Positions 1-64,000 of a stretch of DNA of 64,000 nt are shown piece after piece. Below the pieces are notes generated by a model. The model was given only the letters and a program-made list of their open reading frames with translations, did not search any database and was not told the DNA's origin. Source of the stretch: a virus; IMG/VR virus record IMGVR_UViG_3300025687_000024, positions 46,690-110,689 of that record. One strand, written 5' to 3'. Made by a program: the position numbers and the translations under genes. Numbering within the stretch: the stretch's first letter is position 1; the number at the start of each line of letters is the position of its first letter.

Positions 1-31
1 CTCGATGGTCATGGCGGACTCCTGGTGGGCC

Positions 32-1924
32 TTAGCCCTTGGCGGCTCCCCAGTTCTCCACAGCGGCAGGCTCTGCCGGCAGGGGAACGGGGAGGGGTTG
101 ATCGAAGGGACGCTCCATCACGTACTGGACGTACTCCATGGCCTCGGCGTGGGTTTCCCGCGGGCCGCAGAAGACGAGCTCGTCGTGCACCTGCAGGCGC
201 AGGGTCGTACCGAGCTCGTGCACGAGGTAGGCGTCGTTGTTGAGGCGGATCATCGCTTTCTTCACGATGTCCGCAGCGCTGCCCTGGATGGGCGCGTTGA
301 TGGCCTGGTTCTCTGCGTGCCCTCGCAGGCGCCAGTTCTTGGCCTTCGCTTTGGACAGCCGCCGCAGGCGGCCACAGATGGTCTGCACGTACCCCTTCTT
401 GCGCGCGTGCTCGATCATCGAGTCCATGTAGGTCTGCACCCCGGGGTAGATGGCGAGGTACTGGTCGATGTAGCCCTGGGCCTCTTCCCGAGACACTACG
501 CGACCCAGCTTCTGCGTGAGCTGGACAGCCAGGCCCACCGAGGTGATCCCGTAGACGATACCGAAGCCGACGTTCTTGGCTCCCTGACGCATCTGGAGCG
601 CGATGGCGTCCCCGATGGCCTTGAGCGCGACGAACTCGTCGTATTCGATGCCCATCATCATCGCCGCCGTGAACGAGTGCATGTCCAGGCCTTCGTTGAT
701 GGCACGGATCATGGTCGGGTCGTTCGCGAAGCACGCGAGGATGCGCATCTCCAGCTGGGCATAGTCTGCGACGATGAGCAACTGGCTCGGGTCGTCAGGC
801 ACGAAGACGGAGCGGATGCCGTGGGGGTCGTTGTCCGGGCGAGGGACGTTCTGGAGGTTGGGGTCGGACGAGCCGAGACGGCCCGTGAGCTTCGTAGCGG
901 AGTACGTAGTGTGGATGCGCCCGTCGGCCTGAATCCACTTCGCCAGGCCCTCGGCGTAGGTGCCCTTGAGCTTCGACGCCTTTCGGTACTGCAGGATGAG
1001 CTCGCACTCCTTGACTCCCTGGCCCACGAAGTACTTCAGCGTCTTCTCGTCACAGCTCGGGTCCCCTCCGGGGGTCTTGCTTCGCGGCGTCAGGCCGAGG
1101 TCGCGGAACAGCAGTTCGCGCACCTGCTTGGTGCTGTTCGGGTTGAAAGGCTTCCCGACCATGCAGTTGAGCTCGAAGGCGACATCGTCCATCTCCCGCT
1201 GGAGAGAGACTCCCATGTGCTCGAGCCCATCCCGGTCCACGCGGATACCGCGCCGTTCCATGTCGAAGAGGCACAGCAGCTGCGGTTCTTCGGTGTCCCA
1301 GTAGTGGCTGAGCAGGGTGGTGTCGAGGTCAGGCCACAGGCGCACCTGGCCCAGCTTCTCCATGTGGTGCTCGGCCAGCTTGCGGGTCACCCACGGGTCC
1401 AGGGACGCATAGTCGAGGAACTTGGCCCAGAGGGCGTGCCCAGGCTGGACCTCGCGAGGGTCGGCCTTGCCGAACAGCTCCTTGTACTTGCCCATCGGGA
1501 TGCCGAAGTAGTCCCACGAGCACTGGTCGAGGCTGTGGCGGTTCTCCCGCGTGTCCTCGTCGTAGAGGAAGTCCCCCATGAGCGTGTCGAAGGTGTGGCC
1601 CCCCACCGCGATGCCTGCGTTGGCGAAGCGGTGGAAGTCGTACTTCATGTTGTGCATCGCCTTGACGCTGTGCTCGTTCTCCAGCACGGGGGCGAAGTGG
1701 CGCAGGTAGCGGTACGGCACCAGGTAGCGGGTGTACTCGTCCGGACTCAGGCCCGTGTACAGGGCCTGGTCCGTCATGTTGGTGTAGATGGTGGTGCTGA
1801 GGATCTGCAGGGTCTCGGTGTCGGCACCCAGCAGGGTAGCGTCCATGCAGCGCCGTACACTCTCCTCCACAGCTTCGGGGGTGTCCACATAGACGGGCGG
1901 CGGCGCCGCGGTCACGAACTCCAT
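32..1924 (-). CDS. polA: Family A DNA polymerase with 3'-5' exonuclease domain
   Basis: Exo motifs DTET, HNMKYD and YASLD; polymerase motifs DYAQLEMR, RQGAKNVGFGIVYG and QVHDEL; no 5'-3' exonuclease domain. Confidence 0.96.
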   Translation of the reverse strand: MEFVTAAPPPVYVDTPEAVEESVRRCMDATLLGADTETLQILSTTIYTNMTDQALYTGLSPDEYTRYLVPYRYLRHFAPVLENEHSVKAMHNMKYDFHRFANAGIAVGGHTFDTLMGDFLYDEDTRENRHSLDQCSWDYFGIPMGKYKELFGKADPREVQPGHALWAKFLDYASLDPWVTRKLAEHHMEKLGQVRLWPDLDTTLLSHYWDTEEPQLLCLFDMERRGIRVDRDGLEHMGVSLQREMDDVAFELNCMVGKPFNPNSTKQVRELLFRDLGLTPRSKTPGGDPSCDEKTLKYFVGQGVKECELILQYRKASKLKGTYAEGLAKWIQADGRIHTTYSATKLTGRLGSSDPNLQNVPRPDNDPHGIRSVFVPDDPSQLLIVADYAQLEMRILACFANDPTMIRAINEGLDMHSFTAAMMMGIEYDEFVALKAIGDAIALQMRQGAKNVGFGIVYGITSVGLAVQLTQKLGRVVSREEAQGYIDQYLAIYPGVQTYMDSMIEHARKKGYVQTICGRLRRLSKAKAKNWRLRGHAENQAINAPIQGSAADIVKKAMIRLNNDAYLVHELGTTLRLQVHDELVFCGPRETHAEAMEYVQYVMERPFDQPLPVPLPAEPAAVENWGAAKG

Positions 1925-3078
1925 CAGGCGACTCCTTCGAGCTGATCGGTGAGTTGTACGAGGGCCGGGAGATCTCCCATGGGGAGGTCCTCGCCGAGCA
2001 GGGCAGATAGGGTCTCGAGGGCGGTGCAGTACAGCCTGGCGTTACGCTGCATGTTCTTGACCCACCAGTCCGCGGGAGGCTCTCGGCGGTGCTGGATGTC
2101 GTCTACGCGGGCAGCGACATTCTCGAGCAGCCGGCGGTGGTTCTCCCGGTAGGCCTCGGGCGCGCGCGCCTCTATCTCCTGCACGATGTCTGCGTCGGAG
2201 ATGCCGTGCCAGCGTAGCGACGAGACGGCGACCTTCATCTCCCAGGAGATCTGCCCGTTCTCCAGGCGCAGCTTCCACGGGTTGTCCTGGTCGAAGCGCA
2301 GGGGATCGTAGGTCTCCAGGCAGGACAGCAGGCGCTCCCAGGACAGCATCTCACCTGCCCAGCAGGCGCGGGAGGCGTGCACCCACAGGGGCCTCCCGTC
2401 TGCCGACGTGGTGCCGCTGTGCGCCTTCGCGTTGCGGTCCCGTTCGGGGTGGAGGTACCCCATGACCTGGTGCTCCGGGTGGAACAGCACGAGGGGAGGT
2501 GGGGCGTCGAGCGGGGGCTCGCTGTCGTAGATCGCTTCGGGGGAGGGCACGAATACCTGGACACCCGCCGCATGCAGGTGGCGGAACACCGGAGCGCTGA
2601 TGCTCGCGTAGATCTCGCCGTCGTTGTAGACGTAGTAGAGCTCCTTGTCGCGCAGGGGAACGGGGGTGTCGCGCTCCTGCTCGGAGTCGTACACCGTCGT
2701 CATCTTGCCCGCGACGTACGCTTCGGTCATCGAAGCGTGCATGTCTCGGCGGGTGAGCACGTCGTAGCGGGGTAGGCCTGCAGTCGCGGCGGTGATGGTG
2801 GGGACGTTGTAGCCCTCGGCCATCACGGGGACGAACTTGCGGCAGTAGGGGGGAAGGAACCTGTCAGGAGTGATGCTGCTGGCGTAGATGACGCGCCAGT
2901 CAACCGGGGCATCGCCCGCCTGGGCCAGGATGTCCCTGGCGTGGGCGGGCAGCAAGCCGCTGTGCGGGAGGAGTAGGCACCACTGCGTGTTGCCCAGGTA
3001 CACCCGCCCGTCGTCGAGCTGCAGCAGCACGACGTTGTCACCCATCTGGCGGGTTGACTCCTTGCTCAAAAAGAACAC
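1924..3078 (-). CDS. Hypothetical protein
   Basis: Long ORF coupled to the pol start; true start may be the ATG near 3045. Confidence 0.7.
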   Translation of the reverse strand: MFFLSKESTRQMGDNVVLLQLDDGRVYLGNTQWCLLLPHSGLLPAHARDILAQAGDAPVDWRVIYASSITPDRFLPPYCRKFVPVMAEGYNVPTITAATAGLPRYDVLTRRDMHASMTEAYVAGKMTTVYDSEQERDTPVPLRDKELYYVYNDGEIYASISAPVFRHLHAAGVQVFVPSPEAIYDSEPPLDAPPPLVLFHPEHQVMGYLHPERDRNAKAHSGTTSADGRPLWVHASRACWAGEMLSWERLLSCLETYDPLRFDQDNPWKLRLENGQISWEMKVAVSSLRWHGISDADIVQEIEARAPEAYRENHRRLLENVAARVDDIQHRREPPADWWVKNMQRNARLYCTALETLSALLGEDLPMGDLPALVQLTDQLEGVA

Positions 3079-3253
3079 TCAGCCTCCTCTTGGGACGCAC
3101 GGCGAGGGTGTGGCACAGGCGGAGGTAGGCCTCGTAGGACCTCCTCGCCTGTGCCACGTCACCGAGCTCGAGTTGTACGAGGGTGTGCATGTGGGCCAGG
3201 GCCAAGCGGTGCCTCAAGCACCGCAGGGCGTCTGACCGCTCATGCCAGCCCAT
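3038..3253 (-). CDS. Small hypothetical protein
   Basis: Fills the gap between the SSB stop and the next gene in the same operon. Confidence 0.5.
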   Translation of the reverse strand: MGWHERSDALRCLRHRLALAHMHTLVQLELGDVAQARRSYEAYLRLCHTLAVRPKRRLSVLFEQGVNPPDG

Positions 3254-3257
3254 CTAT

Positions 3258-4448
3258 CTACTGGGGCCGGCGGAACTGCCGCTGGCCTCCGCCACCGCCC
3301 CAGGGGGCGGAGCGGGTCTGGGTCTGGGCCTGGTAGGGGTTGGGGCGCTTGAGCTGCTTGGCCTGCACGTCCAGCACGGCCGCCACGTACTCGGCGTCGG
3401 AGCTGAACTTGGAGCGGTCCACGCGCTCGGGACGGAAGCGGTGGTGCAGGTCCCAGTGCTGGAGCAGCGCCTTGAGCTCGGCGTCGTCCAGCCCGTAGCC
3501 CTGCAGGTCGTTGTGGATGTTGGAGAAGGGCTGGCTGCGGTCGAAGTTCAGCGTGGTGTACTTCCGCTGACGGCCCGAACGGTCGGTCTTGACCTCGCCC
3601 GCGCAGTTGACCTCGAGGGTCTTGTCGAACACGGTAGCCGGGACGGGGTCATGCGCCTCGCTGGCGCACATCTGGATCTCCTTGGGGTAGCCGCGCTTCC
3701 CGCACTTGGGGCACTCGTGCTCCTGCTCGATGAACTCCAGGATCTTCTCGGGGGGTTCGGTCTGCAGGTGATGCTCCTCGAACCAGGCGTGCATCTGGCA
3801 GTGGGGGCAGACGAACTCGACGGGGAACACGTCCTGACCGCAGACCTGGCCCGTGGCCTGGTCGTAGTGCAGGCAGGTCTGCCCGAGGATGTCGTTGACC
3901 GCGTACAGCTGCTGGAAGTGGGTCTTGCCCATCTCCCAGACCTTGTGCCCGCCCATGAAGCGCTCGGCGACGGAGGGGTCGTGGCTGTTGCAGAAGCGGC
4001 AGCGGTTGCGCTGGGGCAGGATCTCGTCGGACATGCAGCGCTCGAAGGCGATCTTGCCGTCGGAGCCCTTGACCCGGTGGTAGAAGCGCAGGTCGATGAC
4101 CTCGATGGCGTAGACCAGGCGCGGGTACAGCTTGTCGATGTCCTTCTGCTGCTGTTCCGTGAGGCTACCTCCGGCGTTCCGGGCCTGCTGGGCCTGGTGG
4201 AGGTAGTGGCAGTAGACGCAGTGACCCTCGAACCCGGGCCACTCGCTGGTGCAGGTACGGGGCCCGGCGCCGGGCAGCCAGTGACGCTTGAGCACGAGCA
4301 GCTCATCGTTGGCCGGCGCGAGCACGCGCACCATGCCACGCTCGCCCGCAGCGATCTTGTAGATCTCGGCCTCCCACGGATCGTAGGCCGTGGTCGGCGC
4401 GAGCTGCTCCGCCTGGCGGCGGGCATTGCGGAATGCACTCCAGCTCAT
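3258..4448 (-). CDS. Putative gp32-like single-stranded DNA-binding protein, Cys/Zn-rich
   Basis: N-terminal VRVL...HW...TC...HCVYC pattern like phage gp32-type SSBs; extra CRFC, CPHC and CPKC; lies between primase and polymerase. Confidence 0.6.
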   Translation of the reverse strand: MSWSAFRNARRQAEQLAPTTAYDPWEAEIYKIAAGERGMVRVLAPANDELLVLKRHWLPGAGPRTCTSEWPGFEGHCVYCHYLHQAQQARNAGGSLTEQQQKDIDKLYPRLVYAIEVIDLRFYHRVKGSDGKIAFERCMSDEILPQRNRCRFCNSHDPSVAERFMGGHKVWEMGKTHFQQLYAVNDILGQTCLHYDQATGQVCGQDVFPVEFVCPHCQMHAWFEEHHLQTEPPEKILEFIEQEHECPKCGKRGYPKEIQMCASEAHDPVPATVFDKTLEVNCAGEVKTDRSGRQRKYTTLNFDRSQPFSNIHNDLQGYGLDDAELKALLQHWDLHHRFRPERVDRSKFSSDAEYVAAVLDVQAKQLKRPNPYQAQTQTRSAPWGGGGGQRQFRRPQ

Positions 4449-5497
4449 GGGGTACTCCTTCTTCGACTTCGTCGTGTCCAGGCAACGCCTGGTAGGGTGG
4501 CCAGCTGACCGATGGTCTTGGCGTTTGTCACGGCAGCTGAGAGGTGAGTGGTGTCAAGGTCATCCGGGCTCGTTCCTTCGGGGGAACCGTCCGGGTAGAG
4601 GCAGACGTAGGCACGCCCACTTCGCGATAGGCGCTGTGCAATCCTTATCGCAGAACACCGCCGGTTTTTGTCCGGGTCGGGGAAGTAGACGCCCTTTCCA
4701 GGCTCGTGATCCAAGAGGACGTAGTAGGGTCCCCGGAGCCGTGTGATGAGGCGCTCCTGCTGCTTGGTCAGCGTGGAGCCCTGCAGGGCTACGGTGTGCG
4801 GGAAGCCGTGCTCTATGCACCACAGGCATCCCTTGTAGCCCTCGACGATGACCAGCGGCGGCCGCGCTCCCTCATCTGCGAAGAAGCGCGCGGCGTAGAT
4901 GCGGTCGAAGGCGTACAGGTGCTTGCGGTTGGCCCCCGTGTAGCCGGGAACGATATCGTGGAACTCCTTCTCGTAGACGTAGTAGCGAGGCTCTACCCAG
5001 TCGTCGTAGGCGCGTCCGCTGATACCCACGAGCCTCCCGAGATAGTCTCGGATGGGGAAGGTGATGCGGTCGCGGCTCGCGTCATACCCGATGAACATCT
5101 CTTGGAGGATGTCTTCGGAGAAGCCCAGGTCGAGCATCTTGAGGGGGCACTGGTTGTAGGCGCCGAGCACGTACTCGGGCAGGACGTGCCACTCCCACCC
5201 CTGCTTCCCCTCCAGCTTCCGCTGGGCCAGTTCGGGCAGGGGAGGCGGGAGCCGCAGCTCCCCGATCTCCTGCTGTACGCGCTCTCCGGAGAGGCCCAGC
5301 TTGTAGAGGAGGTGGTAGACGGACCCGCCCGCGTGGCAGGAGAAGCAGGTCCAGCTCCCTTCCTTGGTGACGTAGAGCGAGCGCGAGGCTGACTTGGACT
5401 TGTGGAACGGGCACTCTGCACGCAGGTTCCCTTCACCAGAAGGGCGCACGTTGCGCAAGTAGCGCTCTGCCAGCCTCCTGATCTTGTCCGAGAGCAT
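4445..5497 (-). CDS. dnaG: DNA primase (CHC2 zinc finger + TOPRIM)
   Basis: CPFH...CFSC zinc finger, RITFPIRD..GRLVGISGR, IVEGY, LLDHE, PDD. Confidence 0.92.
   Translation of the reverse strand: MLSDKIRRLAERYLRNVRPSGEGNLRAECPFHKSKSASRSLYVTKEGSWTCFSCHAGGSVYHLLYKLGLSGERVQQEIGELRLPPPLPELAQRKLEGKQGWEWHVLPEYVLGAYNQCPLKMLDLGFSEDILQEMFIGYDASRDRITFPIRDYLGRLVGISGRAYDDWVEPRYYVYEKEFHDIVPGYTGANRKHLYAFDRIYAARFFADEGARPPLVIVEGYKGCLWCIEHGFPHTVALQGSTLTKQQERLITRLRGPYYVLLDHEPGKGVYFPDPDKNRRCSAIRIAQRLSRSGRAYVCLYPDGSPEGTSPDDLDTTHLSAAVTNAKTIGQLATLPGVAWTRRSRRRSTP
4643..4656 (-). promoter_or_regulatory. TTC-N4-ATAAG motif inside the primase 3' end, upstream of the SSB gene
   Basis: Minus strand reads GTTCTGCGATAAGG, about 195 nt before the SSB start. 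Confidence 0.4.
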
Positions 5498-5506
5498 CGG
5501 CTTCGG

Positions 5507-6859
5507 CTATCCTCCAGTCGGCCGGCGAGGGGGCTTGAAGCTGCTCAGGTCCACCTTCGTGGGAATGTCCCCAGCGGGGGCGGCCCCTGTGCGCTTCTTG
5601 CTCTGCTCGGCAGACGTTTCGTTGGCGTTGTACTCTTCGACCCACGAGGTGTTGTCGGCTACGGCCTGGCCGAAGCCGTCACACAGGCGAGCGCTGATGG
5701 TGAGGGAGATCTCCTCGTTCATGCCACGAGCGGCGTTGGGGATGAGGGCGAGGAGGTCCTGTTGCTTGTTGCAGATGATGCGCAGCGCGAGGTCCACCTT
5801 GCGGGCGATGTGGTCCGACCAGGCGTGCTCCACCGAGCTGCGCCCACGGGTCTTGTCCCCTTCCCGGTTGGCGTGCCCGCAGATGATAGCCGGCAGCTTC
5901 GCCTTGGAGATCAGGTAGGCCTTGAGCATGTCGATGGTGCGCGCCACGTAGACGTGCTCGCGTGCGTTGGACTTCTCGGCCATCGCATCGTCGGCCATCG
6001 CCTTCCAGTAGTCGTGGATGATGATGTGCGGCTTGACGTCCTCGACCTTGCCCTTGAACCCGCTCAGCCCACCTTCGACATCGGTGAAGATGAGCTTGCC
6101 TCGCGTCCGGAGGTCGCGGAGGAGCTGCTCTATGCGCTGCATCCCAGCGGGCGAGACGTCTCCCTTGAGCAGGCGCCCGTAGTCGAACTGCCCTCGGATA
6201 GCGATGACACGCCACTCCAGCTCTTCGGCGGTCATCTCCCGCGTGAAGAAGAGCACACGGAGGCCGAGAGCCTCATAGAACAGGGCGAGGAACAGCAGGA
6301 GGAAGGTCTTCCGGGTCTTGTGTCTCCCGTAGATGTAGATGAGGTTGCCAGGACAGAGCCCGGCCGAGTTGTTGTTGAACAGGTCCCAGGGCCAGGGGTA
6401 GCCCAGGAGGCCTTGCCCGGTCTGGAGACGCTCGAGCTTCTTGAAGATGGCGTCCGGATCGGACCCGACCACGAGGTCCGTGCGTCCCCGTTGGTTGAGT
6501 AGGTTGATCCGATCGGCAGCGTCCACCAGGAACTTCTTGGCTGCCCAGGGATCGCCTACGTTGACCTCTGCCGTGCGGTGCAGAGCGTCGTCGATCTCGG
6601 AGCCGAGCTTGTAGGTCTGGAGCTCAGCGATGATGGCCGAGAGGCCGTCGGACGGGGTGTGGTGCTGGTAGGTGGGGCAGAGTCCCTGGAAGTAGGGGAC
6701 GGACGGCACTTCGTGGTGGTTCTCGTAGTGCTCGGTGATCACGTCCCAGAACAGCTTGGCTTCGTCGCCGAGCAGCGAGGGATGCGCCCCCGCTTTCAGC
6801 GCCTCCGCCAAGTCTCTACTTTCCAGCACTGCTGCGACCAGCGCCAGATCGAGGTTCAT
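5507..6859 (-). CDS. dnaB: DnaB-like (SF4) replicative helicase
   Basis: Variant Walker A YGRHKTRKT, FFTREMT, Walker B IIIHDY, HANR; adjacent to primase. Confidence 0.85.
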   Translation of the reverse strand: MNLDLALVAAVLESRDLAEALKAGAHPSLLGDEAKLFWDVITEHYENHHEVPSVPYFQGLCPTYQHHTPSDGLSAIIAELQTYKLGSEIDDALHRTAEVNVGDPWAAKKFLVDAADRINLLNQRGRTDLVVGSDPDAIFKKLERLQTGQGLLGYPWPWDLFNNNSAGLCPGNLIYIYGRHKTRKTFLLLFLALFYEALGLRVLFFTREMTAEELEWRVIAIRGQFDYGRLLKGDVSPAGMQRIEQLLRDLRTRGKLIFTDVEGGLSGFKGKVEDVKPHIIIHDYWKAMADDAMAEKSNAREHVYVARTIDMLKAYLISKAKLPAIICGHANREGDKTRGRSSVEHAWSDHIARKVDLALRIICNKQQDLLALIPNAARGMNEEISLTISARLCDGFGQAVADNTSWVEEYNANETSAEQSKKRTGAAPAGDIPTKVDLSSFKPPRRPTGG

Positions 6860-6941
6860 GCCTCCTCCGCGTACTGGACCCTCCCTGCTCTGCGCCGCAG
6901 GGGGTCCGCTGCTTCAGGTGAAGTGAGTGCGCAGCTCGCTG

Positions 6942-6970
6942 ACTCTAGAGGGCTGGGAGGAGACCGTCAA
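6942..6970 (-). promoter_or_regulatory. Sigma70-like promoter upstream of the helicase
   Basis: TTGACG-17 nt-TAGAGT on the minus strand in the intergenic gap. Confidence 0.55.
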
Positions 6971-6972
6971 CC

Positions 6973-7287
6973 CTATCCCGCAAAGGAGAGCCCCCCGCTG
7001 GGCTGCGGCGGTTCATCGAAGGGGTCGTCGTCGAGGGGCCGGTGGGCCGGCGGCGGGGTGTGCCGCGTCAGGTGTGCGGCCACGTCGTCCTCGATGGACT
7101 CCTTGAGGGCGTGCAGGATCTGCAGGGACCGCTCGCTCCATGCCCCGTAGGTGAGGAAGGAGACGGTGTTGCCGTTTGGGTCCATGAAGGACATCTTGGC
7201 GAGGGGGTTGAGCCCGCCGATGAAGCGAACGCGAAGCTCGCCCACCACGACGTGCGCGATGTCGTTGTTGGGGGGAATCTGGGCCAT
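6973..7287 (-). CDS. Hypothetical protein (MAQIPPNN...)
   Basis: GGAGG RBS before ATG 7287; follows the stop of the 7289 gene. Confidence 0.7.
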   Translation of the reverse strand: MAQIPPNNDIAHVVVGELRVRFIGGLNPLAKMSFMDPNGNTVSFLTYGAWSERSLQILHALKESIEDDVAAHLTRHTPPPAHRPLDDDPFDEPPQPSGGLSFAG

Positions 7288-7288
7288 G

Positions 7289-7657
7289 TCAGCCTCCGCT
7301 GGAAGCGATGTCCGGGAAGAACTCGGCGACGATCTCGTCGCGCCGAGCGTGCAGCTCCGACTTGACGAAGTCCACGCAGTCTTGAAGGGCCGCGCGCTTC
7401 TCTGGCTCGGTAATCCCGCAAGGGACCGTGCACCAGGCCGTGACCTCGACCTTCTCTCGGGAGAACTCGGTCGAGGTGCCGATAGCGATGGAGATGCCGA
7501 CGCTGGCAGGGTGCGGGGGGAGCGCCTTTCGCGGGTCGAGCGGAGGCGCCTCGGTCGGGCGAGCGATCTGGTGAGGAGGGGAGCCCGGGCGCCGGGCCGT
7601 GGCCACGGAGCCGCGCTTGCCCGAGTCGGGCGGGCGGCGGAACGGAGAGTCACTCAT
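7289..7657 (-). CDS. Hypothetical protein
   Basis: Tightly packed ORF in the operon. Confidence 0.7.
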   Translation of the reverse strand: MSDSPFRRPPDSGKRGSVATARRPGSPPHQIARPTEAPPLDPRKALPPHPASVGISIAIGTSTEFSREKVEVTAWCTVPCGITEPEKRAALQDCVDFVKSELHARRDEIVAEFFPDIASSGG

Positions 7658-8216
7658 CGGAGAGCTCCTTGATACGGATCTGAGGGTGCTTGCGGCGCGA
7701 GGTGCGCTTGAAGGGGGCGACGACGTCTTCCGTCAGGTCGCCCTGGGCCACGAGGCGGTCCACCAGGTCGGCGTCGATGACCTGGCGCACTACGGGGTCG
7801 CCGTCCACCTCGAGCGTGCGCAGCTCGGGGCACTGGACGAGCAGGCCGTCCGAGTAGGAGCTGTCCACCTGGATGCGCGACGAGGTGACCTGCCACGGGG
7901 TGTTGTCAGCCTCGAGGCGGAGGCCTGCGGCCAGGTCGGTGTCCGGGAGGGCGCGGATGTTCTCCTTGATGCGCTCTTCGGTGGCTGCGATCTCTTCGGT
8001 CACGGTGTCGAGGTCCTGGTAGGTGTCCAGTTCCTGCTCGCGCAGAAGGAGCTGCTCTTGAGCGATCTGGCCCTCGAGCAGGGAGATGTGATCGCGGAGC
8101 TCGCGCACCTTCGCCGCTCTGGCGTTGTCCTCCAGGTACTCCTCGATGTCGCGCCGTCTGCGGTGCAGCTTGGCGAGGGCCTGTAGGTCGTGTTCGATGG
8201 AAGTGGTGTCCGGCAC
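7650..8216 (-). CDS. Hypothetical coiled-coil protein
   Basis: Heptad-like, E/L/R-rich N-half; packed in the operon. Confidence 0.7.
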   Translation of the reverse strand: MPDTTSIEHDLQALAKLHRRRRDIEEYLEDNARAAKVRELRDHISLLEGQIAQEQLLLREQELDTYQDLDTVTEEIAATEERIKENIRALPDTDLAAGLRLEADNTPWQVTSSRIQVDSSYSDGLLVQCPELRTLEVDGDPVVRQVIDADLVDRLVAQGDLTEDVVAPFKRTSRRKHPQIRIKELSDE

Positions 8217-8217
8217 G

Positions 8218-8928
8218 TCACTCTCCTCGGGTGGGCAGGGTGGCCCCGGTGTAGATGTGGTGGTACATGTCGGCGGTCTGGAACGCCTTGAGCCAGGTAC
8301 GGAAGGCGTGGTGGCGGTCGCTCCCGTGCTCCATGGCAGCGTTCTCGGGGCGCAGCAGGTACTGCATGGGGAAGCTCACGTAGGCCGTGCGCTTCACGAG
8401 CGTGCATTGGCCCTGCGTGTAGGCGTCGTAGGTGGGTACCGTCGGGTTGCGCGCCATGGAGGTGACGCTGGGGCGCACCTTGAGGAGCGCCTTGATGGCC
8501 GTGTTCCCGAGCACCAGGAGGACGTAGGGGTCGATGATCTCGATGACCCGGTGCAGCCGTGCCTGGCAGGCCTGCACCTCTTCCTTGGCCGCGGGCCTGT
8601 GCCGCAGGTAGCCGTCGTCCTCTGCGCGGGTGGCGCGGCAGCCTACGGCCTTGAGCAGGAACACCTCCGCTCGGCTGGAGTGCACGCCGGCGAGGTAGCT
8701 GTCGAGCAGGGCACCGTCGTTCCCGCTGAAGATCTTGCCCGAGGCGTCCTCGTGCTCGTCGGGAGCCTCGTCGATGATGACGACCTTCGCATCGGGGTTG
8801 CCGCTGCCGAAGACCATGTGACGTCGGTCGCGGCCTTCCGGGTGGGCCAGTGCGCACAGCTCGCAGGCAGCGTACTCTTCCCAGAGGGCCATGAGGAGGT
8901 CTTGCTTCTCCTGGGTGGGCATGGTCAT
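8218..8928 (-). CDS. Family-4 uracil-DNA glycosylase-like protein (Fe-S cysteines kept, catalytic motifs altered)
   Basis: CELCAL, VFGSGNPDAKVVIIDEAP, GCR, E..AC, LVLGNTA, YLLR. Real start is ATG 8928, inside track ORF 8218..9600. Confidence 0.85.
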   Translation of the reverse strand: MTMPTQEKQDLLMALWEEYAACELCALAHPEGRDRRHMVFGSGNPDAKVVIIDEAPDEHEDASGKIFSGNDGALLDSYLAGVHSSRAEVFLLKAVGCRATRAEDDGYLRHRPAAKEEVQACQARLHRVIEIIDPYVLLVLGNTAIKALLKVRPSVTSMARNPTVPTYDAYTQGQCTLVKRTAYVSFPMQYLLRPENAAMEHGSDRHHAFRTWLKAFQTADMYHHIYTGATLPTRGE

Positions 8929-10283
8929 ACTGCGGGTCTCTCCTGAACAGCGTAGGGGTACTGGAAGCCGGCGAGGTGGTGCATGAGCTTGTTGCACATG
9001 TTTCGCGCGGATGGGATCAAGTTGTCGTAGATGACCACGACGACAGGCGGCTTCTTCCCGGCGCATTTGCGCTGGATGCGCCCGATGATCTGGCGGAGGC
9101 GTCCTTCGTCTACGAAGGGCATGCAGATGAAGATGGTGTCGAGGTCCTTGCGGTCGAGACCTTCCTTGGCCAGCGGTGTCGTAGCGAAGACGAGGTCGTA
9201 GCTCTGCAGGATCTCTTCCCGGGCCTCTCCCTTCACGCCGCCGTAGATGAGCCCGTGTGGGGTGGGCCACTGGAAGGACGCCATGAACTTCAGGTGGTTG
9301 ACCCGCTCCGAGAGCACGAGGGGCTTGCGCCCGTCCTGCACAGCGCCCCAGAGCATGTTGCAGATGATGTCGTTGCGCTCGTCGCAGTCGGCCAACCAGT
9401 TGTAGAGCTTGGCCAGGTTCGCCCCAGAGGACGTAGACATCGACGCCAGGTCTTCCTTCGTAGGGTTGATGTCCGTCTTCACGAAGAAGACTTCCGGTAC
9501 GATGTCTGCTTGCATGCTCTCGAACAGCACCCCGCCGATGTGCGCCATGTAGAGCCGGTCGAGGCCATCGGCCCGCAGCGGCGTCCCGGACAGTCCCCAA
9601 CGAACACCTCCGCAGAGGGGAGCCGTCGTGTTGAACCAGGGCGCTCCCAGGTGGTGCACCTCGTCGTAGACCGCGATCCCGAAGTGGTTCCGCATCTCGA
9701 CGGGGAGGTCATCGTACTTGGCTGCGAGGGTCTGAATCATGGCCAGGGTGACAGGCTTCTCCCAGTCCATGGTCGTCCCCTGGACGATGCCGATGTCCTC
9801 GCGCTCCAAGGATGCGTGCTCCGTCAGGCGAGTGATCCACTGGTAGAGCAGGTCCTTGGTATGAACGACCACGAGCGCAGGCATGCCGAGCGCGGCCATG
9901 GCGTGAATGGCGACGACCGTCTTGCCCTTGCCTGGCAGCAAGGCGAGCACACCGTCCCCCTCGTCCACCATCGAGGCGTAGCCCATGCGCTGAATGGGCC
10001 CGCGGAGATCGTAGGTCAGGGGGCCGATCTCCACCTGGGGGAACCTCTTGGGCCGGATATCCACGATCTCGAAGTCGTACTGGTCCTCATCGCTGGGCGG
10101 GATGAATGCACGAGGCACCACGAGGTGCGTGCTGGTGGTTCCCCAGGCACACACAGGCGCCTTGTCGGAGAGCGGGAAGGTCAGGGAGGCTTGGATACCC
10201 GCTCGGTTGGGTACGTGCTCCAGGGGCAGCCAGAGGTAGTCCCCTCGGTAGCCCTTGCGCGGGTCCATGCGGCGGTACTTCAT
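8925..10283 (-). CDS. Superfamily 2 DNA helicase (DEVH)
   Basis: PGKGKT, YDEVHH, GLSGTP.R.DG, EGLD, QIIGRIQR. Confidence 0.92.
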   Translation of the reverse strand: MKYRRMDPRKGYRGDYLWLPLEHVPNRAGIQASLTFPLSDKAPVCAWGTTSTHLVVPRAFIPPSDEDQYDFEIVDIRPKRFPQVEIGPLTYDLRGPIQRMGYASMVDEGDGVLALLPGKGKTVVAIHAMAALGMPALVVVHTKDLLYQWITRLTEHASLEREDIGIVQGTTMDWEKPVTLAMIQTLAAKYDDLPVEMRNHFGIAVYDEVHHLGAPWFNTTAPLCGGVRWGLSGTPLRADGLDRLYMAHIGGVLFESMQADIVPEVFFVKTDINPTKEDLASMSTSSGANLAKLYNWLADCDERNDIICNMLWGAVQDGRKPLVLSERVNHLKFMASFQWPTPHGLIYGGVKGEAREEILQSYDLVFATTPLAKEGLDRKDLDTIFICMPFVDEGRLRQIIGRIQRKCAGKKPPVVVVIYDNLIPSARNMCNKLMHHLAGFQYPYAVQERPAV

Positions 10284-10681
10284 GGGCGACTCACTGCGGC
10301 GGTCAGCTTCTGCTCGAGGGCCTCCCGTAGCGCCTTGCGCTCCCGGGCGTCCAGCTGCAGGCGCAGGACGTTCTCGGCTTCGACGGCAGCCAGGGCTGCG
10401 ATGTCTCTGAGCAGAACATCTGGGTGTGGAGAGAGGGTGACGTGGGCACGCACCTCGGGGTCGAGCTGGTGCTCGGCGAGGAGGCGCCAGGCGACCAAGC
10501 GCCTGTCGGGCGGAACCTCGAGGGCGTTGAGCAAGTACTCCAGCAGCTCCCCCGACGGGTAGGACGTTCCGAGGAAGATGCGGCGAATGTGCTCCGGGGA
10601 CACGCCGACCCCGGCCGCTACTTCATGCTGGGCTATCCACGGGGCCTTGGCTGCCGCCAGTAGCTTCCCCAGGGACATCAT
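10280..10681 (-). CDS. XRE-family helix-turn-helix protein
   Basis: QHEVAAGVGVSPEHIRRIFLGTSYPS; start ATG 10681 overlaps the upstream stop. Confidence 0.75.
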   Translation of the reverse strand: MMSLGKLLAAAKAPWIAQHEVAAGVGVSPEHIRRIFLGTSYPSGELLEYLLNALEVPPDRRLVAWRLLAEHQLDPEVRAHVTLSPHPDVLLRDIAALAAVEAENVLRLQLDARERKALREALEQKLTAAVSRP

Positions 10682-11139
10682 GACGTGCCCTGGTGGTACT
10701 TGGAGCCGAAGCGCCGACGTGTGAAGAAGTAGGCGACCTCGGCGGCGATCGCCTGCACCCCGGCTTCGACCATGCGTAGGCCGAGGTCCTTCATGATGTC
10801 CCAGAACGAGGGGCGTTTCCACTTGCGCACTTCCCCCGGCTTCTGGGCGGCGACGGGAGCGTAGGCGGAGGGGCGGTCACCGTCGGCTTGACGGGGCGGC
10901 GTGGCGGCCGGCGGCGGGGCGGGGGCGACGTTGGTGCGGACGGTAGGCTGGCGGAGGGTCTGGGTGGTAGTTCTCACGGGAGCCTGCACGGGTGCTGGTG
11001 TGGGAGCGGCGGGAGCAGCTCGCGGGGGACGAAAAGGACTGCTGGAGCTTCCCTGGAAGGAGAACTGCTCTTGCGGAGGGGGCTGCGCCGCCGTGTTACC
11101 CCGGCGGAGCTGCTGGTAGAGCCTGTCGTTCGGTGGCAA
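10678..11139 (-). CDS. Hypothetical Pro/Ala-rich protein, first gene of the replication operon
   Basis: AGGAGG RBS followed by TTG at 11139. Confidence 0.65.
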   Translation of the reverse strand: MPPNDRLYQQLRRGNTAAQPPPQEQFSFQGSSSSPFRPPRAAPAAPTPAPVQAPVRTTTQTLRQPTVRTNVAPAPPPAATPPRQADGDRPSAYAPVAAQKPGEVRKWKRPSFWDIMKDLGLRMVEAGVQAIAAEVAYFFTRRRFGSKYHQGTS

Positions 11140-11181
11140 CGGGGGCTCCTCCTGTGCTAATGGTGTTGATGCGACCAGTCT

Positions 11182-11195
11182 CCTTATGCGCGATA
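11182..11195 (-). promoter_or_regulatory. ATAAG motif (putative phage promoter) heading the replication operon
   Basis: Minus strand TATCGCGCATAAGG in the divergent gap, about 43 nt before start 11139. Confidence 0.65.
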
Positions 11196-11230
11196 TTCGG
11201 CATCCTGTGCCCCCAGCCGAGAGAGTACCC

Positions 11231-12328
11231 ATGGACCTTCGGACCCAGGTGATCGACTTCTACGACGACCGAGAAGGTCGGATCCTCCAAGGCTTCGTTC
11301 CTGACCCCTCGGACCTCCCGCCGCTGGTCAAGACTGCTGCGGTCCTGGCGGAGAGCGCGCACAACAACCAGTACGCCTTGGTGATGAGCGATCAGCAGGG
11401 CACGCTGAGGCGTTTCCCCACCAACGACGTGGGGAACACCTGGTTGTCGGCGCTCTACTTCCACGCCACCCATGACGTGCTGCCGGAAGAGGCGGAGAAG
11501 GTCGCGGCGGCCAACCTCCTGCTCGCCTGCAATCACTTCCAGATCGACCCCCCGCAGAGCTTGGTGGAGGCAGCCTCGAGGCACGACGGACCCCCCACGA
11601 CCAACCTGGTCGACATCACGGGTCAGCGTCGCGAGATCATCAAGGAGGCCGAGGCTCTTCCCGAGGACGACGTCGTCTACGCCCTCGAGGACGAGAAGCG
11701 ATACCCCCTGGCCAGCGCGCAGGACGCCCGCACCGCTATGACCTACCTGGACAGGCACCTGCGGGGCTTTGCCCCCGGCCAGCGACGCGAGTTCGCCACC
11801 AAGGTCGCCAGTGTGGCCGAGCGTGCAGGGCTCCCAGTGGAGGGGGCGGTCGCGCAGTACGCGGGCAACGACTACTCCCCCGGGCTGCAGGGACACCTCA
11901 CCGCCCGCGCCGCGTACCTGGTGGACATCGGGGCCACGCCCAAGGTGCGCGCCGAGTTGACCAAGGTCGCGGCCCAGCGCACCGCGCTCCCGCCCGACGA
12001 GTTCGCCGCGGCGCTGCAGACCTTCGATGAGAGCCACGGGCTGGATCGTCTGTGGGACCAGGGCATCGCGGATCCCTACTACTCCACCTTCGGGTGGACG
12101 GTGAAGACCGCTGCCGACAAGGCGCGCTACGAGGCGGGCATCCTCTCCGTGTCCGAGGATGAGCTCCGCTCGCTGGCGGAGTACGGGCGCAAGGTGCTGG
12201 TCGAGCGCTTCGGAGAGAAGCTCGCCAACGCCTTCTGCAAGAACCCGGTCGCCATCTTCACGTCCATGCCGCTCCCGCAGCGGCAGATCCTGGCCAACAT
12301 GGCCTCCAGCGTCACCGACTTGCAGTAG
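11231..12328 (+). CDS. Putative virion/head protein with several K-x-A sites
   Basis: LVKTAA, AEKVAA, ATKVAS, LTKVAA, TVKTAA; two internal R(F/Y)P...A..Y(F/L) repeats; first gene of the structural block. Confidence 0.7.
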   Translation: MDLRTQVIDFYDDREGRILQGFVPDPSDLPPLVKTAAVLAESAHNNQYALVMSDQQGTLRRFPTNDVGNTWLSALYFHATHDVLPEEAEKVAAANLLLACNHFQIDPPQSLVEAASRHDGPPTTNLVDITGQRREIIKEAEALPEDDVVYALEDEKRYPLASAQDARTAMTYLDRHLRGFAPGQRREFATKVASVAERAGLPVEGAVAQYAGNDYSPGLQGHLTARAAYLVDIGATPKVRAELTKVAAQRTALPPDEFAAALQTFDESHGLDRLWDQGIADPYYSTFGWTVKTAADKARYEAGILSVSEDELRSLAEYGRKVLVERFGEKLANAFCKNPVAIFTSMPLPQRQILANMASSVTDLQ

Positions 12329-12336
12329 GAGGGCAC

Positions 12337-13011
12337 GTGAAGCCCCTCTTCCAGCCCGCGAGACCGTTCGAGGACGGGATGGGGCTTCACGTGCAGCCCC
12401 TCACAACGCTGCTTCTGCAGTTGCTCGGCCCCGAGTACATCGACTGGGACTCCGAGGCGCTCTTCCTCGAGTTGGAAGAGCGTGGAGGCGTCCCCGTGGG
12501 TGCGATGACGCAGGAGCGCATCCAGGCGGTGCGTCTGATGCACCGGCAGCCCTCGTTCTGGCACGACTGGGGAGTGTTCGAGAACGTGACGGCGGCCATC
12601 CTCGGACACGGCGCGGTCTTCAGCCACGCTCAGCCCCCCGATGCGCACGAGATCGCGATCGCGTTGGACGTGGCGCGCGTCTTGGACGCCTCGCGTGCCT
12701 ACTCGGCCGAGGTGCTGCAGTACATCGTCAGTGCGCTGCTCTACGACGGCGTGTGGTACCTCGAGGAGCCTCTCGACCTTGCACAGGCGACCTTGGCGGA
12801 CCACGATAGCACCAAGGGCATCCTTCGGGACGTAGGTCAGGTGGCTGCCGTGCTACAGCGTGTTGGGAACCGCTACATCACGACGCCTTCGACAGCGGCC
12901 GAGGTGCAGGCCAACCACGTCATAGAGGTCAGGAAGGCACGAGCGGAGTACAATCAGCAGGTGCAGGCGCAGTTGCGCCAACTTCCGCAGATCCTCCAGG
13001 AGCTACGATGA
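12337..13011 (+). CDS. Hypothetical protein
   Basis: GGAGG RBS with GTG start; in operon. Confidence 0.75.
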   Translation: MKPLFQPARPFEDGMGLHVQPLTTLLLQLLGPEYIDWDSEALFLELEERGGVPVGAMTQERIQAVRLMHRQPSFWHDWGVFENVTAAILGHGAVFSHAQPPDAHEIAIALDVARVLDASRAYSAEVLQYIVSALLYDGVWYLEEPLDLAQATLADHDSTKGILRDVGQVAAVLQRVGNRYITTPSTAAEVQANHVIEVRKARAEYNQQVQAQLRQLPQILQELR

Positions 13012-13379
13012 GCCAGTACGACACCGTCAGGGAACAGATCATCCTCATGGCGTTCGAGGAAGAGCTCGAGAAGATCGCCGCCGGCTGGTTCACCCCCATC
13101 AAGAAGGGGCTGAAGTCGGCGGGCCACCGCATCATCTCCAAGGCGGCGCCCACGGGCAGCGGGGCGGCTACCGCTGGCATCCGCGGCCTGCGGAAGGGCG
13201 TGAAGCAGGGCAAGCGTGGCTACTGGAAGGCCGGCAAGAAGGCCAGCTTCAAGACGCGGGCGCGGGTCTTCGGAGCCAACGCCATGAACTTCGCCGCGCG
13301 GAACCCCGGTACCGCTGCTGCGGGCGTCGGCCTGGGAGCGGTCGGTGCGGGTGCTGTGGGCGCCAAGGTCCTGAGCTAA
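13008..13379 (+). CDS. Tagged basic protein (AFEEELEKIA) with C-terminal Gly/Ala hydrophobic segment
   Basis: Leader motif, K/R-rich body, AAAGVGLGAVGAGAVGA tail. Confidence 0.75.
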   Translation: MSQYDTVREQIILMAFEEELEKIAAGWFTPIKKGLKSAGHRIISKAAPTGSGAATAGIRGLRKGVKQGKRGYWKAGKKASFKTRARVFGANAMNFAARNPGTAAAGVGLGAVGAGAVGAKVLS

Positions 13380-13383
13380 GCCT

Positions 13384-15315
13384 ATGTCGGGTAGCGGCTT
13401 CGGTCCATCCTCCGGGTACCGCATGAGCGGCAGCAGCAGCTACGCCTTCGGTTCACTGGATGGGAGGAACAACAGCTTCAAGTACCCCTCGGCCTGGTGG
13501 GATGCGGCTCACATGGAGCTGCCCACCACGGTCAAGCACCTCTTCAAGTGGTGCCGCTACCATGCCGTCGCCAACCCGCTCATCAGCTCGACGACCCGCA
13601 AGATGGCGTCGTACCCCATCACGCGGCTCATCATCGAAGACGAGCCCATGGAGGGGTTCGGCAAGAACAAGGAGCGCTGGGAGGACTTGCTCTTCCGGGT
13701 GCTGAACATCCAGCGGTTCATGTTCGAGGGTGGACTGGACTACCACACCTACGGCAACTGCATCGTCAGCCTGCTCTACCCCTTCCACAAGTACCTCGGG
13801 TGCCGCTCTTGCGGCTTCCGCGAGCGCATCAAGCGGCTGAAGTACCAGCAGGAGTGGACGTTCCGCAACTTCAGCTACGAGCTCAACTGCCCGAAGTGCG
13901 GCACCACGGCGCCGGCCGAGGTCAAGGATGAGTGGTACCTCTCTTACAGAGGCATCAAGATCATCCGCTGGGACCCCTCGTCGATCTCCATCGAGTTCAA
14001 CCCCATCACCCAGGCATCCGAGTACGCCTACACGATCCCCGAGCGCATCCGGGCCAAGATCGTGAACAAGCACAAGCCCTACCTCGAGGAGATGCCGCAC
14101 ACCTTCATCCGGGCGGCGCGTCACCGGCGCCCTGTGCAGCTCGTGGCGGGCAACGTCTTCCACTTCCGAGCGCCGACACCCTCCGTCAGCGGGAACGACT
14201 CCGGTTGGGGCTACCCGCCCATCCTGCCTGCGCTCAAGGACAGCTTCTACCTGCAGGTGCTCAAGAAGGCGAACGAAGCCATCATGCTCGAGCACCTGGT
14301 CCCGCTGGACATCCTGTTCCCCAGCACGGCCGACGCCCACGCCAACCCCTACCTGCACGTCAACCTCTCCGACTGGAAGCGGCGCATCGAGACCGAGCTG
14401 GTCAAGTGGCGCATGGACCCCAACCACAAGCCGATCCTGCCGCTCCCCGTGGGGTACCAGCGTGTGGGCGGCACGGGGCGCAGCTTGATGCCTGTGCAGG
14501 AGATCCGAGCCTGGTCCGAGCACATCGTCGTGGGCATGGGGGTTCCTCAGGAGTTCGCCTTCGGGGGCTTGACCTGGTCAGGTTCGAGCGTCTCCATGCG
14601 CATGCTGGAGAACCACTTCCTGATGTACCGGGACATGCTGCACCACTTCATCCAGCACTTCCTGATCCCGAGCGTCTCCCGGTTCATGAACTGGCAGCCA
14701 GTCTCGGCCCGGATGAAGTCCTTCAAGATGGCCGACGACATGCAGATGAAGCAGCTGCTGCTGTCGCTCAACCAGATGAAGAAGCTGTCGGACAAGAGCT
14801 TGTTGGCCGACTTCGACAAGGACTCCCTCGAGGAGCTGCGCCTCATCGAGCAGGAGCAGCGACGCGCGCACGATGTGCAGCGGCAGGACCAGCTGGCCCA
14901 GGCGGAGGCACAGGGCGAGTCCCAGCAGGTCGCCACCAAGTTCCAGATCCGCGCCGAGGAGATGATGCGGAAGCATCAGGAGAGCCTGCAGCGGGAGCAG
15001 ACGCAGGTGATGGGGAGCCAGCCCCCGGCACCCGGGCAGGATCCCGCACTGGCAGCAGGCCAGCCCCAGGCTCCCGGTCGACCGCCTGCCCAGCAGCACG
15101 TCAGCAACGTCAACGTCATCGAGCTGGCCGATGCTTGGGCCAAGCGCCTGCTCGGCCTGGAGCAGCACGAGCAGTCCCGGGTCCTCCAGGACATGGCTCG
15201 CCAGAGCCCCTCCCTGCACAAGCTCATCCTGCAAAAGATGAGCGAGGTGAGGGCGGCGACGCAGGAGCCGCTGCCAGAGCAGAGGCCCCCACGTCGCCAG
15301 AACGCGGTGATCTGA
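13384..15315 (+). CDS. Portal protein with zinc-ribbon insertion
   Basis: Portal-like blocks NPLISS, DYHTYGNC, FHFR..GWGYPPILPAL and IVVGMGVPQEF; CRSC...CPKC insert; Q/P-rich C-terminus. Confidence 0.8.
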   Translation: MSGSGFGPSSGYRMSGSSSYAFGSLDGRNNSFKYPSAWWDAAHMELPTTVKHLFKWCRYHAVANPLISSTTRKMASYPITRLIIEDEPMEGFGKNKERWEDLLFRVLNIQRFMFEGGLDYHTYGNCIVSLLYPFHKYLGCRSCGFRERIKRLKYQQEWTFRNFSYELNCPKCGTTAPAEVKDEWYLSYRGIKIIRWDPSSISIEFNPITQASEYAYTIPERIRAKIVNKHKPYLEEMPHTFIRAARHRRPVQLVAGNVFHFRAPTPSVSGNDSGWGYPPILPALKDSFYLQVLKKANEAIMLEHLVPLDILFPSTADAHANPYLHVNLSDWKRRIETELVKWRMDPNHKPILPLPVGYQRVGGTGRSLMPVQEIRAWSEHIVVGMGVPQEFAFGGLTWSGSSVSMRMLENHFLMYRDMLHHFIQHFLIPSVSRFMNWQPVSARMKSFKMADDMQMKQLLLSLNQMKKLSDKSLLADFDKDSLEELRLIEQEQRRAHDVQRQDQLAQAEAQGESQQVATKFQIRAEEMMRKHQESLQREQTQVMGSQPPAPGQDPALAAGQPQAPGRPPAQQHVSNVNVIELADAWAKRLLGLEQHEQSRVLQDMARQSPSLHKLILQKMSEVRAATQEPLPEQRPPRRQNAVI

Positions 15316-15316
15316 G

Positions 15317-15385
15317 CTACGAGTCGCTGACGCCCAGGAGAGCTCCCCAGGCGATGGCGCAGGTACAGAAGGCGGTGAACAGCAT
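15317..15385 (-). CDS. 22-aa hydrophobic micropeptide MLFTAFCTCAIAWGALLGVSDS
   Basis: ATG overlaps the TGA of the upstream acidic peptide (TGATG); not in the ORF track. Confidence 0.45.
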   Translation of the reverse strand: MLFTAFCTCAIAWGALLGVSDS

Positions 15386-15513
15386 CAGTCGGTGTCCTCT
15401 TCGTCATCGACGTCGAAGTCAGGGTCGTCGTAGTCGTCTTCGTCGTCGTAGGGGTTCAGGCCGAACTCCAGGTCATCCCAGAGCTCATCAGTGTGGGTAC
15501 GGGGACCGTGCAC
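15385..15513 (-). CDS. 42-aa highly acidic micropeptide
   Basis: GGAGG RBS with GTG 15513; MHGPRTHTDELWDDLEFGLNPYDDEDDYDDPDFDVDDEEDTD; ATAAG motif 39 nt upstream; not in the ORF track. Confidence 0.7.
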   Translation of the reverse strand: MHGPRTHTDELWDDLEFGLNPYDDEDDYDDPDFDVDDEEDTD

Positions 15514-15551
15514 GCGGGTTACCTCCAAGTCGTGGTAGTTGGCGTCATAGT

Positions 15552-15565
15552 CCTTATGCGAGAAT
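15552..15565 (-). promoter_or_regulatory. TTC-N4-ATAAG motif (putative phage promoter)
   Basis: Minus strand ATTCTCGCATAAGG. Confidence 0.65.
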
Positions 15566-15590
15566 GTGAGCGCTTCCGTAGGAGCCCCTC

Positions 15591-18500
15591 ATGCCGTACC
15601 TGAGCCCTGACGAACAGTTCGCTGACCTCAAGAGCAAGGTCTCGTCCACCCTGATGGAGCTCTTCCCCGTGGAGGGGCGCGGCGGCCGCGTCGTCCTCAA
15701 GAACGTGGAGGTCGACGACAACCTCGACACGCATGACCTGCGCTCGCAGCGGGTAGCTCTGCAGGAGGGGAAGACCTGGGCGGTGCCCGTGTACGGGGAT
15801 GCTGTGCTCGAGCGCGAGGGCCAGGAGATCGACCGCAAGCGCGTCCTGCTGATGCACCTGCCCAAGACCACGGACAGGTTCGGCTACATCGTCAAGGGGC
15901 GGGAGTACCAGGCGCTCACCCAGTTCCGGCAGAAGTCCGGCGTGTACCACCGCACGGCGAGCAACGGCGCGCTGTTGGCCGAGTTCAACCTGGCCAACAG
16001 GGACCAGTTCGCCAACGGGCGTACCTTCAAGGTGCGGTTCGATCCCGAGGAGGCGGTCTACTACCTGCAGCACGGCAACTCCAACATCCCGCTGTACCAC
16101 CTGTTGAAGGGTGCCGGGGTCTCCGACCGGGAACTCGAGCAGCGCTGGGGAGCTGCCATCGTGCAGAAGAATCGAGAGCGGGCCTCGGCCGAGCAGGTCT
16201 ACTCCCGCTTCTACAAGGCGGTGAACAAGAAGCAGCCCGCGGATCCCATGAGGCACGCTGGGCTGTTCCGCGAGCTGCTCGGTAAGACCCGGCTGCGGGC
16301 GGACACGACCAAGAAGACGCTGGGCGCCGAGTTCGAGACTGTCGACAACGAGGTCCTCCTGCGCGCGACCGAGAACCTCCTCGACATGTCGAAGGGGCGC
16401 CGGGAGGATGACCCGAAGACTTCGCTGGAGTTCCAGTCCGTTCACACCATCGACGACTTCATCGACGGCCGCTTGAAGCGTGCGGCGCCGAGCATTCGCC
16501 GGAAGCTGGCCAACGCTCTGGCCAGCGGGCGCACGCGCAACGTACGCCGCGTGGTGAAGGCCGATCCGTTCGACCGGGCAGTGCAGGGCTACTTCACCTC
16601 TGACCTGACGGTGAACCCCGAGCAGACCAACCCCTTGGAGATGCTCGCCGGCCAGCTCAAGACCACCATCATGGGCGAGCAGGGAGGCTACAAGTCGGCG
16701 CACGTGGTGTCCGAGGAGTCCAAGCTCATCAGCCCGTCGCACCTCGGCTTCCTCGACCCCATCCACACCCCGGAGAGCGACAAGACGGGAGTGACCCTCT
16801 CGCTGCCGCTCGGTGTGAAGAAGGTCGGCAACGAGCTCGAGACGCTGCTGGTGGACGCCCGGACGGGGAGGACGCGGCGCATGCAGCCCGCGGACGTGCT
16901 CGACCAGACGGTGGCCTTCCCCGATCAGTACGAGCGGAAGGGGAAGAAGCTGGTAGCCCGTCACGCCAAGGTCAAGGCTACTCGTGGTGGAGAGGTCGTC
17001 ACGGTCCCTGCGAGCGAGGTCGACTACGTACTCCCCAGCCCACGCAGCCTGTTCGGCGTAGCGTCCAACCTGGTGCCCTTCCTGCAGAACAACCAGGGCA
17101 ACCGCGCCATGACCGCGGCCAAGCAGCAAGAACAGGCCGTGCCCCTGGAGCACCGGGAGGCTCCCCTGGTGCAGGTCGAGATGGACCGCGGGGGTACCTT
17201 CGAACAGGCTCTTGGCCTGTACGCCTCTCGCCGGGCCCCCGTAGCCGGGGTCGTCAAGACGGTGAAGAAGGACGCGGTGATCATCAACGACGGGGACAAG
17301 GACCACGAGGTCCAGATCTACCGCAACTTCCCGCTGAACGGGACCTCCCTCTACGACATGGACGTCCAGGTCAAGAAGGGTGACCAGGTCGAGAAGGGGC
17401 AGCTCCTCGCGGACTCCACCTTCACCAAGGACGGGACGCTGGCGCTCGGAACCAACCTGCGGACCGCCTACATCCCCTTCATGGGGTACAACTTCGAGGA
17501 CGGCATCGTCATCTCGGAGGCCGCTGCGAGGAAGCTGGCGTCGCGCCACCTCTACAAGAAGTCCACAGCGCGGGATGCCGACACGATCCTCAGCCGGAAG
17601 ACCTTCCTGGCAGAGTACCCCTACGTCTTCGGCAAGGGGCAGCTGAGCGGTGTGGGGGAGGACGGCATCGTGAAGCCCGGCACCATCCTCAACGAGGGTG
17701 ACCCGCTCATCATGGTGCTGCGGAAGCCCCCCATGACCAAGGCACGCAAGCAGATCCGGGAGTTCCGCCGAGGGCGGCCTGACAAGTACCGGGACCGCTC
17801 CGTCGTGTGGGACAAGCCCTACCAGGGCGAGGTCACCGAGGTCGTGCGCAAGGGCAAGGACGTCACGGTCTACGTCAAGACCCGAGAGCCCGCCCAGATC
17901 GGCGACAAGGTCGTCGGGCGGCACGGCAACAAGGGCGTCATCACGCGCATCATCCCGGTGTCCGAGATGCCCTGGAAGGAGGGAGAGAACGGCGAGAAGG
18001 AGCACGTCGAGATCGCGCTGAACCCCCTGGGCGTGCCCGGGCGCATCAACCTCGGGCAGATCCTGGAGACCGCGGCGGGTAAGGTGGCCGAGAAGCGCGG
18101 GAAGCCCTACGGCGTGCGCAACTTCGAGGCCGAGAAGGACTACCTGGCGATGGTCAAGGAGGACCTGGCCGCCGAGGGTCTGCAGGACCGCGACGAGCTC
18201 ATCGACCCTCGGACGGGGAAGCCCTTCCCCAACCGCATCCTGGCGGGCAACCAGTACATCGTCAAGCTGAAGCACCAGGTGGGCAAGAAGGTCTCTGCCC
18301 GTGCCGGCGGTCCCGGCGCGCCCTACGACATCAACCACGCGCCGGCCGGGGGCGCTCCCCACGGGGGGCAGGCTCTGGGGGAGCTCGGGATGTACTCCAT
18401 GCTGGCGCACGGAGCCCGGGAGAACCTCCACGAGATGTTCGCCTACAAGTCGTCCCGCAACCACGAGCTGTGGGATGCCCTGCGAGAAGGGACGCCGCTA

Positions 18501-21500
18501 CCGCCCCCGAAGGTGCCCTTCGCCTACGAGAAGTTCCTCTCCTACCTGAACGCCATGCGCGTCGACGCACGGAAGCACGGGAACAGCCTGACCTTGGTCC
18601 CGTTCACCGAGGAGCAGGTGAAGTCGATGTCGGCCGGGGAGCTCAAGGATCCCGGGCTGGTGGTGCGCGGCAAGGACTTGCGTCCGCTCAAGGGCGGGCT
18701 GTTCGACGAGGACATCACGGGCGGCATGCTCGGGGACAAGTGGGCACACTTCAAGCTCGCCGAGCCCATGCCGAACCCGCTCTTCGAGGACGCGGTCAAG
18801 AAGCTCCTCAACATCACCCGCAAGCGCTACGCGGACATCGTCGCGGGACGGGTGGAGGTCAAGGGCAAGCGGGGCGGGGAGGCCATCAAGGCCCTGCTGG
18901 AGGACGTCAACGTCGCGGAGCAGCGGGAAGCCATCACTGCGAAGCTCGCGACTGCGAAGGGAGCCACGCGGAGCAAGCTGCACAAGCAGCTGCGCATCCT
19001 CAAGGCCCTGGAGGCCAACAACCTCGACCCCACGGTCTACATGATGGAGTCCGTGCCCGTCGTCCCGCCGATCATGCGCCCCGTAACGGTCAAGGACGAC
19101 GGCTCCCTCTCGTCCAACGACTTGAACTACCTCTACAAGGGCATCGCGGCCTCCAACGACGTGCTCCGGAGCAACAAGCGGGCAGGCCTGCCCGCAGCCC
19201 ACATGGAGACGGTGCGCTCCGAGCTGTACGATGGCGTCAAGGCCCTGATGGGTGTCGGCGCCGCGGCTGCGCCGGGCCCGCGCGACTACCAGGGAGTGCT
19301 CAAGATCATCTCGGGGGATCAGCCCAAGGAGGGCTACTTCCAGAAGCGCGTGATGAAGCGCCGCCAGGACTTCTCGGCCCGGTCCATCATCATCCCGGAG
19401 CCGGGCATGGACCTCGACGAGCTCGGGGTGCCCGAGAAGGTGGCCTGGTCGCTGTACCAGCCCTTCATCGAGCGCGACCTCGCCCGGGCGGGCTGGAAGA
19501 TGCTCGACGCCATCAACGAGGTCAAGGCCCGCGGTCCCGCGGCCGAGAAGGCGTTGGAGCGTGCGGTGCAGGAGCGCCCCATTCTACTGAAGCGCGACCC
19601 CGCTCTGCACATGTTCAACGTGATGGCCTTCAAGCCCAGGCTGGTGAAGGGCAGCGCCATCGAAATCCACCCCCTCGTCGTCTCGGGCTACAACGCTGAC
19701 TTCGACGGCGACGCCATGAGCGTGTACCTGCCCCTCACCTCGAAGGCGGTGAAGGAAGCGCATGGCATGTACCCGTCCAAGAACTTGTTCAGCTCGAGCA
19801 CGGGTGCCGTGATGCACACGCCCGGGCACGAAGCGTTGCTCGGCCTCTACCTGGCGTCGAAGCCCGGGAAGCGCACGCGGCACACGTTCAAGACGGGAGA
19901 AGACGCGCGGGCGGCCTGGCGTCGGGGACGTATCGACCGGACGGACATCATCCACGTGGCTGGGCACGAGACTACGGTGGGCCGGCTGGACATCGAGCGG
20001 CACCTGCCGCCGGAGCTGCGGGAGACCGGGAAGAAGCCTGTCTCCCAGATGCGGGTCTACGACAAGGGGACCACCAAGAAGGTGCTGACGGCCATCGCCA
20101 AGAAGAACCCTGACCACTACGGCAAGGTGGCCAACGCCTTCAAGGACATCGGCAACGAGCACACCTTCGACGTAGGGTTCTCCATCGGCCTCGACGACTT
20201 CGAGGTCATCAACCGGAAGGAGCGGGACTCCATGATGCAGGCGGCCGAGGCCCAGGCGGACCGCATCCGGCAGGGTCCCGGGAGCAAGCAGCGGAAGGAC
20301 GAGCGGGTCGTCAAGATCTTCCAGGACCTCGATGACTCCCTCGACCGCCTCAACACCGAGCACCTGGCCCAGAACCCCACCAACATCTCCCGCATGGTGG
20401 AGTCCGGGGCGCGCGGCAAGCCCTCGCAGCTCAAGCAGATCATCAGCAGTCCCGTGTTGGTGATGGACGCGAAGAACCGGGTGGTGCCGAGCCTCATCCC
20501 GCGGTCGTACTCCGAGGGCATGGACGTGGCGTCCTACTGGACCACGCTGCACGGTGCGCGGAAGGGCACCATCCAGAAGGTGCAGGGCGTGAAGGACCCC
20601 GGGTACATCTCCAAGCAGGTGATGAACTCCACCATGAACCAGCTCGTCACGGAGCGAGACTGCGGGACGACCGAGGGCATCTTCATGTCCGTCGATGACT
20701 CGGACATCCTGGACAGGTACACGGTGCAGGGGACGCTCATCACGCCGAAGGTGGTGGCTGATGCGCGGAAGCGCCGACAGCGCTCCCTCAAGGTGAGGTC
20801 CCCCCTGCGGTGCAAGTCGTCGCACGGCATCTGCCAGAAGTGCATGGGGCTGAGCGTGAACGGACACCACCACGATGTGGGGACCAACGTGGGGGTGCTC
20901 GCTGGGCAGGCCATCGGAGAGCCCGCGACGCAGCTCTCCCTCAACGTCTTCCACACGGGAGGCTTGGCCAAGGGGCGCGGCTCGAAGAGCGTCAACGCCT
21001 TCCACCGGCTCACCGAAATCTTGCGGCTCCCCAAGAACCTGCCGGACGCAGCGCCGCTGGCCCTGGAGTCGGGGACGGTCACCAAGGTCGAGCGCGCGCC
21101 GCAGGGCGGCGAGTACGTGACCGTCGGCCGGACGCGCCACTACCTCCCGGCGGCTCAGGCCAGGGCGGTGAAGCGCGGGCAGCCTGTGCGCAAGGGCGCT
21201 CCGCTGACGGATGGCGTGGTGGACCCGCGCAACCTGCTGTCCCTGCGGGGCCTCGAGGCTGTGCAAGACCACCTCACCGACGAGCTCGCCGACGTCATGG
21301 GTACGGTGGCTCCGGTGAAGCGACGCAACCTCGAGGTCGTCGTCAAGTCGCTCACGAACGTCACGCACATCGACGATGCGGGAGACCACCCGGAGTGGGT
21401 TCCGGGCGATGCGCAGCCCTACAGTGCCGTGCAGGCGTACAACCGGAAGCCCGGCACGAAGCCGGTCAAGCATACGCCCTACCTCAAGGGAGTCAACGTC

Positions 21501-21701
21501 CTGCCCCACGAGATGCAGGAAGACTGGATGGCGCGCCTGAACTACACCGACCTCTCGCGCACGCTGACCGAGGCGGCCCGCGAGGGCTGGCGGTCCAACA
21601 TCCACGGCTTCCATCCGGTACCCGGGGCGGCCTACGCTGCCGAGTTCGGGCAGAAGCAGAAGGCCGTCAAGCCCGGTGAGCCCTGGAGAGGTGAGTATTG
21701 A
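15591..21701 (+). CDS. rpoBC: Phage two-barrel RNA polymerase, beta and beta' fused in one 2036-aa chain
   Basis: Beta motifs HLGFLDPIHTPES, LVPFLQNNQGNRA, GYNFEDGIVISE, GDKVVGRHGNKG, LNPLGVPGRINLGQ and GGQALGE; then beta' motifs VPVVPPIMRP, RDPALH, YNADFDGDAM, SGARG, RSPLRC..GICQKC and GEPATQLSLNVFHTGG. No stop codon between them. Confidence 0.97.
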   Translation: MPYLSPDEQFADLKSKVSSTLMELFPVEGRGGRVVLKNVEVDDNLDTHDLRSQRVALQEGKTWAVPVYGDAVLEREGQEIDRKRVLLMHLPKTTDRFGYIVKGREYQALTQFRQKSGVYHRTASNGALLAEFNLANRDQFANGRTFKVRFDPEEAVYYLQHGNSNIPLYHLLKGAGVSDRELEQRWGAAIVQKNRERASAEQVYSRFYKAVNKKQPADPMRHAGLFRELLGKTRLRADTTKKTLGAEFETVDNEVLLRATENLLDMSKGRREDDPKTSLEFQSVHTIDDFIDGRLKRAAPSIRRKLANALASGRTRNVRRVVKADPFDRAVQGYFTSDLTVNPEQTNPLEMLAGQLKTTIMGEQGGYKSAHVVSEESKLISPSHLGFLDPIHTPESDKTGVTLSLPLGVKKVGNELETLLVDARTGRTRRMQPADVLDQTVAFPDQYERKGKKLVARHAKVKATRGGEVVTVPASEVDYVLPSPRSLFGVASNLVPFLQNNQGNRAMTAAKQQEQAVPLEHREAPLVQVEMDRGGTFEQALGLYASRRAPVAGVVKTVKKDAVIINDGDKDHEVQIYRNFPLNGTSLYDMDVQVKKGDQVEKGQLLADSTFTKDGTLALGTNLRTAYIPFMGYNFEDGIVISEAAARKLASRHLYKKSTARDADTILSRKTFLAEYPYVFGKGQLSGVGEDGIVKPGTILNEGDPLIMVLRKPPMTKARKQIREFRRGRPDKYRDRSVVWDKPYQGEVTEVVRKGKDVTVYVKTREPAQIGDKVVGRHGNKGVITRIIPVSEMPWKEGENGEKEHVEIALNPLGVPGRINLGQILETAAGKVAEKRGKPYGVRNFEAEKDYLAMVKEDLAAEGLQDRDELIDPRTGKPFPNRILAGNQYIVKLKHQVGKKVSARAGGPGAPYDINHAPAGGAPHGGQALGELGMYSMLAHGARENLHEMFAYKSSRNHELWDALREGTPLPPPKVPFAYEKFLSYLNAMRVDARKHGNSLTLVPFTEEQVKSMSAGELKDPGLVVRGKDLRPLKGGLFDEDITGGMLGDKWAHFKLAEPMPNPLFEDAVKKLLNITRKRYADIVAGRVEVKGKRGGEAIKALLEDVNVAEQREAITAKLATAKGATRSKLHKQLRILKALEANNLDPTVYMMESVPVVPPIMRPVTVKDDGSLSSNDLNYLYKGIAASNDVLRSNKRAGLPAAHMETVRSELYDGVKALMGVGAAAAPGPRDYQGVLKIISGDQPKEGYFQKRVMKRRQDFSARSIIIPEPGMDLDELGVPEKVAWSLYQPFIERDLARAGWKMLDAINEVKARGPAAEKALERAVQERPILLKRDPALHMFNVMAFKPRLVKGSAIEIHPLVVSGYNADFDGDAMSVYLPLTSKAVKEAHGMYPSKNLFSSSTGAVMHTPGHEALLGLYLASKPGKRTRHTFKTGEDARAAWRRGRIDRTDIIHVAGHETTVGRLDIERHLPPELRETGKKPVSQMRVYDKGTTKKVLTAIAKKNPDHYGKVANAFKDIGNEHTFDVGFSIGLDDFEVINRKERDSMMQAAEAQADRIRQGPGSKQRKDERVVKIFQDLDDSLDRLNTEHLAQNPTNISRMVESGARGKPSQLKQIISSPVLVMDAKNRVVPSLIPRSYSEGMDVASYWTTLHGARKGTIQKVQGVKDPGYISKQVMNSTMNQLVTERDCGTTEGIFMSVDDSDILDRYTVQGTLITPKVVADARKRRQRSLKVRSPLRCKSSHGICQKCMGLSVNGHHHDVGTNVGVLAGQAIGEPATQLSLNVFHTGGLAKGRGSKSVNAFHRLTEILRLPKNLPDAAPLALESGTVTKVERAPQGGEYVTVGRTRHYLPAAQARAVKRGQPVRKGAPLTDGVVDPRNLLSLRGLEAVQDHLTDELADVMGTVAPVKRRNLEVVVKSLTNVTHIDDAGDHPEWVPGDAQPYSAVQAYNRKPGTKPVKHTPYLKGVNVLPHEMQEDWMARLNYTDLSRTLTEAAREGWRSNIHGFHPVPGAAYAAEFGQKQKAVKPGEPWRGEY

Positions 21702-23272
21702 GTGCCCCCAAGCCCGGGTTCCCGCCTGCCTGGACCGCCTACGGCGGTGTGAGGGTACTGGCGGGCACCATCATCTCGGTCAACAAGGTGAAGTGGACCT
21801 GCACGGTCAACTGCGGGAAGGGAGAGCACTACGAGGACGTCCCCGTGATGCCCGGGTTCGTGGGGGCCGAAGGGCAGGGCGAGTTCAAGATGCCGGAGAC
21901 CAACTCTCCGGTCTGGGTCTGCAAGCCTTCGCAGGAGGGGAAGGTGTTCGTGCTGGGCGGCGCCGCGCTCCCTACCCAGATGGACGAAGGGGACGCATAC
22001 GAGGACCCCACGGACTACCGCATGAACCGTCCGGTGCTCGGCGAGGGGGACCAGGGGATGATGGGCCCTGGCGGGAGTCCGCACGTCATCCTGCGCAAGG
22101 GCGGCATGCTCGAGCTCGGTGCCGACCAGGCATGCCGCTCCTGGTACTTCCCGCTCAAGGGACTGCTGCAGCACTTCTGTCAGCGGTACGAGCTCTACGG
22201 TGCGGCCGGGTCCTGGGAGTATGGCGCGCGCCTCGAGGACCAGTCACACGGGACGGCGCGGACTCCGGTCGAGTTCAACCTGCAGCTCAAGGAGTTCGCC
22301 CAGGACGACCCCATCATCCAGCTGGGCCTAGGGCGCATCGCTGACGAGGATGACCAGCGACTGTTCCACGGCACTACGGGCGACATCGTCGCCCGGCTCA
22401 TCATCAACAACCGCTACCGCTTCTGGGTGGACAAGGCCGGCAACGTGCAGTCCTACGTGCACGGAGGCGTGGTGCGGTCCCACAACGGCCCCGTCGTGGA
22501 GTACTACCACTCTACGCTGATGCGCGAGGTCAAGGAGCTGTTCCGCCAGCGTCTCGGGAAGCGCGCCGTGGAGGTTAGCGGGAACGATGCCCTCGAGGTC
22601 ACGGGAGACCGCACAGTCCGCGTGGGCGGAAACGTCTCCGAGGAGGTCACCGGCACGGTAGCCCGTCAGCTCGGCGGGGTCGCCGACGAGGTCCGCGGGA
22701 GTGTGGAGCGGAAGGTGCAGGGAAGCCTCTCCGACGAAGTGGGCGGGTCCGTCTCCCAGTCGGTAGGGGGCACGCACGAGATGTCGGTGCAGGGGGGAGC
22801 ATCCGAGCTGGTGGGAGGCAAGAAGGTCACCAAGGTCCTCAACAGCCAGGCCGACGGCAACGGCTACGAGATCTACGTCTACTCGGGCAAGCTCGAGATC
22901 CACGATGCGCTGGGCAACGTGGAGTTGTCGTCGGGCGGAGGGTCCGACCCTGCGGCAGCTCTTGCGCGAGTCACGATCACGCCTGCTGGAGCCATCCAAC
23001 TGAGCAGCTCCGGAGGCCTGGCTACCGTCGAGGTCAACAGCAGCGGCATCCAGATCAGCACCGCGGGCGGGGTCATCGAGCTCGACCAGGCCGGCTTGGT
23101 GCTTCTCGGAGGGGCAGTGCCCCCGCGGGGCGCTGTGGTCACCACCCTGACGCACCCGGTGGACCTCGTGACAGGCACGCCGATCCTCGGGAGTGCCACT
23201 GTGGCGGCCGGCGGGATCGCGTCCCCCGCCGCGGTACCGGCTACCAGCTTCGCCTCGGCCTTCCTGGTATGA
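21698..23272 (+). CDS. Gp5/VgrG-like baseplate spike protein
   Basis: N-terminal OB-fold-like region (GTIISVN...CTV...PETNSPVWV), repeated V-x-G beta-helix-like segment, C-terminal HPVDLVTGTP. Confidence 0.7.
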   Translation: MSAPKPGFPPAWTAYGGVRVLAGTIISVNKVKWTCTVNCGKGEHYEDVPVMPGFVGAEGQGEFKMPETNSPVWVCKPSQEGKVFVLGGAALPTQMDEGDAYEDPTDYRMNRPVLGEGDQGMMGPGGSPHVILRKGGMLELGADQACRSWYFPLKGLLQHFCQRYELYGAAGSWEYGARLEDQSHGTARTPVEFNLQLKEFAQDDPIIQLGLGRIADEDDQRLFHGTTGDIVARLIINNRYRFWVDKAGNVQSYVHGGVVRSHNGPVVEYYHSTLMREVKELFRQRLGKRAVEVSGNDALEVTGDRTVRVGGNVSEEVTGTVARQLGGVADEVRGSVERKVQGSLSDEVGGSVSQSVGGTHEMSVQGGASELVGGKKVTKVLNSQADGNGYEIYVYSGKLEIHDALGNVELSSGGGSDPAAALARVTITPAGAIQLSSSGGLATVEVNSSGIQISTAGGVIELDQAGLVLLGGAVPPRGAVVTTLTHPVDLVTGTPILGSATVAAGGIASPAAVPATSFASAFLV

Positions 23273-23949
23273 GCCTGAGCGCTCCCGCGATCGCTGCCCT
23301 GGTCTTCCGAGACCACTTGGCGCAGTTCCCGCTCGCGGCGGACGCCTGTCGCGAGAACGCTGCCACCGGGGTAGCGCTCCATTGTGTGCCCGAGGCCTTC
23401 ATCGAGGCGCTGTGCGCTGGGCTGGTGACCGCGGTGCAGCAGGTGCGTGTTCGCGGGGTGCTCACCGGCATCGCCATCCCCCCGGCAACGGCTTCCCCCG
23501 TCCCCTACACCCTGACGACCGTTCCCGCTGCGGCTTCCCAGTTCCTCGCGGCGCAGGGATGGACGGGTTCTGGCGCTGCGGGGGCAGTCGCTACCTTCAT
23601 CACGTCCGTACTGACGCACCTGGTGGCGACGTCCTGGCTTCAGCTCGCTCCCAGCAAGGTAGCGGGTACCGGGACCGCCCTTGTCTCCCTCGCATCGAAC
23701 CCCACGCTGCAGGCCGAGCTGGAGACCCTGCTGCAAGGGACCCTCCCTGCAGCGTTCACTGCAGCAGGGGTCTTCGGGGAAGGCGATGTCCCGGGTGCCC
23801 CCGTCAATGCTACTCTGGCAGCGCAGCTGCCCAACTACGCCGCGGCCTACTCCATGGCGTTCGCCGGGATCGTGGCTTCGGTTCCCTACGTCGGCGGCAC
23901 CGGCACCTCGGTCTTGGTTACAGAGCCCGTATCGGGCAGCATCTTGTAG
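23269..23949 (+). CDS. Ala-rich hypothetical protein, probably tail/baseplate
   Basis: Translationally coupled to the spike gene. Confidence 0.65.
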   Translation: MSLSAPAIAALVFRDHLAQFPLAADACRENAATGVALHCVPEAFIEALCAGLVTAVQQVRVRGVLTGIAIPPATASPVPYTLTTVPAAASQFLAAQGWTGSGAAGAVATFITSVLTHLVATSWLQLAPSKVAGTGTALVSLASNPTLQAELETLLQGTLPAAFTAAGVFGEGDVPGAPVNATLAAQLPNYAAAYSMAFAGIVASVPYVGGTGTSVLVTEPVSGSIL

Positions 23950-23957
23950 GAGAGCGC

Positions 23958-25163
23958 GTGGCGAGTTGGGTTCAGTTCGAGACGATGCCGGAGCAGGCGT
24001 CCCAGATCGCGGCCGCGGTCGATGAAGGGCAGGCCGCACTGAGTACGGTGGCTACGGTGCTCGACGGCGTGGCTACGGTGCTCAACGTCATCTCGGCCTT
24101 CGCCGTGAGCGACGTCAACGCGGCGCGCGCCATCTCCCTGGCTCTCGTAGCGCTCATCGACTCCTTGATCATGGATGTGCTCCAGAACAACGTGGGGCTC
24201 TGTCTCCACCTGAACCTGGAGTGGGATCCCGACTGGACCTACGACGAGTCCTGGCTGGAGAACTCCCAGCTTCCGTGGAAGGCCCGCGGGGTGACCAACT
24301 GGCTGGCCGATGTCGCCGCCTCCACGCGGGATGAGTCGGACCCCCTGCGCCCCCTGACGGACGACGACACCTACGTGGGTGGCTTCATCCTGCTGCAGGG
24401 CGTCTCCAGCCACGAGGAGCTCGAAGACCTCAAGGCGCTCTTCGACATGTTCACCAACATGTCCGCGTTCCGCGAGACGCTCGACACCTACGATCGCCTG
24501 GGGAACGTCACCGAGGCCAACAAGCCCCTCACCAGGCTGGGCCCTGCCATGGCGAGCTCGCTCATGCACGCGCTGGTCTGTGACCCCGAGCAGGAGGGAG
24601 CAGCTGTGCTGGAGCAGATCGGGGCCACCACGGTCGAGGACTTCCTCCCTCTGCGAGGCAACTACCCGAAGTGGGCGTCGTTGCCCATGGCGGCCACGGT
24701 CCCTGCGATGAAGCAGCTCATCGACAAGCTGCGCCAGCTGCGCGAGTCCATCAAGCCCTCGCTGGACAAGGCCGAGCAGATCGCCCTGCTTGCCAGCCTC
24801 ATCGCGAACAAGGCAGCTCTGCTCTCCGACTCGCTGGACGAGGTGGGGGAGCTGCTCGAGAGCATCGAGAGCCTGATCGCCTTCTTGCGCAGTGGAAACG
24901 TGCATTTCATCTGGATTCCCGACGACGAGCCAGGCGGGATGGCCAACTTCATCAACCGGGCCGTTACCGCCGAGAACCTGCCTGACTTCGGATCAGATGG
25001 TATTGTTGTGGGTGTCGTCGGTATCGTGACCGGAGATGATATGGCCAACCACATGCAGCGCTTCTGGGAGATGCTGGGCCTCCAAGCCGACGCTTTCGTC
25101 ACCGGAACCGACACCCTGGCTGCGAACATCGACGCGGCCTTCGCAGACATCTTCCCCGAGTAG
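23958..25163 (+). CDS. Hypothetical protein, possibly baseplate-associated
   Basis: AGGAG RBS with GTG 23958, inside track ORF 23193..25163. Confidence 0.65.
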   Translation: MASWVQFETMPEQASQIAAAVDEGQAALSTVATVLDGVATVLNVISAFAVSDVNAARAISLALVALIDSLIMDVLQNNVGLCLHLNLEWDPDWTYDESWLENSQLPWKARGVTNWLADVAASTRDESDPLRPLTDDDTYVGGFILLQGVSSHEELEDLKALFDMFTNMSAFRETLDTYDRLGNVTEANKPLTRLGPAMASSLMHALVCDPEQEGAAVLEQIGATTVEDFLPLRGNYPKWASLPMAATVPAMKQLIDKLRQLRESIKPSLDKAEQIALLASLIANKAALLSDSLDEVGELLESIESLIAFLRSGNVHFIWIPDDEPGGMANFINRAVTAENLPDFGSDGIVVGVVGIVTGDDMANHMQRFWEMLGLQADAFVTGTDTLAANIDAAFADIFPE

Positions 25164-25173
25164 GAGCCCCTCC

Positions 25174-27192
25174 ATGTCTCACCAGCCCCTCTTCCACTCC
25201 GCTGAGATCAAGCTCGAGAAGCGCGCCAGCGGCTTCGGCCTCAAGCTGGAGGGCGATGCCGACGAGTGGCCCACGGAGATCACCAAGGGGGCCTACTCCC
25301 AGCTCCCGTACCTGCACCAGACCCAGATCGATGTCGCTCTCGAGCGCGTCGACGAGGCCCGGGGCTACGCTATCGGCAAGCTCATGGCCTACCCTCCGGG
25401 CATGACCAAGAAGGCGGCGGCCAGCAACAAGCAGCTGCTCATCTTCCCCCTGGTCGTCCGGGAGCGGGAAGTGGCTCCCCTGGACGTGATGTTCCACAAG
25501 GGGGACGCGCACTCGGTCAACGAGGAGAAGGTGGCCAGTGCTCTGCAGAACCCCGACGTGTTCGCCGGCACGGCCAAGCCCGACAGGTTCAAGGGCACCG
25601 ACATCGGCAGCCAGATGCAGCCCCCGACGAATCAGGGGTCGCCCGATGCCAGCTCGGTCATCAAGACGGGCTCCGTGCTGCTGGAGAAGGTGGCTTCGAC
25701 GCTCCGTGCAGCCGACGTGGAGCGGTTCAGGGCCCAGCTCCGCGAGGACACCCCGGTGCGCGCGGCGCTCCTGCAGGATGGGGAGATGCGGCAGTCCCTC
25801 CTGTCCCTCACCACGGCCAAGGAGAAGACCGCGGCCGAGGTCGGGCAGCTGCGGCGCGCGCTGACCCGCCCCACGGTGGTCCAGCTCCGGGAGCACGGGA
25901 TGGGCTACAAGGTCAAGACGGCCAACCACGCCTGCTTCGCTCCCGTGGAGAACGAGATCACGCGCTTCGAGGCCGAGTCGATGCTCTCGGGCGAGAGCAT
26001 GAAGGTGCTGCGCGAGCGCGGCTTCGTCACCTTCGCCACCGACGCGGTGGATACGGCGTCCAAGGTCAAGGTGGCCCAGGTCGCTGATCGCGTGGGGGTC
26101 TACACGACCTACGCTGGGGGGAAGGAAGTGCAGGGTGTGGTGGTCCCCGCGGTGATGTCCATCGAGGGAGTCCCGATGAGCGGGCACATGTTCCTGGGCG
26201 GGAACGAGCACGCGCTTCAGGAGAAGGTCGCCGGCGTGTTCGAAGCCGACCTCACGCTTCAGGGGGCGCACCCCCGCGGCCGCGGGGTCTTCGTGTACCA
26301 GGTCGGGCGTCAGGCCATCGCCACCGAGCCGGTGGACATCCAGCACGAGTACGAGCTCCCGGTCGGTGACGGCAAGACCAAGACCGCGTCGCTGCAGGCA
26401 GTCCGCCTCGGGTCCGGCCAGCCGGTGCGCATCACGCTGGTCCCGGGCATCGACAAGATCGCGGCCCTCGGGGGAGCCGAGGTGGCCGTGCCCGACTCCT
26501 TCGTCTTCGTGCCGCTGCGGGGCTCCCAGGTGGGCGTGGCGGAGGATCCACGCGACGTGGACGGGCGTGAGATGCTCAAGGTCGCCGGCGTGGACTCCGT
26601 GGAGCTGCTCTCCGACGGCGCCGCCTTCTCCCTGCGCGGGCAGAACGCGGCGTCCTTCCACGGGCAGTTCCTCTCCGAGTCCGGGGCCGAGTTCGCCCTC
26701 GGCGCCTTGGGCGTCCGGGGAAGCAGCGCCCGGCACTTCATCGAGAAGGCAGCGTCGGCCCAAGCCCCCGTGACGGTGCCCCACACGCGCCCCGTGGTCA
26801 AGGAGACCGAGCTGAAGGCGCGCACCATGATGAAGGTCGCCTCGGCCTTCCGCGAGGTGGACCGCGGGCTGCAGCGGAACCTGGTGCCCGAGCTGGCCGT
26901 TCTGCGGCGTCAGCCGTCCGAGCACTCCTCGCTCTCCAAGCATGCCTCTGTCATCATCGACCGCGAGACGGCGGACGCCATCCTCTCGCTCAACTTCGTG
27001 ACCCCCGAGAACGTGCAGGCCTACGTGGACGCCATCCCCCAGCTGGAGAAGGTCTCCAGCAAGCTGGCCGAGATCCTGGTGGCGTCCAGGCTCGGCATGG
27101 ACGACGTACGGGAACAGGCGGCGCGCAACGCGCTGAGGAACGTGGACGAGGTCCTCGACGGACTGCACGAGCTGAGGGCCAAGACCCAGTAG
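25174..27192 (+). CDS. Large putative head/internal protein with many K-x-A sites
   Basis: AGGAG RBS with ATG 25174; LEKRAS, LEKVAS, KEKTAA, KVKVAQ, QEKVAG, KTKTAS, IDKIAA, MLKVAG, IEKAAS, MMKVAS. Confidence 0.75.
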   Translation: MSHQPLFHSAEIKLEKRASGFGLKLEGDADEWPTEITKGAYSQLPYLHQTQIDVALERVDEARGYAIGKLMAYPPGMTKKAAASNKQLLIFPLVVREREVAPLDVMFHKGDAHSVNEEKVASALQNPDVFAGTAKPDRFKGTDIGSQMQPPTNQGSPDASSVIKTGSVLLEKVASTLRAADVERFRAQLREDTPVRAALLQDGEMRQSLLSLTTAKEKTAAEVGQLRRALTRPTVVQLREHGMGYKVKTANHACFAPVENEITRFEAESMLSGESMKVLRERGFVTFATDAVDTASKVKVAQVADRVGVYTTYAGGKEVQGVVVPAVMSIEGVPMSGHMFLGGNEHALQEKVAGVFEADLTLQGAHPRGRGVFVYQVGRQAIATEPVDIQHEYELPVGDGKTKTASLQAVRLGSGQPVRITLVPGIDKIAALGGAEVAVPDSFVFVPLRGSQVGVAEDPRDVDGREMLKVAGVDSVELLSDGAAFSLRGQNAASFHGQFLSESGAEFALGALGVRGSSARHFIEKAASAQAPVTVPHTRPVVKETELKARTMMKVASAFREVDRGLQRNLVPELAVLRRQPSEHSSLSKHASVIIDRETADAILSLNFVTPENVQAYVDAIPQLEKVSSKLAEILVASRLGMDDVREQAARNALRNVDEVLDGLHELRAKTQ

Positions 27193-27199
27193 GCCGCCC

Positions 27200-28084
27200 T
27201 TGAAGTACCCCCACCGCCTCTACTTGGTCTACCTTCTGACCAAGAAGATGACCGTCTACGACGTGCAGCAGGCCTGCACGGCGCGGGAGCTGGTACCTCC
27301 GAACGAGGACGTGCTGCGTGAGATGGCCGAGGGGTTGGGGAGTGTGCCGAAGGCCTGGCGCGCCTCGCTCAAGGGGGCGCCCGCGTCCTTCCGTCGGTGG
27401 CTGCGCCAGCAAGGGGTGCTGGCTCTGTGGAAGGACACGGGGACGGTCCAAGAGGCGAAGGACTTCCTGTTCCGGGGGCAGGTGCGCAAGGACTTCGAGG
27501 GGCTGATGCTCATGCGGGGTGACGCGGAGGCGGCGCGCACCGAGCTGCTGGTGAAGTACCCCGAGAGCTACGTACCGGACCTCCCTGTGCTCGAGCTCTT
27601 CTGCGAGTACTTCTGGAACCTCGGGGCGCTGACTGCCCGGGAGCTGTTCGAGTACCTGCAGGTGGCCCAGAACCGGGACGAGCTGGTGGCGGCAGCCAAG
27701 GGCGACTTGGCTACCACCTACGGCAAGCTCGGGCTGCGAGAGCGCGTCTCCAAGGAGAACTTCCTCGACAACGTCATCGCGTTGGCCAACCAGCAGGTGG
27801 TCGAAGCGCGCAAGGTGGGCGGCGCCTTGTCCGGGGCGACTCTCATGGGCTTGGCAGCGATCAGCCGCCAGGGTATCGACGCCATGCGTGAGCGCGACGA
27901 GATGGACCAGCTGTCGGAGGGCAACGACGAGGACCTCCGCGAGAAGGCGTTGGCCTTCAAGCTGGGGAAGATCGAAGCGCCTGCGCGTTTCCCCACTATC
28001 GATGAACTCAGCAGTGACCCCCTACAGGGAGCCGAAGATGTGCCCAACGAGCGCGGACACCTACGCCTCATCGAGGGTTCGTAG
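27200..28084 (+). CDS. Hypothetical helical protein (small terminase candidate by position only)
   Basis: Coding-like ORF upstream of the large terminase; no diagnostic motif. Confidence 0.6.
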   Translation: MKYPHRLYLVYLLTKKMTVYDVQQACTARELVPPNEDVLREMAEGLGSVPKAWRASLKGAPASFRRWLRQQGVLALWKDTGTVQEAKDFLFRGQVRKDFEGLMLMRGDAEAARTELLVKYPESYVPDLPVLELFCEYFWNLGALTARELFEYLQVAQNRDELVAAAKGDLATTYGKLGLRERVSKENFLDNVIALANQQVVEARKVGGALSGATLMGLAAISRQGIDAMRERDEMDQLSEGNDEDLREKALAFKLGKIEAPARFPTIDELSSDPLQGAEDVPNERGHLRLIEGS

Positions 28085-28553
28085 CCCTCTCGCCCTCACC
28101 TTCACCCACCGCGACTACGAGACGTTTCACGTCGAGTACGTCGTGCAGGGGAAGGACTTCATCTACCACTTCTGGCCGGCAGAGGGGCGCGATGCGTTCT
28201 GCCCCAACTTCCACCGGATCCTCGAGGACGGGTTCAAGGAGGTCCTACCCGAGTCCGCGCAGGTCGCTGCGGAGTTCTTCGACAAGGTGGACTGCGCCCG
28301 CAACGAGCTGATGCGATCGGACAAGGCCATCTTCGTCCCGATGCCCAGCTTCTACGTCCGCGTGATAGGATGGGCCGGTAAGCCCATGGCAGACCAGTTC
28401 CTCACCACGACGGTCTTCGAGTTCGTCAACAACAAGGCCCGGGAGCTCACCGATGATCATCAGCCGGAAGTTCGACAGCTACAAGGCGCTGACCCAGGCC
28501 CTCAACGGGCAGCTGATCGCCGAAGGCACCGGCGGCGTCCTCGCCGCCGCTGA
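28038..28553 (+). CDS. Hypothetical protein (start uncertain)
   Basis: Protein-like central part of track ORF 27888..28553; overlaps both neighbours. Confidence 0.55.
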   Translation: MCPTSADTYASSRVRSPLALTFTHRDYETFHVEYVVQGKDFIYHFWPAEGRDAFCPNFHRILEDGFKEVLPESAQVAAEFFDKVDCARNELMRSDKAIFVPMPSFYVRVIGWAGKPMADQFLTTTVFEFVNNKARELTDDHQPEVRQLQGADPGPQRAADRRRHRRRPRRR

Positions 28554-28851
28554 CGAGACCTTCACCGACGCCGAGGCCACCTTCGAGGCAGACCTCGTGG
28601 CGGCGGGAGATGTGCTGTACATCGGGGGGTCCGACGGCGAGGCGGGGGTAGGCACCTTCGCGGTTGACTCGGTCACCGATGAGACCAACCTGGAGATGAC
28701 CGAGGTGGGCGGCGTCGACCGTACCGGCCTGTCTTGGCGCATCTGCCGGAACCCCATCGCCATGGACGACGTGCACTTCCTGGGGCAGTGTGCCCAGTCG
28801 CTCAAGTGGGTGCTCATCTACGAGACCGACACCTTCTACGTCAGCGGGTAG
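28453..28851 (+). CDS. Small acidic beta-domain protein resembling the tail sheath insertion repeats
   Basis: FTDAEATFEADLVAAGDVLYIG...TFAVDSVTDETNL resembles sheath FEDGAALFESEGVEAGDVVRL...IVIESVDGETLL. Confidence 0.7.
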   Translation: MIISRKFDSYKALTQALNGQLIAEGTGGVLAAADETFTDAEATFEADLVAAGDVLYIGGSDGEAGVGTFAVDSVTDETNLEMTEVGGVDRTGLSWRICRNPIAMDDVHFLGQCAQSLKWVLIYETDTFYVSG

Positions 28852-29233
28852 TCAGCGCTTCCGCTTCGGGCTGTGCATAGGCCTTGGCGTCTCGTCCTCG
28901 TCGTCTTCCTCGTCCTCGCTCTTCTCGGGCTTCGCCCACCAGGTGATCTCGATCTGGGCAACGACGGGGTACTCCTCCCCCGCGTGGTAGAAGGACACGC
29001 CGACTCCGAGCTCGACGAATCGGGCTTCCACCCCCACCCGACCGGGGGCGTTCCGCTTCACCCAGTCCTTGGCGAAGCGTCGCATGGCGACGTCCTTCAT
29101 GTCCCCCGAGTTCTGCCGAGCTACGGGGATCAGTACCTTGGTCACGTCATCTTCGGTGGTCTGCTCGCAGTGAGGTAGGATGCGTCCACCGGAGACAGAG
29201 GCCAGGCTACGGAGTAGACTATCGAGCTGCACG
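28852..29233 (-). CDS. Hypothetical protein (start uncertain)
   Basis: Only plausible ORF in the gap before the terminase; acidic then basic C-terminus. Confidence 0.45.
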
Positions 29234-29244
29234 AGGTTCCCTGC

Positions 29245-30942
29245 ATGAGTACAGCGGCCGCCGAGAAGTACGACGCCCTGGAGTTCTCGCCCTACGAGTT
29301 CACGGAGTTCGCGATTCGGCTGAAGGGCGAGCCCATCGACTTGTCGCGTCGTCCGTGGCTCCAGGGCATCTACACCATACCCATCAGGCACTTTCCCGGC
29401 GAAGAAATCATGCGCCGGAAGCTGATGCTCATGTTCGGGCGCCAGTCCGAGAAGTCAACGACTCTCGGGAACGCTCTGATTTCCTACTCCAACCTCATCC
29501 CCTACCTGCGCTCGCTCTACGTCACGGCATCCAACGTGCAGATGCGTGAGTTCTCTGACGAGCGCCTCCGCGCCGTAGTGCAGGACAGCCCGGTGTTGAT
29601 GCGCCTGGCGGGGATGACCGGCCCTGGCGTCCGCCACACGCAGAACGTCCTGACGAAGCGCTGGAGGAACTTCTCCAAGATCACGCTGCGCTCGGTGTAC
29701 AAGAACGCCGACCGTGCTCGCGGTATCCCGGCCGACCTGCTGTGCATCGACGAGATTCAGGACATCCACATCGACGACCTCCCGGTCATCGAGGAGACGC
29801 TCTTCCACTGCGAACTGGACGACGGGCCGATCTCGGTCTACTCCGGCACGCCCAAGACGTTCGACAACCCCATCGAGGAGTACTGGGGGAGGTTCTCGAC
29901 CCAGAACGAGTGGCTTCCTCGCTGCAGCTGTGGCGAGTGGGTCCTCCCGGACATGCGCAACATCGGAGAGCGGGGCCTCATCTGCCACCACTGCAGCCGT
30001 GAGCTCAATCCGGTGGACGGCGTGGCGCAGTGGGTCACCTACGGCAGGCAGAGTGCCGAGTGGGAAGGGTTCCACCTCTGTCAGCCCATCGTCGTCTACG
30101 CGTACAAGAACAAGCCCCGGGTGTTCAACCGGCTCTGGCAGGAGATCCTCCAGAAGAAGAAGCGCTACCCCCGTCCCCGTTTCATGAACGAGGTCATGGG
30201 GCGCAGCTACGATGCAGGCACCAAGCCGGTCACGCTCGATGAGGTTCGGCGTTGCTGCCTCAGCGAGTACGACTGCGTCTACGAGCCTGACCGGCGTATC
30301 CAGTCTACGAAGACCTGGGCTGGCGTGGACTGGGGGACCGGCGACGCGTCCTACACGGTGCTCTCCATCTTCCGCTACGACTCCAAGGGAAGGTTCAGCC
30401 TGGTCTTCGCCAAGCGGTACGAAGGCGAAGAGAGCGACGGCGACTACGCCGTGCGGGACATCGCCAACTGGTGCCGGCGCTTCAAGGTCAACCGGGTGGG
30501 GGCCGACTGGGGATTCGGCTTCGGCAGCAACGCCGAGCTGCGGCGCATTCTAGGCGCGGGGCAGGTGGTGCTGTTCAACCACGTGGGGAAGCAGAAGGAG
30601 AAGATCAAGGTCGACAAGCTCGGCGGGAAGTTCACTACGCACAGGTCCCGCGTACTCCAGGACGTCTTCACCCTCATCAAGAAGGGACCGCGTTCGGGGG
30701 GCATGGCCTTCTTCAACTGGGACGAGGCCGAGACCTTCATGAACGACATCCTGTGCGTGTCGATGGAGCTGTCGGAGACCAAGGGCGAGATCGTCTACAA
30801 CCACCCGCGTGGGGTCCCCGACGACTTCCTCCACACGGTCTGCTACGCTCTTCTGGTGAGCCAGTTCGATGTCCGCCGGCCCGACCTGCACGCCCCGGAC
30901 CCGGCTACGGACTTCACTCGATCACGGCGGCGGAAGCGCTGA
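29245..30942 (+). CDS. terL: Terminase large subunit
   Basis: Walker A-like GRQSEKST, Walker B LCIDEIQD, coupling motif SGTP, CSC..CHHC zinc finger, nuclease motifs GVDWG and PDDFLH. Confidence 0.9.
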   Translation: MSTAAAEKYDALEFSPYEFTEFAIRLKGEPIDLSRRPWLQGIYTIPIRHFPGEEIMRRKLMLMFGRQSEKSTTLGNALISYSNLIPYLRSLYVTASNVQMREFSDERLRAVVQDSPVLMRLAGMTGPGVRHTQNVLTKRWRNFSKITLRSVYKNADRARGIPADLLCIDEIQDIHIDDLPVIEETLFHCELDDGPISVYSGTPKTFDNPIEEYWGRFSTQNEWLPRCSCGEWVLPDMRNIGERGLICHHCSRELNPVDGVAQWVTYGRQSAEWEGFHLCQPIVVYAYKNKPRVFNRLWQEILQKKKRYPRPRFMNEVMGRSYDAGTKPVTLDEVRRCCLSEYDCVYEPDRRIQSTKTWAGVDWGTGDASYTVLSIFRYDSKGRFSLVFAKRYEGEESDGDYAVRDIANWCRRFKVNRVGADWGFGFGSNAELRRILGAGQVVLFNHVGKQKEKIKVDKLGGKFTTHRSRVLQDVFTLIKKGPRSGGMAFFNWDEAETFMNDILCVSMELSETKGEIVYNHPRGVPDDFLHTVCYALLVSQFDVRRPDLHAPDPATDFTRSRRRKR

Positions 30943-30947
30943 GAGGG

Positions 30948-30978
30948 CAAAAGAAGAAGGGGGTGTCCCCCTTGCTTC
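30948..30978 (-). terminator. Intrinsic terminator, minus strand
   Basis: GAAGCAAGGGG-loop-CCCCTTCTTC stem followed by TTTT, between convergent genes. Confidence 0.55.
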
Positions 30979-30982
30979 CTGT

Positions 30983-31087
30983 GCCCCCCTCGGAGTACGC
31001 GCTCCGGTGAGTCCCTACGACCGCCCGTGAGGTGCTGCCTCTTGGGGATGGGTCTGCGGACTCACCGGAGCCTCCTGTTCCGGGGGC
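30983..31087. repeat. Nested inverted repeats / structured element
   Basis: Perfect 14-bp pair GCTCCGGTGAGTCC (31001-31014) and GGACTCACCGGAGC (31058-31071), plus an outer GC stem. Confidence 0.7.
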
Positions 31088-31112
31088 TCTGTAGTGTGAC
31101 GCTCGCCGAGTG

Positions 31113-31547
31113 CTACAGCGCCTGGAGCTCGGCCTGGGCCTCGGGGGCCTCCTCGGCCTTGGCGTTGGCCTTGGCCTTGCCGACCTTGGAGCCGACCGCG
31201 AAGCCGATGCCGCCGCCGATGACCAGCGCCGTGGCGCCGACCAGGTAGGTGGCGGGCTCGTTGCGGGGGGTCCAGGAGCGCTTGCCGTTCTTCCAGCGCT
31301 TCACGTCGCCCTCGGTGGGGACGATCTCGATGGCCTCGCCGGCCTTGAGCTCGGCGGGGATGCCCGTGGTGTTCTTCTTGTCGCTCATGTTGGAGTCTCC
31401 GTGGGTGGTCCCCTGGTTCTCGAGCAGATGGATGATGCGGTCCAGCTTCGCGACCGACTGCGGGAGCGCCCGCAGTGCGGCAGGAAGATGCTCCGCCATC
31501 AACCGATCCACCTGGGCAGCCGGGGGGACGTTGGTCTTGTCGGACAT
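31113..31547 (-). CDS. Small protein with a C-terminal membrane segment
   Basis: GGAGG RBS; YLVGATALVIGGGIGFAVG; second in-frame start at 31388. Confidence 0.7.
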   Translation of the reverse strand: MSDKTNVPPAAQVDRLMAEHLPAALRALPQSVAKLDRIIHLLENQGTTHGDSNMSDKKNTTGIPAELKAGEAIEIVPTEGDVKRWKNGKRSWTPRNEPATYLVGATALVIGGGIGFAVGSKVGKAKANAKAEEAPEAQAELQAL

Positions 31548-31594
31548 GCTGCCTCCGTGCAGCTCGAGCGTGGGTGTTCTTCCTCGCTCACAGA

Positions 31595-31608
31595 GCTTAT
31601 AGAGGCAA
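31595..31608 (-). promoter_or_regulatory. Variant ATAAG motif
   Basis: Minus strand TTGCCTCTATAAGC, 48 nt before start 31547. Confidence 0.5.
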
Positions 31609-31622
31609 AGCGTTGATTTTTT

Positions 31623-32333
31623 TCAGTTTTCCCGCGATTCCCCGTAGGCGCGGACGTAGCGCGCCACGAAGCGGTCGATCTCGGTTGGCGTCAGCTCGAG
31701 CTGCGCGTGCAGGCTGGTTGCAAGGGTCGCAGGCACCTCCGTAGCGACCACGGTGGAGGCGTGGAGCATTCCAAGCATGCGATCCCGGGCGCGGATGAGG
31801 CGCTGGTGCAGTGTGTCCAGTCCGTGCTCGGGAAAGGCGTCCTGGTGCTCGACCCAGGTGACCATGCGCTTCACCAGGTCGAAGAGCGGAGCCCACGCAG
31901 TAGGTCCCACCGCGTCGCAGAGCGTCGTGATCTCCTCTTCGGTCAAGGAGAGCATCTCGTCAGCCACCTCGGCTATGCGCCGGGTAGCCCAGCCTGGCTT
32001 GGCCAAGTCGTCGAGGTACAGCGCGCGGAGAGTCAACAGCTCGGCCTCGTCTCGGTTTCTGGCTGGGGCGCCGACGCCGAGGCCGAGCTTGATGACTTCG
32101 ACCTCCGACTGGAGCTTGGCGACCATCTGCTCGAGCCGGCGGAACTCCACCCGGCTCGGAGCAACCCCCTTGGTCTTGCTGTCGTACAGGTTGTGCACGT
32201 CGGCTTTGGGGATCCAGACCTTCCCTGCGTGCGGTACACGTCGCAGAAGGCCCTCGCTCAAGTAGTTGGTCACCTGCCTGGGTGTTACTCCCAGGACAGA
32301 CGCCGCTCCGTTCTTGTCGTAGAATCCTTCCAT
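31623..32333 (-). CDS. MerR/excisionase-like HTH DNA-binding protein
   Basis: AASVLGVTPRQVTNYLSEGLLR...KVWIPKADV followed by a coiled coil. Confidence 0.75.
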   Translation of the reverse strand: MEGFYDKNGAASVLGVTPRQVTNYLSEGLLRRVPHAGKVWIPKADVHNLYDSKTKGVAPSRVEFRRLEQMVAKLQSEVEVIKLGLGVGAPARNRDEAELLTLRALYLDDLAKPGWATRRIAEVADEMLSLTEEEITTLCDAVGPTAWAPLFDLVKRMVTWVEHQDAFPEHGLDTLHQRLIRARDRMLGMLHASTVVATEVPATLATSLHAQLELTPTEIDRFVARYVRAYGESREN

Positions 32334-32376
32334 GGACCGACGATAACACGAAGCTCGGGTCACTCACAGAGCCCCG

Positions 32377-32406
32377 TTGACGTAAAATCCAGTCGGCCAC
32401 TACACT
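32377..32406 (+). promoter_or_regulatory. Sigma70-like promoter at the start of the head gene block
   Basis: TTGACG-18 nt-TACACT in the divergent gap. Confidence 0.5.
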
Positions 32407-32415
32407 GGAGACACC

Positions 32416-33300
32416 ATGCAGGACTTCCTCACCAAGCTCGCCGAGGGCACCACCGGCGGGACTACCTCCGAGCATCTCTCCCTGTTGGGCAAGCGAGCGG
32501 CCAGTCGCTTCATGACCAAGGAGGCGGACTCGCTGAGTGCGGCTGTGCGGAGCGTGGTCGGCGAGGAATCGCTGAACCGTGACCAGGTGGAGCGCGTCAC
32601 CCAGGCCGCAAACCAGGCTGCCTGGCGCGGACTGTTCCACGAGGGTGAGCAGGACCCCAACATCGAATTCTCCCCGGCCAAGATCGACGAGGTGATCCAG
32701 CAGCCCGAGGCTTCGCCGGCTCCCCTTCAGCAGAGCATGGACTTCCTGGAGCCCCCGGTGGGGGAGCAGCTGCCGTCGGATGTCTCTCTGGAGGAGGCCT
32801 TCGGGGTGGACAAGACGGCCTCCCAGGACGAGTACCCCGAGCTCAACCCCGCGGCCGGGGCGGCGGCGCTGCACACCAAGACGGCTGCGGCGGAAGGCTT
32901 CCTGCGCTCTGACGCGGACCGGCTGGAGATCGAGGTGGGGCGCCTCGAGGACACCTTCTACGAGCTGGTCAAGCAGGCGCACCTGCAGCACGGGCACGGC
33001 ATCCTCCAGATCGCCGGCGCCGTCGGTGAGATCTGCGAGGAGCCCCCCTTCGCTCGGGCGGCCATGGAGAAGGTGGCCCAGCGTCTTCAGCGCAACGGGG
33101 TGATCATCAACCGCGCCAGCGAGATGCAGAAGCTCGCGATGGCGGTCACGGTCGATACCGAGCACCCCATCCTGACCACCTACGCCTCTCTCGAGAAGAC
33201 CGCGCATGCGGCTCGGGTGGCGCGCAGCGCGGCCCAGCAGGCCGCCGACGCCCGCAAGCTCTCCGGAGACTACCTGCGGGACAAGCTCAGGACGGCCTGA
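32416..33300 (+). CDS. Putative head protein with K-x-A sites
   Basis: LTKLAE, VDKTAS, HTKTAA, MEKVAQ, MQKLAM, LEKTAH. Confidence 0.75.
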   Translation: MQDFLTKLAEGTTGGTTSEHLSLLGKRAASRFMTKEADSLSAAVRSVVGEESLNRDQVERVTQAANQAAWRGLFHEGEQDPNIEFSPAKIDEVIQQPEASPAPLQQSMDFLEPPVGEQLPSDVSLEEAFGVDKTASQDEYPELNPAAGAAALHTKTAAAEGFLRSDADRLEIEVGRLEDTFYELVKQAHLQHGHGILQIAGAVGEICEEPPFARAAMEKVAQRLQRNGVIINRASEMQKLAMAVTVDTEHPILTTYASLEKTAHAARVARSAAQQAADARKLSGDYLRDKLRTA

Positions 33301-33845
33301 TGAACGTGGTGCTCGCCCTGGCGTTCCAGCAGGAGCTGGAGAAGATCGCAGACGCGACGGCCGACTCGTGGTTCGGGCAGTACCGAAGCCACTGGCGGGG
33401 GGCGGCTGAATCGTCGCGGCCCGGAGCCAAGCGCTTCAACAAGGCGCTGGACATGCTCTGGAGCGGCAAGGAAGTTCAGACGCCCGGCATCGGGGGGAAG
33501 CTCGGGAAGCTTCCCTTCATCGGAGGTCCGTCGACGGTCCGTGTGGGCGGCATCGGCGGGGGCATCCAAGCTGGCGGCGAGGGCGTAGGCCGCGCCTTGC
33601 GCACGCCTGCCAGGATGCTCGTGGGTGTTCCGGCCAAGGCCGTGTGGCAGGGCACGAAGGCGGTCACCAAGGGAGTCGCCCGTACCGCGGGGACGGTCAT
33701 CCGCAAGCAGCCCCTCGGCGCCGCGATGACGGGCTACTTCGCCTACGCCGGAGCTGGGCACGGCGCCAGTGCGCTCCGACGAGGGACCGCACAAGCGAGA
33801 ACGGCTACCAAGCGATACATGGGGCAAGTCAGGAGGCCGACGTGA
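33300..33845 (+). CDS. Tagged basic protein (AFQQELEKIA)
   Basis: Leader motif followed by a G/A/K/R-rich body. Confidence 0.75.
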   Translation: MNVVLALAFQQELEKIADATADSWFGQYRSHWRGAAESSRPGAKRFNKALDMLWSGKEVQTPGIGGKLGKLPFIGGPSTVRVGGIGGGIQAGGEGVGRALRTPARMLVGVPAKAVWQGTKAVTKGVARTAGTVIRKQPLGAAMTGYFAYAGAGHGASALRRGTAQARTATKRYMGQVRRPT

Positions 33846-34450
33846 GCCACATCTACGAAAGCGACCTGCAACGAGCCATGGCGGTGAGGTCCATCCTCTC
33901 CGCTCGCCCGCTGGAGAAGACCGCGGGGCCCTTCCGCCTCCCCAAGAGCCTGCTGCTCGGGTCTGGAAGTGGCGTCGGGGCCGCGGCTGGGCAAGCGGCC
34001 CAGGAGGGAGCCAAGCAGGGCAAGCGGAAGGCCAAGATGAGCGTGGGGCGCTGGGCACTCACCGTGCTCGGCCTGGCGGCGCTCGGTACCGGGCTCGGCG
34101 CTGGGCAGCAGCTGGCGGGGCACGGCGTGGGTCGGGTGATGGACAAGATGCGGAAGAACCGCATGGGGACGGACTACCAGGCCATGCTCAAGGCCGATCC
34201 GTCGCTGGACAACACGCCCCACACCCAGGCCTACTTCCGCGTGCTCCATCGGGCCAGCCCCTACCTGGCAAGCGAGCCGGTCATCGCCGCGGCTACCGTG
34301 CGCTCCATGGTCGACTCCGCGGCCATCGACGAGCGGAAGGTGAAGAGCATCCTCGACACCGAGCGGGCCGCTCAGGAGACGCGCTACCCCTTCCTGCGCA
34401 AGGTGACGGACAGCGGCAAGATGATCGCGATGCCGCCGTTCCCTGGCTGA
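33842..34450 (+). CDS. Putative virion protein with a hydrophobic segment and an LEKTAG site
   Basis: AGGAGG RBS with GTG 33842; WALTVLGLAALGTGLGAG. Confidence 0.7.
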   Translation: MSHIYESDLQRAMAVRSILSARPLEKTAGPFRLPKSLLLGSGSGVGAAAGQAAQEGAKQGKRKAKMSVGRWALTVLGLAALGTGLGAGQQLAGHGVGRVMDKMRKNRMGTDYQAMLKADPSLDNTPHTQAYFRVLHRASPYLASEPVIAAATVRSMVDSAAIDERKVKSILDTERAAQETRYPFLRKVTDSGKMIAMPPFPG

Positions 34451-34453
34451 GAC

Positions 34454-36139
34454 ATGTCCGACTTCCCAGGCATCCCCAAGACGCTTCCCGTCACCGTCGG
34501 CGGCTCCGATCCGCTGGGGCGGTGCTTCGCCGAGGCGGTCGACGTCACGCGCGCGGGCGGTGGGGGCCTGGAGAAGATCGCCGGCGTGCGCGAGCTGCAT
34601 CCCGAGATCGACGCCTACCTGAAGCAGCTGCGGCCGGATCCGGCCTACCAGTTCGTGCTCATGACCCCGCTGGGGGCCTACGAGTACTGGGGGATGAACG
34701 TCAACGGGGACATCTTCCCCGAGATCGCGCTGGCGCACGACCACCTCAAGCAGAACCCCCGAGACGTCATCAGGCGCCTCGAGGCACGCTGGGTGACCCC
34801 GCACGGGCGACGCCTCCCCCCGGGCAACTACCACGAGTTCGGGCACAAGACGTTCCTGAACGCCAAGCGCTACCTGCACCACGTCAACAAGAACCCCGAG
34901 ATCGCCTACGGGGACATCGTGGTGGCGGTCTACAACCCCGCGATGCACCGCGTGGAGGTCATCGTCCGGCACGACCGGGAGATGGCCAAGAAGGTGGGGG
35001 CGCAGGATGTCATCGACGACATCGACGAGCGCAAGCCTCGCCAGATCTCGATGGGGTGCAAGGTTCCCTTCGACGTCTGCACCAAGTGCGGCTCCATCTC
35101 GAAGACCACGCGCGACTACTGCGAGTGCCTGCTCACGCAGCGGGCACAGATCCTGCCTGACGGGCGGATCGTCGGCATGGTCAACCTCTTCCCCCGCTTC
35201 TTCGACCTCTCGGACGTCTTCGTTCCGGCAGCGAAGGAGTCCGGGGTACTGCTCAAGGTGGCCTCGGCGGCAGGGACCCGCTTCTTCGTGCCGCACTCCT
35301 ACTTCGAGCGCATTGGTACGCGGCCGCCAGCGGACGCCATCGAGGTGACGCGCGAAGGCGTGCTGGTCAAGGTGGCGCACGACAAGCAGGCCGAAGCTGC
35401 CAAGAGCGCCGAAGTGACCAAGGAGATCCTCCCCAACGCTGGCCCGAATGTGGAGCGCCTGACTGCGCGCGAACCCGACATTCCAACCGGCCTGTTGGGG
35501 GGCGACTTCGAGCAGCTCGTCAACACGCTGGCGCTGCTGGGGATCGTGCTCAAGCCACACGAGTTCCAGCACGGAGCGCTCACAGGCGCGGGCCTGGGTG
35601 ACCTGGCGTCCCAGCTGAGCGCGAAGCGCCAGGTGTTCACGCCGGCTACCTCCGAGAGTGCGCTTCGCCTGAGCTGCGAGAGCTACAGTCCGAACCTCGC
35701 GCGCCTGTTGGCGTCCTTGCTGGCGTCCCGGTCTGCCTTCCATCCGCACCTTCCCGCGCGCTCGTTGCAGCTCGTCGTGGTGAAGTCTCCCAAGCTCCCG
35801 CCCAAGCGAGAGCAGGTCGAGAACACGCCACCTCTGCAGAAGGTTGCGGAGGCCTACGACGCCTACAGGAAGGCACTTGTCTACCTTCCAGGCCTGCTAC
35901 CGCAGGCTATCGACAACGACCCGGCCTTCTACCGGGAGCACTATCTGGGAGAACTCTTCGAGAACTCCTGGGAGAAGCTCGCGTCGGGGAGTACCGAGAA
36001 GGGGTTGTCTCCGCCCCCCGTATCGGTATACCTTACGGCTGCGCACCGTGATCGCGGTGGTGTTCCTTCTTCGTGGGATCGGGTACTACCTCCACACACA
36101 GCCGCACGGGCACTGCTCGGAATCGAGGATCTCTCATGA
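34454..36139 (+). CDS. Prohead (maturation) protease with zinc finger and C-terminal extension
   Basis: YLHH (candidate catalytic His), ISMGC (candidate catalytic Ser), CTKC..CEC, and FFDLSDVFVPA like the ExSxVxxPA motif of HK97-type proteases; upstream of the capsid gene. Confidence 0.7.
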   Translation: MSDFPGIPKTLPVTVGGSDPLGRCFAEAVDVTRAGGGGLEKIAGVRELHPEIDAYLKQLRPDPAYQFVLMTPLGAYEYWGMNVNGDIFPEIALAHDHLKQNPRDVIRRLEARWVTPHGRRLPPGNYHEFGHKTFLNAKRYLHHVNKNPEIAYGDIVVAVYNPAMHRVEVIVRHDREMAKKVGAQDVIDDIDERKPRQISMGCKVPFDVCTKCGSISKTTRDYCECLLTQRAQILPDGRIVGMVNLFPRFFDLSDVFVPAAKESGVLLKVASAAGTRFFVPHSYFERIGTRPPADAIEVTREGVLVKVAHDKQAEAAKSAEVTKEILPNAGPNVERLTAREPDIPTGLLGGDFEQLVNTLALLGIVLKPHEFQHGALTGAGLGDLASQLSAKRQVFTPATSESALRLSCESYSPNLARLLASLLASRSAFHPHLPARSLQLVVVKSPKLPPKREQVENTPPLQKVAEAYDAYRKALVYLPGLLPQAIDNDPAFYREHYLGELFENSWEKLASGSTEKGLSPPPVSVYLTAAHRDRGGVPSSWDRVLPPHTAARALLGIEDLS

Positions 36140-36567
36140 GCGACATGGCCTCCCTCCTGGACTCCATCTACAACTCCGACCAGCGGGTGAGCCCCCTCGA
36201 GAAGACCGCCGAGGCGGCCATGCTCGAGCAGCTGGGGCAGTCCGGACAGACCGCCGGCGCGCTGCGCGACATGAGCACCGCCGAGCTCATCGCCCTGGCC
36301 ACGCAGCTCGAGGCCGACGAGGGCACCGAGAAGACGGCCTCCGCCCAGCCGGCCGCGGCGGAGCCCGAGGACACCTCCGAGCTCGAGAAGGTGGCCTACG
36401 ACACCTTCGGCGGGCAGCTGATGGCCCACGCCTTCACCCACGAGCTGGGGCTCATGAAGGTCGCCATGATCAACGGCAAGTGCCGCGTGTGCAAGGAGAA
36501 CGCCATGGACATCCAGGGCAGCTCCATCTGCAGCGCCTGCCACGCCGAGGCAGACAGCGCCGAATAG
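36136..36567 (+). CDS. Scaffold-like acidic protein, paralog family member 1, with C-terminal CRVC..CSAC
   Basis: LLDSIYN, LEKTAE, MSTAELIALA, TEKTAS, LEKVAY, GQLMAHAFTHELGLMKVA. Confidence 0.7.
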   Translation: MSDMASLLDSIYNSDQRVSPLEKTAEAAMLEQLGQSGQTAGALRDMSTAELIALATQLEADEGTEKTASAQPAAAEPEDTSELEKVAYDTFGGQLMAHAFTHELGLMKVAMINGKCRVCKENAMDIQGSSICSACHAEADSAE

Positions 36568-36571
36568 CGCT

Positions 36572-36871
36572 ATGCTGGAATCCTTCGCCACGGAGCTCGA
36601 GAAGTTGGCCAACACCGCCACCAAGAACGTCCCTCAAGTCGGCCTGGGCATGACCCTGCCGTCTGGGAACAGCGGTGCTGGTGTGCGAACTTCGTCGGCG
36701 CGCGGCCTGGGAATCAAGCACCAGCCTCCGATGCCTCGACCGCCGCGGGGAATGAGCAGCAAGGCGGTCAAGACCCCCAGCACGGGACGGCTTGGCACCA
36801 AGATCGACCCCGCTCGCGGGATCAAGACTGTACCAACCCCGCTCCGAGGTGATACCTTGGTGCGTGCGTGA
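36572..36871 (+). CDS. Tagged small basic protein (SFATELEKLA)
   Basis: Leader motif followed by a basic Pro/Gly-rich body. Confidence 0.7.
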   Translation: MLESFATELEKLANTATKNVPQVGLGMTLPSGNSGAGVRTSSARGLGIKHQPPMPRPPRGMSSKAVKTPSTGRLGTKIDPARGIKTVPTPLRGDTLVRA

Positions 36872-36887
36872 CCTACGAGGACCACCC

Positions 36888-37577
36888 ATGCTCTCTCTGA
36901 ACGACATGATCCGTCAGGCCATCGGGGACGCGGAAGAGGCCGAGCAGTCGGCCCCGACCACTCCCGAGGTGCAGGCGGCTCCCCCCGCCTCTTCCGGTGC
37001 GAGCATCGACCACGGTGAGCTGAGCAAGCTCGCCAGCGCGCTGGAGTTCGTCGGTACCCGCGGTGTCGAGTCCCTGCTGGTGCTCGAGAAGGACGCCAGC
37101 GCCGCCGCGCCGCCCGCGGGCACCAACGCCGGGCAGACGCACGGCGAGAAGAAGCAGTCCCAGGTGCAGCCGCACAAGGGCGCTCCTCCCATGAAGCCCA
37201 AGGCCACGGGTGCTCCCGACGACAACGAGCACCAGCGCCCGGGCGGCAACGCCCCCTCGCCCGACACCTCGAGCACCCAGAAGGGCGCCAGCCACCCCGG
37301 CCTCAAGAGCAACGAAGCCGCCATCGGCGTCACCAAGGCCGACAAGGCCAAGCTCGTCGCCCCCGCGCTCTCCAAGCTGCTCTCCGCCACCCCCTTCGCG
37401 GACCCCAAGGTGAAGGAGAACCTGCGCAACGCGGGCAAGGCCGGCGAGCGCAACATCAACGCGGGCAAGGCCAAGACCGCCTCGGGCGAGGCCGCTCCCC
37501 AGCTCCCCCCGGGGGTCAACCTCGAGCAGGTGCGCGAAGAGCTCGCGCGCCGCGTCAACGACGGAGGGCAGGCCTGA
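36888..37577 (+). CDS. Putative head/scaffold protein, low complexity
   Basis: GAGG RBS with ATG 36888; LSKLAS, LEKDAS, KAKTAS. Confidence 0.7.
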   Translation: MLSLNDMIRQAIGDAEEAEQSAPTTPEVQAAPPASSGASIDHGELSKLASALEFVGTRGVESLLVLEKDASAAAPPAGTNAGQTHGEKKQSQVQPHKGAPPMKPKATGAPDDNEHQRPGGNAPSPDTSSTQKGASHPGLKSNEAAIGVTKADKAKLVAPALSKLLSATPFADPKVKENLRNAGKAGERNINAGKAKTASGEAAPQLPPGVNLEQVREELARRVNDGGQA

Positions 37578-37963
37578 TGCTCACCAAGATCGGATCCGCC
37601 GAGCTCAACGGGCTCCTCATCAAGTCCGCCGCCGCCATCCGCGACCTCTCCGCCGAGAACGAGCAGCTGCGTGCTCAGCTCGCCAAGAAGGACCGGCGCG
37701 AGCACGCCGTCAAGATCGCCAGCGTGGCGGTCGAGCGCGGCATCGTGGCCGAGGACGCGCAGGCCGAGTACGCGCAGACCCTCGCTTCCGGCTCCCGGAA
37801 CCTCGATGACGTCGAGGAACTGGTCAGCCACGCCGCCGCTGGACTCCCCCTGGGCGAACTCACCAAGGAGGCTGCCGACGGCGACGGCGCTTCCGGAGTC
37901 GTCCCGGGCGCCGCCGAGCAGAAGTTCGCCTCCTTCCTCACGAACAGTGGCATCGTCCACTAG
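37577..37963 (+). CDS. Putative scaffold-like coiled-coil protein
   Basis: Coupled ORF just upstream of the capsid genes; AVKIAS, LTKEAA. Confidence 0.65.
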   Translation: MLTKIGSAELNGLLIKSAAAIRDLSAENEQLRAQLAKKDRREHAVKIASVAVERGIVAEDAQAEYAQTLASGSRNLDDVEELVSHAAAGLPLGELTKEAADGDGASGVVPGAAEQKFASFLTNSGIVH

Positions 37964-37990
37964 ACCGCTTTCCCTCCGCAGGAGCATCCC

Positions 37991-38461
37991 ATGCTGAACC
38001 TCATCAGCTCCGTGAGCGACAACTTCCGTCGCGACATCCCCGTGGCGGACGAGACCTACCTCAACCCGACCGAGGCCGAGGCCTACGACCAGGGCGAGTG
38101 GCTCGTGCGCGATTCCTCCGGCAACCTCGAGCGCGTGGGCGCGGACTCGGTGTCCGACGCCATGCAGATCTGGACCCAGAAGGGCGACACCGCCGCCCAG
38201 GCCATCTCCAAGATCGCCGTGATCCAGCTGCACGAGTACGAGGCCGAGACCGACATGTTCGAGGACGGCGGCGCCGGCTTCGCCCCCGGCACCAAGCTCA
38301 CCGTGAAGACCCTCTCCGACGTCGATGGCGAGGACTTCCGCACCGGTCTCACCCAGGCCGCCGCGGGTGAGTACGTCTACGGCGTGGTCATCACCGACCC
38401 CGACGACAACGGCGGGCTGATCAAGTACCGTCGCTCCCCCGCCTACCTCTGGGTCAGCTGA
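37991..38461 (+). CDS. Putative capsid decoration/cement protein
   Basis: 156-aa beta-rich acidic protein immediately before the major capsid gene. Confidence 0.6.
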   Translation: MLNLISSVSDNFRRDIPVADETYLNPTEAEAYDQGEWLVRDSSGNLERVGADSVSDAMQIWTQKGDTAAQAISKIAVIQLHEYEAETDMFEDGGAGFAPGTKLTVKTLSDVDGEDFRTGLTQAAAGEYVYGVVITDPDDNGGLIKYRRSPAYLWVS

Positions 38462-38536
38462 CGGGTAGCTCCCCGTCAGCTTGACCTCCACCCTGCTCTC
38501 TCCACCTTCCGGAGAACCTCCCACCAGGAGACCAAC

Positions 38537-39565
38537 ATGAGCACCGACGCTGCCACCCTGAACCAGCTCTTCCTGGCCCATCTGGAGCACCCCGAGGGCA
38601 AGGAGAAGCTCGCGGCCGTGGGCCGTACCTACGTGCGTGACAAGCTGCGCGAGAACAGCTTCGCCCGCAAGATCCTCCCGCCCCAGATGGTCACCAAGGC
38701 CGACATGCAGGTGTCCGTGAACCACGACACCCTCGTCTACATCGACGAGATCGAGCCCAACTCCAGGGCCATGTCGCTGACCTTCCGCGGCCAGCCCACC
38801 GCGCGCTACATCCGCGCCTCCCGCTACGAGATCCCCATCTTCACCATCTCGAGCGAGCGCTTCGAGAAGACGGAGCAGGAGCTCCTCGCCTACCGGATGC
38901 CCATCACCCGGGTGATCGAGGACAACTCGGTCAAGGACATCCAGGAGATCGAGGACTACCGCTTCCTGGTCTACGTCGATGCGGCCATCTCCAACACCGA
39001 GCAGATCGTCAAGGGCACCCAGGCCCAGGACGATATCGAGGCCAACGGGCTGAACTCCGGCTTCCGCGGCACCCTCGAGCGCGCCGACCTGGTCCTGCTG
39101 TTCAAGGAGCTCGACTCCCGTCGTCGCCGCCTGGCCACGGTGCTGATGAACGAGGAGAACTGGGACGATGTCCTGAACTGGACCATCGAGGACTTCGGCG
39201 ACAAGCAGGCCTCGGTGACCGTCGACGGCTACACCTACGACCGCCTGATGGGTCGGAAGATCATCCGTACCATCAAGACGGACATCCTCCAGACCGGCAA
39301 CATCTACGGCTTCTGCGCGCCCGAGTGGCTCGGCAAGTTCCTCATCCTGAACGCCACCAAGTTCTACATCGACAAGGTGTACAACCTGGTCATGTGGCAG
39401 GCCTGGGAGGACATCGGCATGGGCATCGGCAACATCGCCAGCATGGCCAAGCTCGAGCTCTACAACGACACCACCGACGTCCTGATCTCCGAGGATGAGG
39501 TCGGCACCACGGTCTACAACGAGGCCGACGATGGTCTGACCTTCCCGCAGGTCAGCCACTACTAG
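38537..39565 (+). CDS. Major capsid protein (HK97 fold, inferred)
   Basis: 342 aa, strong RBS and very biased codons, position after protease and scaffold genes; RDKLRENSFARKIL, DIQEIED..FL and LATVLMN patterns. Confidence 0.8.
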   Translation: MSTDAATLNQLFLAHLEHPEGKEKLAAVGRTYVRDKLRENSFARKILPPQMVTKADMQVSVNHDTLVYIDEIEPNSRAMSLTFRGQPTARYIRASRYEIPIFTISSERFEKTEQELLAYRMPITRVIEDNSVKDIQEIEDYRFLVYVDAAISNTEQIVKGTQAQDDIEANGLNSGFRGTLERADLVLLFKELDSRRRRLATVLMNEENWDDVLNWTIEDFGDKQASVTVDGYTYDRLMGRKIIRTIKTDILQTGNIYGFCAPEWLGKFLILNATKFYIDKVYNLVMWQAWEDIGMGIGNIASMAKLELYNDTTDVLISEDEVGTTVYNEADDGLTFPQVSHY

Positions 39566-39585
39566 GCCCGGACGGAGGCTGAGCG

Positions 39586-40083
39586 ATGCCTGTGATGGTG
39601 ACCATCAGGAACCGGCGCCCGCGCAAGACCGTCAAGGTCTGCGGGCGCTACCTCGCCTGTACCCGCGTCCAGAAGGCCGCGGGGAAGGGCGGTACCCTGG
39701 ACATCACCGAGGAGCAGCTCGCCTCCAGCACCGTGCAACGCCTGCTCGCGCTGAAGCGCATCGAGATCGTCGGGCGGTCCGGGACGGCGGTGACGCCGCC
39801 TCGCGACGAGCCCCCAGCTCCTGCAGCAGCGTCGGAGGAGCCGACGCCCGTCGAAGAGGAGCCCGCCCCCGAGCCGCCTGTCGATCCCGAGCCGGAGCCC
39901 GAGCCGGAGCCTGCACCTGCGCCAGAACCCTCTCCCCCGCCCAAGCAGTGGACGCGGGATGAGCTCGAGGGCAAGACCCTCCCCGAGCTTCGCCCGCTCT
40001 ACACGCGCCTGACCGACGCCAGCCCGAGCGGTCTCCGCAAGGCTGACATCATCGACGGCATCATCGGCGCCCAGGAGGCCTGA
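39586..40083 (+). CDS. Protein with Pro/Glu linker and C-terminal Rho-N/HeH-like helical domain
   Basis: WTRDELEGKTLPELR...GLRKADIIDGI. Confidence 0.65.
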   Translation: MPVMVTIRNRRPRKTVKVCGRYLACTRVQKAAGKGGTLDITEEQLASSTVQRLLALKRIEIVGRSGTAVTPPRDEPPAPAAASEEPTPVEEEPAPEPPVDPEPEPEPEPAPAPEPSPPPKQWTRDELEGKTLPELRPLYTRLTDASPSGLRKADIIDGIIGAQEA

Positions 40084-40283
40084 TGTCCAAGCTCTCGTCT
40101 CCTCTGCGCACCAAGCGGCCCGACTCCGTCTCGGTGTGCGGCAAGCTGCTGCGCAAGGGGCAGTCCACCACCGTGGATGAGTCCGCTGTCGGCCCCTCCG
40201 AGCGTCGGAAGGAAGCCAACGGCCTCATCAAGATCCGCAGGGCACGCGAGCGTGGCAAGCTCAAGGTGACCTGCGTCAAGTGA
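40083..40283 (+). CDS. Small basic protein related to the N-domain of the upstream gene
   Basis: RTKRPDSVSVCGKLL versus RNRRPRKTVKVCGRYL. Confidence 0.65.
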   Translation: MSKLSSPLRTKRPDSVSVCGKLLRKGQSTTVDESAVGPSERRKEANGLIKIRRARERGKLKVTCVK

Positions 40284-40287
40284 GCCT

Positions 40288-40752
40288 GTGGCAACTCCTA
40301 TCTCCGAGGACCAGTTCATCTCCGAAGTCCGCGGCTTCATGCGGGACCACCCGGACCTGAACCAGCTGATCTACGGCGAGGAGAGTACCAACAGGCAGAT
40401 TCGCTTCGCCGCCTGGCTGGCCATCGACGAGTGGAACGTGCGGCCTCCGGTCAGCTCGGCCACCTTCGCGACGTTCCCGTCGCGGTTCATCCTTCTCTTT
40501 CTCACCATCATCCACCTCCTCACGTCCGTCGGGCTGCTGAAGGCCAGGAACTCCATCACCTACAACGATGGCGGCTTCTCGGTGCAGGACAACGAGGCCC
40601 AGGAACGTCTCTACAAGCAGTGGATTCAGGTCCTGCGCGCTCAAGTCGACCCTGTGATGCGGGACCTCAAGATCTCGCTGAACATTGCAGGCGGTTGGGG
40701 AGCCGGAGTGGGCTCTACCTACGGGCAACTCCACGGGTGGTATGGTAGTTGA
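40288..40752 (+). CDS. Putative head-tail adaptor (neck) protein
   Basis: 154-aa helical protein after the capsid gene; ITYNDGGFSV hairpin-like segment. Confidence 0.6.
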   Translation: MATPISEDQFISEVRGFMRDHPDLNQLIYGEESTNRQIRFAAWLAIDEWNVRPPVSSATFATFPSRFILLFLTIIHLLTSVGLLKARNSITYNDGGFSVQDNEAQERLYKQWIQVLRAQVDPVMRDLKISLNIAGGWGAGVGSTYGQLHGWYGS

Positions 40753-40777
40753 CTCGTCTTCCTTTTCCCCATACGCT
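40749..40777 (+). promoter_or_regulatory. Sigma70-like promoter
   Basis: TTGACT-17 nt-TACGCT, 36 nt before ATG 40814. Confidence 0.55.
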
Positions 40778-40813
40778 GCAAGCGTGCCGACCAATCCTCC
40801 CCCGGAGTTCCTC

Positions 40814-41746
40814 ATGGCCATCCACGACGTCCTCGCCCGCATCTACGGCCTCGACAAGACCGCCTCCGAGCAGGAGACGGAGCTCGACCTCGACAACATG
40901 AGCGCCGTCGACTTCCTCGCCGGCATCGAGAGCGGCGAGATCGTCTACGTCGACGGTGACGAGCCCGAGGCCGAGAAGACCGCCGGCGACGAGGGAGAGC
41001 TCGACCTCGACAACATGAGCGCGACCCAGCTCCTGCAGGGGCTCGAGAGCGGCGAGATCGTGTTCGACGACGGCAGCGATCCCGAGGCCGAGAAGACCGC
41101 GGGCTTCGACCTCGACAGCCTCACCCAGGAGCAGCTCGAGAGCATGTCGGCCGAGGAGCTCATCGAGCTGGCCAACTCGCTCGACGAGGATCCCGGGGAG
41201 CAGGAGAAGGTCGCCGCCGAGCAGCAGTACTGGCTCGACGCCGGGGCCCTGATGGCGCGCGGCTACGCCTCCGAGCTGGAGAAGCTGTCCTCCGAGCAGA
41301 TGCCCGACGAGCTCGAGATCGACATGAGCAAGATCACCGGCGCCGATCTCGTGGAGCTCATGGAGCACTACGAGTTCGTCGAGGACGACGAGCCCCAGGT
41401 GGAGAAGACCGCCGGCGGGCTGGGCAGCCTCCTGAAGTTCAAGGGCGCCCGGAAGGCCTTCAAGGGCTCCCGGAAGGCCGGCGAGACGGCCGAGGAGGCC
41501 CTGAAGGCGCGCAAGAGCGCCGCCAAGGACGCCGCCAAGGCGGCGGGCAAGGGCGACGACAAGGCCGTCGTCGATGCCTTCAAGCGCGGCCGCGACGCCC
41601 ACAAGGCCGGCAAGGCCGCCAAGAAGGAAGCCCGCAAGCTGCGCCGCAAGGGCTACAAGAAGGCCGGGCAGAGCGCCGCGGTCTACGGCGGTGGCCTGGC
41701 CGCCGCTGGCGGACTCGCCGCGGGCACCAAGGCCGCGCTGGACTAG
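40814..41746 (+). CDS. Acidic-repeat / basic-tail protein, paralog family member 2
   Basis: GGAG RBS with ATG 40814; acidic repeats separated by DKTA/EKTA/EKVA; final K/A-rich block and G/A tail. Confidence 0.8.
   Translation: MAIHDVLARIYGLDKTASEQETELDLDNMSAVDFLAGIESGEIVYVDGDEPEAEKTAGDEGELDLDNMSATQLLQGLESGEIVFDDGSDPEAEKTAGFDLDSLTQEQLESMSAEELIELANSLDEDPGEQEKVAAEQQYWLDAGALMARGYASELEKLSSEQMPDELEIDMSKITGADLVELMEHYEFVEDDEPQVEKTAGGLGSLLKFKGARKAFKGSRKAGETAEEALKARKSAAKDAAKAAGKGDDKAVVDAFKRGRDAHKAGKAAKKEARKLRRKGYKKAGQSAAVYGGGLAAAGGLAAGTKAALD
40853..41100 (+). repeat. Imperfect tandem repeat of about 117 bp inside the CDS
   Basis: GAGCTCGACCTCGACAACATGAGCGC, GAGAGCGGCGAGATCGT and CCCGAGGCCGAGAAGACCGC each occur twice. 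Confidence 0.85.
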
Positions 41747-41816
41747 GCCCCTACCCCTACCCCCCACGACTGGGTGCCTGCGTCAAGGGCACCATGCCCC
41801 AAGCAGGAGGCACCCC

Positions 41817-42200
41817 ATGAACGAACTGCTCGCAGGCATCTACGGCACCGGCGACATGGAGAAGGTCGCCTCCCCCGTGGACCCGACCCGCCAGATGACC
41901 CTCGACGACCTGGCCACCGTCATCGTCGTCGACAGTCTCGGTGACGGCGCGGACATGGAGAAGGTCGCCGAGGCGCACCAGGAGGTCTTCGCCGACCTGG
42001 TGTCCTTCGATCGCGCCGGACGCGCCATGGCCCACCACGAGTTCACCGAGATGGAGAAGATGGCGGCCGCGGGTGACACGGAGGCCCTCGAGGCCTTCTT
42101 CGCCGATGTCGAGTTCGACGACGGCGGTGAGCCCGACCCCCGTCACGCCGCGCGCGAAGCCATCGCCGCGGAGCTGCAGCGCCGCGCCGGCCTGCAGTAG
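41817..42200 (+). CDS. Scaffold-like acidic protein, paralog family member 3
   Basis: AGGAGG RBS; LLAGIYG, DMEKVA twice, GRAMAHHEFTEMEKMAA. Confidence 0.75.
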   Translation: MNELLAGIYGTGDMEKVASPVDPTRQMTLDDLATVIVVDSLGDGADMEKVAEAHQEVFADLVSFDRAGRAMAHHEFTEMEKMAAAGDTEALEAFFADVEFDDGGEPDPRHAAREAIAAELQRRAGLQ

Positions 42201-42209
42201 GAGGGCGGC

Positions 42210-42848
42210 GTGCACCGCCCCGGCGCCTTCGTCCGGGTTGCGGGCACCCTGGAGAAGGTCGCTCGCATCTACGGCAACATCCCCCTGACTCCTGGGGAGT
42301 ACTCCTGGTCTGATCGCTACAAGGGCACCCCCTTCTACCGGGAGGCCCTGGAGATCGAACGCCAGGAGGCTCTCGAGGAGGCGCAGGAGGCCCGCGAGCA
42401 CGTCGAGCAGGAGTCCTCGCACGCGGCCGAGTCTGCTCTCCGAGTCGAGATCGCCCAGCTGGAGGCCGCTCTCGTGGAGTGGCGCTACCAGAACATGGGG
42501 CTCTCCAAGGGGCAGGCCACCGCGCTGGCCAAGACCGCGGCCCTGTGCGGTCACGTGGCCAAGTGCGTCGAGGGTGGCGGTCCCGTCGAGTGGTCTGACG
42601 CCTTCAAGGGGTCGCCCTACTACCAGCAGGCCATCGAGCTGGAGAAGCGCGACGCCGAGATGGAGGCTGCTCGTGCAGCCAAGCAGGCGGCCAGGCCGGT
42701 GTCCAACCGCTGGGCCGTTCGTCGAGCGCGCCGCACGGCCCTCGAGGCCAAGTACCTGGCCTGGAAGCAGCAACAGCAGGGCGGCGCCCCCACCCAACCT
42801 CAACGGGAGGCGGAGCCGGCGGTTCAGGTCTCCGTCCCACGCGAGTAG
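42210..42848 (+). CDS. Protein made of two internal repeats, each after a K-x-A site
   Basis: WSDRYKGTPFYREALEIE and WSDAFKGSPYYQQAIELE. Confidence 0.75.
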   Translation: MHRPGAFVRVAGTLEKVARIYGNIPLTPGEYSWSDRYKGTPFYREALEIERQEALEEAQEAREHVEQESSHAAESALRVEIAQLEAALVEWRYQNMGLSKGQATALAKTAALCGHVAKCVEGGGPVEWSDAFKGSPYYQQAIELEKRDAEMEAARAAKQAARPVSNRWAVRRARRTALEAKYLAWKQQQQGGAPTQPQREAEPAVQVSVPRE

Positions 42849-42851
42849 ATC

Positions 42852-43442
42852 ATGAGCCACTCCTTGCCCCCCGAGCTCGCCCGCGGGTTCTTCTCCGAGC
42901 TGGAGAAGGTTGCCATCCTCCTCGGTGCCGGCACCGGAGCGGTCGCTGCCGGTCAAGGGAACCGGGGCGAGGGTGCGCTGTACGGAGGTGCCGGAGGCAT
43001 CTTGGGCGCCATGGCTGGCGCGACCCCGGGCGCTCTCGCTCAGATGGCGCGCGACACTCCCAAGAAGGCACGCCGTGGGCGAGGGAAGATCTCGGCCCTG
43101 ACCGCTCTCGGCGTCCTCACTGGAGAGGCTCTGGGCGGCGTCGCCGGCGGGCGCCTGGCCAAGAAGCACGCCCAGGAGCGCCGGGCAAAGCACCGGGAAG
43201 CCACCAAGAAGGCCGTGCGCGAAGCCCTCGCCGAGCAGAAGGAGAAGAAGGGCTCGGTCGAGAAGGTCGCTATCTCCGTCGCCGGTCCGGCGCAGCCGGG
43301 GGGCGCTGCGTTCGTGTTCCAGCTGGCCCGGAGTTCCCAGCGAGAGACCCAGCGCAACCTGCTGCGCCGCACCGGCAAGAAGGCGGTCAAGCTGCGCAAG
43401 AAGATCCCGGCTCCCCAGCAGGTGCCCGCCGCCGCCAAGTAG
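42852..43442 (+). CDS. Tagged basic protein (GFFSELEKVA) with glycine-zipper-like segments
   Basis: Leader motif; GALYGGAGGILGAMAG and ALGVLTGEALGGVAGG; second VEKVA site. Confidence 0.75.
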   Translation: MSHSLPPELARGFFSELEKVAILLGAGTGAVAAGQGNRGEGALYGGAGGILGAMAGATPGALAQMARDTPKKARRGRGKISALTALGVLTGEALGGVAGGRLAKKHAQERRAKHREATKKAVREALAEQKEKKGSVEKVAISVAGPAQPGGAAFVFQLARSSQRETQRNLLRRTGKKAVKLRKKIPAPQQVPAAAK

Positions 43443-43449
43443 GTGACCC

Positions 43450-43938
43450 ATGCTCTCTGCGCCGCTACAGGATGCCTTCATCGCCGAGCTGGAGAAGATC
43501 GCCTTCCTCAAGACCCTCCGGCGGGCCAAGCCCAAGACGCCGCCGAAGCGCGTACGTCGCTTCCGGGTGAAGGCCAACTCCGGGCACCAGCCCGGGGTCG
43601 TGCGCAACGGCTACCTCGAGGCACCGCCCTCCCAAGCGGAGACCAACCGCATCGCTCGGCAGTTCCTCAAGGACCTCGAGAAGCGGTCCTTCGCCAAGGT
43701 GGTCACGAAGAACACCACCCGCGTGGCCCGTAGTGGTTGGGAGAAGGCAGTGCGCCCCAATCCGTCCGGGATGATCAACCAGACACGCGCCTGGACCATC
43801 CGCCCGCGTGGAGCCCCCGCCGCATCCCAGCGCGCCACCTCCAAGCCCACCAAGCTGAAGGGGTGGGTGCGTCGCAGCACCAAGGAAGAGGTCCGTGCGG
43901 GGCCGCGCCCCGCGCTGGCGCGGGGCGCAGTCAGCTGA
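43450..43938 (+). CDS. Tagged highly basic protein (AFIAELEKIA)
   Basis: Leader motif followed by an R/K-rich body. Confidence 0.75.
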   Translation: MLSAPLQDAFIAELEKIAFLKTLRRAKPKTPPKRVRRFRVKANSGHQPGVVRNGYLEAPPSQAETNRIARQFLKDLEKRSFAKVVTKNTTRVARSGWEKAVRPNPSGMINQTRAWTIRPRGAPAASQRATSKPTKLKGWVRRSTKEEVRAGPRPALARGAVS

Positions 43939-43957
43939 CGTGGGGTAGTATGGGGCC

Positions 43958-44869
43958 ATGCTCGTTCCCGTCAACATCCGGGTCTGGACCCTCTCCCGCG
44001 ACTCCCTGACCATCTCCTGGGCGTTCCGCAACACCACGGCAGCGCTGGGCGACTACAGCATCACGGTGCTGCGGTCTGGTTCCGCTGCGGGAGGGTACGA
44101 GGAGATCTCGAGCGCCTTCGCGGCAGACGCGACCGTGGAGTTCGTGGACTCCGAGGTAGTCCTGCACTCCAAGTGGCGGGAGTATTTCTACCGGCTGCGG
44201 GTCACGGCGCCCGATGGCTCGACCACGGACTTCGGCTCGGTGGACTACAAGAGGGTCCTGGCTGGAGACGACGCCGGCGGCGTCGTGCTGGAGAGCTTGC
44301 CCGACCTGGTGGCCCTCGAGGCCATCCGGCGTTTCGACATGCTCCTGCAGACCAAGATCGGGCGGGAGCTCCTGGTGCTCAACCACAGGTCCACTGGGCA
44401 GCGCTGTGCCGAGTGTTGGGACAACTTGAAGAGGCGACGTACCAAGAGCAAGTGCCTGACCTGCTACGGCGTGGGGGTCTCCGGGGGGTACTACTTCCCC
44501 AAGCAGGCCTGGGCCGCCAAGGTACCCCACCGGGCATCCGTACAGCTCACCCCGCTGTTCGAGATGCAGAACAACGACGCGCTCCTGTGGATGTCGTCGC
44601 GTCCACGGGTGGTCCCGCGTGACCTGGTCATCGATGCTGATGGGCGGCGCTGGCGCGTCATCGACATTCAGCGGCACGAGAAGCTGTGGGCTCTCACCCG
44701 ACAGACCGTGCAGGTGCGCGAGCTGTCCAAGGACCAGGTGGAGTACGACATCCCGATCTCGGCTGACGAGTGGGACATCGACCCGGTGGCGGCCACGCCC
44801 TACAGGCAGTACATCAATGCTACGAACCTCGACAGTCACCGTCGAGCGAAGCGGGAGCTTGGCCTATGA
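43958..44869 (+). CDS. Putative neck/head-closure protein with FN3-like N-domain and zinc finger
   Basis: LTISW...YFYRLRV; CAEC...CLTCYGVG; PRDLVID..GRRWRVIDI. Confidence 0.6.
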   Translation: MLVPVNIRVWTLSRDSLTISWAFRNTTAALGDYSITVLRSGSAAGGYEEISSAFAADATVEFVDSEVVLHSKWREYFYRLRVTAPDGSTTDFGSVDYKRVLAGDDAGGVVLESLPDLVALEAIRRFDMLLQTKIGRELLVLNHRSTGQRCAECWDNLKRRRTKSKCLTCYGVGVSGGYYFPKQAWAAKVPHRASVQLTPLFEMQNNDALLWMSSRPRVVPRDLVIDADGRRWRVIDIQRHEKLWALTRQTVQVRELSKDQVEYDIPISADEWDIDPVAATPYRQYINATNLDSHRRAKRELGL

Positions 44870-45417
44870 TCATGCCCACCCTCTCCGTCGCAACCGTCCG
44901 CGCCTTCCAAGGCGAGCTGGTCAAGATCGCGAAGGTGACCCCAGCTACCGTGGCCCTCGGGGCGCTCGCGGGAGGCAGCGCTGGGGCACTGGCGCACAAG
45001 CACTACACCAAGGACGAGCGGTCGAAGGACGAACTGCTGCGGGACCTGAAGCGCATGCCCGAGAAGACCTACCAGGCTCGGCGCAAGGAGCGGGGTGCGC
45101 GCACGGCAGGCGCGGCGGCGCTCGGCGCCATGACGGGCGCGGGGGCTCCCGTGCTCTACAGGGAGGCGGCCCGAGCTGTTGGGCGCGCAGTGGACCGCAC
45201 GGTCAAGCCCACGCTGCAGACGGCCAAGAGCGGGATCGACGACTCCGTTGAGAAGGGCGTCGCCGAGTACGACCGCATGCTGCAGCGCCAGGCCGACTAC
45301 CTGCTCGACCAGCTCCGCGGTCCGCGGGGGGCACGCGCCGCCGAGACCCTCGGGGAGAGTGCGCGCAAGGGCTTCCTGCCCAGGTTCCTCCGCCGGCGGA
45401 GGGCCAACCCGCAGTGA
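44866..45417 (+). CDS. Tagged basic protein (AFQGELVKIA)
   Basis: ATG 44866 overlaps the upstream stop; two G/A hydrophobic segments. Confidence 0.75.
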   Translation: MIMPTLSVATVRAFQGELVKIAKVTPATVALGALAGGSAGALAHKHYTKDERSKDELLRDLKRMPEKTYQARRKERGARTAGAAALGAMTGAGAPVLYREAARAVGRAVDRTVKPTLQTAKSGIDDSVEKGVAEYDRMLQRQADYLLDQLRGPRGARAAETLGESARKGFLPRFLRRRRANPQ

Positions 45418-46007
45418 GCCTCTCCCTGACCAGACACGCCTTCGAGGTCGAGCTCACCAAGATCGCCCAGCACAAGTGGCGCAAGGTGGAGAAGCCTCCT
45501 GTCGCCCTCGATGCCGCGGCGGCCATCGCTACCGGGCTCGGGCTCGGCGCGACGGGCTACATGGGCGCGCGTTTCGGGTACCCGAAGCTGATGAAGCTCC
45601 TCGGACGGCCGGTGGAGCGCCCCTCCAAGAAGGCTCGCGCCATCGCTGCCCTCTTGGCAGGGCTGGCAGGAATGGGCACACTGGAACTCGGCAGGAGATG
45701 GGTGAATGACAAGACCCGGCCAGCAAGCGGCATACGAGCTCGTCGAGCAGTACAACCCGATCACGGGCAACTGGCTCGCGGACACGAAGGACATCCTGCT
45801 CAGGTTCCTCCAAGACTTCTTCTATCAGATGCCGGCGGGGATGGACCTGTTCCACTTCGAACCGGGGGAGGAGGACTACAGCACGGCGGAGACGGAGACG
45901 GAGCTGATCGTTTCCGACGCCGGAGCGGTAGGTACCGATACCGTGGAGACGCGCCCGGCGATCTTGATTTCGCGGGGCCCATTCGCCTACGGCAACGTCA
46001 GTCTTGA
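45414..46007 (+). CDS. Tagged basic protein (AFEVELTKIA)
   Basis: Leader and two hydrophobic segments in the first ~100 aa; the remainder overlaps the next gene. Confidence 0.65.
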   Translation: MSLSLTRHAFEVELTKIAQHKWRKVEKPPVALDAAAAIATGLGLGATGYMGARFGYPKLMKLLGRPVERPSKKARAIAALLAGLAGMGTLELGRRWVNDKTRPASGIRARRAVQPDHGQLARGHEGHPAQVPPRLLLSDAGGDGPVPLRTGGGGLQHGGDGDGADRFRRRSGRYRYRGDAPGDLDFAGPIRLRQRQS

Positions 46008-46479
46008 CCAGCTGCTCGAGCAGGACCTCGCCTCTGGAAATCGCACGCACACGGATCTGCTCTCGGGCTCCTTCGTGGTAAACTGCGTCTCGAAGATCGG
46101 CCTGGAGGCCGAGAAGCTGGCGTTGCTGGTGGCCAAGGCCATCCGCATGTACCGGCGTCAGCTGCAGGTGGCTGGGTTCTTCTACATCGGTCACATGATC
46201 CAGGTCGGCCAGGAATCGCCCGCCGGCACCCTCGTCTCCGGTGACTCCGAAGAGGATTTCGTCACCGTCTCCGTCACCTTCCCTGTCTACTACCAGGAGT
46301 CCTGGACCGTCACACAGGATGCAGAAACCCTCGCGAGGATCCGCTTCATCGTGGCCCACCTCGCGCGAAAGATGGACGGCTCCCTCGTCTACCCCGACTC
46401 GGTGGATGACAACGGAGATCCCATCGAGGGCGCTGATGGCGTTATACTGACCACCTGGACCTACCCGGAAGAGTCCTAG
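45706..46479 (+). CDS. Putative tail terminator/completion protein
   Basis: Immediately upstream of the sheath gene; RPAILISRG, beta-rich. Confidence 0.6.
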   Translation: MTRPGQQAAYELVEQYNPITGNWLADTKDILLRFLQDFFYQMPAGMDLFHFEPGEEDYSTAETETELIVSDAGAVGTDTVETRPAILISRGPFAYGNVSLDQLLEQDLASGNRTHTDLLSGSFVVNCVSKIGLEAEKLALLVAKAIRMYRRQLQVAGFFYIGHMIQVGQESPAGTLVSGDSEEDFVTVSVTFPVYYQESWTVTQDAETLARIRFIVAHLARKMDGSLVYPDSVDDNGDPIEGADGVILTTWTYPEES

Positions 46480-46497
46480 CCCTCCGAAGGAGCCCTC

Positions 46498-49400
46498 ATG
46501 TCCATCACCCGCCCCGGCATCCAGGTCAGCACGACCGAGACCACGTCCAGCCCCACCATCGTCCAGCCCACGCTGAGGGCCTGCCTCATCGGCCCCTGCT
46601 TCCGGCTCATCGATGCCTTCGACGACGAGGGTGCGCTGGACAGCGATGCCTACGCCGGGACCTACCGTGACGGGTACGGCACCATCGCCTACGACCTCCC
46701 CTCCTTCGGGGCCGAGGACGACCTGACCGGCTTCGACGACGAGGTCCGGGTGTTCCTGGTCAACTCGGACGACAGCTACACCGAGCTCAACAGCTCGTCC
46801 GACGAGGAGACCCTCGAGGCCGGCACGGGGGACTACACCCAGGCATCGGGCGTGTTCGAGGATGGAGCGGCGCTGTTCGAGAGCGAAGGCGTCGAGGCCG
46901 GCGACGTGGTGCGGCTCGCCTACATGGGCGTGACCTACGACATCGTGATCGAGTCGGTCGATGGCGAGACCCTGCTCACCATCGACAACACCGGGGTACC
47001 CGAGAACCTCAGCAACGTCGCCTACACGGTGGTGCGCAACCCTGCGCAGTTCGCCTACCAGTCCTCGGCGCAGCAGTCCTACGTCCTGCTCGGCGAGGAG
47101 GGGGACTACCTCTCCATCCAGACCCAGCCGTTGGGCGACTACGCCGGCTCGACCGGCGACGGCCTCTCCTTGACCCTGCAGGAGACCTCGGCCTACACCT
47201 CCGGTGCAGACCTGGCCTACGGCGACTGCGTCTTCTACGACTCCGACGCGGACAAGTCCTTCGAGACCGCGGTGGACCTCGAGGACACCAACTACCTGTT
47301 CATCGGGGCAGGCCCCGGAACGACCCTCACCGCCATCACCGCGGTCTACGACGACAACACCCTGATCGTGGCCACGGGCGAAGGCGCGGACCAGACCGGG
47401 CTGAGCTACGTGGTCGGCAAGCAGACCGACAGCGGCGACAACGGCGCCACCGCGGGCGGGGACGAGACCGCCTTCTCTGCCGCGGGGCAGAACTTCCTGA
47501 CCTCCATCCCCCAGGTCGGTGGGGCGGGCACGGCCCCGCTGGCGGACACCTTCCTCTACATCAGCGGCGTCGGCGTGTACCAGATCACCGAGGTGACCAG
47601 CGACGAGGCGCTGGTCATCGCGGCGGGCGCCGGAGCGGGCCTGTCGGGCAAGGACTTCGAGACCGTCGAGGTCATCCAGGCCGACACCACGGGCTGCTTC
47701 TTCGACGACGATGAGCTGCTCTCCCCGTCCGACGACTTCTCCGACGTCCCGGCCGAGGTGACCGACTACGACGTGGTCGTGGGCGGTGTGGGCTACACCA
47801 TCGCCTCCATCGCCGCGGGTAAGGTCACCGTCGATGCGGCCCTGCCCGGGGACGGCGGAGCCGCGCAGAGCTACGGGGTCTACATCACCGACGCGGACCT
47901 GCTGGTGCAGTGGGATGCCACGGCCGAGACCCTGACCGTGACCCTCGCCCGGGCCGACGGCCTGAGTGTCGGCACTCTGGACAGCCTCTACGATGCGCTC
48001 ACCAATGACGAGGCCGAGGGCTACGATGCGGACGTGGCCGAGGTGTTCACCGCGGCCGAGGAGGTCGGAAGCGGTGACCTGACCGACTACCTGGGCACCT
48101 ACACCTTCGACGGCGGCGCCGACGCGGACCAGCTCCTGCTCGATGCCGATCTGATGGGGTCCACGGTCCCCACCGGGCGGGTCTACGTCAGCTACAAGGC
48201 GCTGCGCCTGGACGTCACCCCGGCGGCCGAGGAGCCGCAGCTGCTGTCCTACGAGAGCACCACCGAGTCGGTGGCTGCTCTGGGCGCGGCCAACGCCGAG
48301 AACCCCCTCTCCCTGGCCTTCTACAAGGCGCTGCAGAACGCCACCGGCAAGAGCGTGGCGGGCATCGGCGTCGATGACGTCTCGGCCGCGCGCCCCATGG
48401 GCACCGCCGAGGCCTACGACGCCGCCTTCTCGTTCCTCGAGGGCGAGAGCGTGTACTTCCTGGTACCGCTCACCCAGGACGTGGTGGTCCAGCAGGCCCT
48501 GCAGGTCCACGTCGAGGCCATGTCGGAGCCGGAGAACAAGGCGTTCCGCTGCTGCCTCATCAACCAGGTGCTCCCCGAGTACTCCTCGGCCACCCTGGTC
48601 AGCTCGGGCACCGACCTGAACACCGAGGCGGACTTCGCCACCACCGGGACCATGACGGCCAGCGTGGACTTCGTGGCCGCGGGGGTCGAGGCGGGCGACA
48701 TCGTCATCGTGGCGGCGTTGGCCGACTCCGCCAGCTCCCCGGACGTGGCCTACGGCACCCAGGGGCCGCTGTACGGCTTCGTGGTCGAGGAGGTCGGTCC
48801 GGACGACGACAACTTCACCCTCACCCTGGACGTCGCGGACCACGCTGCATTGGCGGCGCTCTGGGCTTCCCAGGTGGACGTCAGCTTCTCCATCTACCGC
48901 AGTGGGTCGGCGATCTCCACGGCGTCCGCCCAGGCCACCGCGCTGGCCGAGATCGGCCCCAACTTCGACTCCGCTCGCGTGGTCCTGGTGTGGCCCGACG
49001 AGGTCCTGGCCAGCATCGACAGCACCGAGCAGGCCATCGAGGGCTTCTACCTGGCGGCCGCGGTCGCCGGCAAGAAGTCCAGGCTGCCTCCGCAGCGCGG
49101 GCTGACCAACTCCACCGTGGCGGGCTTCACCGGCCTGCGGCACTCCAGCGGGTACTTCAGCAGCAGCCAGCTCGACGAGATCGCGGGCGGCGGTACGATG
49201 ATCTTCATGCAGGAGACGGCTGGGGGTGCGCTCAAGTGCCGCCACCAGCTGACCACCGACGTCGCCAGCATCGAGCGGCGTGAGTGGTCCATCCGGACGA
49301 CCATCGACTACACGGCCATGTTCTTCCAGCAGTCGCTGGCACGGCAGGTCGGCGTGAACAACATCACGCAGTCCTACCTGGACAGCCTGGCCACCCAGAT

Positions 49401-49560
49401 CCAGGGCCTGGGCCGCTACCTGGTCGAGGCGGGGGTGCTCTCCACCTTCTCCATCTCCAGCATCGGCGTGGACCCGGATGCCTCCGACACCGTGAACGTC
49501 ACCGTCGTCATCTCGGTGCCCTACCCCTGCAACTACATCGCCATCGAGCTCCAGGTCTGA
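46498..49560 (+). CDS. Contractile tail sheath protein with large insertion domains
   Basis: N-terminal ITRPGIQV; C-terminal LTNSTVAGF, CRHQLTTD, REWSI..TIDY and VPYPCNYIAIELQV. Confidence 0.88.
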   Translation: MSITRPGIQVSTTETTSSPTIVQPTLRACLIGPCFRLIDAFDDEGALDSDAYAGTYRDGYGTIAYDLPSFGAEDDLTGFDDEVRVFLVNSDDSYTELNSSSDEETLEAGTGDYTQASGVFEDGAALFESEGVEAGDVVRLAYMGVTYDIVIESVDGETLLTIDNTGVPENLSNVAYTVVRNPAQFAYQSSAQQSYVLLGEEGDYLSIQTQPLGDYAGSTGDGLSLTLQETSAYTSGADLAYGDCVFYDSDADKSFETAVDLEDTNYLFIGAGPGTTLTAITAVYDDNTLIVATGEGADQTGLSYVVGKQTDSGDNGATAGGDETAFSAAGQNFLTSIPQVGGAGTAPLADTFLYISGVGVYQITEVTSDEALVIAAGAGAGLSGKDFETVEVIQADTTGCFFDDDELLSPSDDFSDVPAEVTDYDVVVGGVGYTIASIAAGKVTVDAALPGDGGAAQSYGVYITDADLLVQWDATAETLTVTLARADGLSVGTLDSLYDALTNDEAEGYDADVAEVFTAAEEVGSGDLTDYLGTYTFDGGADADQLLLDADLMGSTVPTGRVYVSYKALRLDVTPAAEEPQLLSYESTTESVAALGAANAENPLSLAFYKALQNATGKSVAGIGVDDVSAARPMGTAEAYDAAFSFLEGESVYFLVPLTQDVVVQQALQVHVEAMSEPENKAFRCCLINQVLPEYSSATLVSSGTDLNTEADFATTGTMTASVDFVAAGVEAGDIVIVAALADSASSPDVAYGTQGPLYGFVVEEVGPDDDNFTLTLDVADHAALAALWASQVDVSFSIYRSGSAISTASAQATALAEIGPNFDSARVVLVWPDEVLASIDSTEQAIEGFYLAAAVAGKKSRLPPQRGLTNSTVAGFTGLRHSSGYFSSSQLDEIAGGGTMIFMQETAGGALKCRHQLTTDVASIERREWSIRTTIDYTAMFFQQSLARQVGVNNITQSYLDSLATQIQGLGRYLVEAGVLSTFSISSIGVDPDASDTVNVTVVISVPYPCNYIAIELQV

Positions 49561-50408
49561 TGTACGCCTTCCTCGGCTTTCGCAGCGAACTGAACAAGAT
49601 CGCTGCCTCGGACAACCCAGACGTCACGCGAATGCTCGCGGCGGCGCTGGACTCCCAGGATCGAGCCGAGCGTCTCGAAGGCTTGCTGGACGCCTCCAAG
49701 AAGTCCGCCTACCCCAAGGCCATTGCCGCCGGGGCGCTGGCGGGCTTCGGGATGCCCTTCCTCTACGGCGTCCTGCCGACTCTCCAGGGACGCAAGGCGC
49801 TGGAGGAGGCGGTACAGCAGCGTGTCAACGAGAAGTACCTGACCGCGGCCGTCGAGGACATCCTCGGGCTGTCCGGCAAGGATGCCCGCGGGACCGCCCA
49901 GTCCATCATGGGCTTCATGAAGTCCAAGCCAGCCGCTTGGACTTCGGCTGGCGAGGAGGCGTTGAAGTCGCTGCGGCTGGCCCGAGGCACCCAACCCGCC
50001 CAAGGCGCCTTTGCTCTGATGGGGCAGGGCGGGACTCCCATCGTCGGGCAGATGGGCTTCCGCACCTCGGGCGAAGGCCTGGCGCAGACCCTGCGCCAGG
50101 CTGGGATGGGAGGGGACGTCGCGCGGCGCTACGTCATGGAGTCCTCCCCCTCGGTGGTCCACGCCTTCCCCGAAGGGATGGAGTGGCGCAACATCATCGA
50201 GGACTCGCGTGAGGTCTACAAGCGCAAGCACGGCAAGTTGCCGAAGTCCGGTGCCCGTCTGAAGATCCTGAGCAAGATCCTGGCCGAGAAGAGCGTGGGC
50301 GCGGCGCGCAGCGCGCTTCCCTTTGCTCTCTTGGGCGGCGGACTCGCCGCGCTTCGGGTACGTTCGAAGCGCCAGCAAGCCGAAGACCTCCGACGGAGAA
50401 TCGGATGA
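49560..50408 (+). CDS. Tagged protein (GFRSELNKIA) between sheath and tube
   Basis: ATG overlaps the sheath stop; hydrophobic segments near both ends. Confidence 0.75.
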   Translation: MYAFLGFRSELNKIAASDNPDVTRMLAAALDSQDRAERLEGLLDASKKSAYPKAIAAGALAGFGMPFLYGVLPTLQGRKALEEAVQQRVNEKYLTAAVEDILGLSGKDARGTAQSIMGFMKSKPAAWTSAGEEALKSLRLARGTQPAQGAFALMGQGGTPIVGQMGFRTSGEGLAQTLRQAGMGGDVARRYVMESSPSVVHAFPEGMEWRNIIEDSREVYKRKHGKLPKSGARLKILSKILAEKSVGAARSALPFALLGGGLAALRVRSKRQQAEDLRRRIG

Positions 50409-51451
50409 GCACCTCCATGACCGATCGTGAAGCCCTGATCCGCTTCCTGCAGCTCCCTGCCTCACAGCGGCAGGAGGTGGCGCAGTCCGTGCGCAAGGCC
50501 GGGAAGGCTGGCAGGGTCGCAGGCGGCGCTGCGGGCTTCACCGCGGGTGCCGTGGCCACCAGCCCGCTCATCCGAGCCATCGCCAAGGTGAAGAACCCCG
50601 TCACGCAGACCCTGCTGCTCTCCGCCACGGTGGGAGCGGGGCACGTGGCCCCCACCATGGCAGGCGCCCGACTCGGCAAGCGAGTGGCCGAGAAGCGCCA
50701 CTTCAAGGGGAAGCTGAAGCGCCTGCAGGCGCCGGCTCTCATGCAGTCGGGGTACCCCCTGCAGAAGGCAGCCCAGGACAGCCGGGAGGACATCGTACTC
50801 CGCGGCCGAACGATGGCGCATGCCTTCTACGACGAGATCGAGAAGTTGGCGGAAGCCGCCGTGCGCCGTGAGCGCTTGATGCCCAAGGAGTCTCCCGTGC
50901 AGGGTGTCCTGGGTGCCGATGTGGAGCAGGAAGACGACAAGAACGCGCGCGCGGTCCCTGTGCTGGACCCGCCGCCTGGCTACGTGTTCTCCCCCGAGCT
51001 CGGAGCCTTCACGCCCGACCCCGCCAACCCTGGCTGGATGACGCCTGAGCAGGCCGAAGAGGCCCGCAAGCACAAGCTCTACTACGATGAGGGCTACCAG
51101 GCGGCCGCGCAGAACCAGGAAGAGGTGGCCCAGATGGAGCAGCAGGGCGCCCAGATGTCACCGCAGCCCGGGATGCCGGGTACGCCTGGCGACATCGCGG
51201 GCTCTGGTCAGGGGCCTGCAGCGATGCAGCCCGGTGCCGATCCTGCTGCCGGTCAGGCCGCAGCCGCGGGCCAGCCCGCACAACCCGGGGGCCAGGCGGC
51301 AGCGCCTGCTCCCGGCACGGAGGCGGCAGCGCAAGCTGCGGGACAGCCCACGCCTCCCCCTGCCCCGGAGGCTGAGCAGCCGGCCTCTTCCCCGTCGCCC
51401 AAGAACAAGAAGCCTTCGTCCCGGGACATCACCATCAAGGTGAGCCGGTAG
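50405..51451 (+). CDS. Protein with internal tag (GRTMAHAFYDEIEKLA) and Q/P/A-rich tail
   Basis: Basic G/A-rich N-part, internal motif, low-complexity C-part. Confidence 0.75.
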   Translation: MSTSMTDREALIRFLQLPASQRQEVAQSVRKAGKAGRVAGGAAGFTAGAVATSPLIRAIAKVKNPVTQTLLLSATVGAGHVAPTMAGARLGKRVAEKRHFKGKLKRLQAPALMQSGYPLQKAAQDSREDIVLRGRTMAHAFYDEIEKLAEAAVRRERLMPKESPVQGVLGADVEQEDDKNARAVPVLDPPPGYVFSPELGAFTPDPANPGWMTPEQAEEARKHKLYYDEGYQAAAQNQEEVAQMEQQGAQMSPQPGMPGTPGDIAGSGQGPAAMQPGADPAAGQAAAAGQPAQPGGQAAAPAPGTEAAAQAAGQPTPPPAPEAEQPASSPSPKNKKPSSRDITIKVSR

Positions 51452-51463
51452 AGGAGACCCCCC

Positions 51464-52219
51464 ATGGCCACGATGTCCGACTGGAACTTCTTCAACCGCA
51501 ACGTACAGAGCGGCATGCTCGAGGGGCGGTTCATGAATGCGGCCTTCACGCTGGTGGCCGCGGGGCCGCCACGGCTCGCCGCAGCCGGCGTGGACGTGGA
51601 GAGCGGCGAGCTCACGGAGCTGGGCAACATCGCCTACCCCATCGGCGTGCTGCAGAGCATCAACCTGGGCCAGAACTCCAACATCGTCCGGCTGTGGGAG
51701 ATCGGCTCCATGCGGAGCTACTTCGCCCGCGGGCGGACCATGGGTCAGGTCGGGCTCGGCCGCATCATGTACCACGGCCCCTCCCTGCTGCGCGTGATGT
51801 ACGCCTACCTGGGCGGGCGGCTCGACACGGGCGAGGAGTTCCTCGCGCTGTACGAGAACTCGGCCAAGGCCAAGCTCAACACCAGCGGTGAGGAGGGAGG
51901 CAAGCAGGTCTACCGGCTCCCGCCGGGCTACGAGAACCTGTGGCTGGACCTGGCCTCCGACGTCTTCGACCAGCCCATCGGCCTGCTGGTCTACATGCGC
52001 GACTCCAACGAGGACACCATCGGCGCGTTCTACCTGGAGTACTGCATGATCGCCAACCACGGGTGGATGGCGGACGCCTCCGGCACCATCATGTCCGAGA
52101 ACGTCGGCGTGATGTACGAGCGCATCATCCCCATCGACATCCGTGCCGTGGAGCTCATCCGGTCCAGCGAGGACGTGGAGAGCATCGTGGGCGCGAACGT
52201 GATCGGCAGCGCGGCCTAG
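51464..52219 (+). CDS. Tail tube protein
   Basis: PIGVLQSINLGQN...RLWEIGS; downstream of the sheath gene. Confidence 0.75.
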   Translation: MATMSDWNFFNRNVQSGMLEGRFMNAAFTLVAAGPPRLAAAGVDVESGELTELGNIAYPIGVLQSINLGQNSNIVRLWEIGSMRSYFARGRTMGQVGLGRIMYHGPSLLRVMYAYLGGRLDTGEEFLALYENSAKAKLNTSGEEGGKQVYRLPPGYENLWLDLASDVFDQPIGLLVYMRDSNEDTIGAFYLEYCMIANHGWMADASGTIMSENVGVMYERIIPIDIRAVELIRSSEDVESIVGANVIGSAA

Positions 52220-53313
52220 GCTACGCGAGGTACCGCGGGAGCCGCTCCGGCAGCGCCCGGGGCAGCGGGCTGAGGGATGCGCCGGTGGCGGAAGTTCCCG
52301 GCGGCGGGCTGCAGCTCTGCACGCATGGCGGGGTTCTGCGGGCGGTCCTCCAGGTGACGCTTGAGGGCCACCGCGCCCGTCAGGCCCGCAAGGGCTCCGC
52401 CTCCGATCATGGCCGGAACGCCGGCGAGGTGCTTCAGTCGGAAGTACCTGTAGGCCGAGGGGGCCCGCGGGACCTTCCCCGTGGCCGCGGTGATGGCTGC
52501 CTTCTCACGCGACATCGCCTTGGACTTGGCCTCGCCCACGGCGTGCTCGGCCTGGCGGAACACGCCCTGGCGGTCGAAGCCCCGCTGTGGGGCGAAACGA
52601 GCCTCGACGCCCGTGTCCACCTTGAGCTTGTCCCCGCCCAACCCGTCGAAGGCCGACCGGATGCTCTTGGACATCCGGTCGTAGTCGTAGACGTCCATCT
52701 GCCAGGCGCCGCGCTTCCGCCGCTCGAGCTGCTTCCGGATCTGGGCGGTGGGCTTCTCCAGCCGGATGGCCACATCGAAGTGACCCGGGTTGGCCTTGGT
52801 GAAGATGTGGCTCTGGTCCATGACGATGCCCTTGCGGCCCTTCAGCCCAGCGCTCTCGATGTACTTCTCGACCTGGCGCCCCTTGGTGAGGTGCTTGCCA
52901 GCCGCGTCCAGGTCGCGATGCTCCAGGCCGAGCTGCCTGGCGAGCTCGCGCGCCAGCGTGGTCTTGCCCGTGCCTCCCGTGGCGCCGATTGCGATGTTGA
53001 TCTTCTTCGGATCCAGGCCTCGGCGTCGAATCTCCTTGGCGATGGCCTTGGCCTGCGCGATGACCTGGGGAGGGGTGCCCCGCTTGGCCGCTTCCTGGGC
53101 CTCTATCGCCCGGGCGCCTCCCTTGCCGATGCTGGCGAGGTGGGCGCCGAGCTCGATGCGCAAGCCCTTGTACCTGCCCAGCACCCCGGCGGTACCCGCG
53201 GCCGTTCCGGCAGCCGCGCCGCCGGCTCCGGCCATCACGTCACCCTCGTCCACACGGGGAGCAGCGATCTTCTCGAGCTCGTCACAGAAGGCGTAGTAGG
53301 TCGTGCCGGACAT
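52216..53313 (-). CDS. Tagged P-loop kinase/NTPase (AFCDELEKIA)
   Basis: NIAIGATGGTGKTTLARELARQLG, nucleotide/shikimate-kinase-like; flanked by G/A hydrophobic segments. Confidence 0.85.
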   Translation of the reverse strand: MSGTTYYAFCDELEKIAAPRVDEGDVMAGAGGAAAGTAAGTAGVLGRYKGLRIELGAHLASIGKGGARAIEAQEAAKRGTPPQVIAQAKAIAKEIRRRGLDPKKINIAIGATGGTGKTTLARELARQLGLEHRDLDAAGKHLTKGRQVEKYIESAGLKGRKGIVMDQSHIFTKANPGHFDVAIRLEKPTAQIRKQLERRKRGAWQMDVYDYDRMSKSIRSAFDGLGGDKLKVDTGVEARFAPQRGFDRQGVFRQAEHAVGEAKSKAMSREKAAITAATGKVPRAPSAYRYFRLKHLAGVPAMIGGGALAGLTGAVALKRHLEDRPQNPAMRAELQPAAGNFRHRRIPQPAAPGAAGAAPAVPRVA

Positions 53314-53355
53314 GGTACCTCCGAAGCACTCCTATCATAGCGAAAAGGGAGATGG

Positions 53356-53399
53356 GCCGCTCCGCGCCCCCTCGACCATGCGAGGAGGCGCGGAGCAGC
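53356..53399 (-). terminator. Long hairpin on the minus strand (terminator or small-RNA 3' stem)
   Basis: About 19-bp stem whose two C/A mismatches become G-U pairs only on the minus strand; followed by CCATCTCCCTTTT. Confidence 0.6.
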
Positions 53400-53430
53400 G
53401 GGTGGAGGCAGTGTTCTCCCGACTCAAGAG

Positions 53431-53444
53431 GCTTATCCCCGAAA
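53431..53444 (-). promoter_or_regulatory. TTC-N4-ATAAG motif
   Basis: Minus strand TTTCGGGGATAAGC. Confidence 0.55.
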
Positions 53445-53457
53445 CCCGGGGCTGATT

Positions 53458-54096
53458 CTACAGCTCGAAGCCCTTCAAGAAGTCGTCGATCTCATCGTCC
53501 TCGAGGCCGAGCTCGTCCTCGGCCGGCGTGGCGACCTTCTCCTTGCCCTTCGGCTTGTCCACCTGGCACTCTCCCAGCCCCAGCGGGTCGCAGTCAGCGT
53601 GCTCGCAGTCGCGGCAGAGGTCCTCGTTGTAGTCCGAGGCGGTCAGGTCGTGCACGGTCGAATCGGCCGGACCCATGGGGCGGGCGCAGCAGGCGCAGGG
53701 CTTCAGGTCTTCCTCGAGGTCACCTCGGCTGGGCTTGGGGGTGCCGCGGGGGCGCTTGGTCTTCTTGGGGGCCAGGATGACCGGGTGGATGCTGCGCCAC
53801 AGCCTGGGGAGTTCCGGGGCAGGGTGCATCGTCCAGGCGCCCAGGTGGTCGCCCAAGGCGATGAGGATCTTGGCGTACAGTCCGTTGTTGCTCGTGTGGG
53901 CGCGCACCTGGCGCCAGCTCAGCCCCTGATCCGCTCCGGGCAGGCCGGCGCAGAAGGCCAGGATCTCACCCTTGCGCTGCTCGACAGCCTCTCGGTCGAG
54001 CTCGACGGCGTCTGTGACCTCGGGACCGTACCGCAGGCGCAGGCAGGGGGCACGGTCACCGGCGAGCAGCTCGCCTACGCTGAACGTGCGAGCCAT
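53458..54096 (-). CDS. Hypothetical protein with a Cys cluster
   Basis: CACC...CRDCEHADC...C; GGAGG RBS. Confidence 0.7.
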   Translation of the reverse strand: MARTFSVGELLAGDRAPCLRLRYGPEVTDAVELDREAVEQRKGEILAFCAGLPGADQGLSWRQVRAHTSNNGLYAKILIALGDHLGAWTMHPAPELPRLWRSIHPVILAPKKTKRPRGTPKPSRGDLEEDLKPCACCARPMGPADSTVHDLTASDYNEDLCRDCEHADCDPLGLGECQVDKPKGKEKVATPAEDELGLEDDEIDDFLKGFEL

Positions 54097-54912
54097 CTAC
54101 ACCTCCCCGATCTCCACCATCAAGGGATCCACCTCGCGGAGCTTGGCGGTGATGATGGGGGCGATCTCGGCTTCGTCCCATGCGGGGAGCGCCTCGGGGT
54201 GGACCTCCTGCACCACGCGGGACATCACCATCGCCAGGTGATCGGGGGCGATGTTGTAGCCCCGCCGGAGGAACTTCACGACGCGGAGCAGGGAGCCGCC
54301 AGCTTCCTCCTCACGCATCGGCCGCATGTAGGCCAGGCGTTTGGCGGCCAGGTCGGCGTAGTACCGGGGGTGGCACATGGAGGTCCATCCCGGTTGGCGG
54401 CGCAGGGCAGCATGCGAGGCGCGCTCGCGCTTCTGGAAGTCGTCCGCGGGGCCGCCGAACAGGGCTGCCTGCTCGCCCTCGGTATGACGCATCCACAGCC
54501 CCGCGGAGGCGATGGTGAAGTCGAAGGACAGCAGCATCTTGGTGGGGTTGCTGTAGGTCCAGCGGTGGACCACCTGCACCGCCGTTCGCCAGCGGCGGAC
54601 GGTGTAGGCGTTGTCGGTGACCCAGATGTGGCCCTTGTCCACACCGGCCTCGAAGCTCTCTTCGAGCAGGAAGGCCGTCACGGTCTGCGCCAGTTCCTTG
54701 TCGTCGACGATGAGGTCGATGTCGTTGACCGGCGTGCCCGAGATGGTGGAGCGGATGAACCCGCCGGCGACGAACACGCGCCCGGGGTACTCACAGAGTA
54801 CCTCGAGGATGCGCTGGGGCAGGACGCGCAGGCAGAACTGGAGGTCTTCCCACAGCAGCTGGCCCATAGGCTGGGCAGCCGTGGTGCAGGGGTCGAGCGG
54901 CTCTTGGGTCAT
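54097..54912 (-). CDS. Nucleotidyltransferase of the CCA-adding/poly(A) polymerase head type
   Basis: VFVAGGFIRS...NDIDLIV and SFDFTIA. Confidence 0.8.
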   Translation of the reverse strand: MTQEPLDPCTTAAQPMGQLLWEDLQFCLRVLPQRILEVLCEYPGRVFVAGGFIRSTISGTPVNDIDLIVDDKELAQTVTAFLLEESFEAGVDKGHIWVTDNAYTVRRWRTAVQVVHRWTYSNPTKMLLSFDFTIASAGLWMRHTEGEQAALFGGPADDFQKRERASHAALRRQPGWTSMCHPRYYADLAAKRLAYMRPMREEEAGGSLLRVVKFLRRGYNIAPDHLAMVMSRVVQEVHPEALPAWDEAEIAPIITAKLREVDPLMVEIGEV

Positions 54913-55208
54913 CCGGCACTCCGCCCGGGGTAGCCGGGGATCGGCTCGCGCGGCTTGAGGCCCACGCAGACCCAGGCCTCGTTCTCGGGGACGTTGAGCT
55001 GCTTGGCGGTCTCGATGTTCATGGAGAGCACCTGGGGGCCCGTGGCGCCCTGGAGCTGCACGCAGAAGCGCTTGGGAGGCCTGCCAGAGCGGTGGGGGAT
55101 GACCTGGGCGGGCACTTCGTCGCCCGACTTGCCGCCAGGCGGCATCAGGAGGACCCGGTCACCGACCTTGAGCGGGCCGATGGGGGTGTTGATGTGTTCG
55201 GAAGGCAT
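54909..55208 (-). CDS. Small SH3/KOW-like hypothetical protein
   Basis: GAGG RBS with ATG 55208; LKVGDRVLL. Confidence 0.6.
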   Translation of the reverse strand: MPSEHINTPIGPLKVGDRVLLMPPGGKSGDEVPAQVIPHRSGRPPKRFCVQLQGATGPQVLSMNIETAKQLNVPENEAWVCVGLKPREPIPGYPGRSAG

Positions 55209-55210
55209 GA

Positions 55211-55846
55211 CTACCTCTCGTTGAGTGCCCGAAGTCGAGTTTTCTGCTCTTCGGACATGGGGGTGGACTTCACGTCGACGGGCTTGAAGGCGTAGGGCAG
55301 GGAGCGGAACACGTTCTCGCGGAACCACATGTGGATGCACATCCCACCGTCGACGTCGGTGTTGAGGTCGTAGCCGAGCAGGCCTGCGCCGGCGCGGCGA
55401 AGAAGTTCGGCTGCGTAGGCCCCGTGCGTGGCCCACACGGGGATCTGTCCGGTGGCCTCCACGAGCTCTGGGCAGACGGTGAGGTTGATCTCATCCCACT
55501 TGCCGCCGCGACCGGCGAGCTCATCGATGAGGGAGGCCACCTGGGGGTCGCTACCCTGCCCCACGGGCTTGAAGGCGTAGGCGAGCGAGCGGAAGGCTCG
55601 CGCATCCACGCGGATGCGCCCGCTGCGGGTGCGGGCATCGAGTTGGTGCGCCACGAGACGTGACCCGCAGCGACGGAGGACCTGCGCAAGCAGGTTCCCG
55701 TAGGTGGCGGCTACCTCCACGTAGCCTTTCTCGAGCTCTCCCCGGGACACGGTCATGCTGACCTCGTCGGAGGGCGAGCCGTACCTGTTGACGACAGCCA
55801 GGGCATCCCTGGCTTGCTGAGCTGTCTCTACGTTGTGCCAATTCAT
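55211..55846 (-). CDS. Hypothetical protein with an internal duplication
   Basis: AFRSLAYAFKPV and VFRSLPYAFKPV; ATYG/ATHG. Confidence 0.75.
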   Translation of the reverse strand: MNWHNVETAQQARDALAVVNRYGSPSDEVSMTVSRGELEKGYVEVAATYGNLLAQVLRRCGSRLVAHQLDARTRSGRIRVDARAFRSLAYAFKPVGQGSDPQVASLIDELAGRGGKWDEINLTVCPELVEATGQIPVWATHGAYAAELLRRAGAGLLGYDLNTDVDGGMCIHMWFRENVFRSLPYAFKPVDVKSTPMSEEQKTRLRALNER

Positions 55847-55992
55847 GTGTCACCTGTTTCGGCGGGTGGCTCCGCATTCCCGTGCTCCCCGGACGGCCCT
55901 GTCCCTCTCGGGCAGTCGACCTCCTCCCCCATTCGACGGTTCACCGCACGGGCACGCGCTTCCACTCCACACTGGCCGGTTGACCATGCTGC

Positions 55993-56217
55993 TTATGCCC
56001 GTTTCCGGCCGCGGTTCTCGGTCGTCAGGGCGCGGTCCATGGCCATCCAGAAGGCGAGGATGCCCTGGATGATCGTGGAGTTGGAGATGTGCTTGCGGAA
56101 GGGGCGGACGATGCTACTGCGCTGTAGCTCGCTCTTCTTGCGCTCGATGAACGCTGCCTGCTCGGGAGGGATGCGGATGGTCATCTGCACCATCCCCTTC
56201 GACTTCTTGCGGGTCAT
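55993..56217 (-). CDS. Small ribbon-helix-helix-like DNA-binding protein
   Basis: VQMTIRIPPEQAAFIE...SNSTIIQGIL; GGAGAGG RBS. Confidence 0.55.
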   Translation of the reverse strand: MTRKKSKGMVQMTIRIPPEQAAFIERKKSELQRSSIVRPFRKHISNSTIIQGILAFWMAMDRALTTENRGRKRA

Positions 56218-56767
56218 TCGCCTCTCCTTGCTGCAGCGTCGCGATGTACGCCTTCCAGGCTTCTACGTCTCTTCTTTGTACCCAGACTTGCCGCGGGTTG
56301 CCAGCGTTCCACCGGGCAGTGCCTCGACTTCCCGGGAACTTGAAGGTGACGTAGCCTCCGGTTTCCTCGACCCCGGGGGAGACGTCAGTGACGGTGGCCT
56401 GGGGCCAGCGACGGCGCACTTCGGCTTCGGCGTGCTCGGCTCGTTCGCGGGAGCGCTCCTTCAGCTCGAGGAACTCGCACGTGTGCGCATGCGTCACGGC
56501 GAAGCGCCCGTTGCCTGGCGAGCTGTAGACGCGCAGAGCGTGCGTGCAGCCCTCGGGGAGGTCCGAGGCGAAGACCCAGCGCGCGTAGTAATAGCGGAGG
56601 GGCCCCATGTACGGGACGGCCGCGTCTTCGTCGCACTCGAACTCTACGAGGTAGTCGGCGAGCGCCTCGAGGTAGGTCCCGCGGTCCACGTGCCCCCGCA
56701 CGTAGTACTCGACGGGATCCCCGTCCCACACCAGGGGGAGGACCTCTCCCACGGCAGCGGACGGCAT
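56114..56767 (-). CDS. Hypothetical protein
   Basis: ATG 56767 overlaps the upstream stop. Confidence 0.6.
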   Translation of the reverse strand: MPSAAVGEVLPLVWDGDPVEYYVRGHVDRGTYLEALADYLVEFECDEDAAVPYMGPLRYYYARWVFASDLPEGCTHALRVYSSPGNGRFAVTHAHTCEFLELKERSRERAEHAEAEVRRRWPQATVTDVSPGVEETGGYVTFKFPGSRGTARWNAGNPRQVWVQRRDVEAWKAYIATLQQGEANDPQEVEGDGADDHPHPSRAGSVHRAQEERATAQ

Positions 56768-57189
56768 CAGAACCTCGTGGACGGGCGCCTGGAGTCGGGC
56801 CACCCGTCGAACAGCTCGACGATGCGCATGCCAGCGGACTGAGGATACTCGCGAAACTCGGGGTCCTCGAGGGTGCCGTCCGCCTGGCGCGCGGCCCACT
56901 CTTGCTGCATCAGCTTGTCGTTCGCCCAGTTGGGGAAGCCCTGCGCGTAGTCGATGGCGAACCCGAGCATCGCGTCGGTGACGCGGCCGCGACGGAGTGC
57001 CAGGTCCGTGTGCCCCAGGGCATCCAGACGCTCCGAGAGGACGTACAGGTGGTCGCCGGCGTCCGTGGAGTCCTTCGTCTGCACGAGCATCGAAGCCACG
57101 CGGCGTACCTCCTCGGCTGTCGGGGAGGTCTCGAAGTCGTCATGGGCGATGGCGAACGCCTTGAGCGACGTATGCTGGGTCAGTTCCAT
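56767..57189 (-). CDS. Hypothetical protein
   Basis: Packed ORF. Confidence 0.65.
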   Translation of the reverse strand: MELTQHTSLKAFAIAHDDFETSPTAEEVRRVASMLVQTKDSTDAGDHLYVLSERLDALGHTDLALRRGRVTDAMLGFAIDYAQGFPNWANDKLMQQEWAARQADGTLEDPEFREYPQSAGMRIVELFDGWPDSRRPSTRF

Positions 57190-57380
57190 CGTTCAACGCT
57201 CTCCCGGATGCTCTCCAGCGTCTCCCACATCTTGTCGGTAACGCGGTTCGTGGCGCGGGCGGTCTCGCTCATCCCCTCCACGAGCTGCGCCCAGCGTCCG
57301 GACGCGCGGCAGGATGAGGGGAGGTCGGCAATGTCTTGGAGCAGGTCGTCGGCCTGCTCGAGGAAGGAGTCGGAGTCCAT
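57180..57380 (-). CDS. Small hypothetical protein (MDSDSFLEQ...)
   Basis: GAGG RBS; ATAAG motif 39 nt upstream. Confidence 0.65.
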   Translation of the reverse strand: MDSDSFLEQADDLLQDIADLPSSCRASGRWAQLVEGMSETARATNRVTDKMWETLESIRESVERWN

Positions 57381-57418
57381 GGGTACCTCACGTAGGGAGT
57401 CACGAGGGGGAGTACTAC

Positions 57419-57432
57419 CCTTATGCGCGAAA
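57419..57432 (-). promoter_or_regulatory. TTC-N4-ATAAG motif
   Basis: Minus strand TTTCGCGCATAAGG; GC hairpin 57449-57474 just upstream. Confidence 0.7.
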
Positions 57433-57486
57433 GAGAGCGCGAACGCCAGCCCCCTCTGGCAGGCCAGAGGGGGCCGGGGGAGAGTC

Positions 57487-58446
57487 CTACTCGATGGGCA
57501 GCGACTCACGGGCGGGTTCGGGCTTCTCGATGTCGTCCGGCGTGTCCGTGCCCTTCACGGGCTCCGGGGGCGGATACCCCGCGGCGACGAAGAGCTGGGT
57601 CACCAGGTCGGTGTCGCGGCCGGCTTCCCACTCACGCTGCAGGATGGTGATGATGTCCTCGAGCTTGGTCTCGGCGAGGTCCGCGCGCTTGGTGAGCGCG
57701 ACGTACTGCGCCGCGAGCCACTCCAGCCCGTCGAAGACCGGCTCGAAGACGGAGAAGTCCTCGGGCGAGGCCAGGTGGTTGGTCAGCCCGATCACGACGG
57801 CCTTGGCCTTGTCGGTGAACTCCAGGTGGTTGTAGTCCAGGAAGAAGGGGTGGGTGTGCAGACCTTCCACGACGCGGATGATCGTGGTGGCGAGGATGTG
57901 CTTGGGGCGCATGGAGACCTCTCGGGCGGGAGTGCGTTCACGGGCAGAAGCCCCGTGGGCGGTGGGTGTGGGGTTCAGGCGAAGTGCGCAGTCCAGCGCG
58001 TGGTAGGTGGAGTGCGGGCAGTACTTGGCGATGGTGCGCTCGAGGGACATGCGAAGCTGGTCGCTGTTGAGCAGCACGGGCGAATCTTCGACGTAGGGGA
58101 CGGTCACCTGCAGGATGGCGTTCTGGAACGCCTCGTGGAAGTGGCTGCGCGGGCTGTTGGCGAAGTAGGGCCAGAGCCCGGCGAGGGTCACAGCGGCAGC
58201 GCGTGGATCCTGCAGCTTGCGGCGGGTAGCGAGCACGGTGGATGCCCGCGCAGTGCGCATCCAGCGCCAGAACTCCCGAACAGCAGGAGGGGAGTGCATC
58301 TCGCCCAGGGCATACTCGACGCGCGCGTCGTAGAGGGACTTGTGCATGGACTCTCCAGGGCCGAGCGACGGGTGCACGTTCGACGGTGGGGGCACGGGCA
58401 GACGGAAGGCCTGCCCCGTAGCCTCGAGGGAAGGAATGGTGGACAT
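57487..58446 (-). CDS. Hypothetical protein (possible internal start at 57912)
   Basis: GAGG RBS at both starts. Confidence 0.65.
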   Translation of the reverse strand: MSTIPSLEATGQAFRLPVPPPSNVHPSLGPGESMHKSLYDARVEYALGEMHSPPAVREFWRWMRTARASTVLATRRKLQDPRAAAVTLAGLWPYFANSPRSHFHEAFQNAILQVTVPYVEDSPVLLNSDQLRMSLERTIAKYCPHSTYHALDCALRLNPTPTAHGASARERTPAREVSMRPKHILATTIIRVVEGLHTHPFFLDYNHLEFTDKAKAVVIGLTNHLASPEDFSVFEPVFDGLEWLAAQYVALTKRADLAETKLEDIITILQREWEAGRDTDLVTQLFVAAGYPPPEPVKGTDTPDDIEKPEPARESLPIE

Positions 58447-58462
58447 GTGTACCTCTCACCTA

Positions 58463-58476
58463 CCTTATGCGTGAAA
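58463..58476 (-). promoter_or_regulatory. TTC-N4-ATAAG motif
   Basis: Minus strand TTTCACGCATAAGG; GC hairpin 58489-58518 just upstream. Confidence 0.7.
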
Positions 58477-58500
58477 GTGTGGGGCGGTGCCCCCGCCCGC

Positions 58501-58719
58501 CTACTGGCGGGCGGGGGCTTCGAAGACGCCGGGGGCGCTCTCGACCATCGGGATCACCACGGTACCCTCGGGGGGTTGGTAGCGCGGCTGCGCCTTGCGG
58601 GCGTCGGGGGGCACCTCGTAGGTGAACTCGATGTCAGCGGTGTCTCGTCGAGCCTTGGCCTGCCCGCGTGCGATTCCGACGCGGATGTTGCGGGTCAGGA
58701 CTTCCAGCAGGACGCTCAC
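58501..58719 (-). CDS. Small hypothetical protein
   Basis: GTG 58719 overlaps the upstream stop. Confidence 0.55.
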   Translation of the reverse strand: MSVLLEVLTRNIRVGIARGQAKARRDTADIEFTYEVPPDARKAQPRYQPPEGTVVIPMVESAPGVFEAPARQ

Positions 58720-58973
58720 TGCGCGAGCTCGCGCTTGTGCTCCGGGTGGACGATGGCGACGGCGCCGGCGGCGCGCAGGAGCTCCTGCGGGTCCACCGAG
58801 ACGGTCACCGTCAGGGGCTGCCCCGGCTGCCACTTGAGGAGCTGCCCATCGAAGCGGGCGTTGAGCTGCAGCGTGACCAGGGGGTTCCCGGACTCACAGC
58901 GGACGCGCATCTCCCCATCGGGGAGGCGCTTGCCCTCTTTGTTCCGGAGCTTGACGGCGGTAGAGATCTGCAT
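58716..58973 (-). CDS. Small hypothetical protein (MQISTAVK...)
   Basis: AGGAGG RBS with ATG 58973. Confidence 0.65.
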   Translation of the reverse strand: MQISTAVKLRNKEGKRLPDGEMRVRCESGNPLVTLQLNARFDGQLLKWQPGQPLTVTVSVDPQELLRAAGAVAIVHPEHKRELAQ

Positions 58974-59024
58974 GGCTGCCTCCTGAGTGTGACTGGAGAG
59001 GCGTCTCTCTGTCCTCTCCAAGCC

Positions 59025-59038
59025 CCTTATGAGCGAAA
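59025..59038 (-). promoter_or_regulatory. TTC-N4-ATAAG motif
   Basis: Minus strand TTTCGCTCATAAGG; hairpin 59054-59084 just upstream. Confidence 0.7.
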
Positions 59039-59098
59039 GCAGCGTGGGATTGCTCCCTCCTCCCGCCGAAGCAGGAGGAGGGAGACTTCCGTGACGGG

Positions 59099-60154
59099 TC
59101 AGTCGGTCAAGCTGGAGCTGAAGTCGTACTCGGCGTGGGTCCGGAGGAACAGCAGCACCTGGTCGAGGGCGGCTTCGCTGAGCACGAGGGGGCCGAACTT
59201 CTCTCCGGTGAGCGTGTCCATCAGCCAGAACAGGAGGTCGATGTGCCCATCGTCAGCACTCGGCCGGAAGGACACCCCGAGCCGCTGGTGGTTGTCGTGC
59301 TTCTCGCTGCCCAGTTGGACGACGGTCACCGTGATGAGGGCCTGCTCGCCGAAGACGTCGCCCTCGGTGGCCCGCACCAGCCTCTCGGCCAGCTGCTCGT
59401 TGATGTGCTTGGCCTGCTGCAGCGGGGCGCACGCCTGCATGCGCGCATAGAGCCTGGACTGCTCGACGTGGAGAGGCCGGGGGCGCTGCTTCTTGCCGAA
59501 GATGCGACGGACCTCCTCGGGGTCCACGCCGTTGGGGTCCGCCGAGATGTCAGCGACGGAGATGCCTCCGTCCAGCAGCTGCTCGAGCCTCTCCATCTTC
59601 TCGAGGACCAGCTGCATCTGCGCCGGCTCGATGCCGTGGTTCCTGCGCAGGGCCGCCTCGATGCTGCTCAGCTTGGCCGCGAGGTCCCGGTGGTGGGGGC
59701 CCGCTCCCTTGTTGATGGCGTCCAGCAGGTTGTGCAGCGCGGCCCGCGCCTGGTTGGCCGAGGACAGCCGGCGCGTCAGCGTGGTCATCTGCGTCTCGAG
59801 CGCCTTGTCGATGTGGGCCTCGAGGCGCGTGACCGCGTCGAAGATGCTGGGGTGCGTCTGGTCCTCGCCCTCCTCGATGCCGATGTCGACGGCGAGGAAG
59901 GTACGGATGAGGGTGTCAGCGTCGGGCGCCGTGTCGCTCATCTTCTCGAGGCGGATGGCTCGCATCATGCCGGCGAGGGCCGCGGTCTGCCAGGTCGCGA
60001 AGCCGCGGCCGGTCTCCTGCTCGAGGAGCTGCAGGGCCCTGGCCATTCGGCTCCGCACGTGGTTGTGGTGGGCCTGCTCGTTGTCGAGATCGGGGTCGAT
60101 CTCGCCGGCGAGGTACCTGTCGATGTAGTCCATGAGATCGTGCCAGTTGATCAT
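59099..60154 (-). CDS. Hypothetical helical protein
   Basis: 351-aa ORF with RBS. Confidence 0.75.
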   Translation of the reverse strand: MINWHDLMDYIDRYLAGEIDPDLDNEQAHHNHVRSRMARALQLLEQETGRGFATWQTAALAGMMRAIRLEKMSDTAPDADTLIRTFLAVDIGIEEGEDQTHPSIFDAVTRLEAHIDKALETQMTTLTRRLSSANQARAALHNLLDAINKGAGPHHRDLAAKLSSIEAALRRNHGIEPAQMQLVLEKMERLEQLLDGGISVADISADPNGVDPEEVRRIFGKKQRPRPLHVEQSRLYARMQACAPLQQAKHINEQLAERLVRATEGDVFGEQALITVTVVQLGSEKHDNHQRLGVSFRPSADDGHIDLLFWLMDTLTGEKFGPLVLSEAALDQVLLFLRTHAEYDFSSSLTD

Positions 60155-60169
60155 GGTGGTCTGCTTCCT

Positions 60170-60478
60170 CTACTGCTTGGGAGGCGCGGGACGCTGCCCT
60201 GCCTCGTTAGGGTTGTGCTGGAGGACGGACTCCTCCAGGTCAGTCACGAGCGCCTGAAGGTGGTGCTCGAAGTCTTGCCAGGTGTCCAGGGGGACGTAGC
60301 CGAGCACCTCGACATCGGCATGGACGGAGCCGATGCCGAAGCGCGTGTGTGGCGAGGTGAGGTGCACACCTACGCCGGCGTTGGCGTAGGCATCCTCGGG
60401 AGGTCCCTCGGCGGGCTTGGTGGCGTCATCCAGCTCCCAGGGGGCGGGAGGGCTCGTGACGCCGCGGTCTTTGCTCAT
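60170..60478 (-). CDS. Hypothetical protein
   Basis: Packed ORF. Confidence 0.65.
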   Translation of the reverse strand: MSKDRGVTSPPAPWELDDATKPAEGPPEDAYANAGVGVHLTSPHTRFGIGSVHADVEVLGYVPLDTWQDFEHHLQALVTDLEESVLQHNPNEAGQRPAPPKQ

Positions 60479-60906
60479 GGATTTCCTCGCACGACCCAGA
60501 TGAGCGGGTAGGGCGCTGCTGGGTCCATCTGCCTGGCCGTCGGGTCGACGTACCAGTGGTCATCTCCGTGGTCGATGCGGACGATGGTGTGGCCTTCGAA
60601 GGCACGTGCGCAGTCGCGGGCGTTCCGGTAGTAGCGCATGGCCTCGGCCGGCGGGAGATCCATCTCCTCGCAGTCGTTCGCGTAGAACGAGACGGGACTC
60701 TCATCGTCGTCATCGTCGTCCAGGTAGACCCCGTAGTGGATGGTGTCCACCTCGTGGCCGCAGTCGGCCAGCTCGAGGGTCAAGTCGTCGGAAGCGAAGG
60801 CGCAGTTCCCGCGGGCCTTCGCAGGCACTACGTACTCCGGGTGGCAGCCCACCCAGTTCTCGATGATGCACGCCAGCATGGCTGGCATGTCCGAGATGCT
60901 CAGCAT
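60475..60906 (-). CDS. Acidic hypothetical protein
   Basis: TAGATG junction with the upstream gene. Confidence 0.65.
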   Translation of the reverse strand: MLSISDMPAMLACIIENWVGCHPEYVVPAKARGNCAFASDDLTLELADCGHEVDTIHYGVYLDDDDDDESPVSFYANDCEEMDLPPAEAMRYYRNARDCARAFEGHTIVRIDHGDDHWYVDPTARQMDPAAPYPLIWVVRGNP

Positions 60907-61179
60907 CTACGCTGCTCCTCGCTGCTGCTTGTTGTAGGCGTCCGCCTCGAGGACATCGACAGCGGTGCCGTAGTCCCCTGCGGGGAAGATGGTGGTGGGA
61001 GCGCGGCCGCGGCAGCGGCACACCTTGGCCACCGCATCCTTGACGGACACCTCCCAGAGCTGCCCGTCCGGGTCGCCGACGCGGCCGTCGAACCAGTAGT
61101 TCCACAGCACGTCGTTCTTCGTCTTGCTCCCGGAGGTCTTCATGCTCTGCCCGACGCGGGGCTCGGAAGCCGAGGTCAT
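60907..61179 (-). CDS. Hypothetical protein
   Basis: TAGATG junction, GGAGG RBS. Confidence 0.65.
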   Translation of the reverse strand: MTSASEPRVGQSMKTSGSKTKNDVLWNYWFDGRVGDPDGQLWEVSVKDAVAKVCRCRGRAPTTIFPAGDYGTAVDVLEADAYNKQQRGAA

Positions 61180-61731
61180 CTACTCCTCCAGTGGGGAGCA
61201 CCGCCCGAAGGGGACGGTGTCCTCCTTCACGATGACCGAGCCATCGTCGAAGTGGACTTCGTGGTGCATGACGACCAGGTCGTTGTCCTCGAACTGATCG
61301 GCCATCAGCTCGGCGAAGACGTTCCCCTGCTCGCGAGGCGTGCTGTCCATCGTGAAGATGGCGCCCGAGGGCATGGGGTAGGGTTCGATGGTGGCCTGCT
61401 CGAAGAAGAGGGGCGGCTCGGCCGTGAGCCTGTCGGCGTCGGACTTGATGCCTCGAGGGCCTTCAGCGTGCACAGTCCTTGCGGGCCCCGGGCGGAACAG
61501 GCCAGTGATGGCCTCCCTCAGCGGCAGCATCGCCTTGTTCATCTTCCGTAGGCGAGCTGCTGTTTCCTTGGACACGAGCTGGGTGCTTGGGTCCACCGGC
61601 TTCCCGCATGCGGGGCAGTGGAACTCCGGGCTCTTCACACCCCGCATGCGCATGCGAGAGCAAGGGTGATGGTGGTGCGGGATGAGGAACTCGTGCCCAC
61701 AGCTGCAGGTGTAGGGTCCGGGCCTCGGCAT
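61180..61731 (-). CDS. Zinc-ribbon hypothetical protein
   Basis: TCSCGHEF...CPACG. Confidence 0.65.
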   Translation of the reverse strand: MPRPGPYTCSCGHEFLIPHHHHPCSRMRMRGVKSPEFHCPACGKPVDPSTQLVSKETAARLRKMNKAMLPLREAITGLFRPGPARTVHAEGPRGIKSDADRLTAEPPLFFEQATIEPYPMPSGAIFTMDSTPREQGNVFAELMADQFEDNDLVVMHHEVHFDDGSVIVKEDTVPFGRCSPLEE

Positions 61732-61929
61732 CTACTCCCAGCCTCCATCGGCGCAGATGCACTGAGCACGGCCGACGACCGTGTGGCCTTCGGCGTCCTT
61801 CTTCTTGATGCCTCCGCACTCGGCGCACTTCGGGGGAGGCTCCTTGCCGAGCATCATCGCGAAGAGGTCGGCGACTCCTGCCTGGCTCTTCCGCGTCTTG
61901 TCGAAGCGGAGCTCGATCTCCTTGCTCAT
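61732..61929 (-). CDS. Small Cys-containing protein
   Basis: CAECG...CIC. Confidence 0.55.
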   Translation of the reverse strand: MSKEIELRFDKTRKSQAGVADLFAMMLGKEPPPKCAECGGIKKKDAEGHTVVGRAQCICADGGWE

Positions 61930-62138
61930 CGAGGTACTCTCATACACACAGCGGCGCCGGGCTCGACGACGACTGTGGCGGTGACGCTCACCTCGCCTTC
62001 GATGGCGGCGTTGTCCTGCGCGCGGCGCGCCTGCAGCTTCACGTCGGCTGCGGAGGTCTCGTGGCCTGCGACGCTCTCGAGGTAGCGGGAGATGGCGAGA
62101 CGGATCTCGCAGTCGGTCAGGGCGTAGGTGATCTTCAT
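61926..62138 (-). CDS. Small hypothetical protein (MKITYALTD...)
   Basis: ATG overlaps the upstream stop. Confidence 0.55.
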   Translation of the reverse strand: MKITYALTDCEIRLAISRYLESVAGHETSAADVKLQARRAQDNAAIEGEVSVTATVVVEPGAAVCMRVPR

Positions 62139-62344
62139 GGCGTTCTCGTCTCGATGAAGTAGCGACCCTCGTCGTGCTGCAGGCCGACCGTGTCGCCTGG
62201 CTTCGCCGGAGGGGGGCCGATGTGGATCTCGCCGGCGCGCAGCTTCGCGACCACGTCGTCGTAGCTGAAGCCGTAGGCTCGGTAGTAGGCGGCCGCGGCG
62301 TCGAGGCTGCGGAAGTGGCTGGTGCCTGTGCGGACGCGGCTCAT
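62135..62344 (-). CDS. Small hypothetical protein (MSRVRTGTSHF...)
   Basis: GGAGG RBS with ATG 62344. Confidence 0.6.
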   Translation of the reverse strand: MSRVRTGTSHFRSLDAAAAYYRAYGFSYDDVVAKLRAGEIHIGPPPAKPGDTVGLQHDEGRYFIETRTP

Positions 62345-62553
62345 GGGCGCCTCCGGGGGATGCCCAGCTGGCATGCGAGGCACTCGATCGGTTCCTCGAT
62401 ACGATGGGGGCGATCCTTCTCGATGCGGTAGTAGGTGACGGGGTAGGAGCGCGCTTCGACAACGACTGCGACGTTGCTCACCCTGGGCAGCTCGTCGCTG
62501 AAGCGGCGGCGGATGCGCTGCACGTTCGGCTCGCTGCACTTCAGCTTCGCCAC
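62341..62553 (-). CDS. Small hypothetical protein
   Basis: Packed ORF. Confidence 0.5.
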   Translation of the reverse strand: MAKLKCSEPNVQRIRRRFSDELPRVSNVAVVVEARSYPVTYYRIEKDRPHRIEEPIECLACQLGIPRRRP

Positions 62554-62954
62554 GGGAACATCCCCTTCAGGCGCGCGGCGAGCTTGGAGAAGAAGAGCTC
62601 GATGCGCCCTTCGACGAGCACGGGCTCCCGACGTGGAGGTTGCACCTCGTGGAAGGCTGGCTCGCCGTAGGTGTGGAAGACGACGTTCTCGTACATGTAG
62701 GTGCGCGTGAGCCTCGAGTCGTCGGACGCATGGGTCTCGGTGGCGAAGGCCACGAGGTAGCAGTCGTGCCAGCGACGCTCGTTGGGCGCGTCGATGATGC
62801 GCAGGTTCTCGCTGAAGTACAGCTTCCCGTCAGCTATGATGCGGGAGCAGTGGAACTCCCAGTGACCGTCGGGATGGCGCTGCGGTACCTGGGACAGCGA
62901 CCCGACGGCGAAGGCGATGCTGTTCGGTCCGCGTGCGATGGTGATGGGGTGCAT
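62541..62954 (-). CDS. Hypothetical protein (MHPITIARGP...)
   Basis: TAGATG junction. Confidence 0.65.
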   Translation of the reverse strand: MHPITIARGPNSIAFAVGSLSQVPQRHPDGHWEFHCSRIIADGKLYFSENLRIIDAPNERRWHDCYLVAFATETHASDDSRLTRTYMYENVVFHTYGEPAFHEVQPPRREPVLVEGRIELFFSKLAARLKGMFPWRS

Positions 62955-63428
62955 CTACGTCTCCGAAGCGGCGGGTACGGGCCGCCAGATGAAGGGGAAG
63001 GGCAGGCGCTTGTCGAACTGGCGTGCCGTGAGGTCGACCATCCACCCGCGGTAGAAGAGGACGCAGTGGTCGTTGGCGGGCACGAGCTCCCCAGCGGCGT
63101 CCCGCGAGTACTCCCCGTTGTCGTCCATGTGGAAGTAGGGGTAGCGCGCGGGCAGCGGGCCTTCGATGTAGCGCCCGAGCTCGGCGGTCATGTTCTCGAT
63201 GTGCTTGATGCCGCGGCTACAGTCGTTGAGGCAGATCCAGGTGACGTGACCTTCGCCAAGCAGCGCGCGCAGCTCGCGAGCTACCCAGTCGCAGATGCCC
63301 TGACCTCCGGTGTCCTCGAGGATGCGGACGAACGAGCCTCGGGCATAGCCATCAGACTCGACGAAGAGGTCAGGCAGGACGGCGAGCACGTCGGCAGCAG
63401 GGCCCTCGGCGCAGGTGATGGGGTGCAT
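62955..63428 (-). CDS. Hypothetical protein (MHPITCAEGP...)
   Basis: GQGIC...HCVLFYRGWMVDLTARQF, a Cys-His-Asp arrangement reminiscent of transglutaminase/papain-like folds. Confidence 0.65.
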   Translation of the reverse strand: MHPITCAEGPAADVLAVLPDLFVESDGYARGSFVRILEDTGGQGICDWVARELRALLGEGHVTWICLNDCSRGIKHIENMTAELGRYIEGPLPARYPYFHMDDNGEYSRDAAGELVPANDHCVLFYRGWMVDLTARQFDKRLPFPFIWRPVPAASET

Positions 63429-63430
63429 GG

Positions 63431-63778
63431 CTACTTCCCGGAGTGGTAGGCGAGGTTGACGAAGCCGTTGTCCTTCGGCGTGACGACGACGGCAGGCGGC
63501 ACGACCTCTTCGTCGGGCCCGATGATGGCGATGTCGGGGATACGGTCGTCCTTGTTGGAGGCGCACAGCTCGAGCCTCGCGAGGCTCCGCGGATTGTAGA
63601 GGCCCGGGCCGATCTCTTCGTGCACTCCCTTGCGCAGGTCGATGCCGTTGTACTTGCCGCACTCGGCGCAGACGTAGTCCTCGGTGCGCGTGTGGGCGAC
63701 GAGGCAGCCCTCGATGCCGTCAGGGCAGGGGATGAGCGGCACGGTGTACTCGTGGCCGCAGGCGCAGGTGATGTGCAT
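63431..63778 (-). CDS. Zinc-ribbon hypothetical protein (MHITCACGHEY...)
   Basis: CACG, CPDGIEGC, CAECG. Confidence 0.65.
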   Translation of the reverse strand: MHITCACGHEYTVPLIPCPDGIEGCLVAHTRTEDYVCAECGKYNGIDLRKGVHEEIGPGLYNPRSLARLELCASNKDDRIPDIAIIGPDEEVVPPAVVVTPKDNGFVNLAYHSGK

Positions 63779-63780
63779 GA

Positions 63781-63996
63781 CTACTTCCCGCTCACGAGGT
63801 GGATGCTGGCGTCGATGGTGGGCGCGTCCTTCTGGCGCTGCGAGTCCTTCTTCATCAGCTTGGCCTCGATGAAGCGGTCGTAGGCACGCTGGTGGTCGGC
63901 AGGCAGCTTCCCGCTGCTCGTGCGCGTGTGCGCATCGAAGACGAGGCGCTCGGTGATGTCGGCTCCTTCGAAGAAGCGGTAGACGATGAACGGCAT
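63781..63996 (-). CDS. Small hypothetical protein
   Basis: Packed ORF at the window edge. Confidence 0.55.
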   Translation of the reverse strand: MPFIVYRFFEGADITERLVFDAHTRTSSGKLPADHQRAYDRFIEAKLMKKDSQRQKDAPTIDASIHLVSGK

Positions 63997-64000
63997 CAGG

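What the first reader, a model, noticed from the sequence alone, without database searches (positions are those of the whole stretch)
4643..59038. Strand-specific TTC-N4-ATAAG(G/C) motif: candidate promoter of the phage RNAP
Seen on the minus strand: 57419 TTTCGCGCATAAGG, 58463 TTTCACGCATAAGG, 59025 TTTCGCTCATAAGG, 15552 ATTCTCGCATAAGG, 11182 TATCGCGCATAAGG, 53431 TTTCGGGGATAAGC, 31595 TTGCCTCTATAAGC and 4643 GTTCTGCGATAAGG, with a core-only copy at 55991. Seven are intergenic and six lie 17-52 nt before a minus-strand start codon. ATAAG is otherwise rare in this GC-rich DNA, and I noticed no plus-strand copy. The motif does not resemble a sigma70 -35/-10 pair. The targets are the replication operon and small early-type genes. 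Inference: a compact phage-specific promoter.
Basis: partly seen in the sequence, partly recalled or inferred. Interest (0 to 1): 0.8.

Follow-up and report, generated by a model that had tools for sequence, protein, structure and literature searches.

The report
Phage-specific ATAAG promoter class
The repeated ...TTTC-N-C-N-CATAAGG word is a real, evolutionarily conserved start signal for transcription in front of this large GC-rich phage's early, replication and small accessory genes, most likely read by the phage's own sigma factor together with its single-chain bacterial-type RNA polymerase, a transcription system not yet studied at the bench.

Summary
Observation confirmed. ATAAG occurs 9 times in the window, all on the minus strand. 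TCNCNCATAAGG occurs 5 times against 0.05 expected. Seven copies are intergenic and six lie 16-51 nt before minus-strand start codons.

Interpretation partly supported. It is a phage-specific promoter, but it does resemble a sigma-type promoter. With ATAAG placed at -11..-7 (CATAAG against TATAAT, G at -7), all five strong sites have T(-1)/purine(+1) exactly 7 nt downstream. They also carry TTTC at -19..-16.

Relatives whose RNAP is 40-62% identical keep the ATAAG core at the same syntenic positions. They add a -35-like GAAA/GCAAA box and a TG/GG extended -10.

The genome encodes a sigma70-family factor outside the window. Its homologues in the phage collection occur only in phages that carry this fused beta-beta' RNAP. 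In the cultured relative Salmonella phage Arash, GGTATAAG occurs 31 times and every copy is intergenic. Arash's published virion proteome contains RNAP and sigma.

The strand specificity follows gene orientation. Structural, RNAP and sigma genes sit on the other strand, some behind canonical TTGACA/TAnnnT promoters.

Which polymerase reads the sites, and where transcription starts, are inferred, not shown. This scan has already found the same ATAAG promoter class in several other genomes. What is new here is the TTTC/-35-poor sub-clade variant.

The parts
59025..59038 (-). Strong promoter copy TTTCGCTCATAAGG. Predicted T(-1) at 59020 and G(+1) at 59019. Serves the 58716-58973 gene (85 aa) and the gene after it.
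   Evidence: Exact TCNCNCATAAGG hit. Sequence context: stop codon, hairpin, 14 nt, motif, leader, GGAGG, ATG.
58463..58476 (-). Strong promoter copy TTTCACGCATAAGG. Predicted G(+1) at 58457, the first base of the GAGAGG ribosome-binding site. Serves the 57487-58446 gene (319 aa).
57419..57432 (-). Strong promoter copy TTTCGCGCATAAGG. Predicted A(+1) at 57413. Serves 57180-57380 (66 aa) and 56767-57189.
15552..15565 (-). Strong promoter copy ATTCTCGCATAAGG. Predicted G(+1) at 15546. Drives a tiny minus-strand gene wedged between the portal-like gene and the RNAP gene.
   Evidence: A minus-oriented ATAAG in the 130 nt before the RNAP start is present in 25 of 31 related loci.
11182..11195 (-). 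Strong promoter copy TATCGCGCATAAGG at the head of the minus-strand replication operon, in a divergent intergenic region. Predicted G(+1) at 11176.
   Evidence: The same junction carries an ATAAG site in G001 (79722), G002 (53537), L005 (4384) and L004 (3665), with conserved synteny.
31595..31609 (-). Probable promoter TTTGCCTCTATAAGC with an A-rich box (GAAAAAAA) 16 nt upstream and T(-1)G(+1). Lies 48 nt before the 31113-31547 gene.
   Evidence: Positional counterpart in G001 at 102226, after the homologue of the 31623 gene.
4643..4656 (-). Possible internal promoter GTTCTGCGATAAGG inside the primase gene, with GACAAAAA 16 nt upstream. Lies 194 nt before the 3258-4448 gene.
   Evidence: G002 has a strong copy (TTTCTGCGCATAAGG) inside its primase homologue at a different position. 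Function uncertain.
53431..53444 (-). Possible promoter TTTCGGGGATAAGC. It overlaps a 5-bp hairpin and lies about 117 nt before the 52216-53313 gene. A TATGAT hexamer lies closer to that gene.
55991..55997 (-). Doubtful core-only copy GCATAAGC. Its TAA is the stop codon of the 55993-56217 gene.
59053..59084 (-). 14-bp GC-rich hairpin after the stop of the 59099-60154 gene, 14 nt before the promoter copy. Terminator or 3'-end structure, not part of the promoter.
   Evidence: fold z -4.07
58489..58518 (-). 13-bp GC-rich hairpin spanning the stop of the 58501-58719 gene, 12 nt before the promoter copy.
   Evidence: fold z -5.60
57446..57477 (-). 14-bp GC-rich hairpin after the stop of the 57487-58446 gene, 13 nt before the promoter copy.
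   Evidence: fold z -3.61
15591..21701 (+). Fused beta-beta' multisubunit-type RNA polymerase (2036 aa), the candidate reader. It lies on the strand that lacks the motif.
   Evidence: Pfam Rpb2_6 plus Rpb1_1/2/4/5; PHROG RNAP beta families; family of about 2050-aa fused homologues.
15385..15513 (-). 42-aa very acidic ORF (GTG start, GGAGG 9 nt upstream) served by the 15552 promoter.
   Evidence: Several related loci show a start codon and charged or acidic codons just after the motif at the same place.
10678..11139 (-). First gene of the replication operon (TTG start, GGAGGAG upstream; Pro-rich, 153 aa), served by the 11182 promoter.
   Evidence: C-terminal homologues in G001, G002 and L005.

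Best explanation
The motif is the core of a phage-specific, sigma-dependent promoter class for the early, accessory and replication genes. Read on the gene strand, CATAAG(G) acts as a -10-like element: A-11, T-10, A-9, A-8, with C at -12 and an unusual G at -7. TTTC at -19..-16 and GC at -13/-12 act like an extended -10 or spacer contact. Transcription is predicted to start at the purine 7 nt after ATAAG. That holoenzyme may be carried in the virion and injected, so that these genes are expressed independently of the host. The GC-rich hairpins just upstream of three copies end the preceding transcription units. Shown here: the sequence pattern, its statistics, its orientation and position, its conservation, and the presence and co-occurrence of sigma and RNAP. 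Inferred: promoter activity, the start site, the identity of the reading enzyme, and timing.
For: (1) Five exact copies against 0.05 expected. CATAA/ATAAG are the top upstream-enriched 5-mers in G000, in G001 and in the pooled GC-rich set.
(2) Each strong copy is intergenic, points at a downstream gene, and lies 16-51 nt before its start codon.
(3) All five strong sites have T(-1)/R(+1) 7 nt after ATAAG. Across 27 near-clade sites, 26 have a purine at +1.
(4) Positional conservation holds in syntenic relatives whose RNAP is only 40-62% identical and whose GC ranges from 45 to 67%.
(5) Pooled over G000, G001, G002 and G006, 29 of 75 upstream regions on the early strand carry ATAAG, against 1 of 74 on the RNAP/structural strand (Fisher P 2e-9).
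(6) In the complete relative G006, 19 of 20 ATAAG copies are non-coding, and a GCAAA box lies 17-19 nt upstream.
(7) The sigma70-family protein is encoded in G000. Homologues are in G001 and G002 and in 4 of 4 complete far-clade genomes.
(8) Among 50,697 phage records, sigma homologues are found only in Arash, Vibrio phages D69/D148/D181 and one faecal fragment. Those four named phages are the top RNAP hits.
(9) In Arash, GGTATAAG occurs 31 times, 31 of 31 intergenic and 30 of 31 on the strand opposite the RNAP gene, against only 2 GGTATAAT. The Arash virion proteome contains RNAP beta, beta' and sigma Gp10 (PMC10585845).
(10) No canonical sigma70-type site lies in the early region 52000-64000.
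Against: No transcription start sites or expression data exist for this phage or any relative. The five strongest sites here have no recognisable -35 box. T-7, a hallmark of sigma70 -10 elements, is replaced by G, so the alignment to TATAAT is an inference. The register could be shifted by a base or two. Sigma could equally act on host core enzyme. The Arash virion proteome lists 116 proteins, so carry-over of abundant proteins is possible. G000 is only about 65% complete, so other sigma factors or regulators may be missing from view. Arash has a second annotated sigma (gp196).
Confidence: 0.65

Rival explanations
1. The sites are promoters read by the phage sigma factor bound to HOST core RNA polymerase, in the way SPO1 gp28 or T4 gp55 redirect host enzyme. 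The phage fused RNAP would transcribe something else.
For: The sigma is a sigma70-family protein with regions 2-4. Such factors normally bind bacterial core enzyme. The promoter geometry is bacterial. The mechanism is precedented in other phages (general knowledge).
Against: In the phage collection, sigma homologues occur only in phages that also carry this RNAP. They are present in every complete clade genome tested. In Arash both sigma and RNAP are detected in virions, where no host core is expected. A fused RNAP with bacterial-type domains needs some specificity factor.
Confidence: 0.15
2. The sites are read by a host holoenzyme, either the housekeeping sigma tolerating a weak -10 or a host group-3 sigma such as sigma28/FliA, whose promoters also carry ATAA at -11..-8 after a GC-rich stretch.
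For: There is a resemblance to sigma28 promoters: (-36)TCTAAAG(-30) ... (-15)GCCGATAA(-8) in PMC12784957. ATAA matches the middle of TATAAT. The copy at 4643 reads GCGATAAGG.
Against: The same core, with G at -7, is kept in phages of 45-67% GC, including a Salmonella phage. In Arash, GGTATAAG outnumbers GGTATAAT 31 to 2. Position -12 is C or T, not the G of sigma28 sites. These phages place canonical TTGACA-N17/18-TAnnnT promoters elsewhere, so host-type signals are a separate class. The phage carries its own group-3-like sigma.
Confidence: 0.08
3. The word is not a promoter. It would be an operator for a phage DNA-binding protein, an RNA processing or stability signal, or a terminator-associated element.
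For: Three copies sit 12-14 nt after strong hairpins. No start sites are mapped.
Against: The motif is asymmetric and always points at the downstream gene. Two strong copies (15552, 11182) have no upstream hairpin and no co-directional upstream gene. Spacing to the start codon varies from 16 to 51 nt, which argues against a translational signal. T(-1)R(+1) and, in relatives, -35-like boxes at promoter spacing. No Rfam family matches.
Confidence: 0.05

Closest known systems
ATAAG promoter class already noted by this scan in other uncultured phages of the same lineage (e.g. e1-5727812, e1-5834530, e1-5816209, e1-5618772)
   Same: ATAAG core with G at -7. Placed in front of non-structural genes. 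The lineage carries a fused beta-beta' RNAP and its own sigma. Arash is the cultured relative.
   Different: In this genome the five strongest copies carry TTTC at -19..-16 and CGC at -14..-12, instead of GG/TG at -14/-13, and they lack a clear -35 GCAAA/GAAA box. It is a sub-clade variant, also seen in L003, L002, L005, L021, L025 and G001.
Extended -10 promoters of bacterial sigma70-family holoenzymes (TGnTATAAT, with or without TTGACA)
   Same: A-11, T-10, A-9, A-8. A conserved element immediately upstream of the hexamer. A 6-nt discriminator, then a pyrimidine/purine start. A -35-like box at 16-18 nt in relatives. A cognate sigma70-family protein is encoded.
   Different: G instead of T at -7 and C instead of T at -12. 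The upstream element here is TTTC at -19..-16, not TG at -15/-14. The probable core enzyme is a phage single-chain beta-beta' fusion.
Sigma28 (FliA, group 3) promoters: (-36)TCTAAAG(-30) ... (-15)GCCGATAA(-8) (PMC12784957)
   Same: ATAA at -11..-8 preceded by a GC-rich extended -10. An A-rich -35 (AAAG against GAAAG/GCAAA in relatives). The phage sigma scores best against group-3 sigma models (SigB/F/G 1.4e-8; FliA/WhiG 0.003).
   Different: Position -12 is C (or T in Arash), not G. G-7 is conserved. No sigma28 -35 box in the strong copies here. All the sigma's matches are far below the NCBIfam family cut-offs.
Non-canonical multisubunit RNAPs of jumbo phages (phiKZ, AR9) and their promoters
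   Same: A phage-encoded bacterial-type RNAP with short phage-specific promoters. A virion-packaged enzyme for early genes (PMC7598289, PMC9209446).
   Different: Those enzymes are split into 4-5 polypeptides. They have no sigma70-family factor (PMC7824862) and use gp68/gp226-type subunits. Their promoter words are different, and AR9 reads the template strand.
Coliphage N4 transcription scheme
   Same: An RNAP gene sits among virion genes and an injected polymerase is proposed for early genes. Host-type promoters sit on the structural-gene strand (general knowledge).
   Different: N4 vRNAP is a single-subunit T7-like enzyme that recognises DNA hairpins. Here the hairpins are absent from 2 of 5 strong sites and are not part of the motif.

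Membership tests
sigma70-family-dependent promoter | -10 element with A at -11 | tested here: met
   With ATAAG placed at -11..-7, A-11 is present in every copy by construction. The register is supported by T(-1)/R(+1) 7 nt downstream in 5 of 5 strong sites and a purine at +1 in 26 of 27 near-clade sites.
sigma70-family-dependent promoter | T at -7 (TAnnnT) | tested here: not met
   G at -7 in all copies. In Arash, 31 GGTATAAG against 2 GGTATAAT.
sigma70-family-dependent promoter | -35 element 16-18 nt upstream of the -10 hexamer | tested here: inconclusive
   No shared box in the five strong copies. A-rich boxes lie 16-17 nt upstream of ATAAG at 31595, at 4643 and at genome position 42604. 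The box is clear in relatives: A-32/A-31 in 24 and 17 of 28 sites, and GCAAA in G006.
sigma70-family-dependent promoter | A cognate sigma70-family factor is available | tested here: met
   G000:C1:13219-13944, 241 aa. Pfam Sigma70_r4 over cut-off in frame; r3 and r4; PHROG 351 sigma, E 1.9e-10; aligns to RpoS/SigA region 2.
sigma70-family-dependent promoter | Experimentally mapped start site and sigma dependence | not testable with these tools
   No transcript data. Requires 5'-end mapping or in vitro transcription.
sigma28/FliA promoter | GCCGATAA at -15..-8 and TAAAG-type -35 | tested here: not met
   Strong copies read CGCGCATAAG, CACGCATAAG and CGCTCATAAG. The -12 base is C, not G, and there is no TAAAG box. 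The consensus is from PMC12784957.
T7-like single-subunit RNAP promoter | Single-subunit (T7/N4-type) RNAP encoded and about 20 contiguous conserved bases spanning the start | tested here: not met
   The RNAP is of the multisubunit type, with Rpb1/Rpb2 domains. Conservation is limited to about 14 nt plus T(-1)R(+1).
N4 virion-RNAP early promoter | A DNA hairpin as part of the promoter | tested here: not met
   No hairpin at the 15552 and 11182 copies (z +0.76 and +1.34).
phiKZ/AR9-type non-canonical RNAP promoter | Split beta/beta' subunits, no sigma70-family factor, gp68/gp226-type specificity subunit | tested here: not met
   beta and beta' are fused in one 2036-aa chain. A sigma70-family gene is present.

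The most novel reading that the evidence does not exclude
This phage lineage carries a self-contained transcription machine delivered in the virion. It consists of a single-chain bacterial-type beta-beta' RNAP and a bona fide sigma70-family factor with its own promoter code (ATAAG, G at -7, orthogonal to host TATAAT). This sub-clade has replaced the -35 box by a TTTC element at -19..-16. It would be the first phage multisubunit RNAP shown to use a true sigma factor.
Probability: 0.5. Interest if true: 0.8.

Novelty: new variant of a known kind. Interest (0 to 1): 0.62.

Why it matters
Phages with cellular-type RNA polymerases studied so far (phiKZ, AR9) use sigma-less, split enzymes. The lineage with a fused beta-beta' RNAP was described from metagenomes (PMC7481178), and that paper contains no promoter analysis. 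A conserved promoter word gives concrete templates for in vitro transcription. So does a co-inherited sigma factor and a cultured relative, Arash, whose virions contain both proteins.

The G at -7 is a direct test of how sigma region 2 reads the -10 element. The word also lets the early and replication transcription units be marked in a family of large phages that is so far known almost only from metagenomes. It may also offer a host-orthogonal promoter/polymerase pair.

Tried and rejected
Steps that led nowhere:
- Megablast of the RNAP gene against phage records found no match.
- A single-protein scan of viral contigs found no relative. A profile from an alignment was needed.
- Rfam gave no match in the window.
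- A Pfam r4 scan of relatives was too insensitive to count their sigma factors.
- Two literature searches (CATAAG + promoter + phage; mReC + RNA polymerase) returned no paper whose listed title or abstract deals with promoters of this lineage.

Ideas rejected:
- The hairpin as part of the promoter (N4-like). Hairpins occur only where a co-directional gene ends upstream.
- The 11186 ATG inside the motif as the start of the plus gene. The real start is the ATG at 11231, preceded by a GAGAG ribosome-binding site. The minus-strand ORF extension from 11232 is full of rare codons.
- Plus-strand reading of the 15552 copy as a promoter for the RNAP gene. A minus-strand ORF with a ribosome-binding site follows the motif, and relatives show the same layout.
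- A sigmaE/sigmaK-type register (GCATAnnnT; consensus in PMC3416734). Only 1 of 5 strong copies has the T.
- A canonical sigma70 promoter. None is found in 52000-64000.
- Strand specificity as a property of the motif itself. It follows gene orientation.

Full report
**1. The observation**

- ATAAG occurs 9 times in the window, never on the plus strand. In the whole 110,689-bp record it occurs 10 times on the minus strand and once on the plus strand. The window is bases 46,690-110,689 of that record.
- TTC-N4-ATAAGS gives 6 hits against 0.07 expected.
- The sharper word TCNCNCATAAGG gives 5 exact hits against 0.05 expected. Its 1-2-mismatch neighbourhood is at chance. This marks a small set of near-identical sites, not a compositional effect.
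- I made gene calls from codon statistics. With those, an unbiased count of all 5-mers in gene-upstream intergenic DNA ranks CATAA and ATAAG first: 7 observed against 0.23 expected.
- Seven of the 11 genome copies lie in the 4.4% of DNA that is non-coding (P 9e-8).

**2. Anatomy**

Read on the minus strand, the three copies in the small-gene region (59025, 58463, 57419) share one layout: stop codon, 13-14-bp GC hairpin, 12-14 nt, cTTTCNCNCATAAGG, a leader of 16-51 nt containing a ribosome-binding site, then the start codon. The hairpins fold with z scores of -4.1, -5.6 and -3.6.

The 15552 copy drives a 42-aa acidic ORF (GTG 15513, GGAGG 9 nt upstream). This ORF is wedged, in antisense orientation, between the portal-like gene and the RNAP gene.

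The 11182 copy sits in the divergent region at the head of the minus-strand replication operon. That operon begins with a TTG start at 11139 and continues through a helicase, DnaB, primase and PolA. The plus-strand gene there starts at 11231, not at the ATG inside the motif. These two copies have no hairpin. The hairpins therefore end upstream genes and are not part of the signal.

The remaining copies are weaker:
- 31595 has a 1-nt longer spacing but an A-rich box 16 nt upstream.
- 4643 lies inside the primase gene.
- 53431 overlaps a hairpin.
- 55991 contains a stop codon.

**3. The polymerase and a sigma factor**

The 15591-21701 product is a fused beta-beta' enzyme of the multisubunit type, with Rpb2_6 plus Rpb1_1/2/4/5 domains. 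It is not a T7-like enzyme. It belongs to a large family of about 2050-aa fused homologues from metagenomes. That lineage was described as a clade of Caudovirales encoding multi-subunit RNAP (PMC7481178). The word 'promoter' does not occur in that paper.

Outside the window, at G000:C1:13219-13944 on the plus strand, the record encodes a 241-aa sigma70-family protein.
- Pfam region 4 is over its cut-off in frame; region 3 and a weak region 2 also match.
- PHROG 351 'sigma factor' matches at E 1.9e-10.
- The best NCBIfam models are group-3 sigmas, far below their cut-offs.
- It aligns to RpoS/SigA region 2, with Y430H, W434N and Q437K-type differences. The residue numbering is from general knowledge of E. 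coli sigma70.

**4. Comparative evidence**

A profile of the RNAP fetched 31 related loci, 40-62% identical, with GC from 45 to 67%. I also took the full contigs G001, G002, G004 and G006.
- Twenty-five of the 31 loci carry a minus-oriented ATAAG in the 130 nt before the RNAP start. In several it is followed by a ribosome-binding site and a short ORF with charged or acidic codons.
- A second copy lies 4-6 kb further upstream, at the head of the replication operon. Gene order is conserved there.
- G001 also keeps the copy after the homologue of the 31623 gene.
- In G001, 8 of 11 ATAAG copies lie in the 3.7% of DNA that is non-coding. In the complete 201.9-kb G006, 19 of 20 are non-coding and 13 lie 17-69 nt before a same-strand start.
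- Pooled over four genomes, 29 of 75 upstream regions on the early/replication strand carry ATAAG. Only 1 of 74 does on the strand that carries the RNAP, sigma and structural genes (P 2e-9).
- The strand specificity is therefore a matter of gene orientation. G001 has a divergent +/- pair, and G006 has its copies mostly on the plus strand.

**5. Promoter geometry**

I aligned all intergenic copies on ATAAG, with A set to -11.
- The near clade (27 sites) shows T-19, T-18, T-17, C-16, G-13, C-12, ATAAG, T-1, and a purine at +1 in 26 of 27 sites. All five strong copies here read T(-1)R(+1) exactly 7 nt after ATAAG.
- The far clade (28 sites) shows A-32/A-31 (a GAAA/GCAAA box 16-18 nt upstream), T-15/G-14 and G-13.

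This is sigma70-family geometry: CATAAG against TATAAT, differing at -12 and -7. The TTTC element lies where region 3 of sigma contacts extended -10 promoters (general knowledge).

In this genome the strong copies have TTTC but no shared -35 box. The weaker copies (31595, 4643, and genome position 42604) have an A-rich box 16-17 nt upstream instead. That trade-off is familiar from extended -10 promoters.

The closest described consensus is sigma28: (-36)TCTAAAG(-30) ... (-15)GCCGATAA(-8) (PMC12784957). It shares ATAA at -11..-8 and a GC-rich extended -10, but differs at -12 and has no conserved G-7. The sites here do not meet that consensus.

**6. Who reads it**

Canonical TTGACA-N17/18-TAnnnT promoters do exist in these phages. 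Seven of the ten found are on the other strand. Examples are TTGACG-N18-TACACT before 32416 here, and TTGACA-N17-TACCAT and TTGACT-N18-TACGAT in G006. None is found in the early region 52000-64000. There are thus two promoter classes.

The sigma is co-inherited with the RNAP.
- Homologues are in G001 and G002 and in 4 of 4 complete far-clade genomes.
- Among 50,697 phage records, homologues occur only in Salmonella phage Arash, Vibrio phages D69/D148/D181 and one faecal fragment. Those four named phages are the top RNAP hits.

In Arash (53% GC), upstream-region k-mers give GGTATAAG. It occurs 31 times. All 31 copies are intergenic, 30 are on the strand opposite the RNAP gene, and each is followed by N6-GTA. 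GGTATAAT occurs only twice.

The Arash paper reports RNAP beta as the most-detected protein in purified virions. RNAP beta' and sigma Gp10 were also detected, and the authors suggest a role in early transcription. The paper does not mention promoters (PMC10585845).

Together this favours a phage sigma plus phage RNAP holoenzyme, possibly injected. Phage sigma on host core, or a host sigma, is less likely. None of this is shown experimentally.

**7. Novelty and standing**

I found no description of this promoter word in the held literature. Within this scan, however, the same ATAAG class has already been reported and followed up in several other genomes of the lineage. I reached my conclusions before reading those notes. 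I took from them only the pointer to the sigma28 paper.

What is particular to this genome and its nearest relatives is the TTTC(-19..-16)/CGC variant, with no clear -35 box in the strongest sites. I file it as a new variant of a known kind: sigma-dependent promoters and phage-specific promoter classes.

**8. Limits**
- Gene calls are my own codon-statistics calls.
- The -11 register is an inference.
- G000 is only about 65% complete.
- The promoter for the 59099-64000 gene block is not in the record.

Noticed in passing
G000:C1:13219-13944 (+), about 33 kb before the window start (L047:13219-13944): A 241-aa sigma70-family factor gene. Its neighbours are a SNF2-type helicase gene (6372-8147) and large genes of unknown function. 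It is co-inherited with the fused RNAP across the lineage.
   Followed up: yes
window 15385-15513 (-) and about 15318-15386 (-): A 42-aa very acidic ORF followed by an overlapping 22-aa hydrophobic ORF, antisense between the portal-like gene and the RNAP gene. Several relatives show a short ORF with charged or acidic codons at the same place after their ATAAG copy. Its function is unknown; a DNA mimic or a polymerase or sigma modulator are guesses.
   Followed up: partly
window 32377-32406 (+): A canonical host-type promoter, TTGACG-N18-TACACT, before the plus-strand gene at 32416. A counterpart, TTGACG-N18-TAGATT, lies before the homologous gene in G001.
   Followed up: partly
window 6942-6970 (-): A canonical TTGACG-N17-TAGAGT about 80 nt before the DnaB-like helicase gene, inside the replication operon. 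It is positionally conserved in G001 (TTGACC-N17-TAGGAT) and G002 (TTGACC-N18-TAAGCT).
   Followed up: partly
window 53335-53350 (-): TTTTCGCTATGATAGG just before the ribosome-binding site of the 52216-53313 P-loop kinase-like gene. It looks like a degenerate copy of the motif or a TATGAT host-type -10.
   Followed up: no
window 21698-23272 (+): The gene directly after the RNAP gene carries T4 gp5 C-terminal repeats (tail-spike/hub type). The RNAP gene therefore lies between portal-like and tail genes. This fits a virion-associated enzyme.
   Followed up: partly
whole record G000: CheckV-type completeness is about 65%. Complete relatives are 190-210 kb, and one has direct terminal repeats. The record ends with a minus-strand gene reaching to within 4 bases of one end and a plus-strand gene starting at base 2 of the other. 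The ends are therefore probably assembly breaks.
   Followed up: partly
Salmonella phage Arash OQ632216.1 (L062-L071): GGTATAAG-N6-GTA occurs 31 times, all intergenic and 30 on one strand. The single plus-strand copy (11588) lies about 320 nt before the sigma gene gp10. Arash also has a second annotated sigma (gp196).
   Followed up: partly
window 11230-11233: A CCATGG palindrome gives an ATG on both strands at the divergent junction. This creates a spurious 5' extension of the minus-strand ORF (10678-11232) across the promoter copy.
   Followed up: yes

What the first reader, a model, noticed from the sequence alone, without database searches (positions are those of the whole stretch)
13008..53313. 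Shared N-terminal tag FxxELxK(I/L/V)A on nine unrelated proteins: candidate virion cargo-loading and injection system
Seen: the same ~10-aa motif lies in the first 25 residues of 13008 (AFEEELEKIA), 33300 (AFQQELEKIA), 36572 (SFATELEKLA), 42852 (GFFSELEKVA), 43450 (AFIAELEKIA), 44866 (AFQGELVKIA), 45414 (AFEVELTKIA), 49560 (GFRSELNKIA) and 52216 minus strand (AFCDELEKIA). It also occurs internally in 50405 (AFYDEIEKLA) and 40814 (GYASELEKLS). After the motif the proteins share no obvious sequence, but they are basic and most carry Gly/Ala-rich hydrophobic segments. The genes are slotted singly or in pairs between core genes: before the portal, between neck genes, and between sheath and tube. 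I did not see the motif in replication or right-arm genes. Known: T4 internal proteins use a short N-terminal capsid-targeting sequence that the prohead protease removes. Inference: this is a modular address-plus-cleavage leader that loads a varied set of membrane-active or DNA-binding cargo into the head for delivery at infection.
Basis: partly seen in the sequence, partly recalled or inferred. Interest (0 to 1): 0.92.

Follow-up and report, generated by a model that had tools for sequence, protein, structure and literature searches.

The report
Shared capsid-loading leader on phage proteins
An uncultured ~190-kb phage lineage puts the same short N-terminal peptide on a dozen or more unrelated, very basic proteins. 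The peptide ends in what looks like the cutting site of the phage's own head-maturation protease, so it is most likely a "load into the capsid, then trim" tag like the one phage T4 uses, written in a different code.

Summary
Four more N-terminal copies lie upstream of the window in the same 110.7-kb viral contig. Thirteen of 15 strong copies start within the first 30 residues (P about 1e-9). The tagged proteins are not paralogs (all BLASTP E > 0.01). Their pI is 8.5-12, and most have Gly/Ala-rich hydrophobic segments.

The tag is conserved across the clade. A complete 193-kb relative carries at least 9 N-terminal copies on different basic proteins. A tagged HExxH protein keeps the tag in 36 homologs.

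The core of the tag, E-K-[ITVL]-A, is about 12-fold enriched in the proteome. It also marks the conserved N-terminus of the major capsid protein, acidic scaffold-like proteins, and the disordered linkers of a 561-aa protein. That protein's model has the T4 gp21/herpes assemblin protease fold (Z 9.3).

Best reading: a T4-CTS-like propeptide with a new K-x-A code. Cleavage, packaging and injection are all unmeasured. I found no paper that describes it. Unchecked notes from this scan report similar ELEKIA or K-x-A leaders in two other genomes. I class it as a new variant of a known kind.

The parts
13008..13379 (+). Tagged protein, 123 aa. The tag is at residues 15-24. pI 12, with a Gly/Ala-rich C-terminal hydrophobic segment. 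It lies directly upstream of the portal gene.
   Evidence: A tagged gene sits in the same position upstream of the portal in relative G004.
33300..33845 (+). Tagged protein, 181 aa, pI 11.7, Gly-rich.
36572..36871 (+). Tagged small protein, 99 aa, pI 12. Small tagged ORFs (open frames of about 80-100 codons) lie in the head-gene neighbourhood of many relatives, and the ones I located sit just downstream of the protease gene.
42852..43442 (+). Tagged protein, 196 aa, pI 11.6, Gly/Ala-rich hydrophobic segments.
43450..43938 (+). Tagged protein, 162 aa, pI 12, Arg/Lys-rich.
44866..45417 (+). Tagged protein, 183 aa counted from the ATG at 44866, pI 10.6. A hydrophobic segment follows the tag directly.
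45414..46007 (+). Tagged ORF with a GTG start. The coding signal holds only for about the first 95 codons, and the rest overlaps the frame of the 45706 gene.
49560..50408 (+). Tagged protein, 282 aa, pI 10.1. It lies directly downstream of the sheath gene.
52216..53313 (-). Tagged protein, 365 aa, with a weak P-loop NTPase/kinase-like region. It is an ORFan in the 5.8-billion-protein search.
50405..51451 (+). Protein with an internal full tag (nt 50822-50851) preceded by M-A-H. The C-terminal half is Ala/Pro/Gln-rich.
   Evidence: The same 'G-R-x-M-A-H-A-[FY]..E..K.A' internal form recurs in relatives.
40814..41746 (+). Acidic scaffold-like protein. It has repeats of roughly 40 residues, each ending in E-K-T-A-G, plus an internal tag-like copy at nt 41261-41290.
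36073..36567 (+). Acidic scaffold-like protein just downstream of the protease gene. It has three E-K-[TV]-A sites and a degenerate internal tag.
41814..42200 (+). Acidic protein with two M-E-K-V-A sites and a degenerate internal tag.
34454..36139 (+). Candidate prohead protease, 561 aa. Residues 59-280 have the T4 gp21/herpes assemblin fold. K-x-A sites lie at residues 39, 266, 304, 315 and 506, in or at the edge of disordered segments.
   Evidence: AF2 model, pLDDT 74. VIA-align gave 5jbl_A Z 9.3, rmsd 2.9, 131 aligned, and herpes proteases Z 5-8. The N-terminal F-E-K-V-A site is conserved in relatives.
38537..39565 (+). Major capsid protein. A core site, E-K-L-A, is at residues 23-26 (nt 38603-38614).
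   Evidence: PHROG major head protein, E 1e-12. 'E-G-K-E-K-I-A' is conserved at this position in most of about 80 relatives.
13384..15315 (+). Probable portal protein (context).
   Evidence: Weak PHROG portal hit. The portal-then-RNAP gene order matches phage Arash. tblastn finds 40% identical homologs in relatives.
15591..21701 (+). Fused multisubunit-type RNA polymerase beta/beta', 2036 aa (context). It is untagged.
   Evidence: The Arash homolog is the most abundant protein in the virion MS data (PMC10585845).

Best explanation
The leader (1-29 variable residues, then [ASG]-F-x-x-E-L-x-K-[IVL]-A) is an N-terminal propeptide with two jobs.

1. Its last residues, (hydrophobic)-E-K-[IVTL]-A, are the recognition site of the phage's own prohead protease. 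That protease is the 561-aa gp21/assemblin-fold protein at 34454-36139. It probably cuts after the small residue (Ala, or Gly/Ser in relatives).

2. The additional conserved residues (Phe at -8, Glu-Leu at -5/-4) put F, L, I and A on one face of a short amphipathic helix. This helix most likely docks the protein into the assembling prohead core, as the T4 capsid targeting sequence does.

The protease then trims the leader. This frees a changeable set of very basic, Gly/Ala-rich proteins inside the head, plus a few enzyme-like ones: an HExxH protein, a P-loop protein and a zinc-ribbon protein.

Shown by computation: the motif, its N-terminal position, the unrelated bodies, clade-wide conservation, the core shared with MCP, scaffold and protease sites, and the protease fold.

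Inferred: cleavage, the cut position, the addressing role, virion location, and delivery into the host.
For: - Motif statistics: 14 strict copies in the contig against 0 in shuffles. N-terminal bias P = 1.4e-9.
- Bodies are unrelated, pI 10-12.
- Most tagged genes have Shine-Dalgarno-like sequences and GC3 of 0.83-0.92.
- Clade-wide conservation: 79 unique strong copies in relatives, mostly 1-15 residues after a Met. At least 9 N-terminal copies sit on basic proteins in a complete 193-kb relative, with no similarity to this phage's cargo.
- The tagged HExxH family keeps the tag in 36 homologs at 33-44% identity, with K invariant.
- The core E-K-[ITVL]-A occurs 30 times against 2.4 +/- 1.5 in per-protein shuffles.
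- The core marks the conserved MCP N-terminus and the protease N-terminus in relatives.
- It lies in the disordered linkers of the protease model and repeats in acidic scaffold-like proteins.
- Non-tag sites lack the upstream Phe, so the extra tag residues are not needed for a site as such.
- Protease fold: T4 gp21 Z 9.3, herpes assemblins Z 5-8.
- Distant cultured kin (Arash, Vibrio phage D69) show looser hydrophobic-x-K-x-A sites in the homologous MCP, protease and scaffold genes, and at N-termini of small basic Gly/Ala-rich proteins.
- Several such Arash proteins were detected in virions by MS (PMC10585845).
- Precedent: T4 internal proteins share only a CTS (PMC3012670).
Against: - There are no proteomic or biochemical data for this phage or its close relatives.
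- The Arash virion proteome is permissive (116 proteins, including ribonucleotide reductase) and reports no cleavage analysis.
- The protease match is by fold only. Pfam S77 and S78 do not hit, and I did not check the catalytic residues in 3D.
- The cut position after Ala is a guess, taken from where conservation ends and from the herpes assemblin P1-Ala rule.
- The virion RNAP homolog has no tag in relatives, so packaging does not require it.
- Several tagged genes sit among tail genes, which fits head cargo less tidily.
- A tagged HExxH protein could be an alternative processing enzyme.
Confidence: 0.58

Rival explanations
1. Cleavage only. The leader is a protease-removable propeptide, for example one that keeps membrane-active basic proteins inert until they are inside the prohead. 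It carries no address, and the proteins enter the head by other contacts.
For: The core is shared with the MCP, scaffold and protease sites. Some serine and cysteine proteases read long helical leaders, so the whole 9-residue motif could be extended substrate recognition. The RNAP homolog has no tag.
Against: Roughly 30 non-tag sites lack the upstream F..E-L residues. Those residues are nonetheless strongly conserved in N-terminal copies across the clade, which suggests a second function.
Confidence: 0.2
2. Uncleaved docking helix. The motif is a protein-protein interaction helix that binds portal, scaffold, MCP interior or a chaperone and stays on the mature protein. K-x-A is then a binding signature and not a protease site.
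For: The amphipathic pattern has F, L, I and A on one helical face (read from the sequence). AF2 draws the tag of the HExxH protein as a helix, at low confidence. Full internal copies occur in scaffold-like proteins.
Against: The core is about 12-fold enriched. It sits in disordered linkers that flank the protease domain and at the MCP N-terminus. This is the classical distribution of prohead protease sites, as in SPN3US with A-x-E (PMC10052503).
Confidence: 0.13
3. Not virion-related. The leader targets small membrane proteins to the cell membrane, or marks them for a host system, for lysis, superinfection exclusion or similar roles.
For: Many tagged proteins have hydrophobic Gly/Ala-rich segments. 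The model of the HExxH protein resembles only helical membrane proteins, and weakly.
Against: The tag also sits on proteins with no hydrophobic segment (zinc-ribbon protein, 43450, 33300). The genes are embedded in the head and tail operon. The core is shared with the MCP, protease and scaffold. No C39 leader peptidase is encoded in the contig.
Confidence: 0.06
4. Chance, or ordinary paralogy from gene duplication.
For: None beyond the low-complexity Gly/Ala composition shared by the bodies.
Against: 0 hits in shuffles. No pairwise similarity outside the tag. The tag is conserved in relatives on different bodies.
Confidence: 0.01

Closest known systems
Phage T4 capsid targeting sequence (CTS) on internal proteins IPI/IPII/IPIII and Alt, removed by prohead protease gp21
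   Same: A short N-terminal leader is the only thing shared by otherwise diverse proteins (PMC3012670). The leader ends in the phage's own head-protease motif. The protease has the gp21 fold. The cargo is basic and evolves fast.
   Different: The sequence and code differ: F-x-x-E-L-x-K-I-A ending in Ala, against the T4 leader ending in hydrophobic-x-Glu (my recollection of T4). There is no Pfam S77 match. There are 13 or more cargo genes per incomplete genome, spread through head, tail and a distal cluster, against a handful in T4. The cargo is dominated by Gly/Ala-rich hydrophobic basic proteins. The phage is a ~190-kb clade that encodes a multisubunit-type RNAP and is not T4-like.
phiKZ/SPN3US giant-phage head maturation (protease gp175/gp245, motif S/A/G-x-E)
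   Same: Many head and ejection proteins lose N-terminal propeptides. The protease cuts itself. Some propeptides are short, at 20-24 residues (PMC10052503). The virion is thought to package an RNA polymerase.
   Different: The motif there is A-x-E with the cut after Glu, and most propeptides are 111-254 residues with no shared leader. Here there is one shared short leader and a K-x-A core.
Herpesvirus assemblin (S21) maturation and release sites, (V/L/I)-x-Ala|Ser
   Same: The protease folds match (Z 5-8). There is a protease domain followed by a linker and a C-terminal helical domain, with sites at the junctions. The likely P1 is Ala, and small residues are frequent at P1' in non-tag sites.
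   Different: The assemblin rule is from my memory and was not tested. The P3 Lys and P4 Glu preference is not the herpes pattern. No herpesvirus cargo-leader system is known to me.
Double-glycine leader peptides (bacteriocins, PCAT substrates)
   Same: An N-terminal amphipathic helix has E-L-x-x-I spacing and is followed by small residues at the cut. Some relatives end the tag in K-I-G.
   Different: This resemblance is from memory only. No C39 peptidase is found in the contig. The tag ends in Ala rather than Gly-Gly, and the context is a virion operon.

Membership tests
T4-type capsid targeting sequence system | A short N-terminal leader shared by otherwise unrelated phage proteins | tested here: met
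   13 N-terminal copies. Bodies are unrelated by BLASTP.
T4-type capsid targeting sequence system | The leader ends in the cleavage motif used by the phage's prohead protease on MCP and scaffold | tested here: inconclusive
   The core E-K-[ITVL]-A is shared with the conserved MCP N-terminus, the protease linkers and the scaffold-like proteins. No cleavage has been measured.
T4-type capsid targeting sequence system | A gp21-family prohead protease is encoded | tested here: met
   Met at fold level only: 5jbl_A Z 9.3, rmsd 2.9, 131 of 165 residues aligned.
T4-type capsid targeting sequence system | The leader resembles the T4 CTS sequence and ends in hydrophobic-x-Glu | tested here: not met
   The tag ends in K-[IVL]-A, so this is an analog and not a homolog of the T4 CTS.
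T4-type capsid targeting sequence system | The leader is sufficient to encapsidate a foreign protein, and the cargo is found in virions and ejected | not testable with these tools
   This needs reporter fusions and virion proteomics.
Pfam Peptidase_S77 (T4 gp21) / Peptidase_S78 (HK97-type) | Sequence match over the curated cut-off | tested here: not met
   There was no Pfam hit for 34454-36139, and no S77 or S78 hit anywhere in the contig.
phiKZ/SPN3US propeptide processing | Cleavage motif S/A/G-x-Glu | tested here: not met
   The enriched motif is E-K-x-A. The SPN3US rule is taken from PMC10052503.
Herpesvirus assemblin-type substrate code | P1 Ala with a small P1' residue, at junctions of the protease and scaffold domains | tested here: inconclusive
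   Sites lie at domain junctions, and P1' is often A, S or G in non-tag sites. The scissile bond is unknown.
Double-glycine leader / PCAT export | A C39 peptidase-ABC transporter partner and a Gly-Gly cut site | tested here: not met
   There is no PF03412 hit in the contig, which is about 65% complete. The tag ends in Ala.

The most novel reading that the evidence does not exclude
This clade of ~190-kb phages that encode a multisubunit-type RNA polymerase has independently evolved a portable capsid address. Its code is read by a gp21-fold protease with herpes-like specificity for a small P1 residue. The phages use it to load a large, fast-turning-over arsenal of glycine-zipper-like basic proteins, plus a conserved HExxH enzyme. 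These are released in the head and ejected to build or open the DNA conduit in the host envelope. If so, the 9-residue leader would be a ready-made tag for packaging foreign proteins into these phages.
Probability: 0.3. Interest if true: 0.72.

Novelty: new variant of a known kind. Interest (0 to 1): 0.6.

Why it matters
If confirmed, this would be a second, sequence-unrelated example of the T4 capsid-targeting principle. It comes from an almost unstudied phage clade: 227 MCP relatives in IMG/VR, and only phage Arash and three Vibrio phages as distant cultured kin.

It would give three things:
- A simple rule for listing the packaged and processed proteins of these phages from sequence alone.
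- A candidate new specificity (K-x-small residue) for the gp21/assemblin protease fold, bridging the phage and herpesvirus maturation codes.
- A short portable tag for loading proteins into large capsids.

It also points to a cargo class, very basic proteins with Gly/Ala-rich hydrophobic segments, whose role in DNA condensation or envelope penetration is unknown.

Tried and rejected
- Megablast of 20 kb against 50,697 phage records gave no match.
- Pfam and PHROG scans of the tagged proteins gave nothing except a weak P-loop region in 52216 and a zinc ribbon in genome 8144.
- A homolog search for the P-loop protein found only itself.
- Pfam and PDB-sequence searches of the protease candidate gave nothing. 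Foldseek alone was weak, E 0.2-0.9. Only VIA-align gave a usable Z.
- The fold search of the HExxH cargo model gave only low-TM matches to helical membrane proteins, so I assigned no function.
- I considered that the RNAP N-terminus carries a degenerate tag. I rejected this because relatives lack K-x-A there.
- The tag HMM found nothing in phage Arash. Arash has only the looser K-x-A form.
- Literature searches for the motif or a K-x-A prohead code found nothing relevant. The Arash paper mentions neither a protease nor cleavage.
- A double-glycine/PCAT reading found no support: no C39 peptidase was found in the contig, which is only about 65% complete.
Full report
**Source.** The window is bases 46,690-110,689 of a 110,689-bp IMG/VR viral contig, estimated about 65% complete, with 66-68% GC. 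It has no close match among 50,697 phage records.

Family hits identify these genes:
- a terminase large subunit at 29245
- a major capsid protein at 38537
- a tail sheath at 46498
- a weak portal hit at 13384
- a 2036-aa fused multisubunit-type RNA polymerase at 15591

The MCP has 227 relatives in IMG/VR, several on complete 185-193-kb contigs at 50-75% identity. The only cultured kin are distant. They are Salmonella phage Arash (34% MCP identity) and Vibrio phages D69, D181 and D148.

- The whole contig has 14 strict copies, against 0 in 50 shuffles.
- Four further N-terminal copies lie upstream of the window. They sit on a zinc-ribbon protein (genome 8144), a 611-aa HExxH protein (9317) and two basic proteins (12058, 12677).
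- Thirteen of 15 strong copies start by residue 30, Poisson-binomial P = 1.4e-9.
- With the tag removed, no pair of tagged proteins reaches E < 0.01.
- Mature pI is 10.1-12.0 for twelve of the thirteen, and most have Gly/Ala-rich hydrophobic stretches.
- Most tagged genes have Shine-Dalgarno-like sequences and gene-like GC3.
- The exception is 45414, whose codon signal switches to the frame of the 45706 gene after about codon 95.

**The tag is a property of the clade.**
- A position matrix built from the tags finds at least 9 N-terminal copies in a complete 193-kb relative (G004). The consensus there is S-F-F-D-E-L-x-K-I-[AG]. A second complete relative has about five.
- Across the sequence I held from about 80 relatives there are 79 distinct strong copies, mostly 1-15 residues after a Met.
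- The tagged proteins of the relatives are again basic (pI about 10-11 in G004) and show no similarity to this phage's cargo.
- Tagged genes keep their positions. One example is the gene directly upstream of the portal in both genomes.
- Where a tagged protein does have homologs, the tag is kept. The HExxH protein has 42 relatives. In 36 aligned ones at 33-44% identity the N-terminus reads F-S-x-E-L-V-K-I-A-A, with Lys invariant, and the A-H-E-L-G-H motif is invariant.

**Link to head maturation.**
- The last residues of the tag belong to a wider motif. E-K-[ITVL]-A occurs 30 times in my gene set, against 2.4 +/- 1.5 in per-protein shuffles.
- Outside the tags it marks residue 23-26 of the MCP. 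This site is conserved as E-G-K-E-K-I-A in most of about 80 relatives.
- It also marks three acidic, repeat-rich scaffold-like proteins next to the MCP and protease genes.
- It marks several larger proteins of unknown function, with sites conserved in relatives.
- It marks the 561-aa protein at 34454.
- That protein has no Pfam or PDB-sequence match. Its AlphaFold model has mean pLDDT 74, and above 90 over much of residues 60-260.
- The model aligns best to the T4 prohead protease gp21 (Z 9.3, rmsd 2.9 A, 131 of 165 residues). All herpesvirus assemblins follow at Z 5-8, clearly above the unrelated MCE-domain rows at Z of about 4.
- His142/His143 and Ser199 are invariant in 27 homologs. By my recollection their spacing resembles His85-Ser140 of gp21. 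I could not check this in 3D.
- Its own K-x-A sites sit at residues 39, 266, 304, 315 and 506. These are in or at the edges of the model's disordered segments (1-46, 277-328, 500-516) that flank the protease domain and a C-terminal helical domain.
- The N-terminal site is conserved as F-E-K-V-A-[AS] in relatives.
- This distribution (MCP N-terminus, scaffold, protease self-sites) is the classical footprint of a prohead protease code, as documented for SPN3US with A-x-E (PMC10052503).

**Address versus cut site.** The roughly 30 non-tag sites share only (hydrophobic)-E-K-[TV]-A and lack the upstream Phe. The N-terminal copies add a strongly conserved Phe at -8 and Glu-Leu at -5/-4, and they prefer Ile at -1. 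On a helix, F, L, I and A fall on one face. AlphaFold draws the tag of the HExxH protein as an N-terminal helix, at low confidence. So the extra residues are not needed to make a site, yet they are conserved. That is why I favour a second, docking role like the T4 CTS, in which diverse internal proteins share only the leader that takes them into the scaffolding core (PMC3012670). This step is inference. Full copies of the tag also occur inside scaffold-like proteins, preceded by G-R-x-M-A-H. I cannot explain these beyond noting that scaffold and cargo may bind the same partner.

**Evidence from cultured kin.** In Arash and Vibrio phage D69 the homologous MCP, protease and scaffold-like genes carry a looser hydrophobic-x-K-x-A motif. 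Small basic Gly/Ala-rich proteins there begin with short K-x-A leaders. Several such Arash proteins (gp213, gp221, gp224) and the protease homolog gp222 were detected in virions, and the RNAP subunit was the most abundant protein (PMC10585845). That proteome lists 116 proteins and includes metabolic enzymes, so it is weak evidence. The paper does not discuss a protease or cleavage.

**Limits.**
- Nothing shows cleavage, encapsidation or ejection in this phage.
- The scissile bond is assumed.
- The protease is identified by fold only.
- The RNAP homolog is untagged in relatives.
- The cargo functions are unknown.

**Verdict.** The best reading is a CTS-like, protease-trimmed capsid-loading leader with a new K-x-A code in an unstudied clade. 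This is a new variant of a known kind. I found no paper describing it in the held library. Other unchecked notes of this scan report the same ELEKIA or K-x-A leaders in two further genomes, and T4-style leaders in several others.

Noticed in passing
window 45414-46007 and 45706-46479: The tagged ORF 45414 keeps a gene-like third-position GC only for about 95 codons. The signal then moves to the +1 frame, which is the 45706 gene. This could be a long out-of-frame overlap, an assembly indel, or a frameshift that joins the tagged N-terminus to the downstream protein.
   Followed up: partly
window 40814-41746: An acidic protein built of repeats of roughly 40 residues (E-L-D-L-D-N-M-S ... E-S-G-E-I-V ... 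E-A-E-K-T-A-G), each ending in the putative cut site. It looks like a scaffold or polyprotein that would be chopped into modules.
   Followed up: partly
window 36073, 40814 and 41814 (N-termini): Three acidic scaffold-like proteins share a second N-terminal pattern, roughly L-x-x-I-Y-G followed within 2-10 residues by [ED]-K-[TV]-A. A relative has the same pattern (L005 near 12293). This may be a separate leader class.
   Followed up: no
window 15591-21701: A single-chain beta/beta' multisubunit-type RNA polymerase of 2036 aa lies next to the portal gene. In phage Arash the beta-like subunit gp206 lies beside the portal, beta' (gp216) is a separate gene about 5 kb further on, and gp206 is the most abundant protein in the virion MS data. 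A virion RNAP is therefore likely here.
   Followed up: partly
genome 6372-8147 (upstream of window; L106): An SNF2-family helicase begins M-S-V-R-W-F-Q-K-L-A, a possible short K-x-A leader. It is followed by a Pro/Lys-rich stretch and lies next to the distal cluster of tagged genes. In Arash, a protein annotated 'DNA helicase' (gp217) is abundant in the virion MS data; I did not test whether it is homologous to this SNF2 helicase.
   Followed up: no
genome 9317-11152 (L106): A tagged 611-aa protein has an invariant A-H-E-L-G-H zinc-peptidase-like motif and long Gly/Ala-rich helices. It is conserved in 42 metagenomic homologs and has no Pfam or PDB match. It could be a packaged metallopeptidase, or an alternative processing enzyme.
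   Followed up: partly
protein cluster P0001 (window 52216-53313): The identical P-loop protein is recorded on a 157-kb contig. A more complete copy of this phage genome therefore exists and could supply the missing ~35%.
   Followed up: no
L110 (Vibrio phage D69) 5437-5616, 14320-14628, 18891-19346: A cultured phage has small basic Gly/Ala-rich proteins that start with M-D-K-V-A, M-F-K-S-A or ...L-L-E-K-I-A. This would be a tractable system for testing the K-x-A code.
   Followed up: partly

What the first reader, a model, noticed from the sequence alone, without database searches (positions are those of the whole stretch)
15591..21701. Single-chain, streamlined beta-beta' RNA polymerase embedded in the virion gene module
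Seen: one ORF holds the bacterial beta motifs and then the beta' motifs in order, with the junction near 18560-18600 and the catalytic NADFDGD at 19692-19712. At 2036 aa it is about 700 aa shorter than E. coli beta plus beta' (1342+1407). No alpha, omega or sigma gene is recognisable in this window. The gene sits between portal and spike and overlaps the spike start. Known: phiKZ-like RNAPs are split into several chains, and Helicobacter and Wolbachia have cellular beta-beta' fusions. Phage-encoded cellular-like RNAPs have been reported from metagenomes, so the lineage may not be new, though its biology is poorly known. Inference: a late-expressed, possibly virion-packaged enzyme that may work without alpha or sigma.
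Basis: partly seen in the sequence, partly recalled or inferred. Interest (0 to 1): 0.85.

Follow-up and report, generated by a model that had tools for sequence, protein, structure and literature searches.

The report
Single-chain phage RNA polymerase with sigma
A large uncultured phage encodes both big subunits of a bacterial-type RNA polymerase as one 2036-residue protein among its particle genes, has its own sigma factor elsewhere in the genome, and belongs to a very large, so far undescribed family of phages that probably transcribe their genes without the host enzyme.

Summary
Window 15591-21701 (+) is one intact 2036-aa ORF with a complete beta module (aa 1-994), a 5-residue linker, then a complete beta' module. 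NADFDGD lies at 19692-19712, the portal gene lies upstream, and the stop overlaps the start of a gp5-like hub/spike gene.

It is not a bacterial capture. Identity to bacterial rpoBC is 26-28%, it scores far below NCBIfam cut-offs, and it sits in its own clade.

It is one of a very large family. At least 120 protein clusters and at least 587 IMG/VR contigs carry it. All 80 loci inspected have one open frame and the same portal-RNAP-hub-TerL order.

The cultured relatives are Salmonella phage Arash and Vibrio phages D69/D148/D181, which have beta' split in two. In Arash these proteins and a sigma factor were abundant in the particle proteome.

A sigma70-family gene lies outside the window, and an ortholog was found in all 10 related records searched. 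The sigma-docking elements of the core (clamp helices, flap-tip helix) are kept. No alpha or omega gene was found.

"Streamlining" mostly means that proteobacterial insertions are absent and the beta' zinc-binding domain is lost.

This scan found the same design before on other DNA. I found no paper that describes it.

The parts
13384..15315 (+). Portal protein gene, conserved upstream neighbour of the RNAP
   Evidence: 29-31% identity to the Arash gp204 portal and its Vibrio D69 homolog (E 5e-78 / 4e-84). Weak hit to phrog_16240 portal. Found upstream of the RNAP in nearly all of the 80 related loci that extend far enough.
15553..15564 (-). TTC-N4-ATAAG motif, a candidate phage promoter pointing leftward from the portal/RNAP gap
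   Evidence: 6 copies in the window, all on the minus strand, against 0.13 expected. This copy holds the same position just before the RNAP start in relatives L010, L011, L014, L061 and L071. Function not tested.
15591..21701 (+). Fused beta-beta' RNA polymerase gene (2036 aa, P0001)
   Evidence: GC by codon position is 0.65/0.41/0.92, like neighbouring phage genes.
15591..18572 (+). Beta module (aa 1-994): lobes, fork loops, flap, and the beta double-psi barrel with GDKVVGRHGNKG (17901-17936)
   Evidence: A family HMM aligns it to Salmonella RpoB 50-231, 421-932 and 1048-1338; SI1 and SI2 are absent. AF2 model pLDDT 88.6, pTM 0.83. Foldseek top hits are whole bacterial beta chains, TMq 0.77-0.81.
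17736..17771 (+). Flap-tip helix (aa 716-727), the docking site of sigma region 4 in bacterial RNAP
   Evidence: Aligned to the RpoB flap-tip helix region, TPEEKLLRAIFG in the flap stretch of the alignment. Helix 717-725 in the model.
18573..18587 (+). Five-residue linker KHGNS joining the beta C-terminus to the beta' N-terminus
   Evidence: The beta alignment ends at MRVDAR. The next segment, LTLVPFTEEQ, resembles beta' residues from about 20 onward by eye; the HMM alignment leaves beta' 1-162 unaligned and the local alignment covers only beta' 159-266.
18588..21698 (+). Beta' module (aa 1000-2036)
   Evidence: HMM aligned to RpoC 163-949 and 1135-1346; SI3 is absent. AF2 pLDDT 90.1, pTM 0.86. 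Top Foldseek hits are whole bacterial beta' chains, TMq up to 0.86.
18714..18743 (+). Site of the deleted beta' zinc-binding domain (ITGGMLGDKW in place of the C70/C72/C85/C88 ribbon)
   Evidence: Reading the junction sequence against the RpoC N-terminus printed (by eye; not covered by the computed alignments). No Cys occurs in this stretch. The family consensus reads TGGxxGxKWSH.
19113..19259 (+). Clamp helices (coiled coil, aa 1175-1223), the docking site of sigma region 2
   Evidence: Aligned to RpoC 262-309. The model has a helical hairpin at 1177-1197 and 1202-1220.
19692..19712 (+). Catalytic Mg-binding motif NADFDGD (aa 1368-1374)
   Evidence: D1370, F1371, D1372, G1373 and D1374 are invariant in 20 and in 75 family members.
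20535..20963 (+). Bridge helix, second zinc site (C1691, C1741, C1748, C1751) and start of the trigger loop
   Evidence: Aligned to RpoC 765-960. The four Cys are invariant in A1.
21698..23272 (+). gp5-like baseplate hub/spike gene, translationally coupled to the RNAP (TTG start overlaps the TGA stop)
   Evidence: Pfam Gp5_C and phrog_430. Sequence at the overlap. Homolog found downstream of the RNAP in most related loci that extend that far.

Best explanation
The gene encodes the catalytic core of a phage-owned, bacterial-type RNA polymerase made as one chain: beta, a 5-residue linker, then beta'. Shown: every catalytic and nucleic-acid-handling element is present and conserved, both halves fold like complete bacterial subunits, and the protein is an old phage lineage rather than a bacterial capture. 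Inferred: the core binds the phage's own sigma70-family factor through the retained clamp helices and flap-tip helix, and this holoenzyme transcribes phage promoters independently of host RNA polymerase. Covalent fusion probably replaces the alpha-dimer scaffold, since no alpha or omega gene is encoded. The gene sits in the late particle-gene block, coupled to the hub/spike gene, it is the only RNAP in complete relatives, and its Arash homologs are abundant in particles. The most likely life cycle is therefore that the enzyme is made late, packed into the virion with sigma, and delivered with the DNA to start early transcription. It then probably carries out the rest of the programme as well.
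For: Enzyme identity: Pfam and NCBIfam beta and beta' domains in order. NADFDGD, GDK..RHGNKG, bridge helix, trigger loop and the second zinc site are invariant across the family. AF2 models have pLDDT 88.6 and 90.1 and match whole bacterial beta and beta' chains at TMq 0.79-0.86.

Own lineage: identity to bacterial rpoBC is at most 28% among the hits of one pattern-based scan of species-representative genomes. The protein is about equally distant from solved RNAPs of Firmicutes, Deinococcota, Actinobacteriota and Proteobacteria by sequence, and of Cyanobacteria by fold. The family clade has 100% SH-aLRT support apart from bacteria. Codon-position GC matches the phage.

Sigma: a 241-aa sigma70-family protein lies in the same genome. 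One ortholog was found in each of 10 related records, including 5 complete or near-complete ones. The sigma-docking elements are kept.

Single RNAP: exactly one copy in 5 complete or near-complete relatives of 191-199 kb.

No alpha or omega.

Virion link: the order portal-RNAP-hub-TerL is conserved in the 80 loci down to 37% identity and in a second, 28%-identical lineage (L107). The RNAP stop overlaps the hub start. Arash Gp206 gave 3516 spectra, the most of any protein, Gp216 gave 1210 and sigma Gp10 gave 467 at 100% coverage in purified particles (PMC10585845).
Against: No experiment exists on any fused member.

The Arash particle proteome listed 116 proteins, including ribonucleotide reductases. 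Its authors themselves allow carry-over of abundant cytoplasmic proteins.

The RNAP lacks the FxxELxK[IV]A N-terminal tag shared by nine other proteins of this phage, which other readers proposed as a capsid-targeting signal.

Host alpha could still be recruited; the alpha-contact surfaces were not analysed.

No promoter has been tied to this enzyme. My k-mer search of upstream regions found nothing, and the one strong motif is unassigned.

The window's genome record is only about 65% complete.
Confidence: 0.6

Rival explanations
1. It is a non-virion RNAP. Host RNA polymerase transcribes the early genes, including this gene and the sigma gene. The phage holoenzyme then takes over middle and late transcription, as the phiKZ non-virion enzyme does. 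Its place among particle genes is historical, and the Arash mass-spectrometry signal is carry-over.
For: The Arash particle list contains obvious cytoplasmic enzymes. The RNAP lacks the shared N-terminal tag of candidate capsid cargo. A 275-nt gap separates it from the portal gene, so it is not simply part of the portal transcript by translational coupling.
Against: The position between portal and hub is conserved over at least two deep lineages, and the gene is coupled to the hub gene. The Arash homolog gave more spectra than any other protein in the particle preparation, ahead of the major capsid protein. An enzyme made only with late genes has little to transcribe unless it is carried into the next cell.
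Confidence: 0.25
2. The fused chain is not self-sufficient. It assembles on the host alpha dimer, and perhaps omega, to give a chimeric enzyme, so the phage replaces only beta, beta' and sigma.
For: The folds are very close to bacterial beta and beta'. The cellular beta-beta' fusions of Helicobacter and Wolbachia still use alpha (established knowledge). No alpha surrogate was identified.
Against: The family shares only 21-28% identity with bacterial subunits, yet the isolates infect Salmonella and Vibrio and MAG bins hint at cyanobacterial and deltaproteobacterial hosts, so one conserved alpha interface is hard to maintain. The phiKZ and AR9 multisubunit RNAPs work without alpha or omega (PMC7598289 and PMC8287921 appeared in the search lists but were not opened; this point rests on my own knowledge of that literature). 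A particle-delivered enzyme could not bring host alpha along unless alpha were packaged too.
Confidence: 0.12
3. It is a recently captured or contaminating bacterial rpoB-rpoC, or an assembly artefact that joins two genes.
For: None beyond the general similarity to bacterial RNAP.
Against: Identity to bacterial loci is 26-28%. NCBIfam scores are 498 against a cut-off of 963 (rpoC), 337 against 801 (rpoB) and 521 against 5372 (Helicobacter-type fusion). It forms a separate clade. The same uninterrupted frame occurs in 80 of 80 independent contigs. It lies between phage portal and hub genes.
Confidence: 0.01

Closest known systems
Salmonella phage Arash Gp206 + Gp216 with sigma Gp10 (OQ632216; PMC10585845), and Vibrio phages D69/D148/D181
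   Same: Homologous RNAP: 33.5% identity to Arash over query aa 12-1461 and 29.6% to the Vibrio phages over 97% of the length. They fall in the same clade. The portal gene lies just upstream. The sigma is orthologous. They are myoviruses of about 180-187 kb.
   Different: In the isolates the enzyme is two chains: beta fused to the N-terminal part of beta' (about 1525 aa), plus the C-terminal part of beta' (about 606 aa). The cut is near P0001 residue 1461. In Arash, nine other genes lie between the two pieces. Here, and in the 80 metagenomic loci, everything is one chain. The Arash paper annotates the subunits but does not analyse the enzyme or the family.
phiKZ/AR9-type jumbo-phage multisubunit RNAPs (virion and non-virion sets)
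   Same: Phage-encoded homologs of beta and beta', with no alpha or omega, and one set carried in the virion (established knowledge of phiKZ/AR9 from the literature, e.g. PMC7598289 and PMC7824862; only the subunit-split and no-sigma points were read here).
   Different: Those enzymes are split into four or five polypeptides, come as two sets per genome, have no sigma factor (PMC7824862), and are far more divergent. Here there is one chain, one set and a sigma partner.
mReC, the multisubunit-RNAP-encoding Caudovirales of Weinheimer and Aylward 2020 (PMC7481178)
   Same: Metagenomic tailed phages with cellular-like beta and beta' that branch deeply beside Bacteria.
   Different: The mReC rows I read (one part of their supplement) have separate beta (about 1000-1400 aa) and beta' (about 900-1200 aa) genes, and some contigs carry two sets. 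None is a chain of about 2050 aa, and the paper mentions fusion only for crAssphage. Whether the present family branches inside mReC was not tested.
Cellular beta-beta' fusions (rpoBC of Helicobacter and Wolbachia)
   Same: Same order and same kind of short join between the beta C-terminus and the beta' N-terminus.
   Different: Those are ordinary bacterial orthologs of about 2840-2890 aa that use alpha and omega. P0001 scores 521 bits against a cut-off of 5372 for that NCBIfam model and lies outside Bacteria in the tree.
Virion RNAPs made as one giant chain: crAss-like gp66, N4 vRNAP, P23-45 tape-measure-fused RNAP (PMC10770324)
   Same: A single large polypeptide encoded among particle genes and delivered to the cell to start early transcription. 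This is the working model here.
   Different: Those enzymes are either unrelated single-subunit polymerases (N4) or two-barrel enzymes so divergent that beta/beta' HMMs miss them (crAss), and none is known to use a sigma factor. P0001 is a full bacterial-type core.

Membership tests
Bacterial-type multisubunit RNAP core (beta + beta' homologs) | Beta' double-psi barrel with the NADFDGD Mg site | tested here: met
   aa 1368-1374; the D-F-D-G-D residues are invariant in 75 members.
Bacterial-type multisubunit RNAP core (beta + beta' homologs) | Beta double-psi barrel with conserved lysines (GDK...RHGNKG), flap, and fork loop region | tested here: met
   aa 771-782. D772, K773, R777 and K781 are invariant. 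The alignment to RpoB covers these regions.
Bacterial-type multisubunit RNAP core (beta + beta' homologs) | Bridge helix, trigger loop, clamp helices and second zinc site | tested here: met
Bacterial-type multisubunit RNAP core (beta + beta' homologs) | Overall fold of complete beta and beta' | tested here: met
   Foldseek TMq 0.77-0.81 (beta) and 0.80-0.86 (beta') to solved bacterial chains.
Bacterial-type multisubunit RNAP core (beta + beta' homologs) | Beta' N-terminal zinc-binding domain (four Cys) | tested here: not met
   Replaced by GGMLGDK (reading of the junction sequence against the RpoC N-terminus; no computed alignment covers it); the family consensus lacks Cys here.
Bacterial rpoB / rpoC orthologs (NCBIfam equivalogs) | Score above the curated cut-off | tested here: not met
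   rpoC_TIGR 498 against 963; rpoB 337 against 801; PRK00405 368 against 896.
Cellular rpoBC fusion (Helicobacter/Wolbachia type) | Score above the cut-off of PRK09603 / PRK14844, and placement inside Bacteria | tested here: not met
   521 against 5372 and 457 against 4632. The family is separated from the bacterial clade.
Arash-like phage RNAP-sigma system | RNAP homologous and in the same clade | tested here: met
   33.5% identity. Fused and split forms together make a clade with 100% SH-aLRT support.
Arash-like phage RNAP-sigma system | Portal gene immediately upstream | tested here: met
Arash-like phage RNAP-sigma system | Orthologous sigma70-family gene in the genome | tested here: met
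   28% identity, E 7e-20, to Arash gp10.
Arash-like phage RNAP-sigma system | Two-chain layout (beta plus beta' N-terminal part, and beta' C-terminal part) | tested here: not met
   One chain here and in 80 of 80 metagenomic loci.
Arash-like phage RNAP-sigma system | RNAP and sigma present in particles | not testable with these tools
   Known only for Arash, by mass spectrometry.
phiKZ/AR9-type jumbo-phage RNAPs | Beta and beta' each split into several polypeptides; two sets per genome; no sigma | tested here: not met
   Single chain. One copy in complete relatives. Sigma present.
mReC (Weinheimer and Aylward 2020) | Membership of their deep-branching RNAP clade | not tested
The rows I read in one part of their table show separate subunit genes only.

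The most novel reading that the evidence does not exclude
A very large clade of roughly 170-200 kb myoviruses, seen in hundreds of metagenomic contigs and infecting several bacterial phyla, carries the smallest known cellular-type transcription machine. It is one beta-beta' chain plus one sigma, with no alpha or omega, and it is packed into the particle. That would make these phages independent of host RNA polymerase from the first minute. It would be the first sigma-dependent virion RNAP and a natural single-chain minimal core for structural and synthetic-biology use.
Probability: 0.4. Interest if true: 0.8.

Novelty: new variant of a known kind. Interest (0 to 1): 0.62.

Why it matters
Phage-encoded multisubunit RNAPs are known mainly from phiKZ-like jumbo phages, where they are fragmented, sigma-less and highly divergent. 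Here the opposite design appears: both catalytic subunits in one chain, close enough to bacterial RNAP to be modelled with confidence, paired with a conventional sigma, and apparently without the alpha scaffold that all cellular enzymes need.

If this is confirmed, it bears on three questions. The first is how little is needed for a cellular-type RNAP to assemble and find promoters. The second is how a 225-kDa enzyme travels in a particle. The third is how old the phage and bacterial RNAP lineages are relative to each other.

The family is abundant in environmental data, with at least 587 IMG/VR contigs. It has cultured relatives in Salmonella and Vibrio, so the questions can be tested directly.

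Tried and rejected
1. Searching IMG/VR with the single protein found nothing. An alignment query was needed.

2. A k-mer enrichment search for promoter motifs in 34 upstream regions of my own gene calls gave no clear motif. The sigma70 consensus and terminator scan around the gene was at background.

3. I checked whether the Vibrio D69 gap between the two RNAP pieces is a group I intron. It showed no Rfam match, so the beta' split looks real. The extra break in D181 is a group I intron.

4. I asked whether the 'moraphage' lineage (PMC12619734) is this family. It is not: those phages have no RNAP.

5. I asked whether mReC already covers the fused form. The rows I read in one part of their supplement have separate genes.

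6. I looked for the shared FxxELxK[IV]A tag on the RNAP. It is absent. The N-terminal QFADLKSKV is probably the conserved beta N-terminal helix (helix 6-23 in the model).

7. No tRNA genes in the window to hint at the host.

8. The bacterial sample in the tree is narrow. It has Proteobacteria, Saccharibacteria, Coriobacteriia and one unclassified MAG, and two 'Bacteroidaceae/Bulleidia' rows are evidently Collinsella-like bins. I therefore lean also on the PDB comparison across phyla.


Full report
**1. The observation**

The window is the right-hand 64 kb of a 110,689-bp IMG/VR virus record. The record is linear, about 65% complete and 66% GC. ORF 15591-21701 (+) is intact, 2036 aa, and starts at an ATG preceded by AGGAG.

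Pfam places Rpb2 domains 3, 6 and 7 in aa 344-955 and Rpb1 domains 1, 2, 4 and 5 in aa 1052-1814. The beta part ends at MRVDAR (aa 989-994). A five-residue linker, KHGNS, follows. Beta' begins at LTLVPF (aa 1000), which by eye corresponds to about residue 20 of E. coli beta'; the computed alignments do not reach this stretch. The junction is therefore nt 18555-18590. NADFDGD is at nt 19692-19712.

**2. Surroundings**

The upstream gene (13384-15315) is homologous to the annotated portal of Salmonella phage Arash (E 5e-78). The downstream gene (21698-23272) carries Gp5 C-terminal repeats and matches a baseplate-hub/tail-lysozyme PHROG. Its TTG start overlaps the RNAP stop. Further right lie the large terminase, the major head protein and the tail sheath. 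This is a myovirus, and the RNAP sits in its particle-gene block on the same strand. Codon-position GC of the RNAP gene matches its neighbours.

**3. What the protein is**

I built a profile from 20 family members and aligned it to Salmonella RpoB and RpoC.
- It covers beta 50-231, 421-932 and 1048-1338, and beta' 163-949 and 1135-1346.
- Missing parts are the proteobacterial insertions SI1, SI2 and SI3, the beta' zinc-binding domain (the four-Cys ribbon is replaced by GGMLGDK) and the acidic C-tail.
- Kept parts are the beta barrel motif GDK..RHGNKG, the flap with its tip helix (aa 716-727), the clamp helices (aa 1175-1223), the bridge helix, the trigger loop and the second zinc site with four invariant Cys.

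AlphaFold2 models built on 75-sequence alignments are confident. The beta module has pLDDT 88.6 and pTM 0.83; the beta' module has 90.1 and 0.86. They superpose on whole bacterial beta chains (TMq 0.77-0.81) and beta' chains (TMq 0.80-0.86).

So the enzyme is a complete bacterial-type core. "Streamlined" means a beta slightly shorter than the shortest solved bacterial beta chains (1042-1119 aa) and a beta' about 120-160 aa shorter than the smallest solved ones (1161 and 1199 aa). Residues that bind rifampicin in E. coli are replaced, so resistance is predicted but not shown.

**4. Not a bacterial capture**

- Bacterial rpoB-rpoC loci match at only 26-28%.
- NCBIfam equivalog scores are half or less of their cut-offs. 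The Helicobacter-type fusion model scores 521 against 5372.
- Solved RNAPs from Firmicutes, Thermus, Actinobacteria and Proteobacteria by sequence (E 1e-110 to 1e-89), and cyanobacterial ones by fold, are about equally distant (20-25% identity in the fold alignments).
- A maximum-likelihood tree (42 rows, 2022 columns, LG+G4) separates the phage family from the bacterial rows with 100% SH-aLRT support.

The bacterial sample in that tree is narrow, which is why I cite the other three lines as well.

**5. A very large family**

The protein search returned at least 120 clusters at 42-63% identity. Their lengths are strikingly constant at 2031-2076 aa. Longer members carry intein or LAGLIDADG domains.

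All 80 loci kept have one uninterrupted frame of about 2020-2240 codons. Two are longer, presumably because of inteins, and three are cut by contig ends. The gene order is portal, RNAP, hub, a conserved 718-aa protein, then large terminase, all on one strand. Contigs reach 170-199 kb, and two complete relatives have terminal repeats.

**6. Cultured relatives**

Salmonella phage Arash (181 kb) and Vibrio phages D69/D148/D181 (187 kb) are the nearest isolates. In them the enzyme is two proteins: beta fused to the N-terminal part of beta' (about 1525 aa), and the C-terminal part of beta' (about 606 aa). The portal gene again lies just upstream.

The cut lies at about P0001 residue 1461. This is where the cyanobacterial rpoC1 and rpoC2 models end and begin on P0001. 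In the tree the split pair falls in the basal polytomy of the family, so the direction of change is open.

The Arash paper reports Gp206 as the protein with the most spectra in the particle proteome (3516). Gp216 had 1210 and the sigma factor Gp10 had 467 with full coverage. The authors caution that abundant enzymes may be carry-over (PMC10585845).

**7. Sigma, alpha and omega**

Outside the window, at G000:C1:13219-13944, lies a 241-aa sigma70-family protein with regions 2, 3 and 4. One ortholog (28-39% identity) was found in each of five complete or near-complete relatives, in two large partial ones, in a binned contig, in Arash (gp10) and in Vibrio D69. The same five relatives have exactly one RNAP.

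No alpha N-terminal domain, alpha dimerisation domain or omega was found, while every one of the 14 control genomes gave a hit over the family's cut-off in each of the three searches. "Without alpha" remains plausible.

**8. How it most likely works**

The core plus the phage sigma forms a holoenzyme that reads phage promoters. The covalent join, and possibly other phage proteins, replace the alpha scaffold. The gene is expressed with the particle genes, and the enzyme is probably packed and delivered with the DNA.

Of this, only the enzyme's identity is shown. The sigma partnership rests on co-occurrence and retained docking elements. Packaging rests on gene position and on one proteome of a homolog.

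The main rival is a non-virion enzyme turned on by host RNAP. I give the full model 0.6, the non-virion rival 0.25, dependence on host alpha 0.12, and capture or artefact 0.01.

**9. Literature**

- The mReC paper (PMC7481178) describes deep-branching phage beta and beta'. The rows I read in one part of its tables list separate genes only, and it mentions fusion only for crAssphage.
- The jumbo-phage overviews do not cover this family.
- 'Moraphages' lack an RNAP.
- Four further full-text searches found no description of a fused bacterial-type phage RNAP.
- An earlier agent of this scan reached the same reading on another genome. I re-derived each point here.

**10. Verdict**

This is a new variant of a known kind: phage-encoded multisubunit-type RNAPs, and specifically the Arash-like RNAP-sigma system, in a single-chain form that is the rule in nature. 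Interest is 0.62.

Noticed in passing
window 4644-4655, 15553-15564, 53432-53443, 57420-57431, 58464-58475, 59026-59037 (all minus strand): The motif TTC-N4-ATAAG occurs 6 times against 0.13 expected, always on the minus strand. The copy in the portal/RNAP gap keeps its position in five relatives at 39-62% RNAP identity. It is a candidate phage promoter, possibly for the phage holoenzyme.
   Followed up: partly
window 15385-15528 (-) and 15317-15385 (-): Small antisense ORFs lie in the 275-nt portal/RNAP gap, just downstream of the motif above. One is a 47-aa, very acidic peptide; the other is a 22-aa hydrophobic one. Arash and Vibrio D69 instead have a small plus-strand ORF of about 95 aa at this place.
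   Followed up: no
L107:4818-13918 (15-kb contig binned in a 'Bacillus sp.' MAG): A second lineage with the same layout. A portal gene (phrog_16240, E 7e-22) is followed directly by a 2317-aa fused beta-beta' that is only 28% identical to P0001 and branches outside both the family and the bacterial rows.
   Followed up: partly
L191:2000-2911 (Vibrio phage D181): The beta part of the D181 RNAP gene is interrupted by a group I intron (RF00028, 100.7 bits, E 5e-26) carrying a homing endonuclease. Its sister D69 lacks it. Other family members carry inteins. Mobile elements target this gene repeatedly.
   Followed up: yes
P0001 about aa 1457-1488 (window about 19960-20055): The beta' split of Arash and the Vibrio phages falls where the cyanobacterial rpoC1 model ends (aa 1457) and the rpoC2 model begins (aa 1488). 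This suggests a recurrent permissive break point in beta'.
   Followed up: partly
G000:C1:9317, 12058, 21621, 23303; window 13008, 42852, 43450, 44770, 52216(-): Nine otherwise unrelated proteins carry [FY]xx[EAHDQ]LxK[ITYLV]A, seven of them within the first 30 residues (15 hits in all six frames). Two lie just upstream of the sigma gene. The RNAP does not carry it. It may be a prohead-protease or capsid-targeting signal.
   Followed up: partly
G000:C1:6372-8147 (outside the window): An SNF2/ResIII-family helicase (591 aa) lies about 5 kb upstream of the sigma gene. SNF2-type helicases accompany phage RNAPs in phiKZ-like phages (PMC7824862).
   Followed up: no
window 21684-21698 (P0001 aa 2032-2036): The extreme C-terminus WRGEY ends in a Tyr that is invariant in the 20-member alignment (consensus WxGxY). 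It may be a docking or packaging motif.
   Followed up: no
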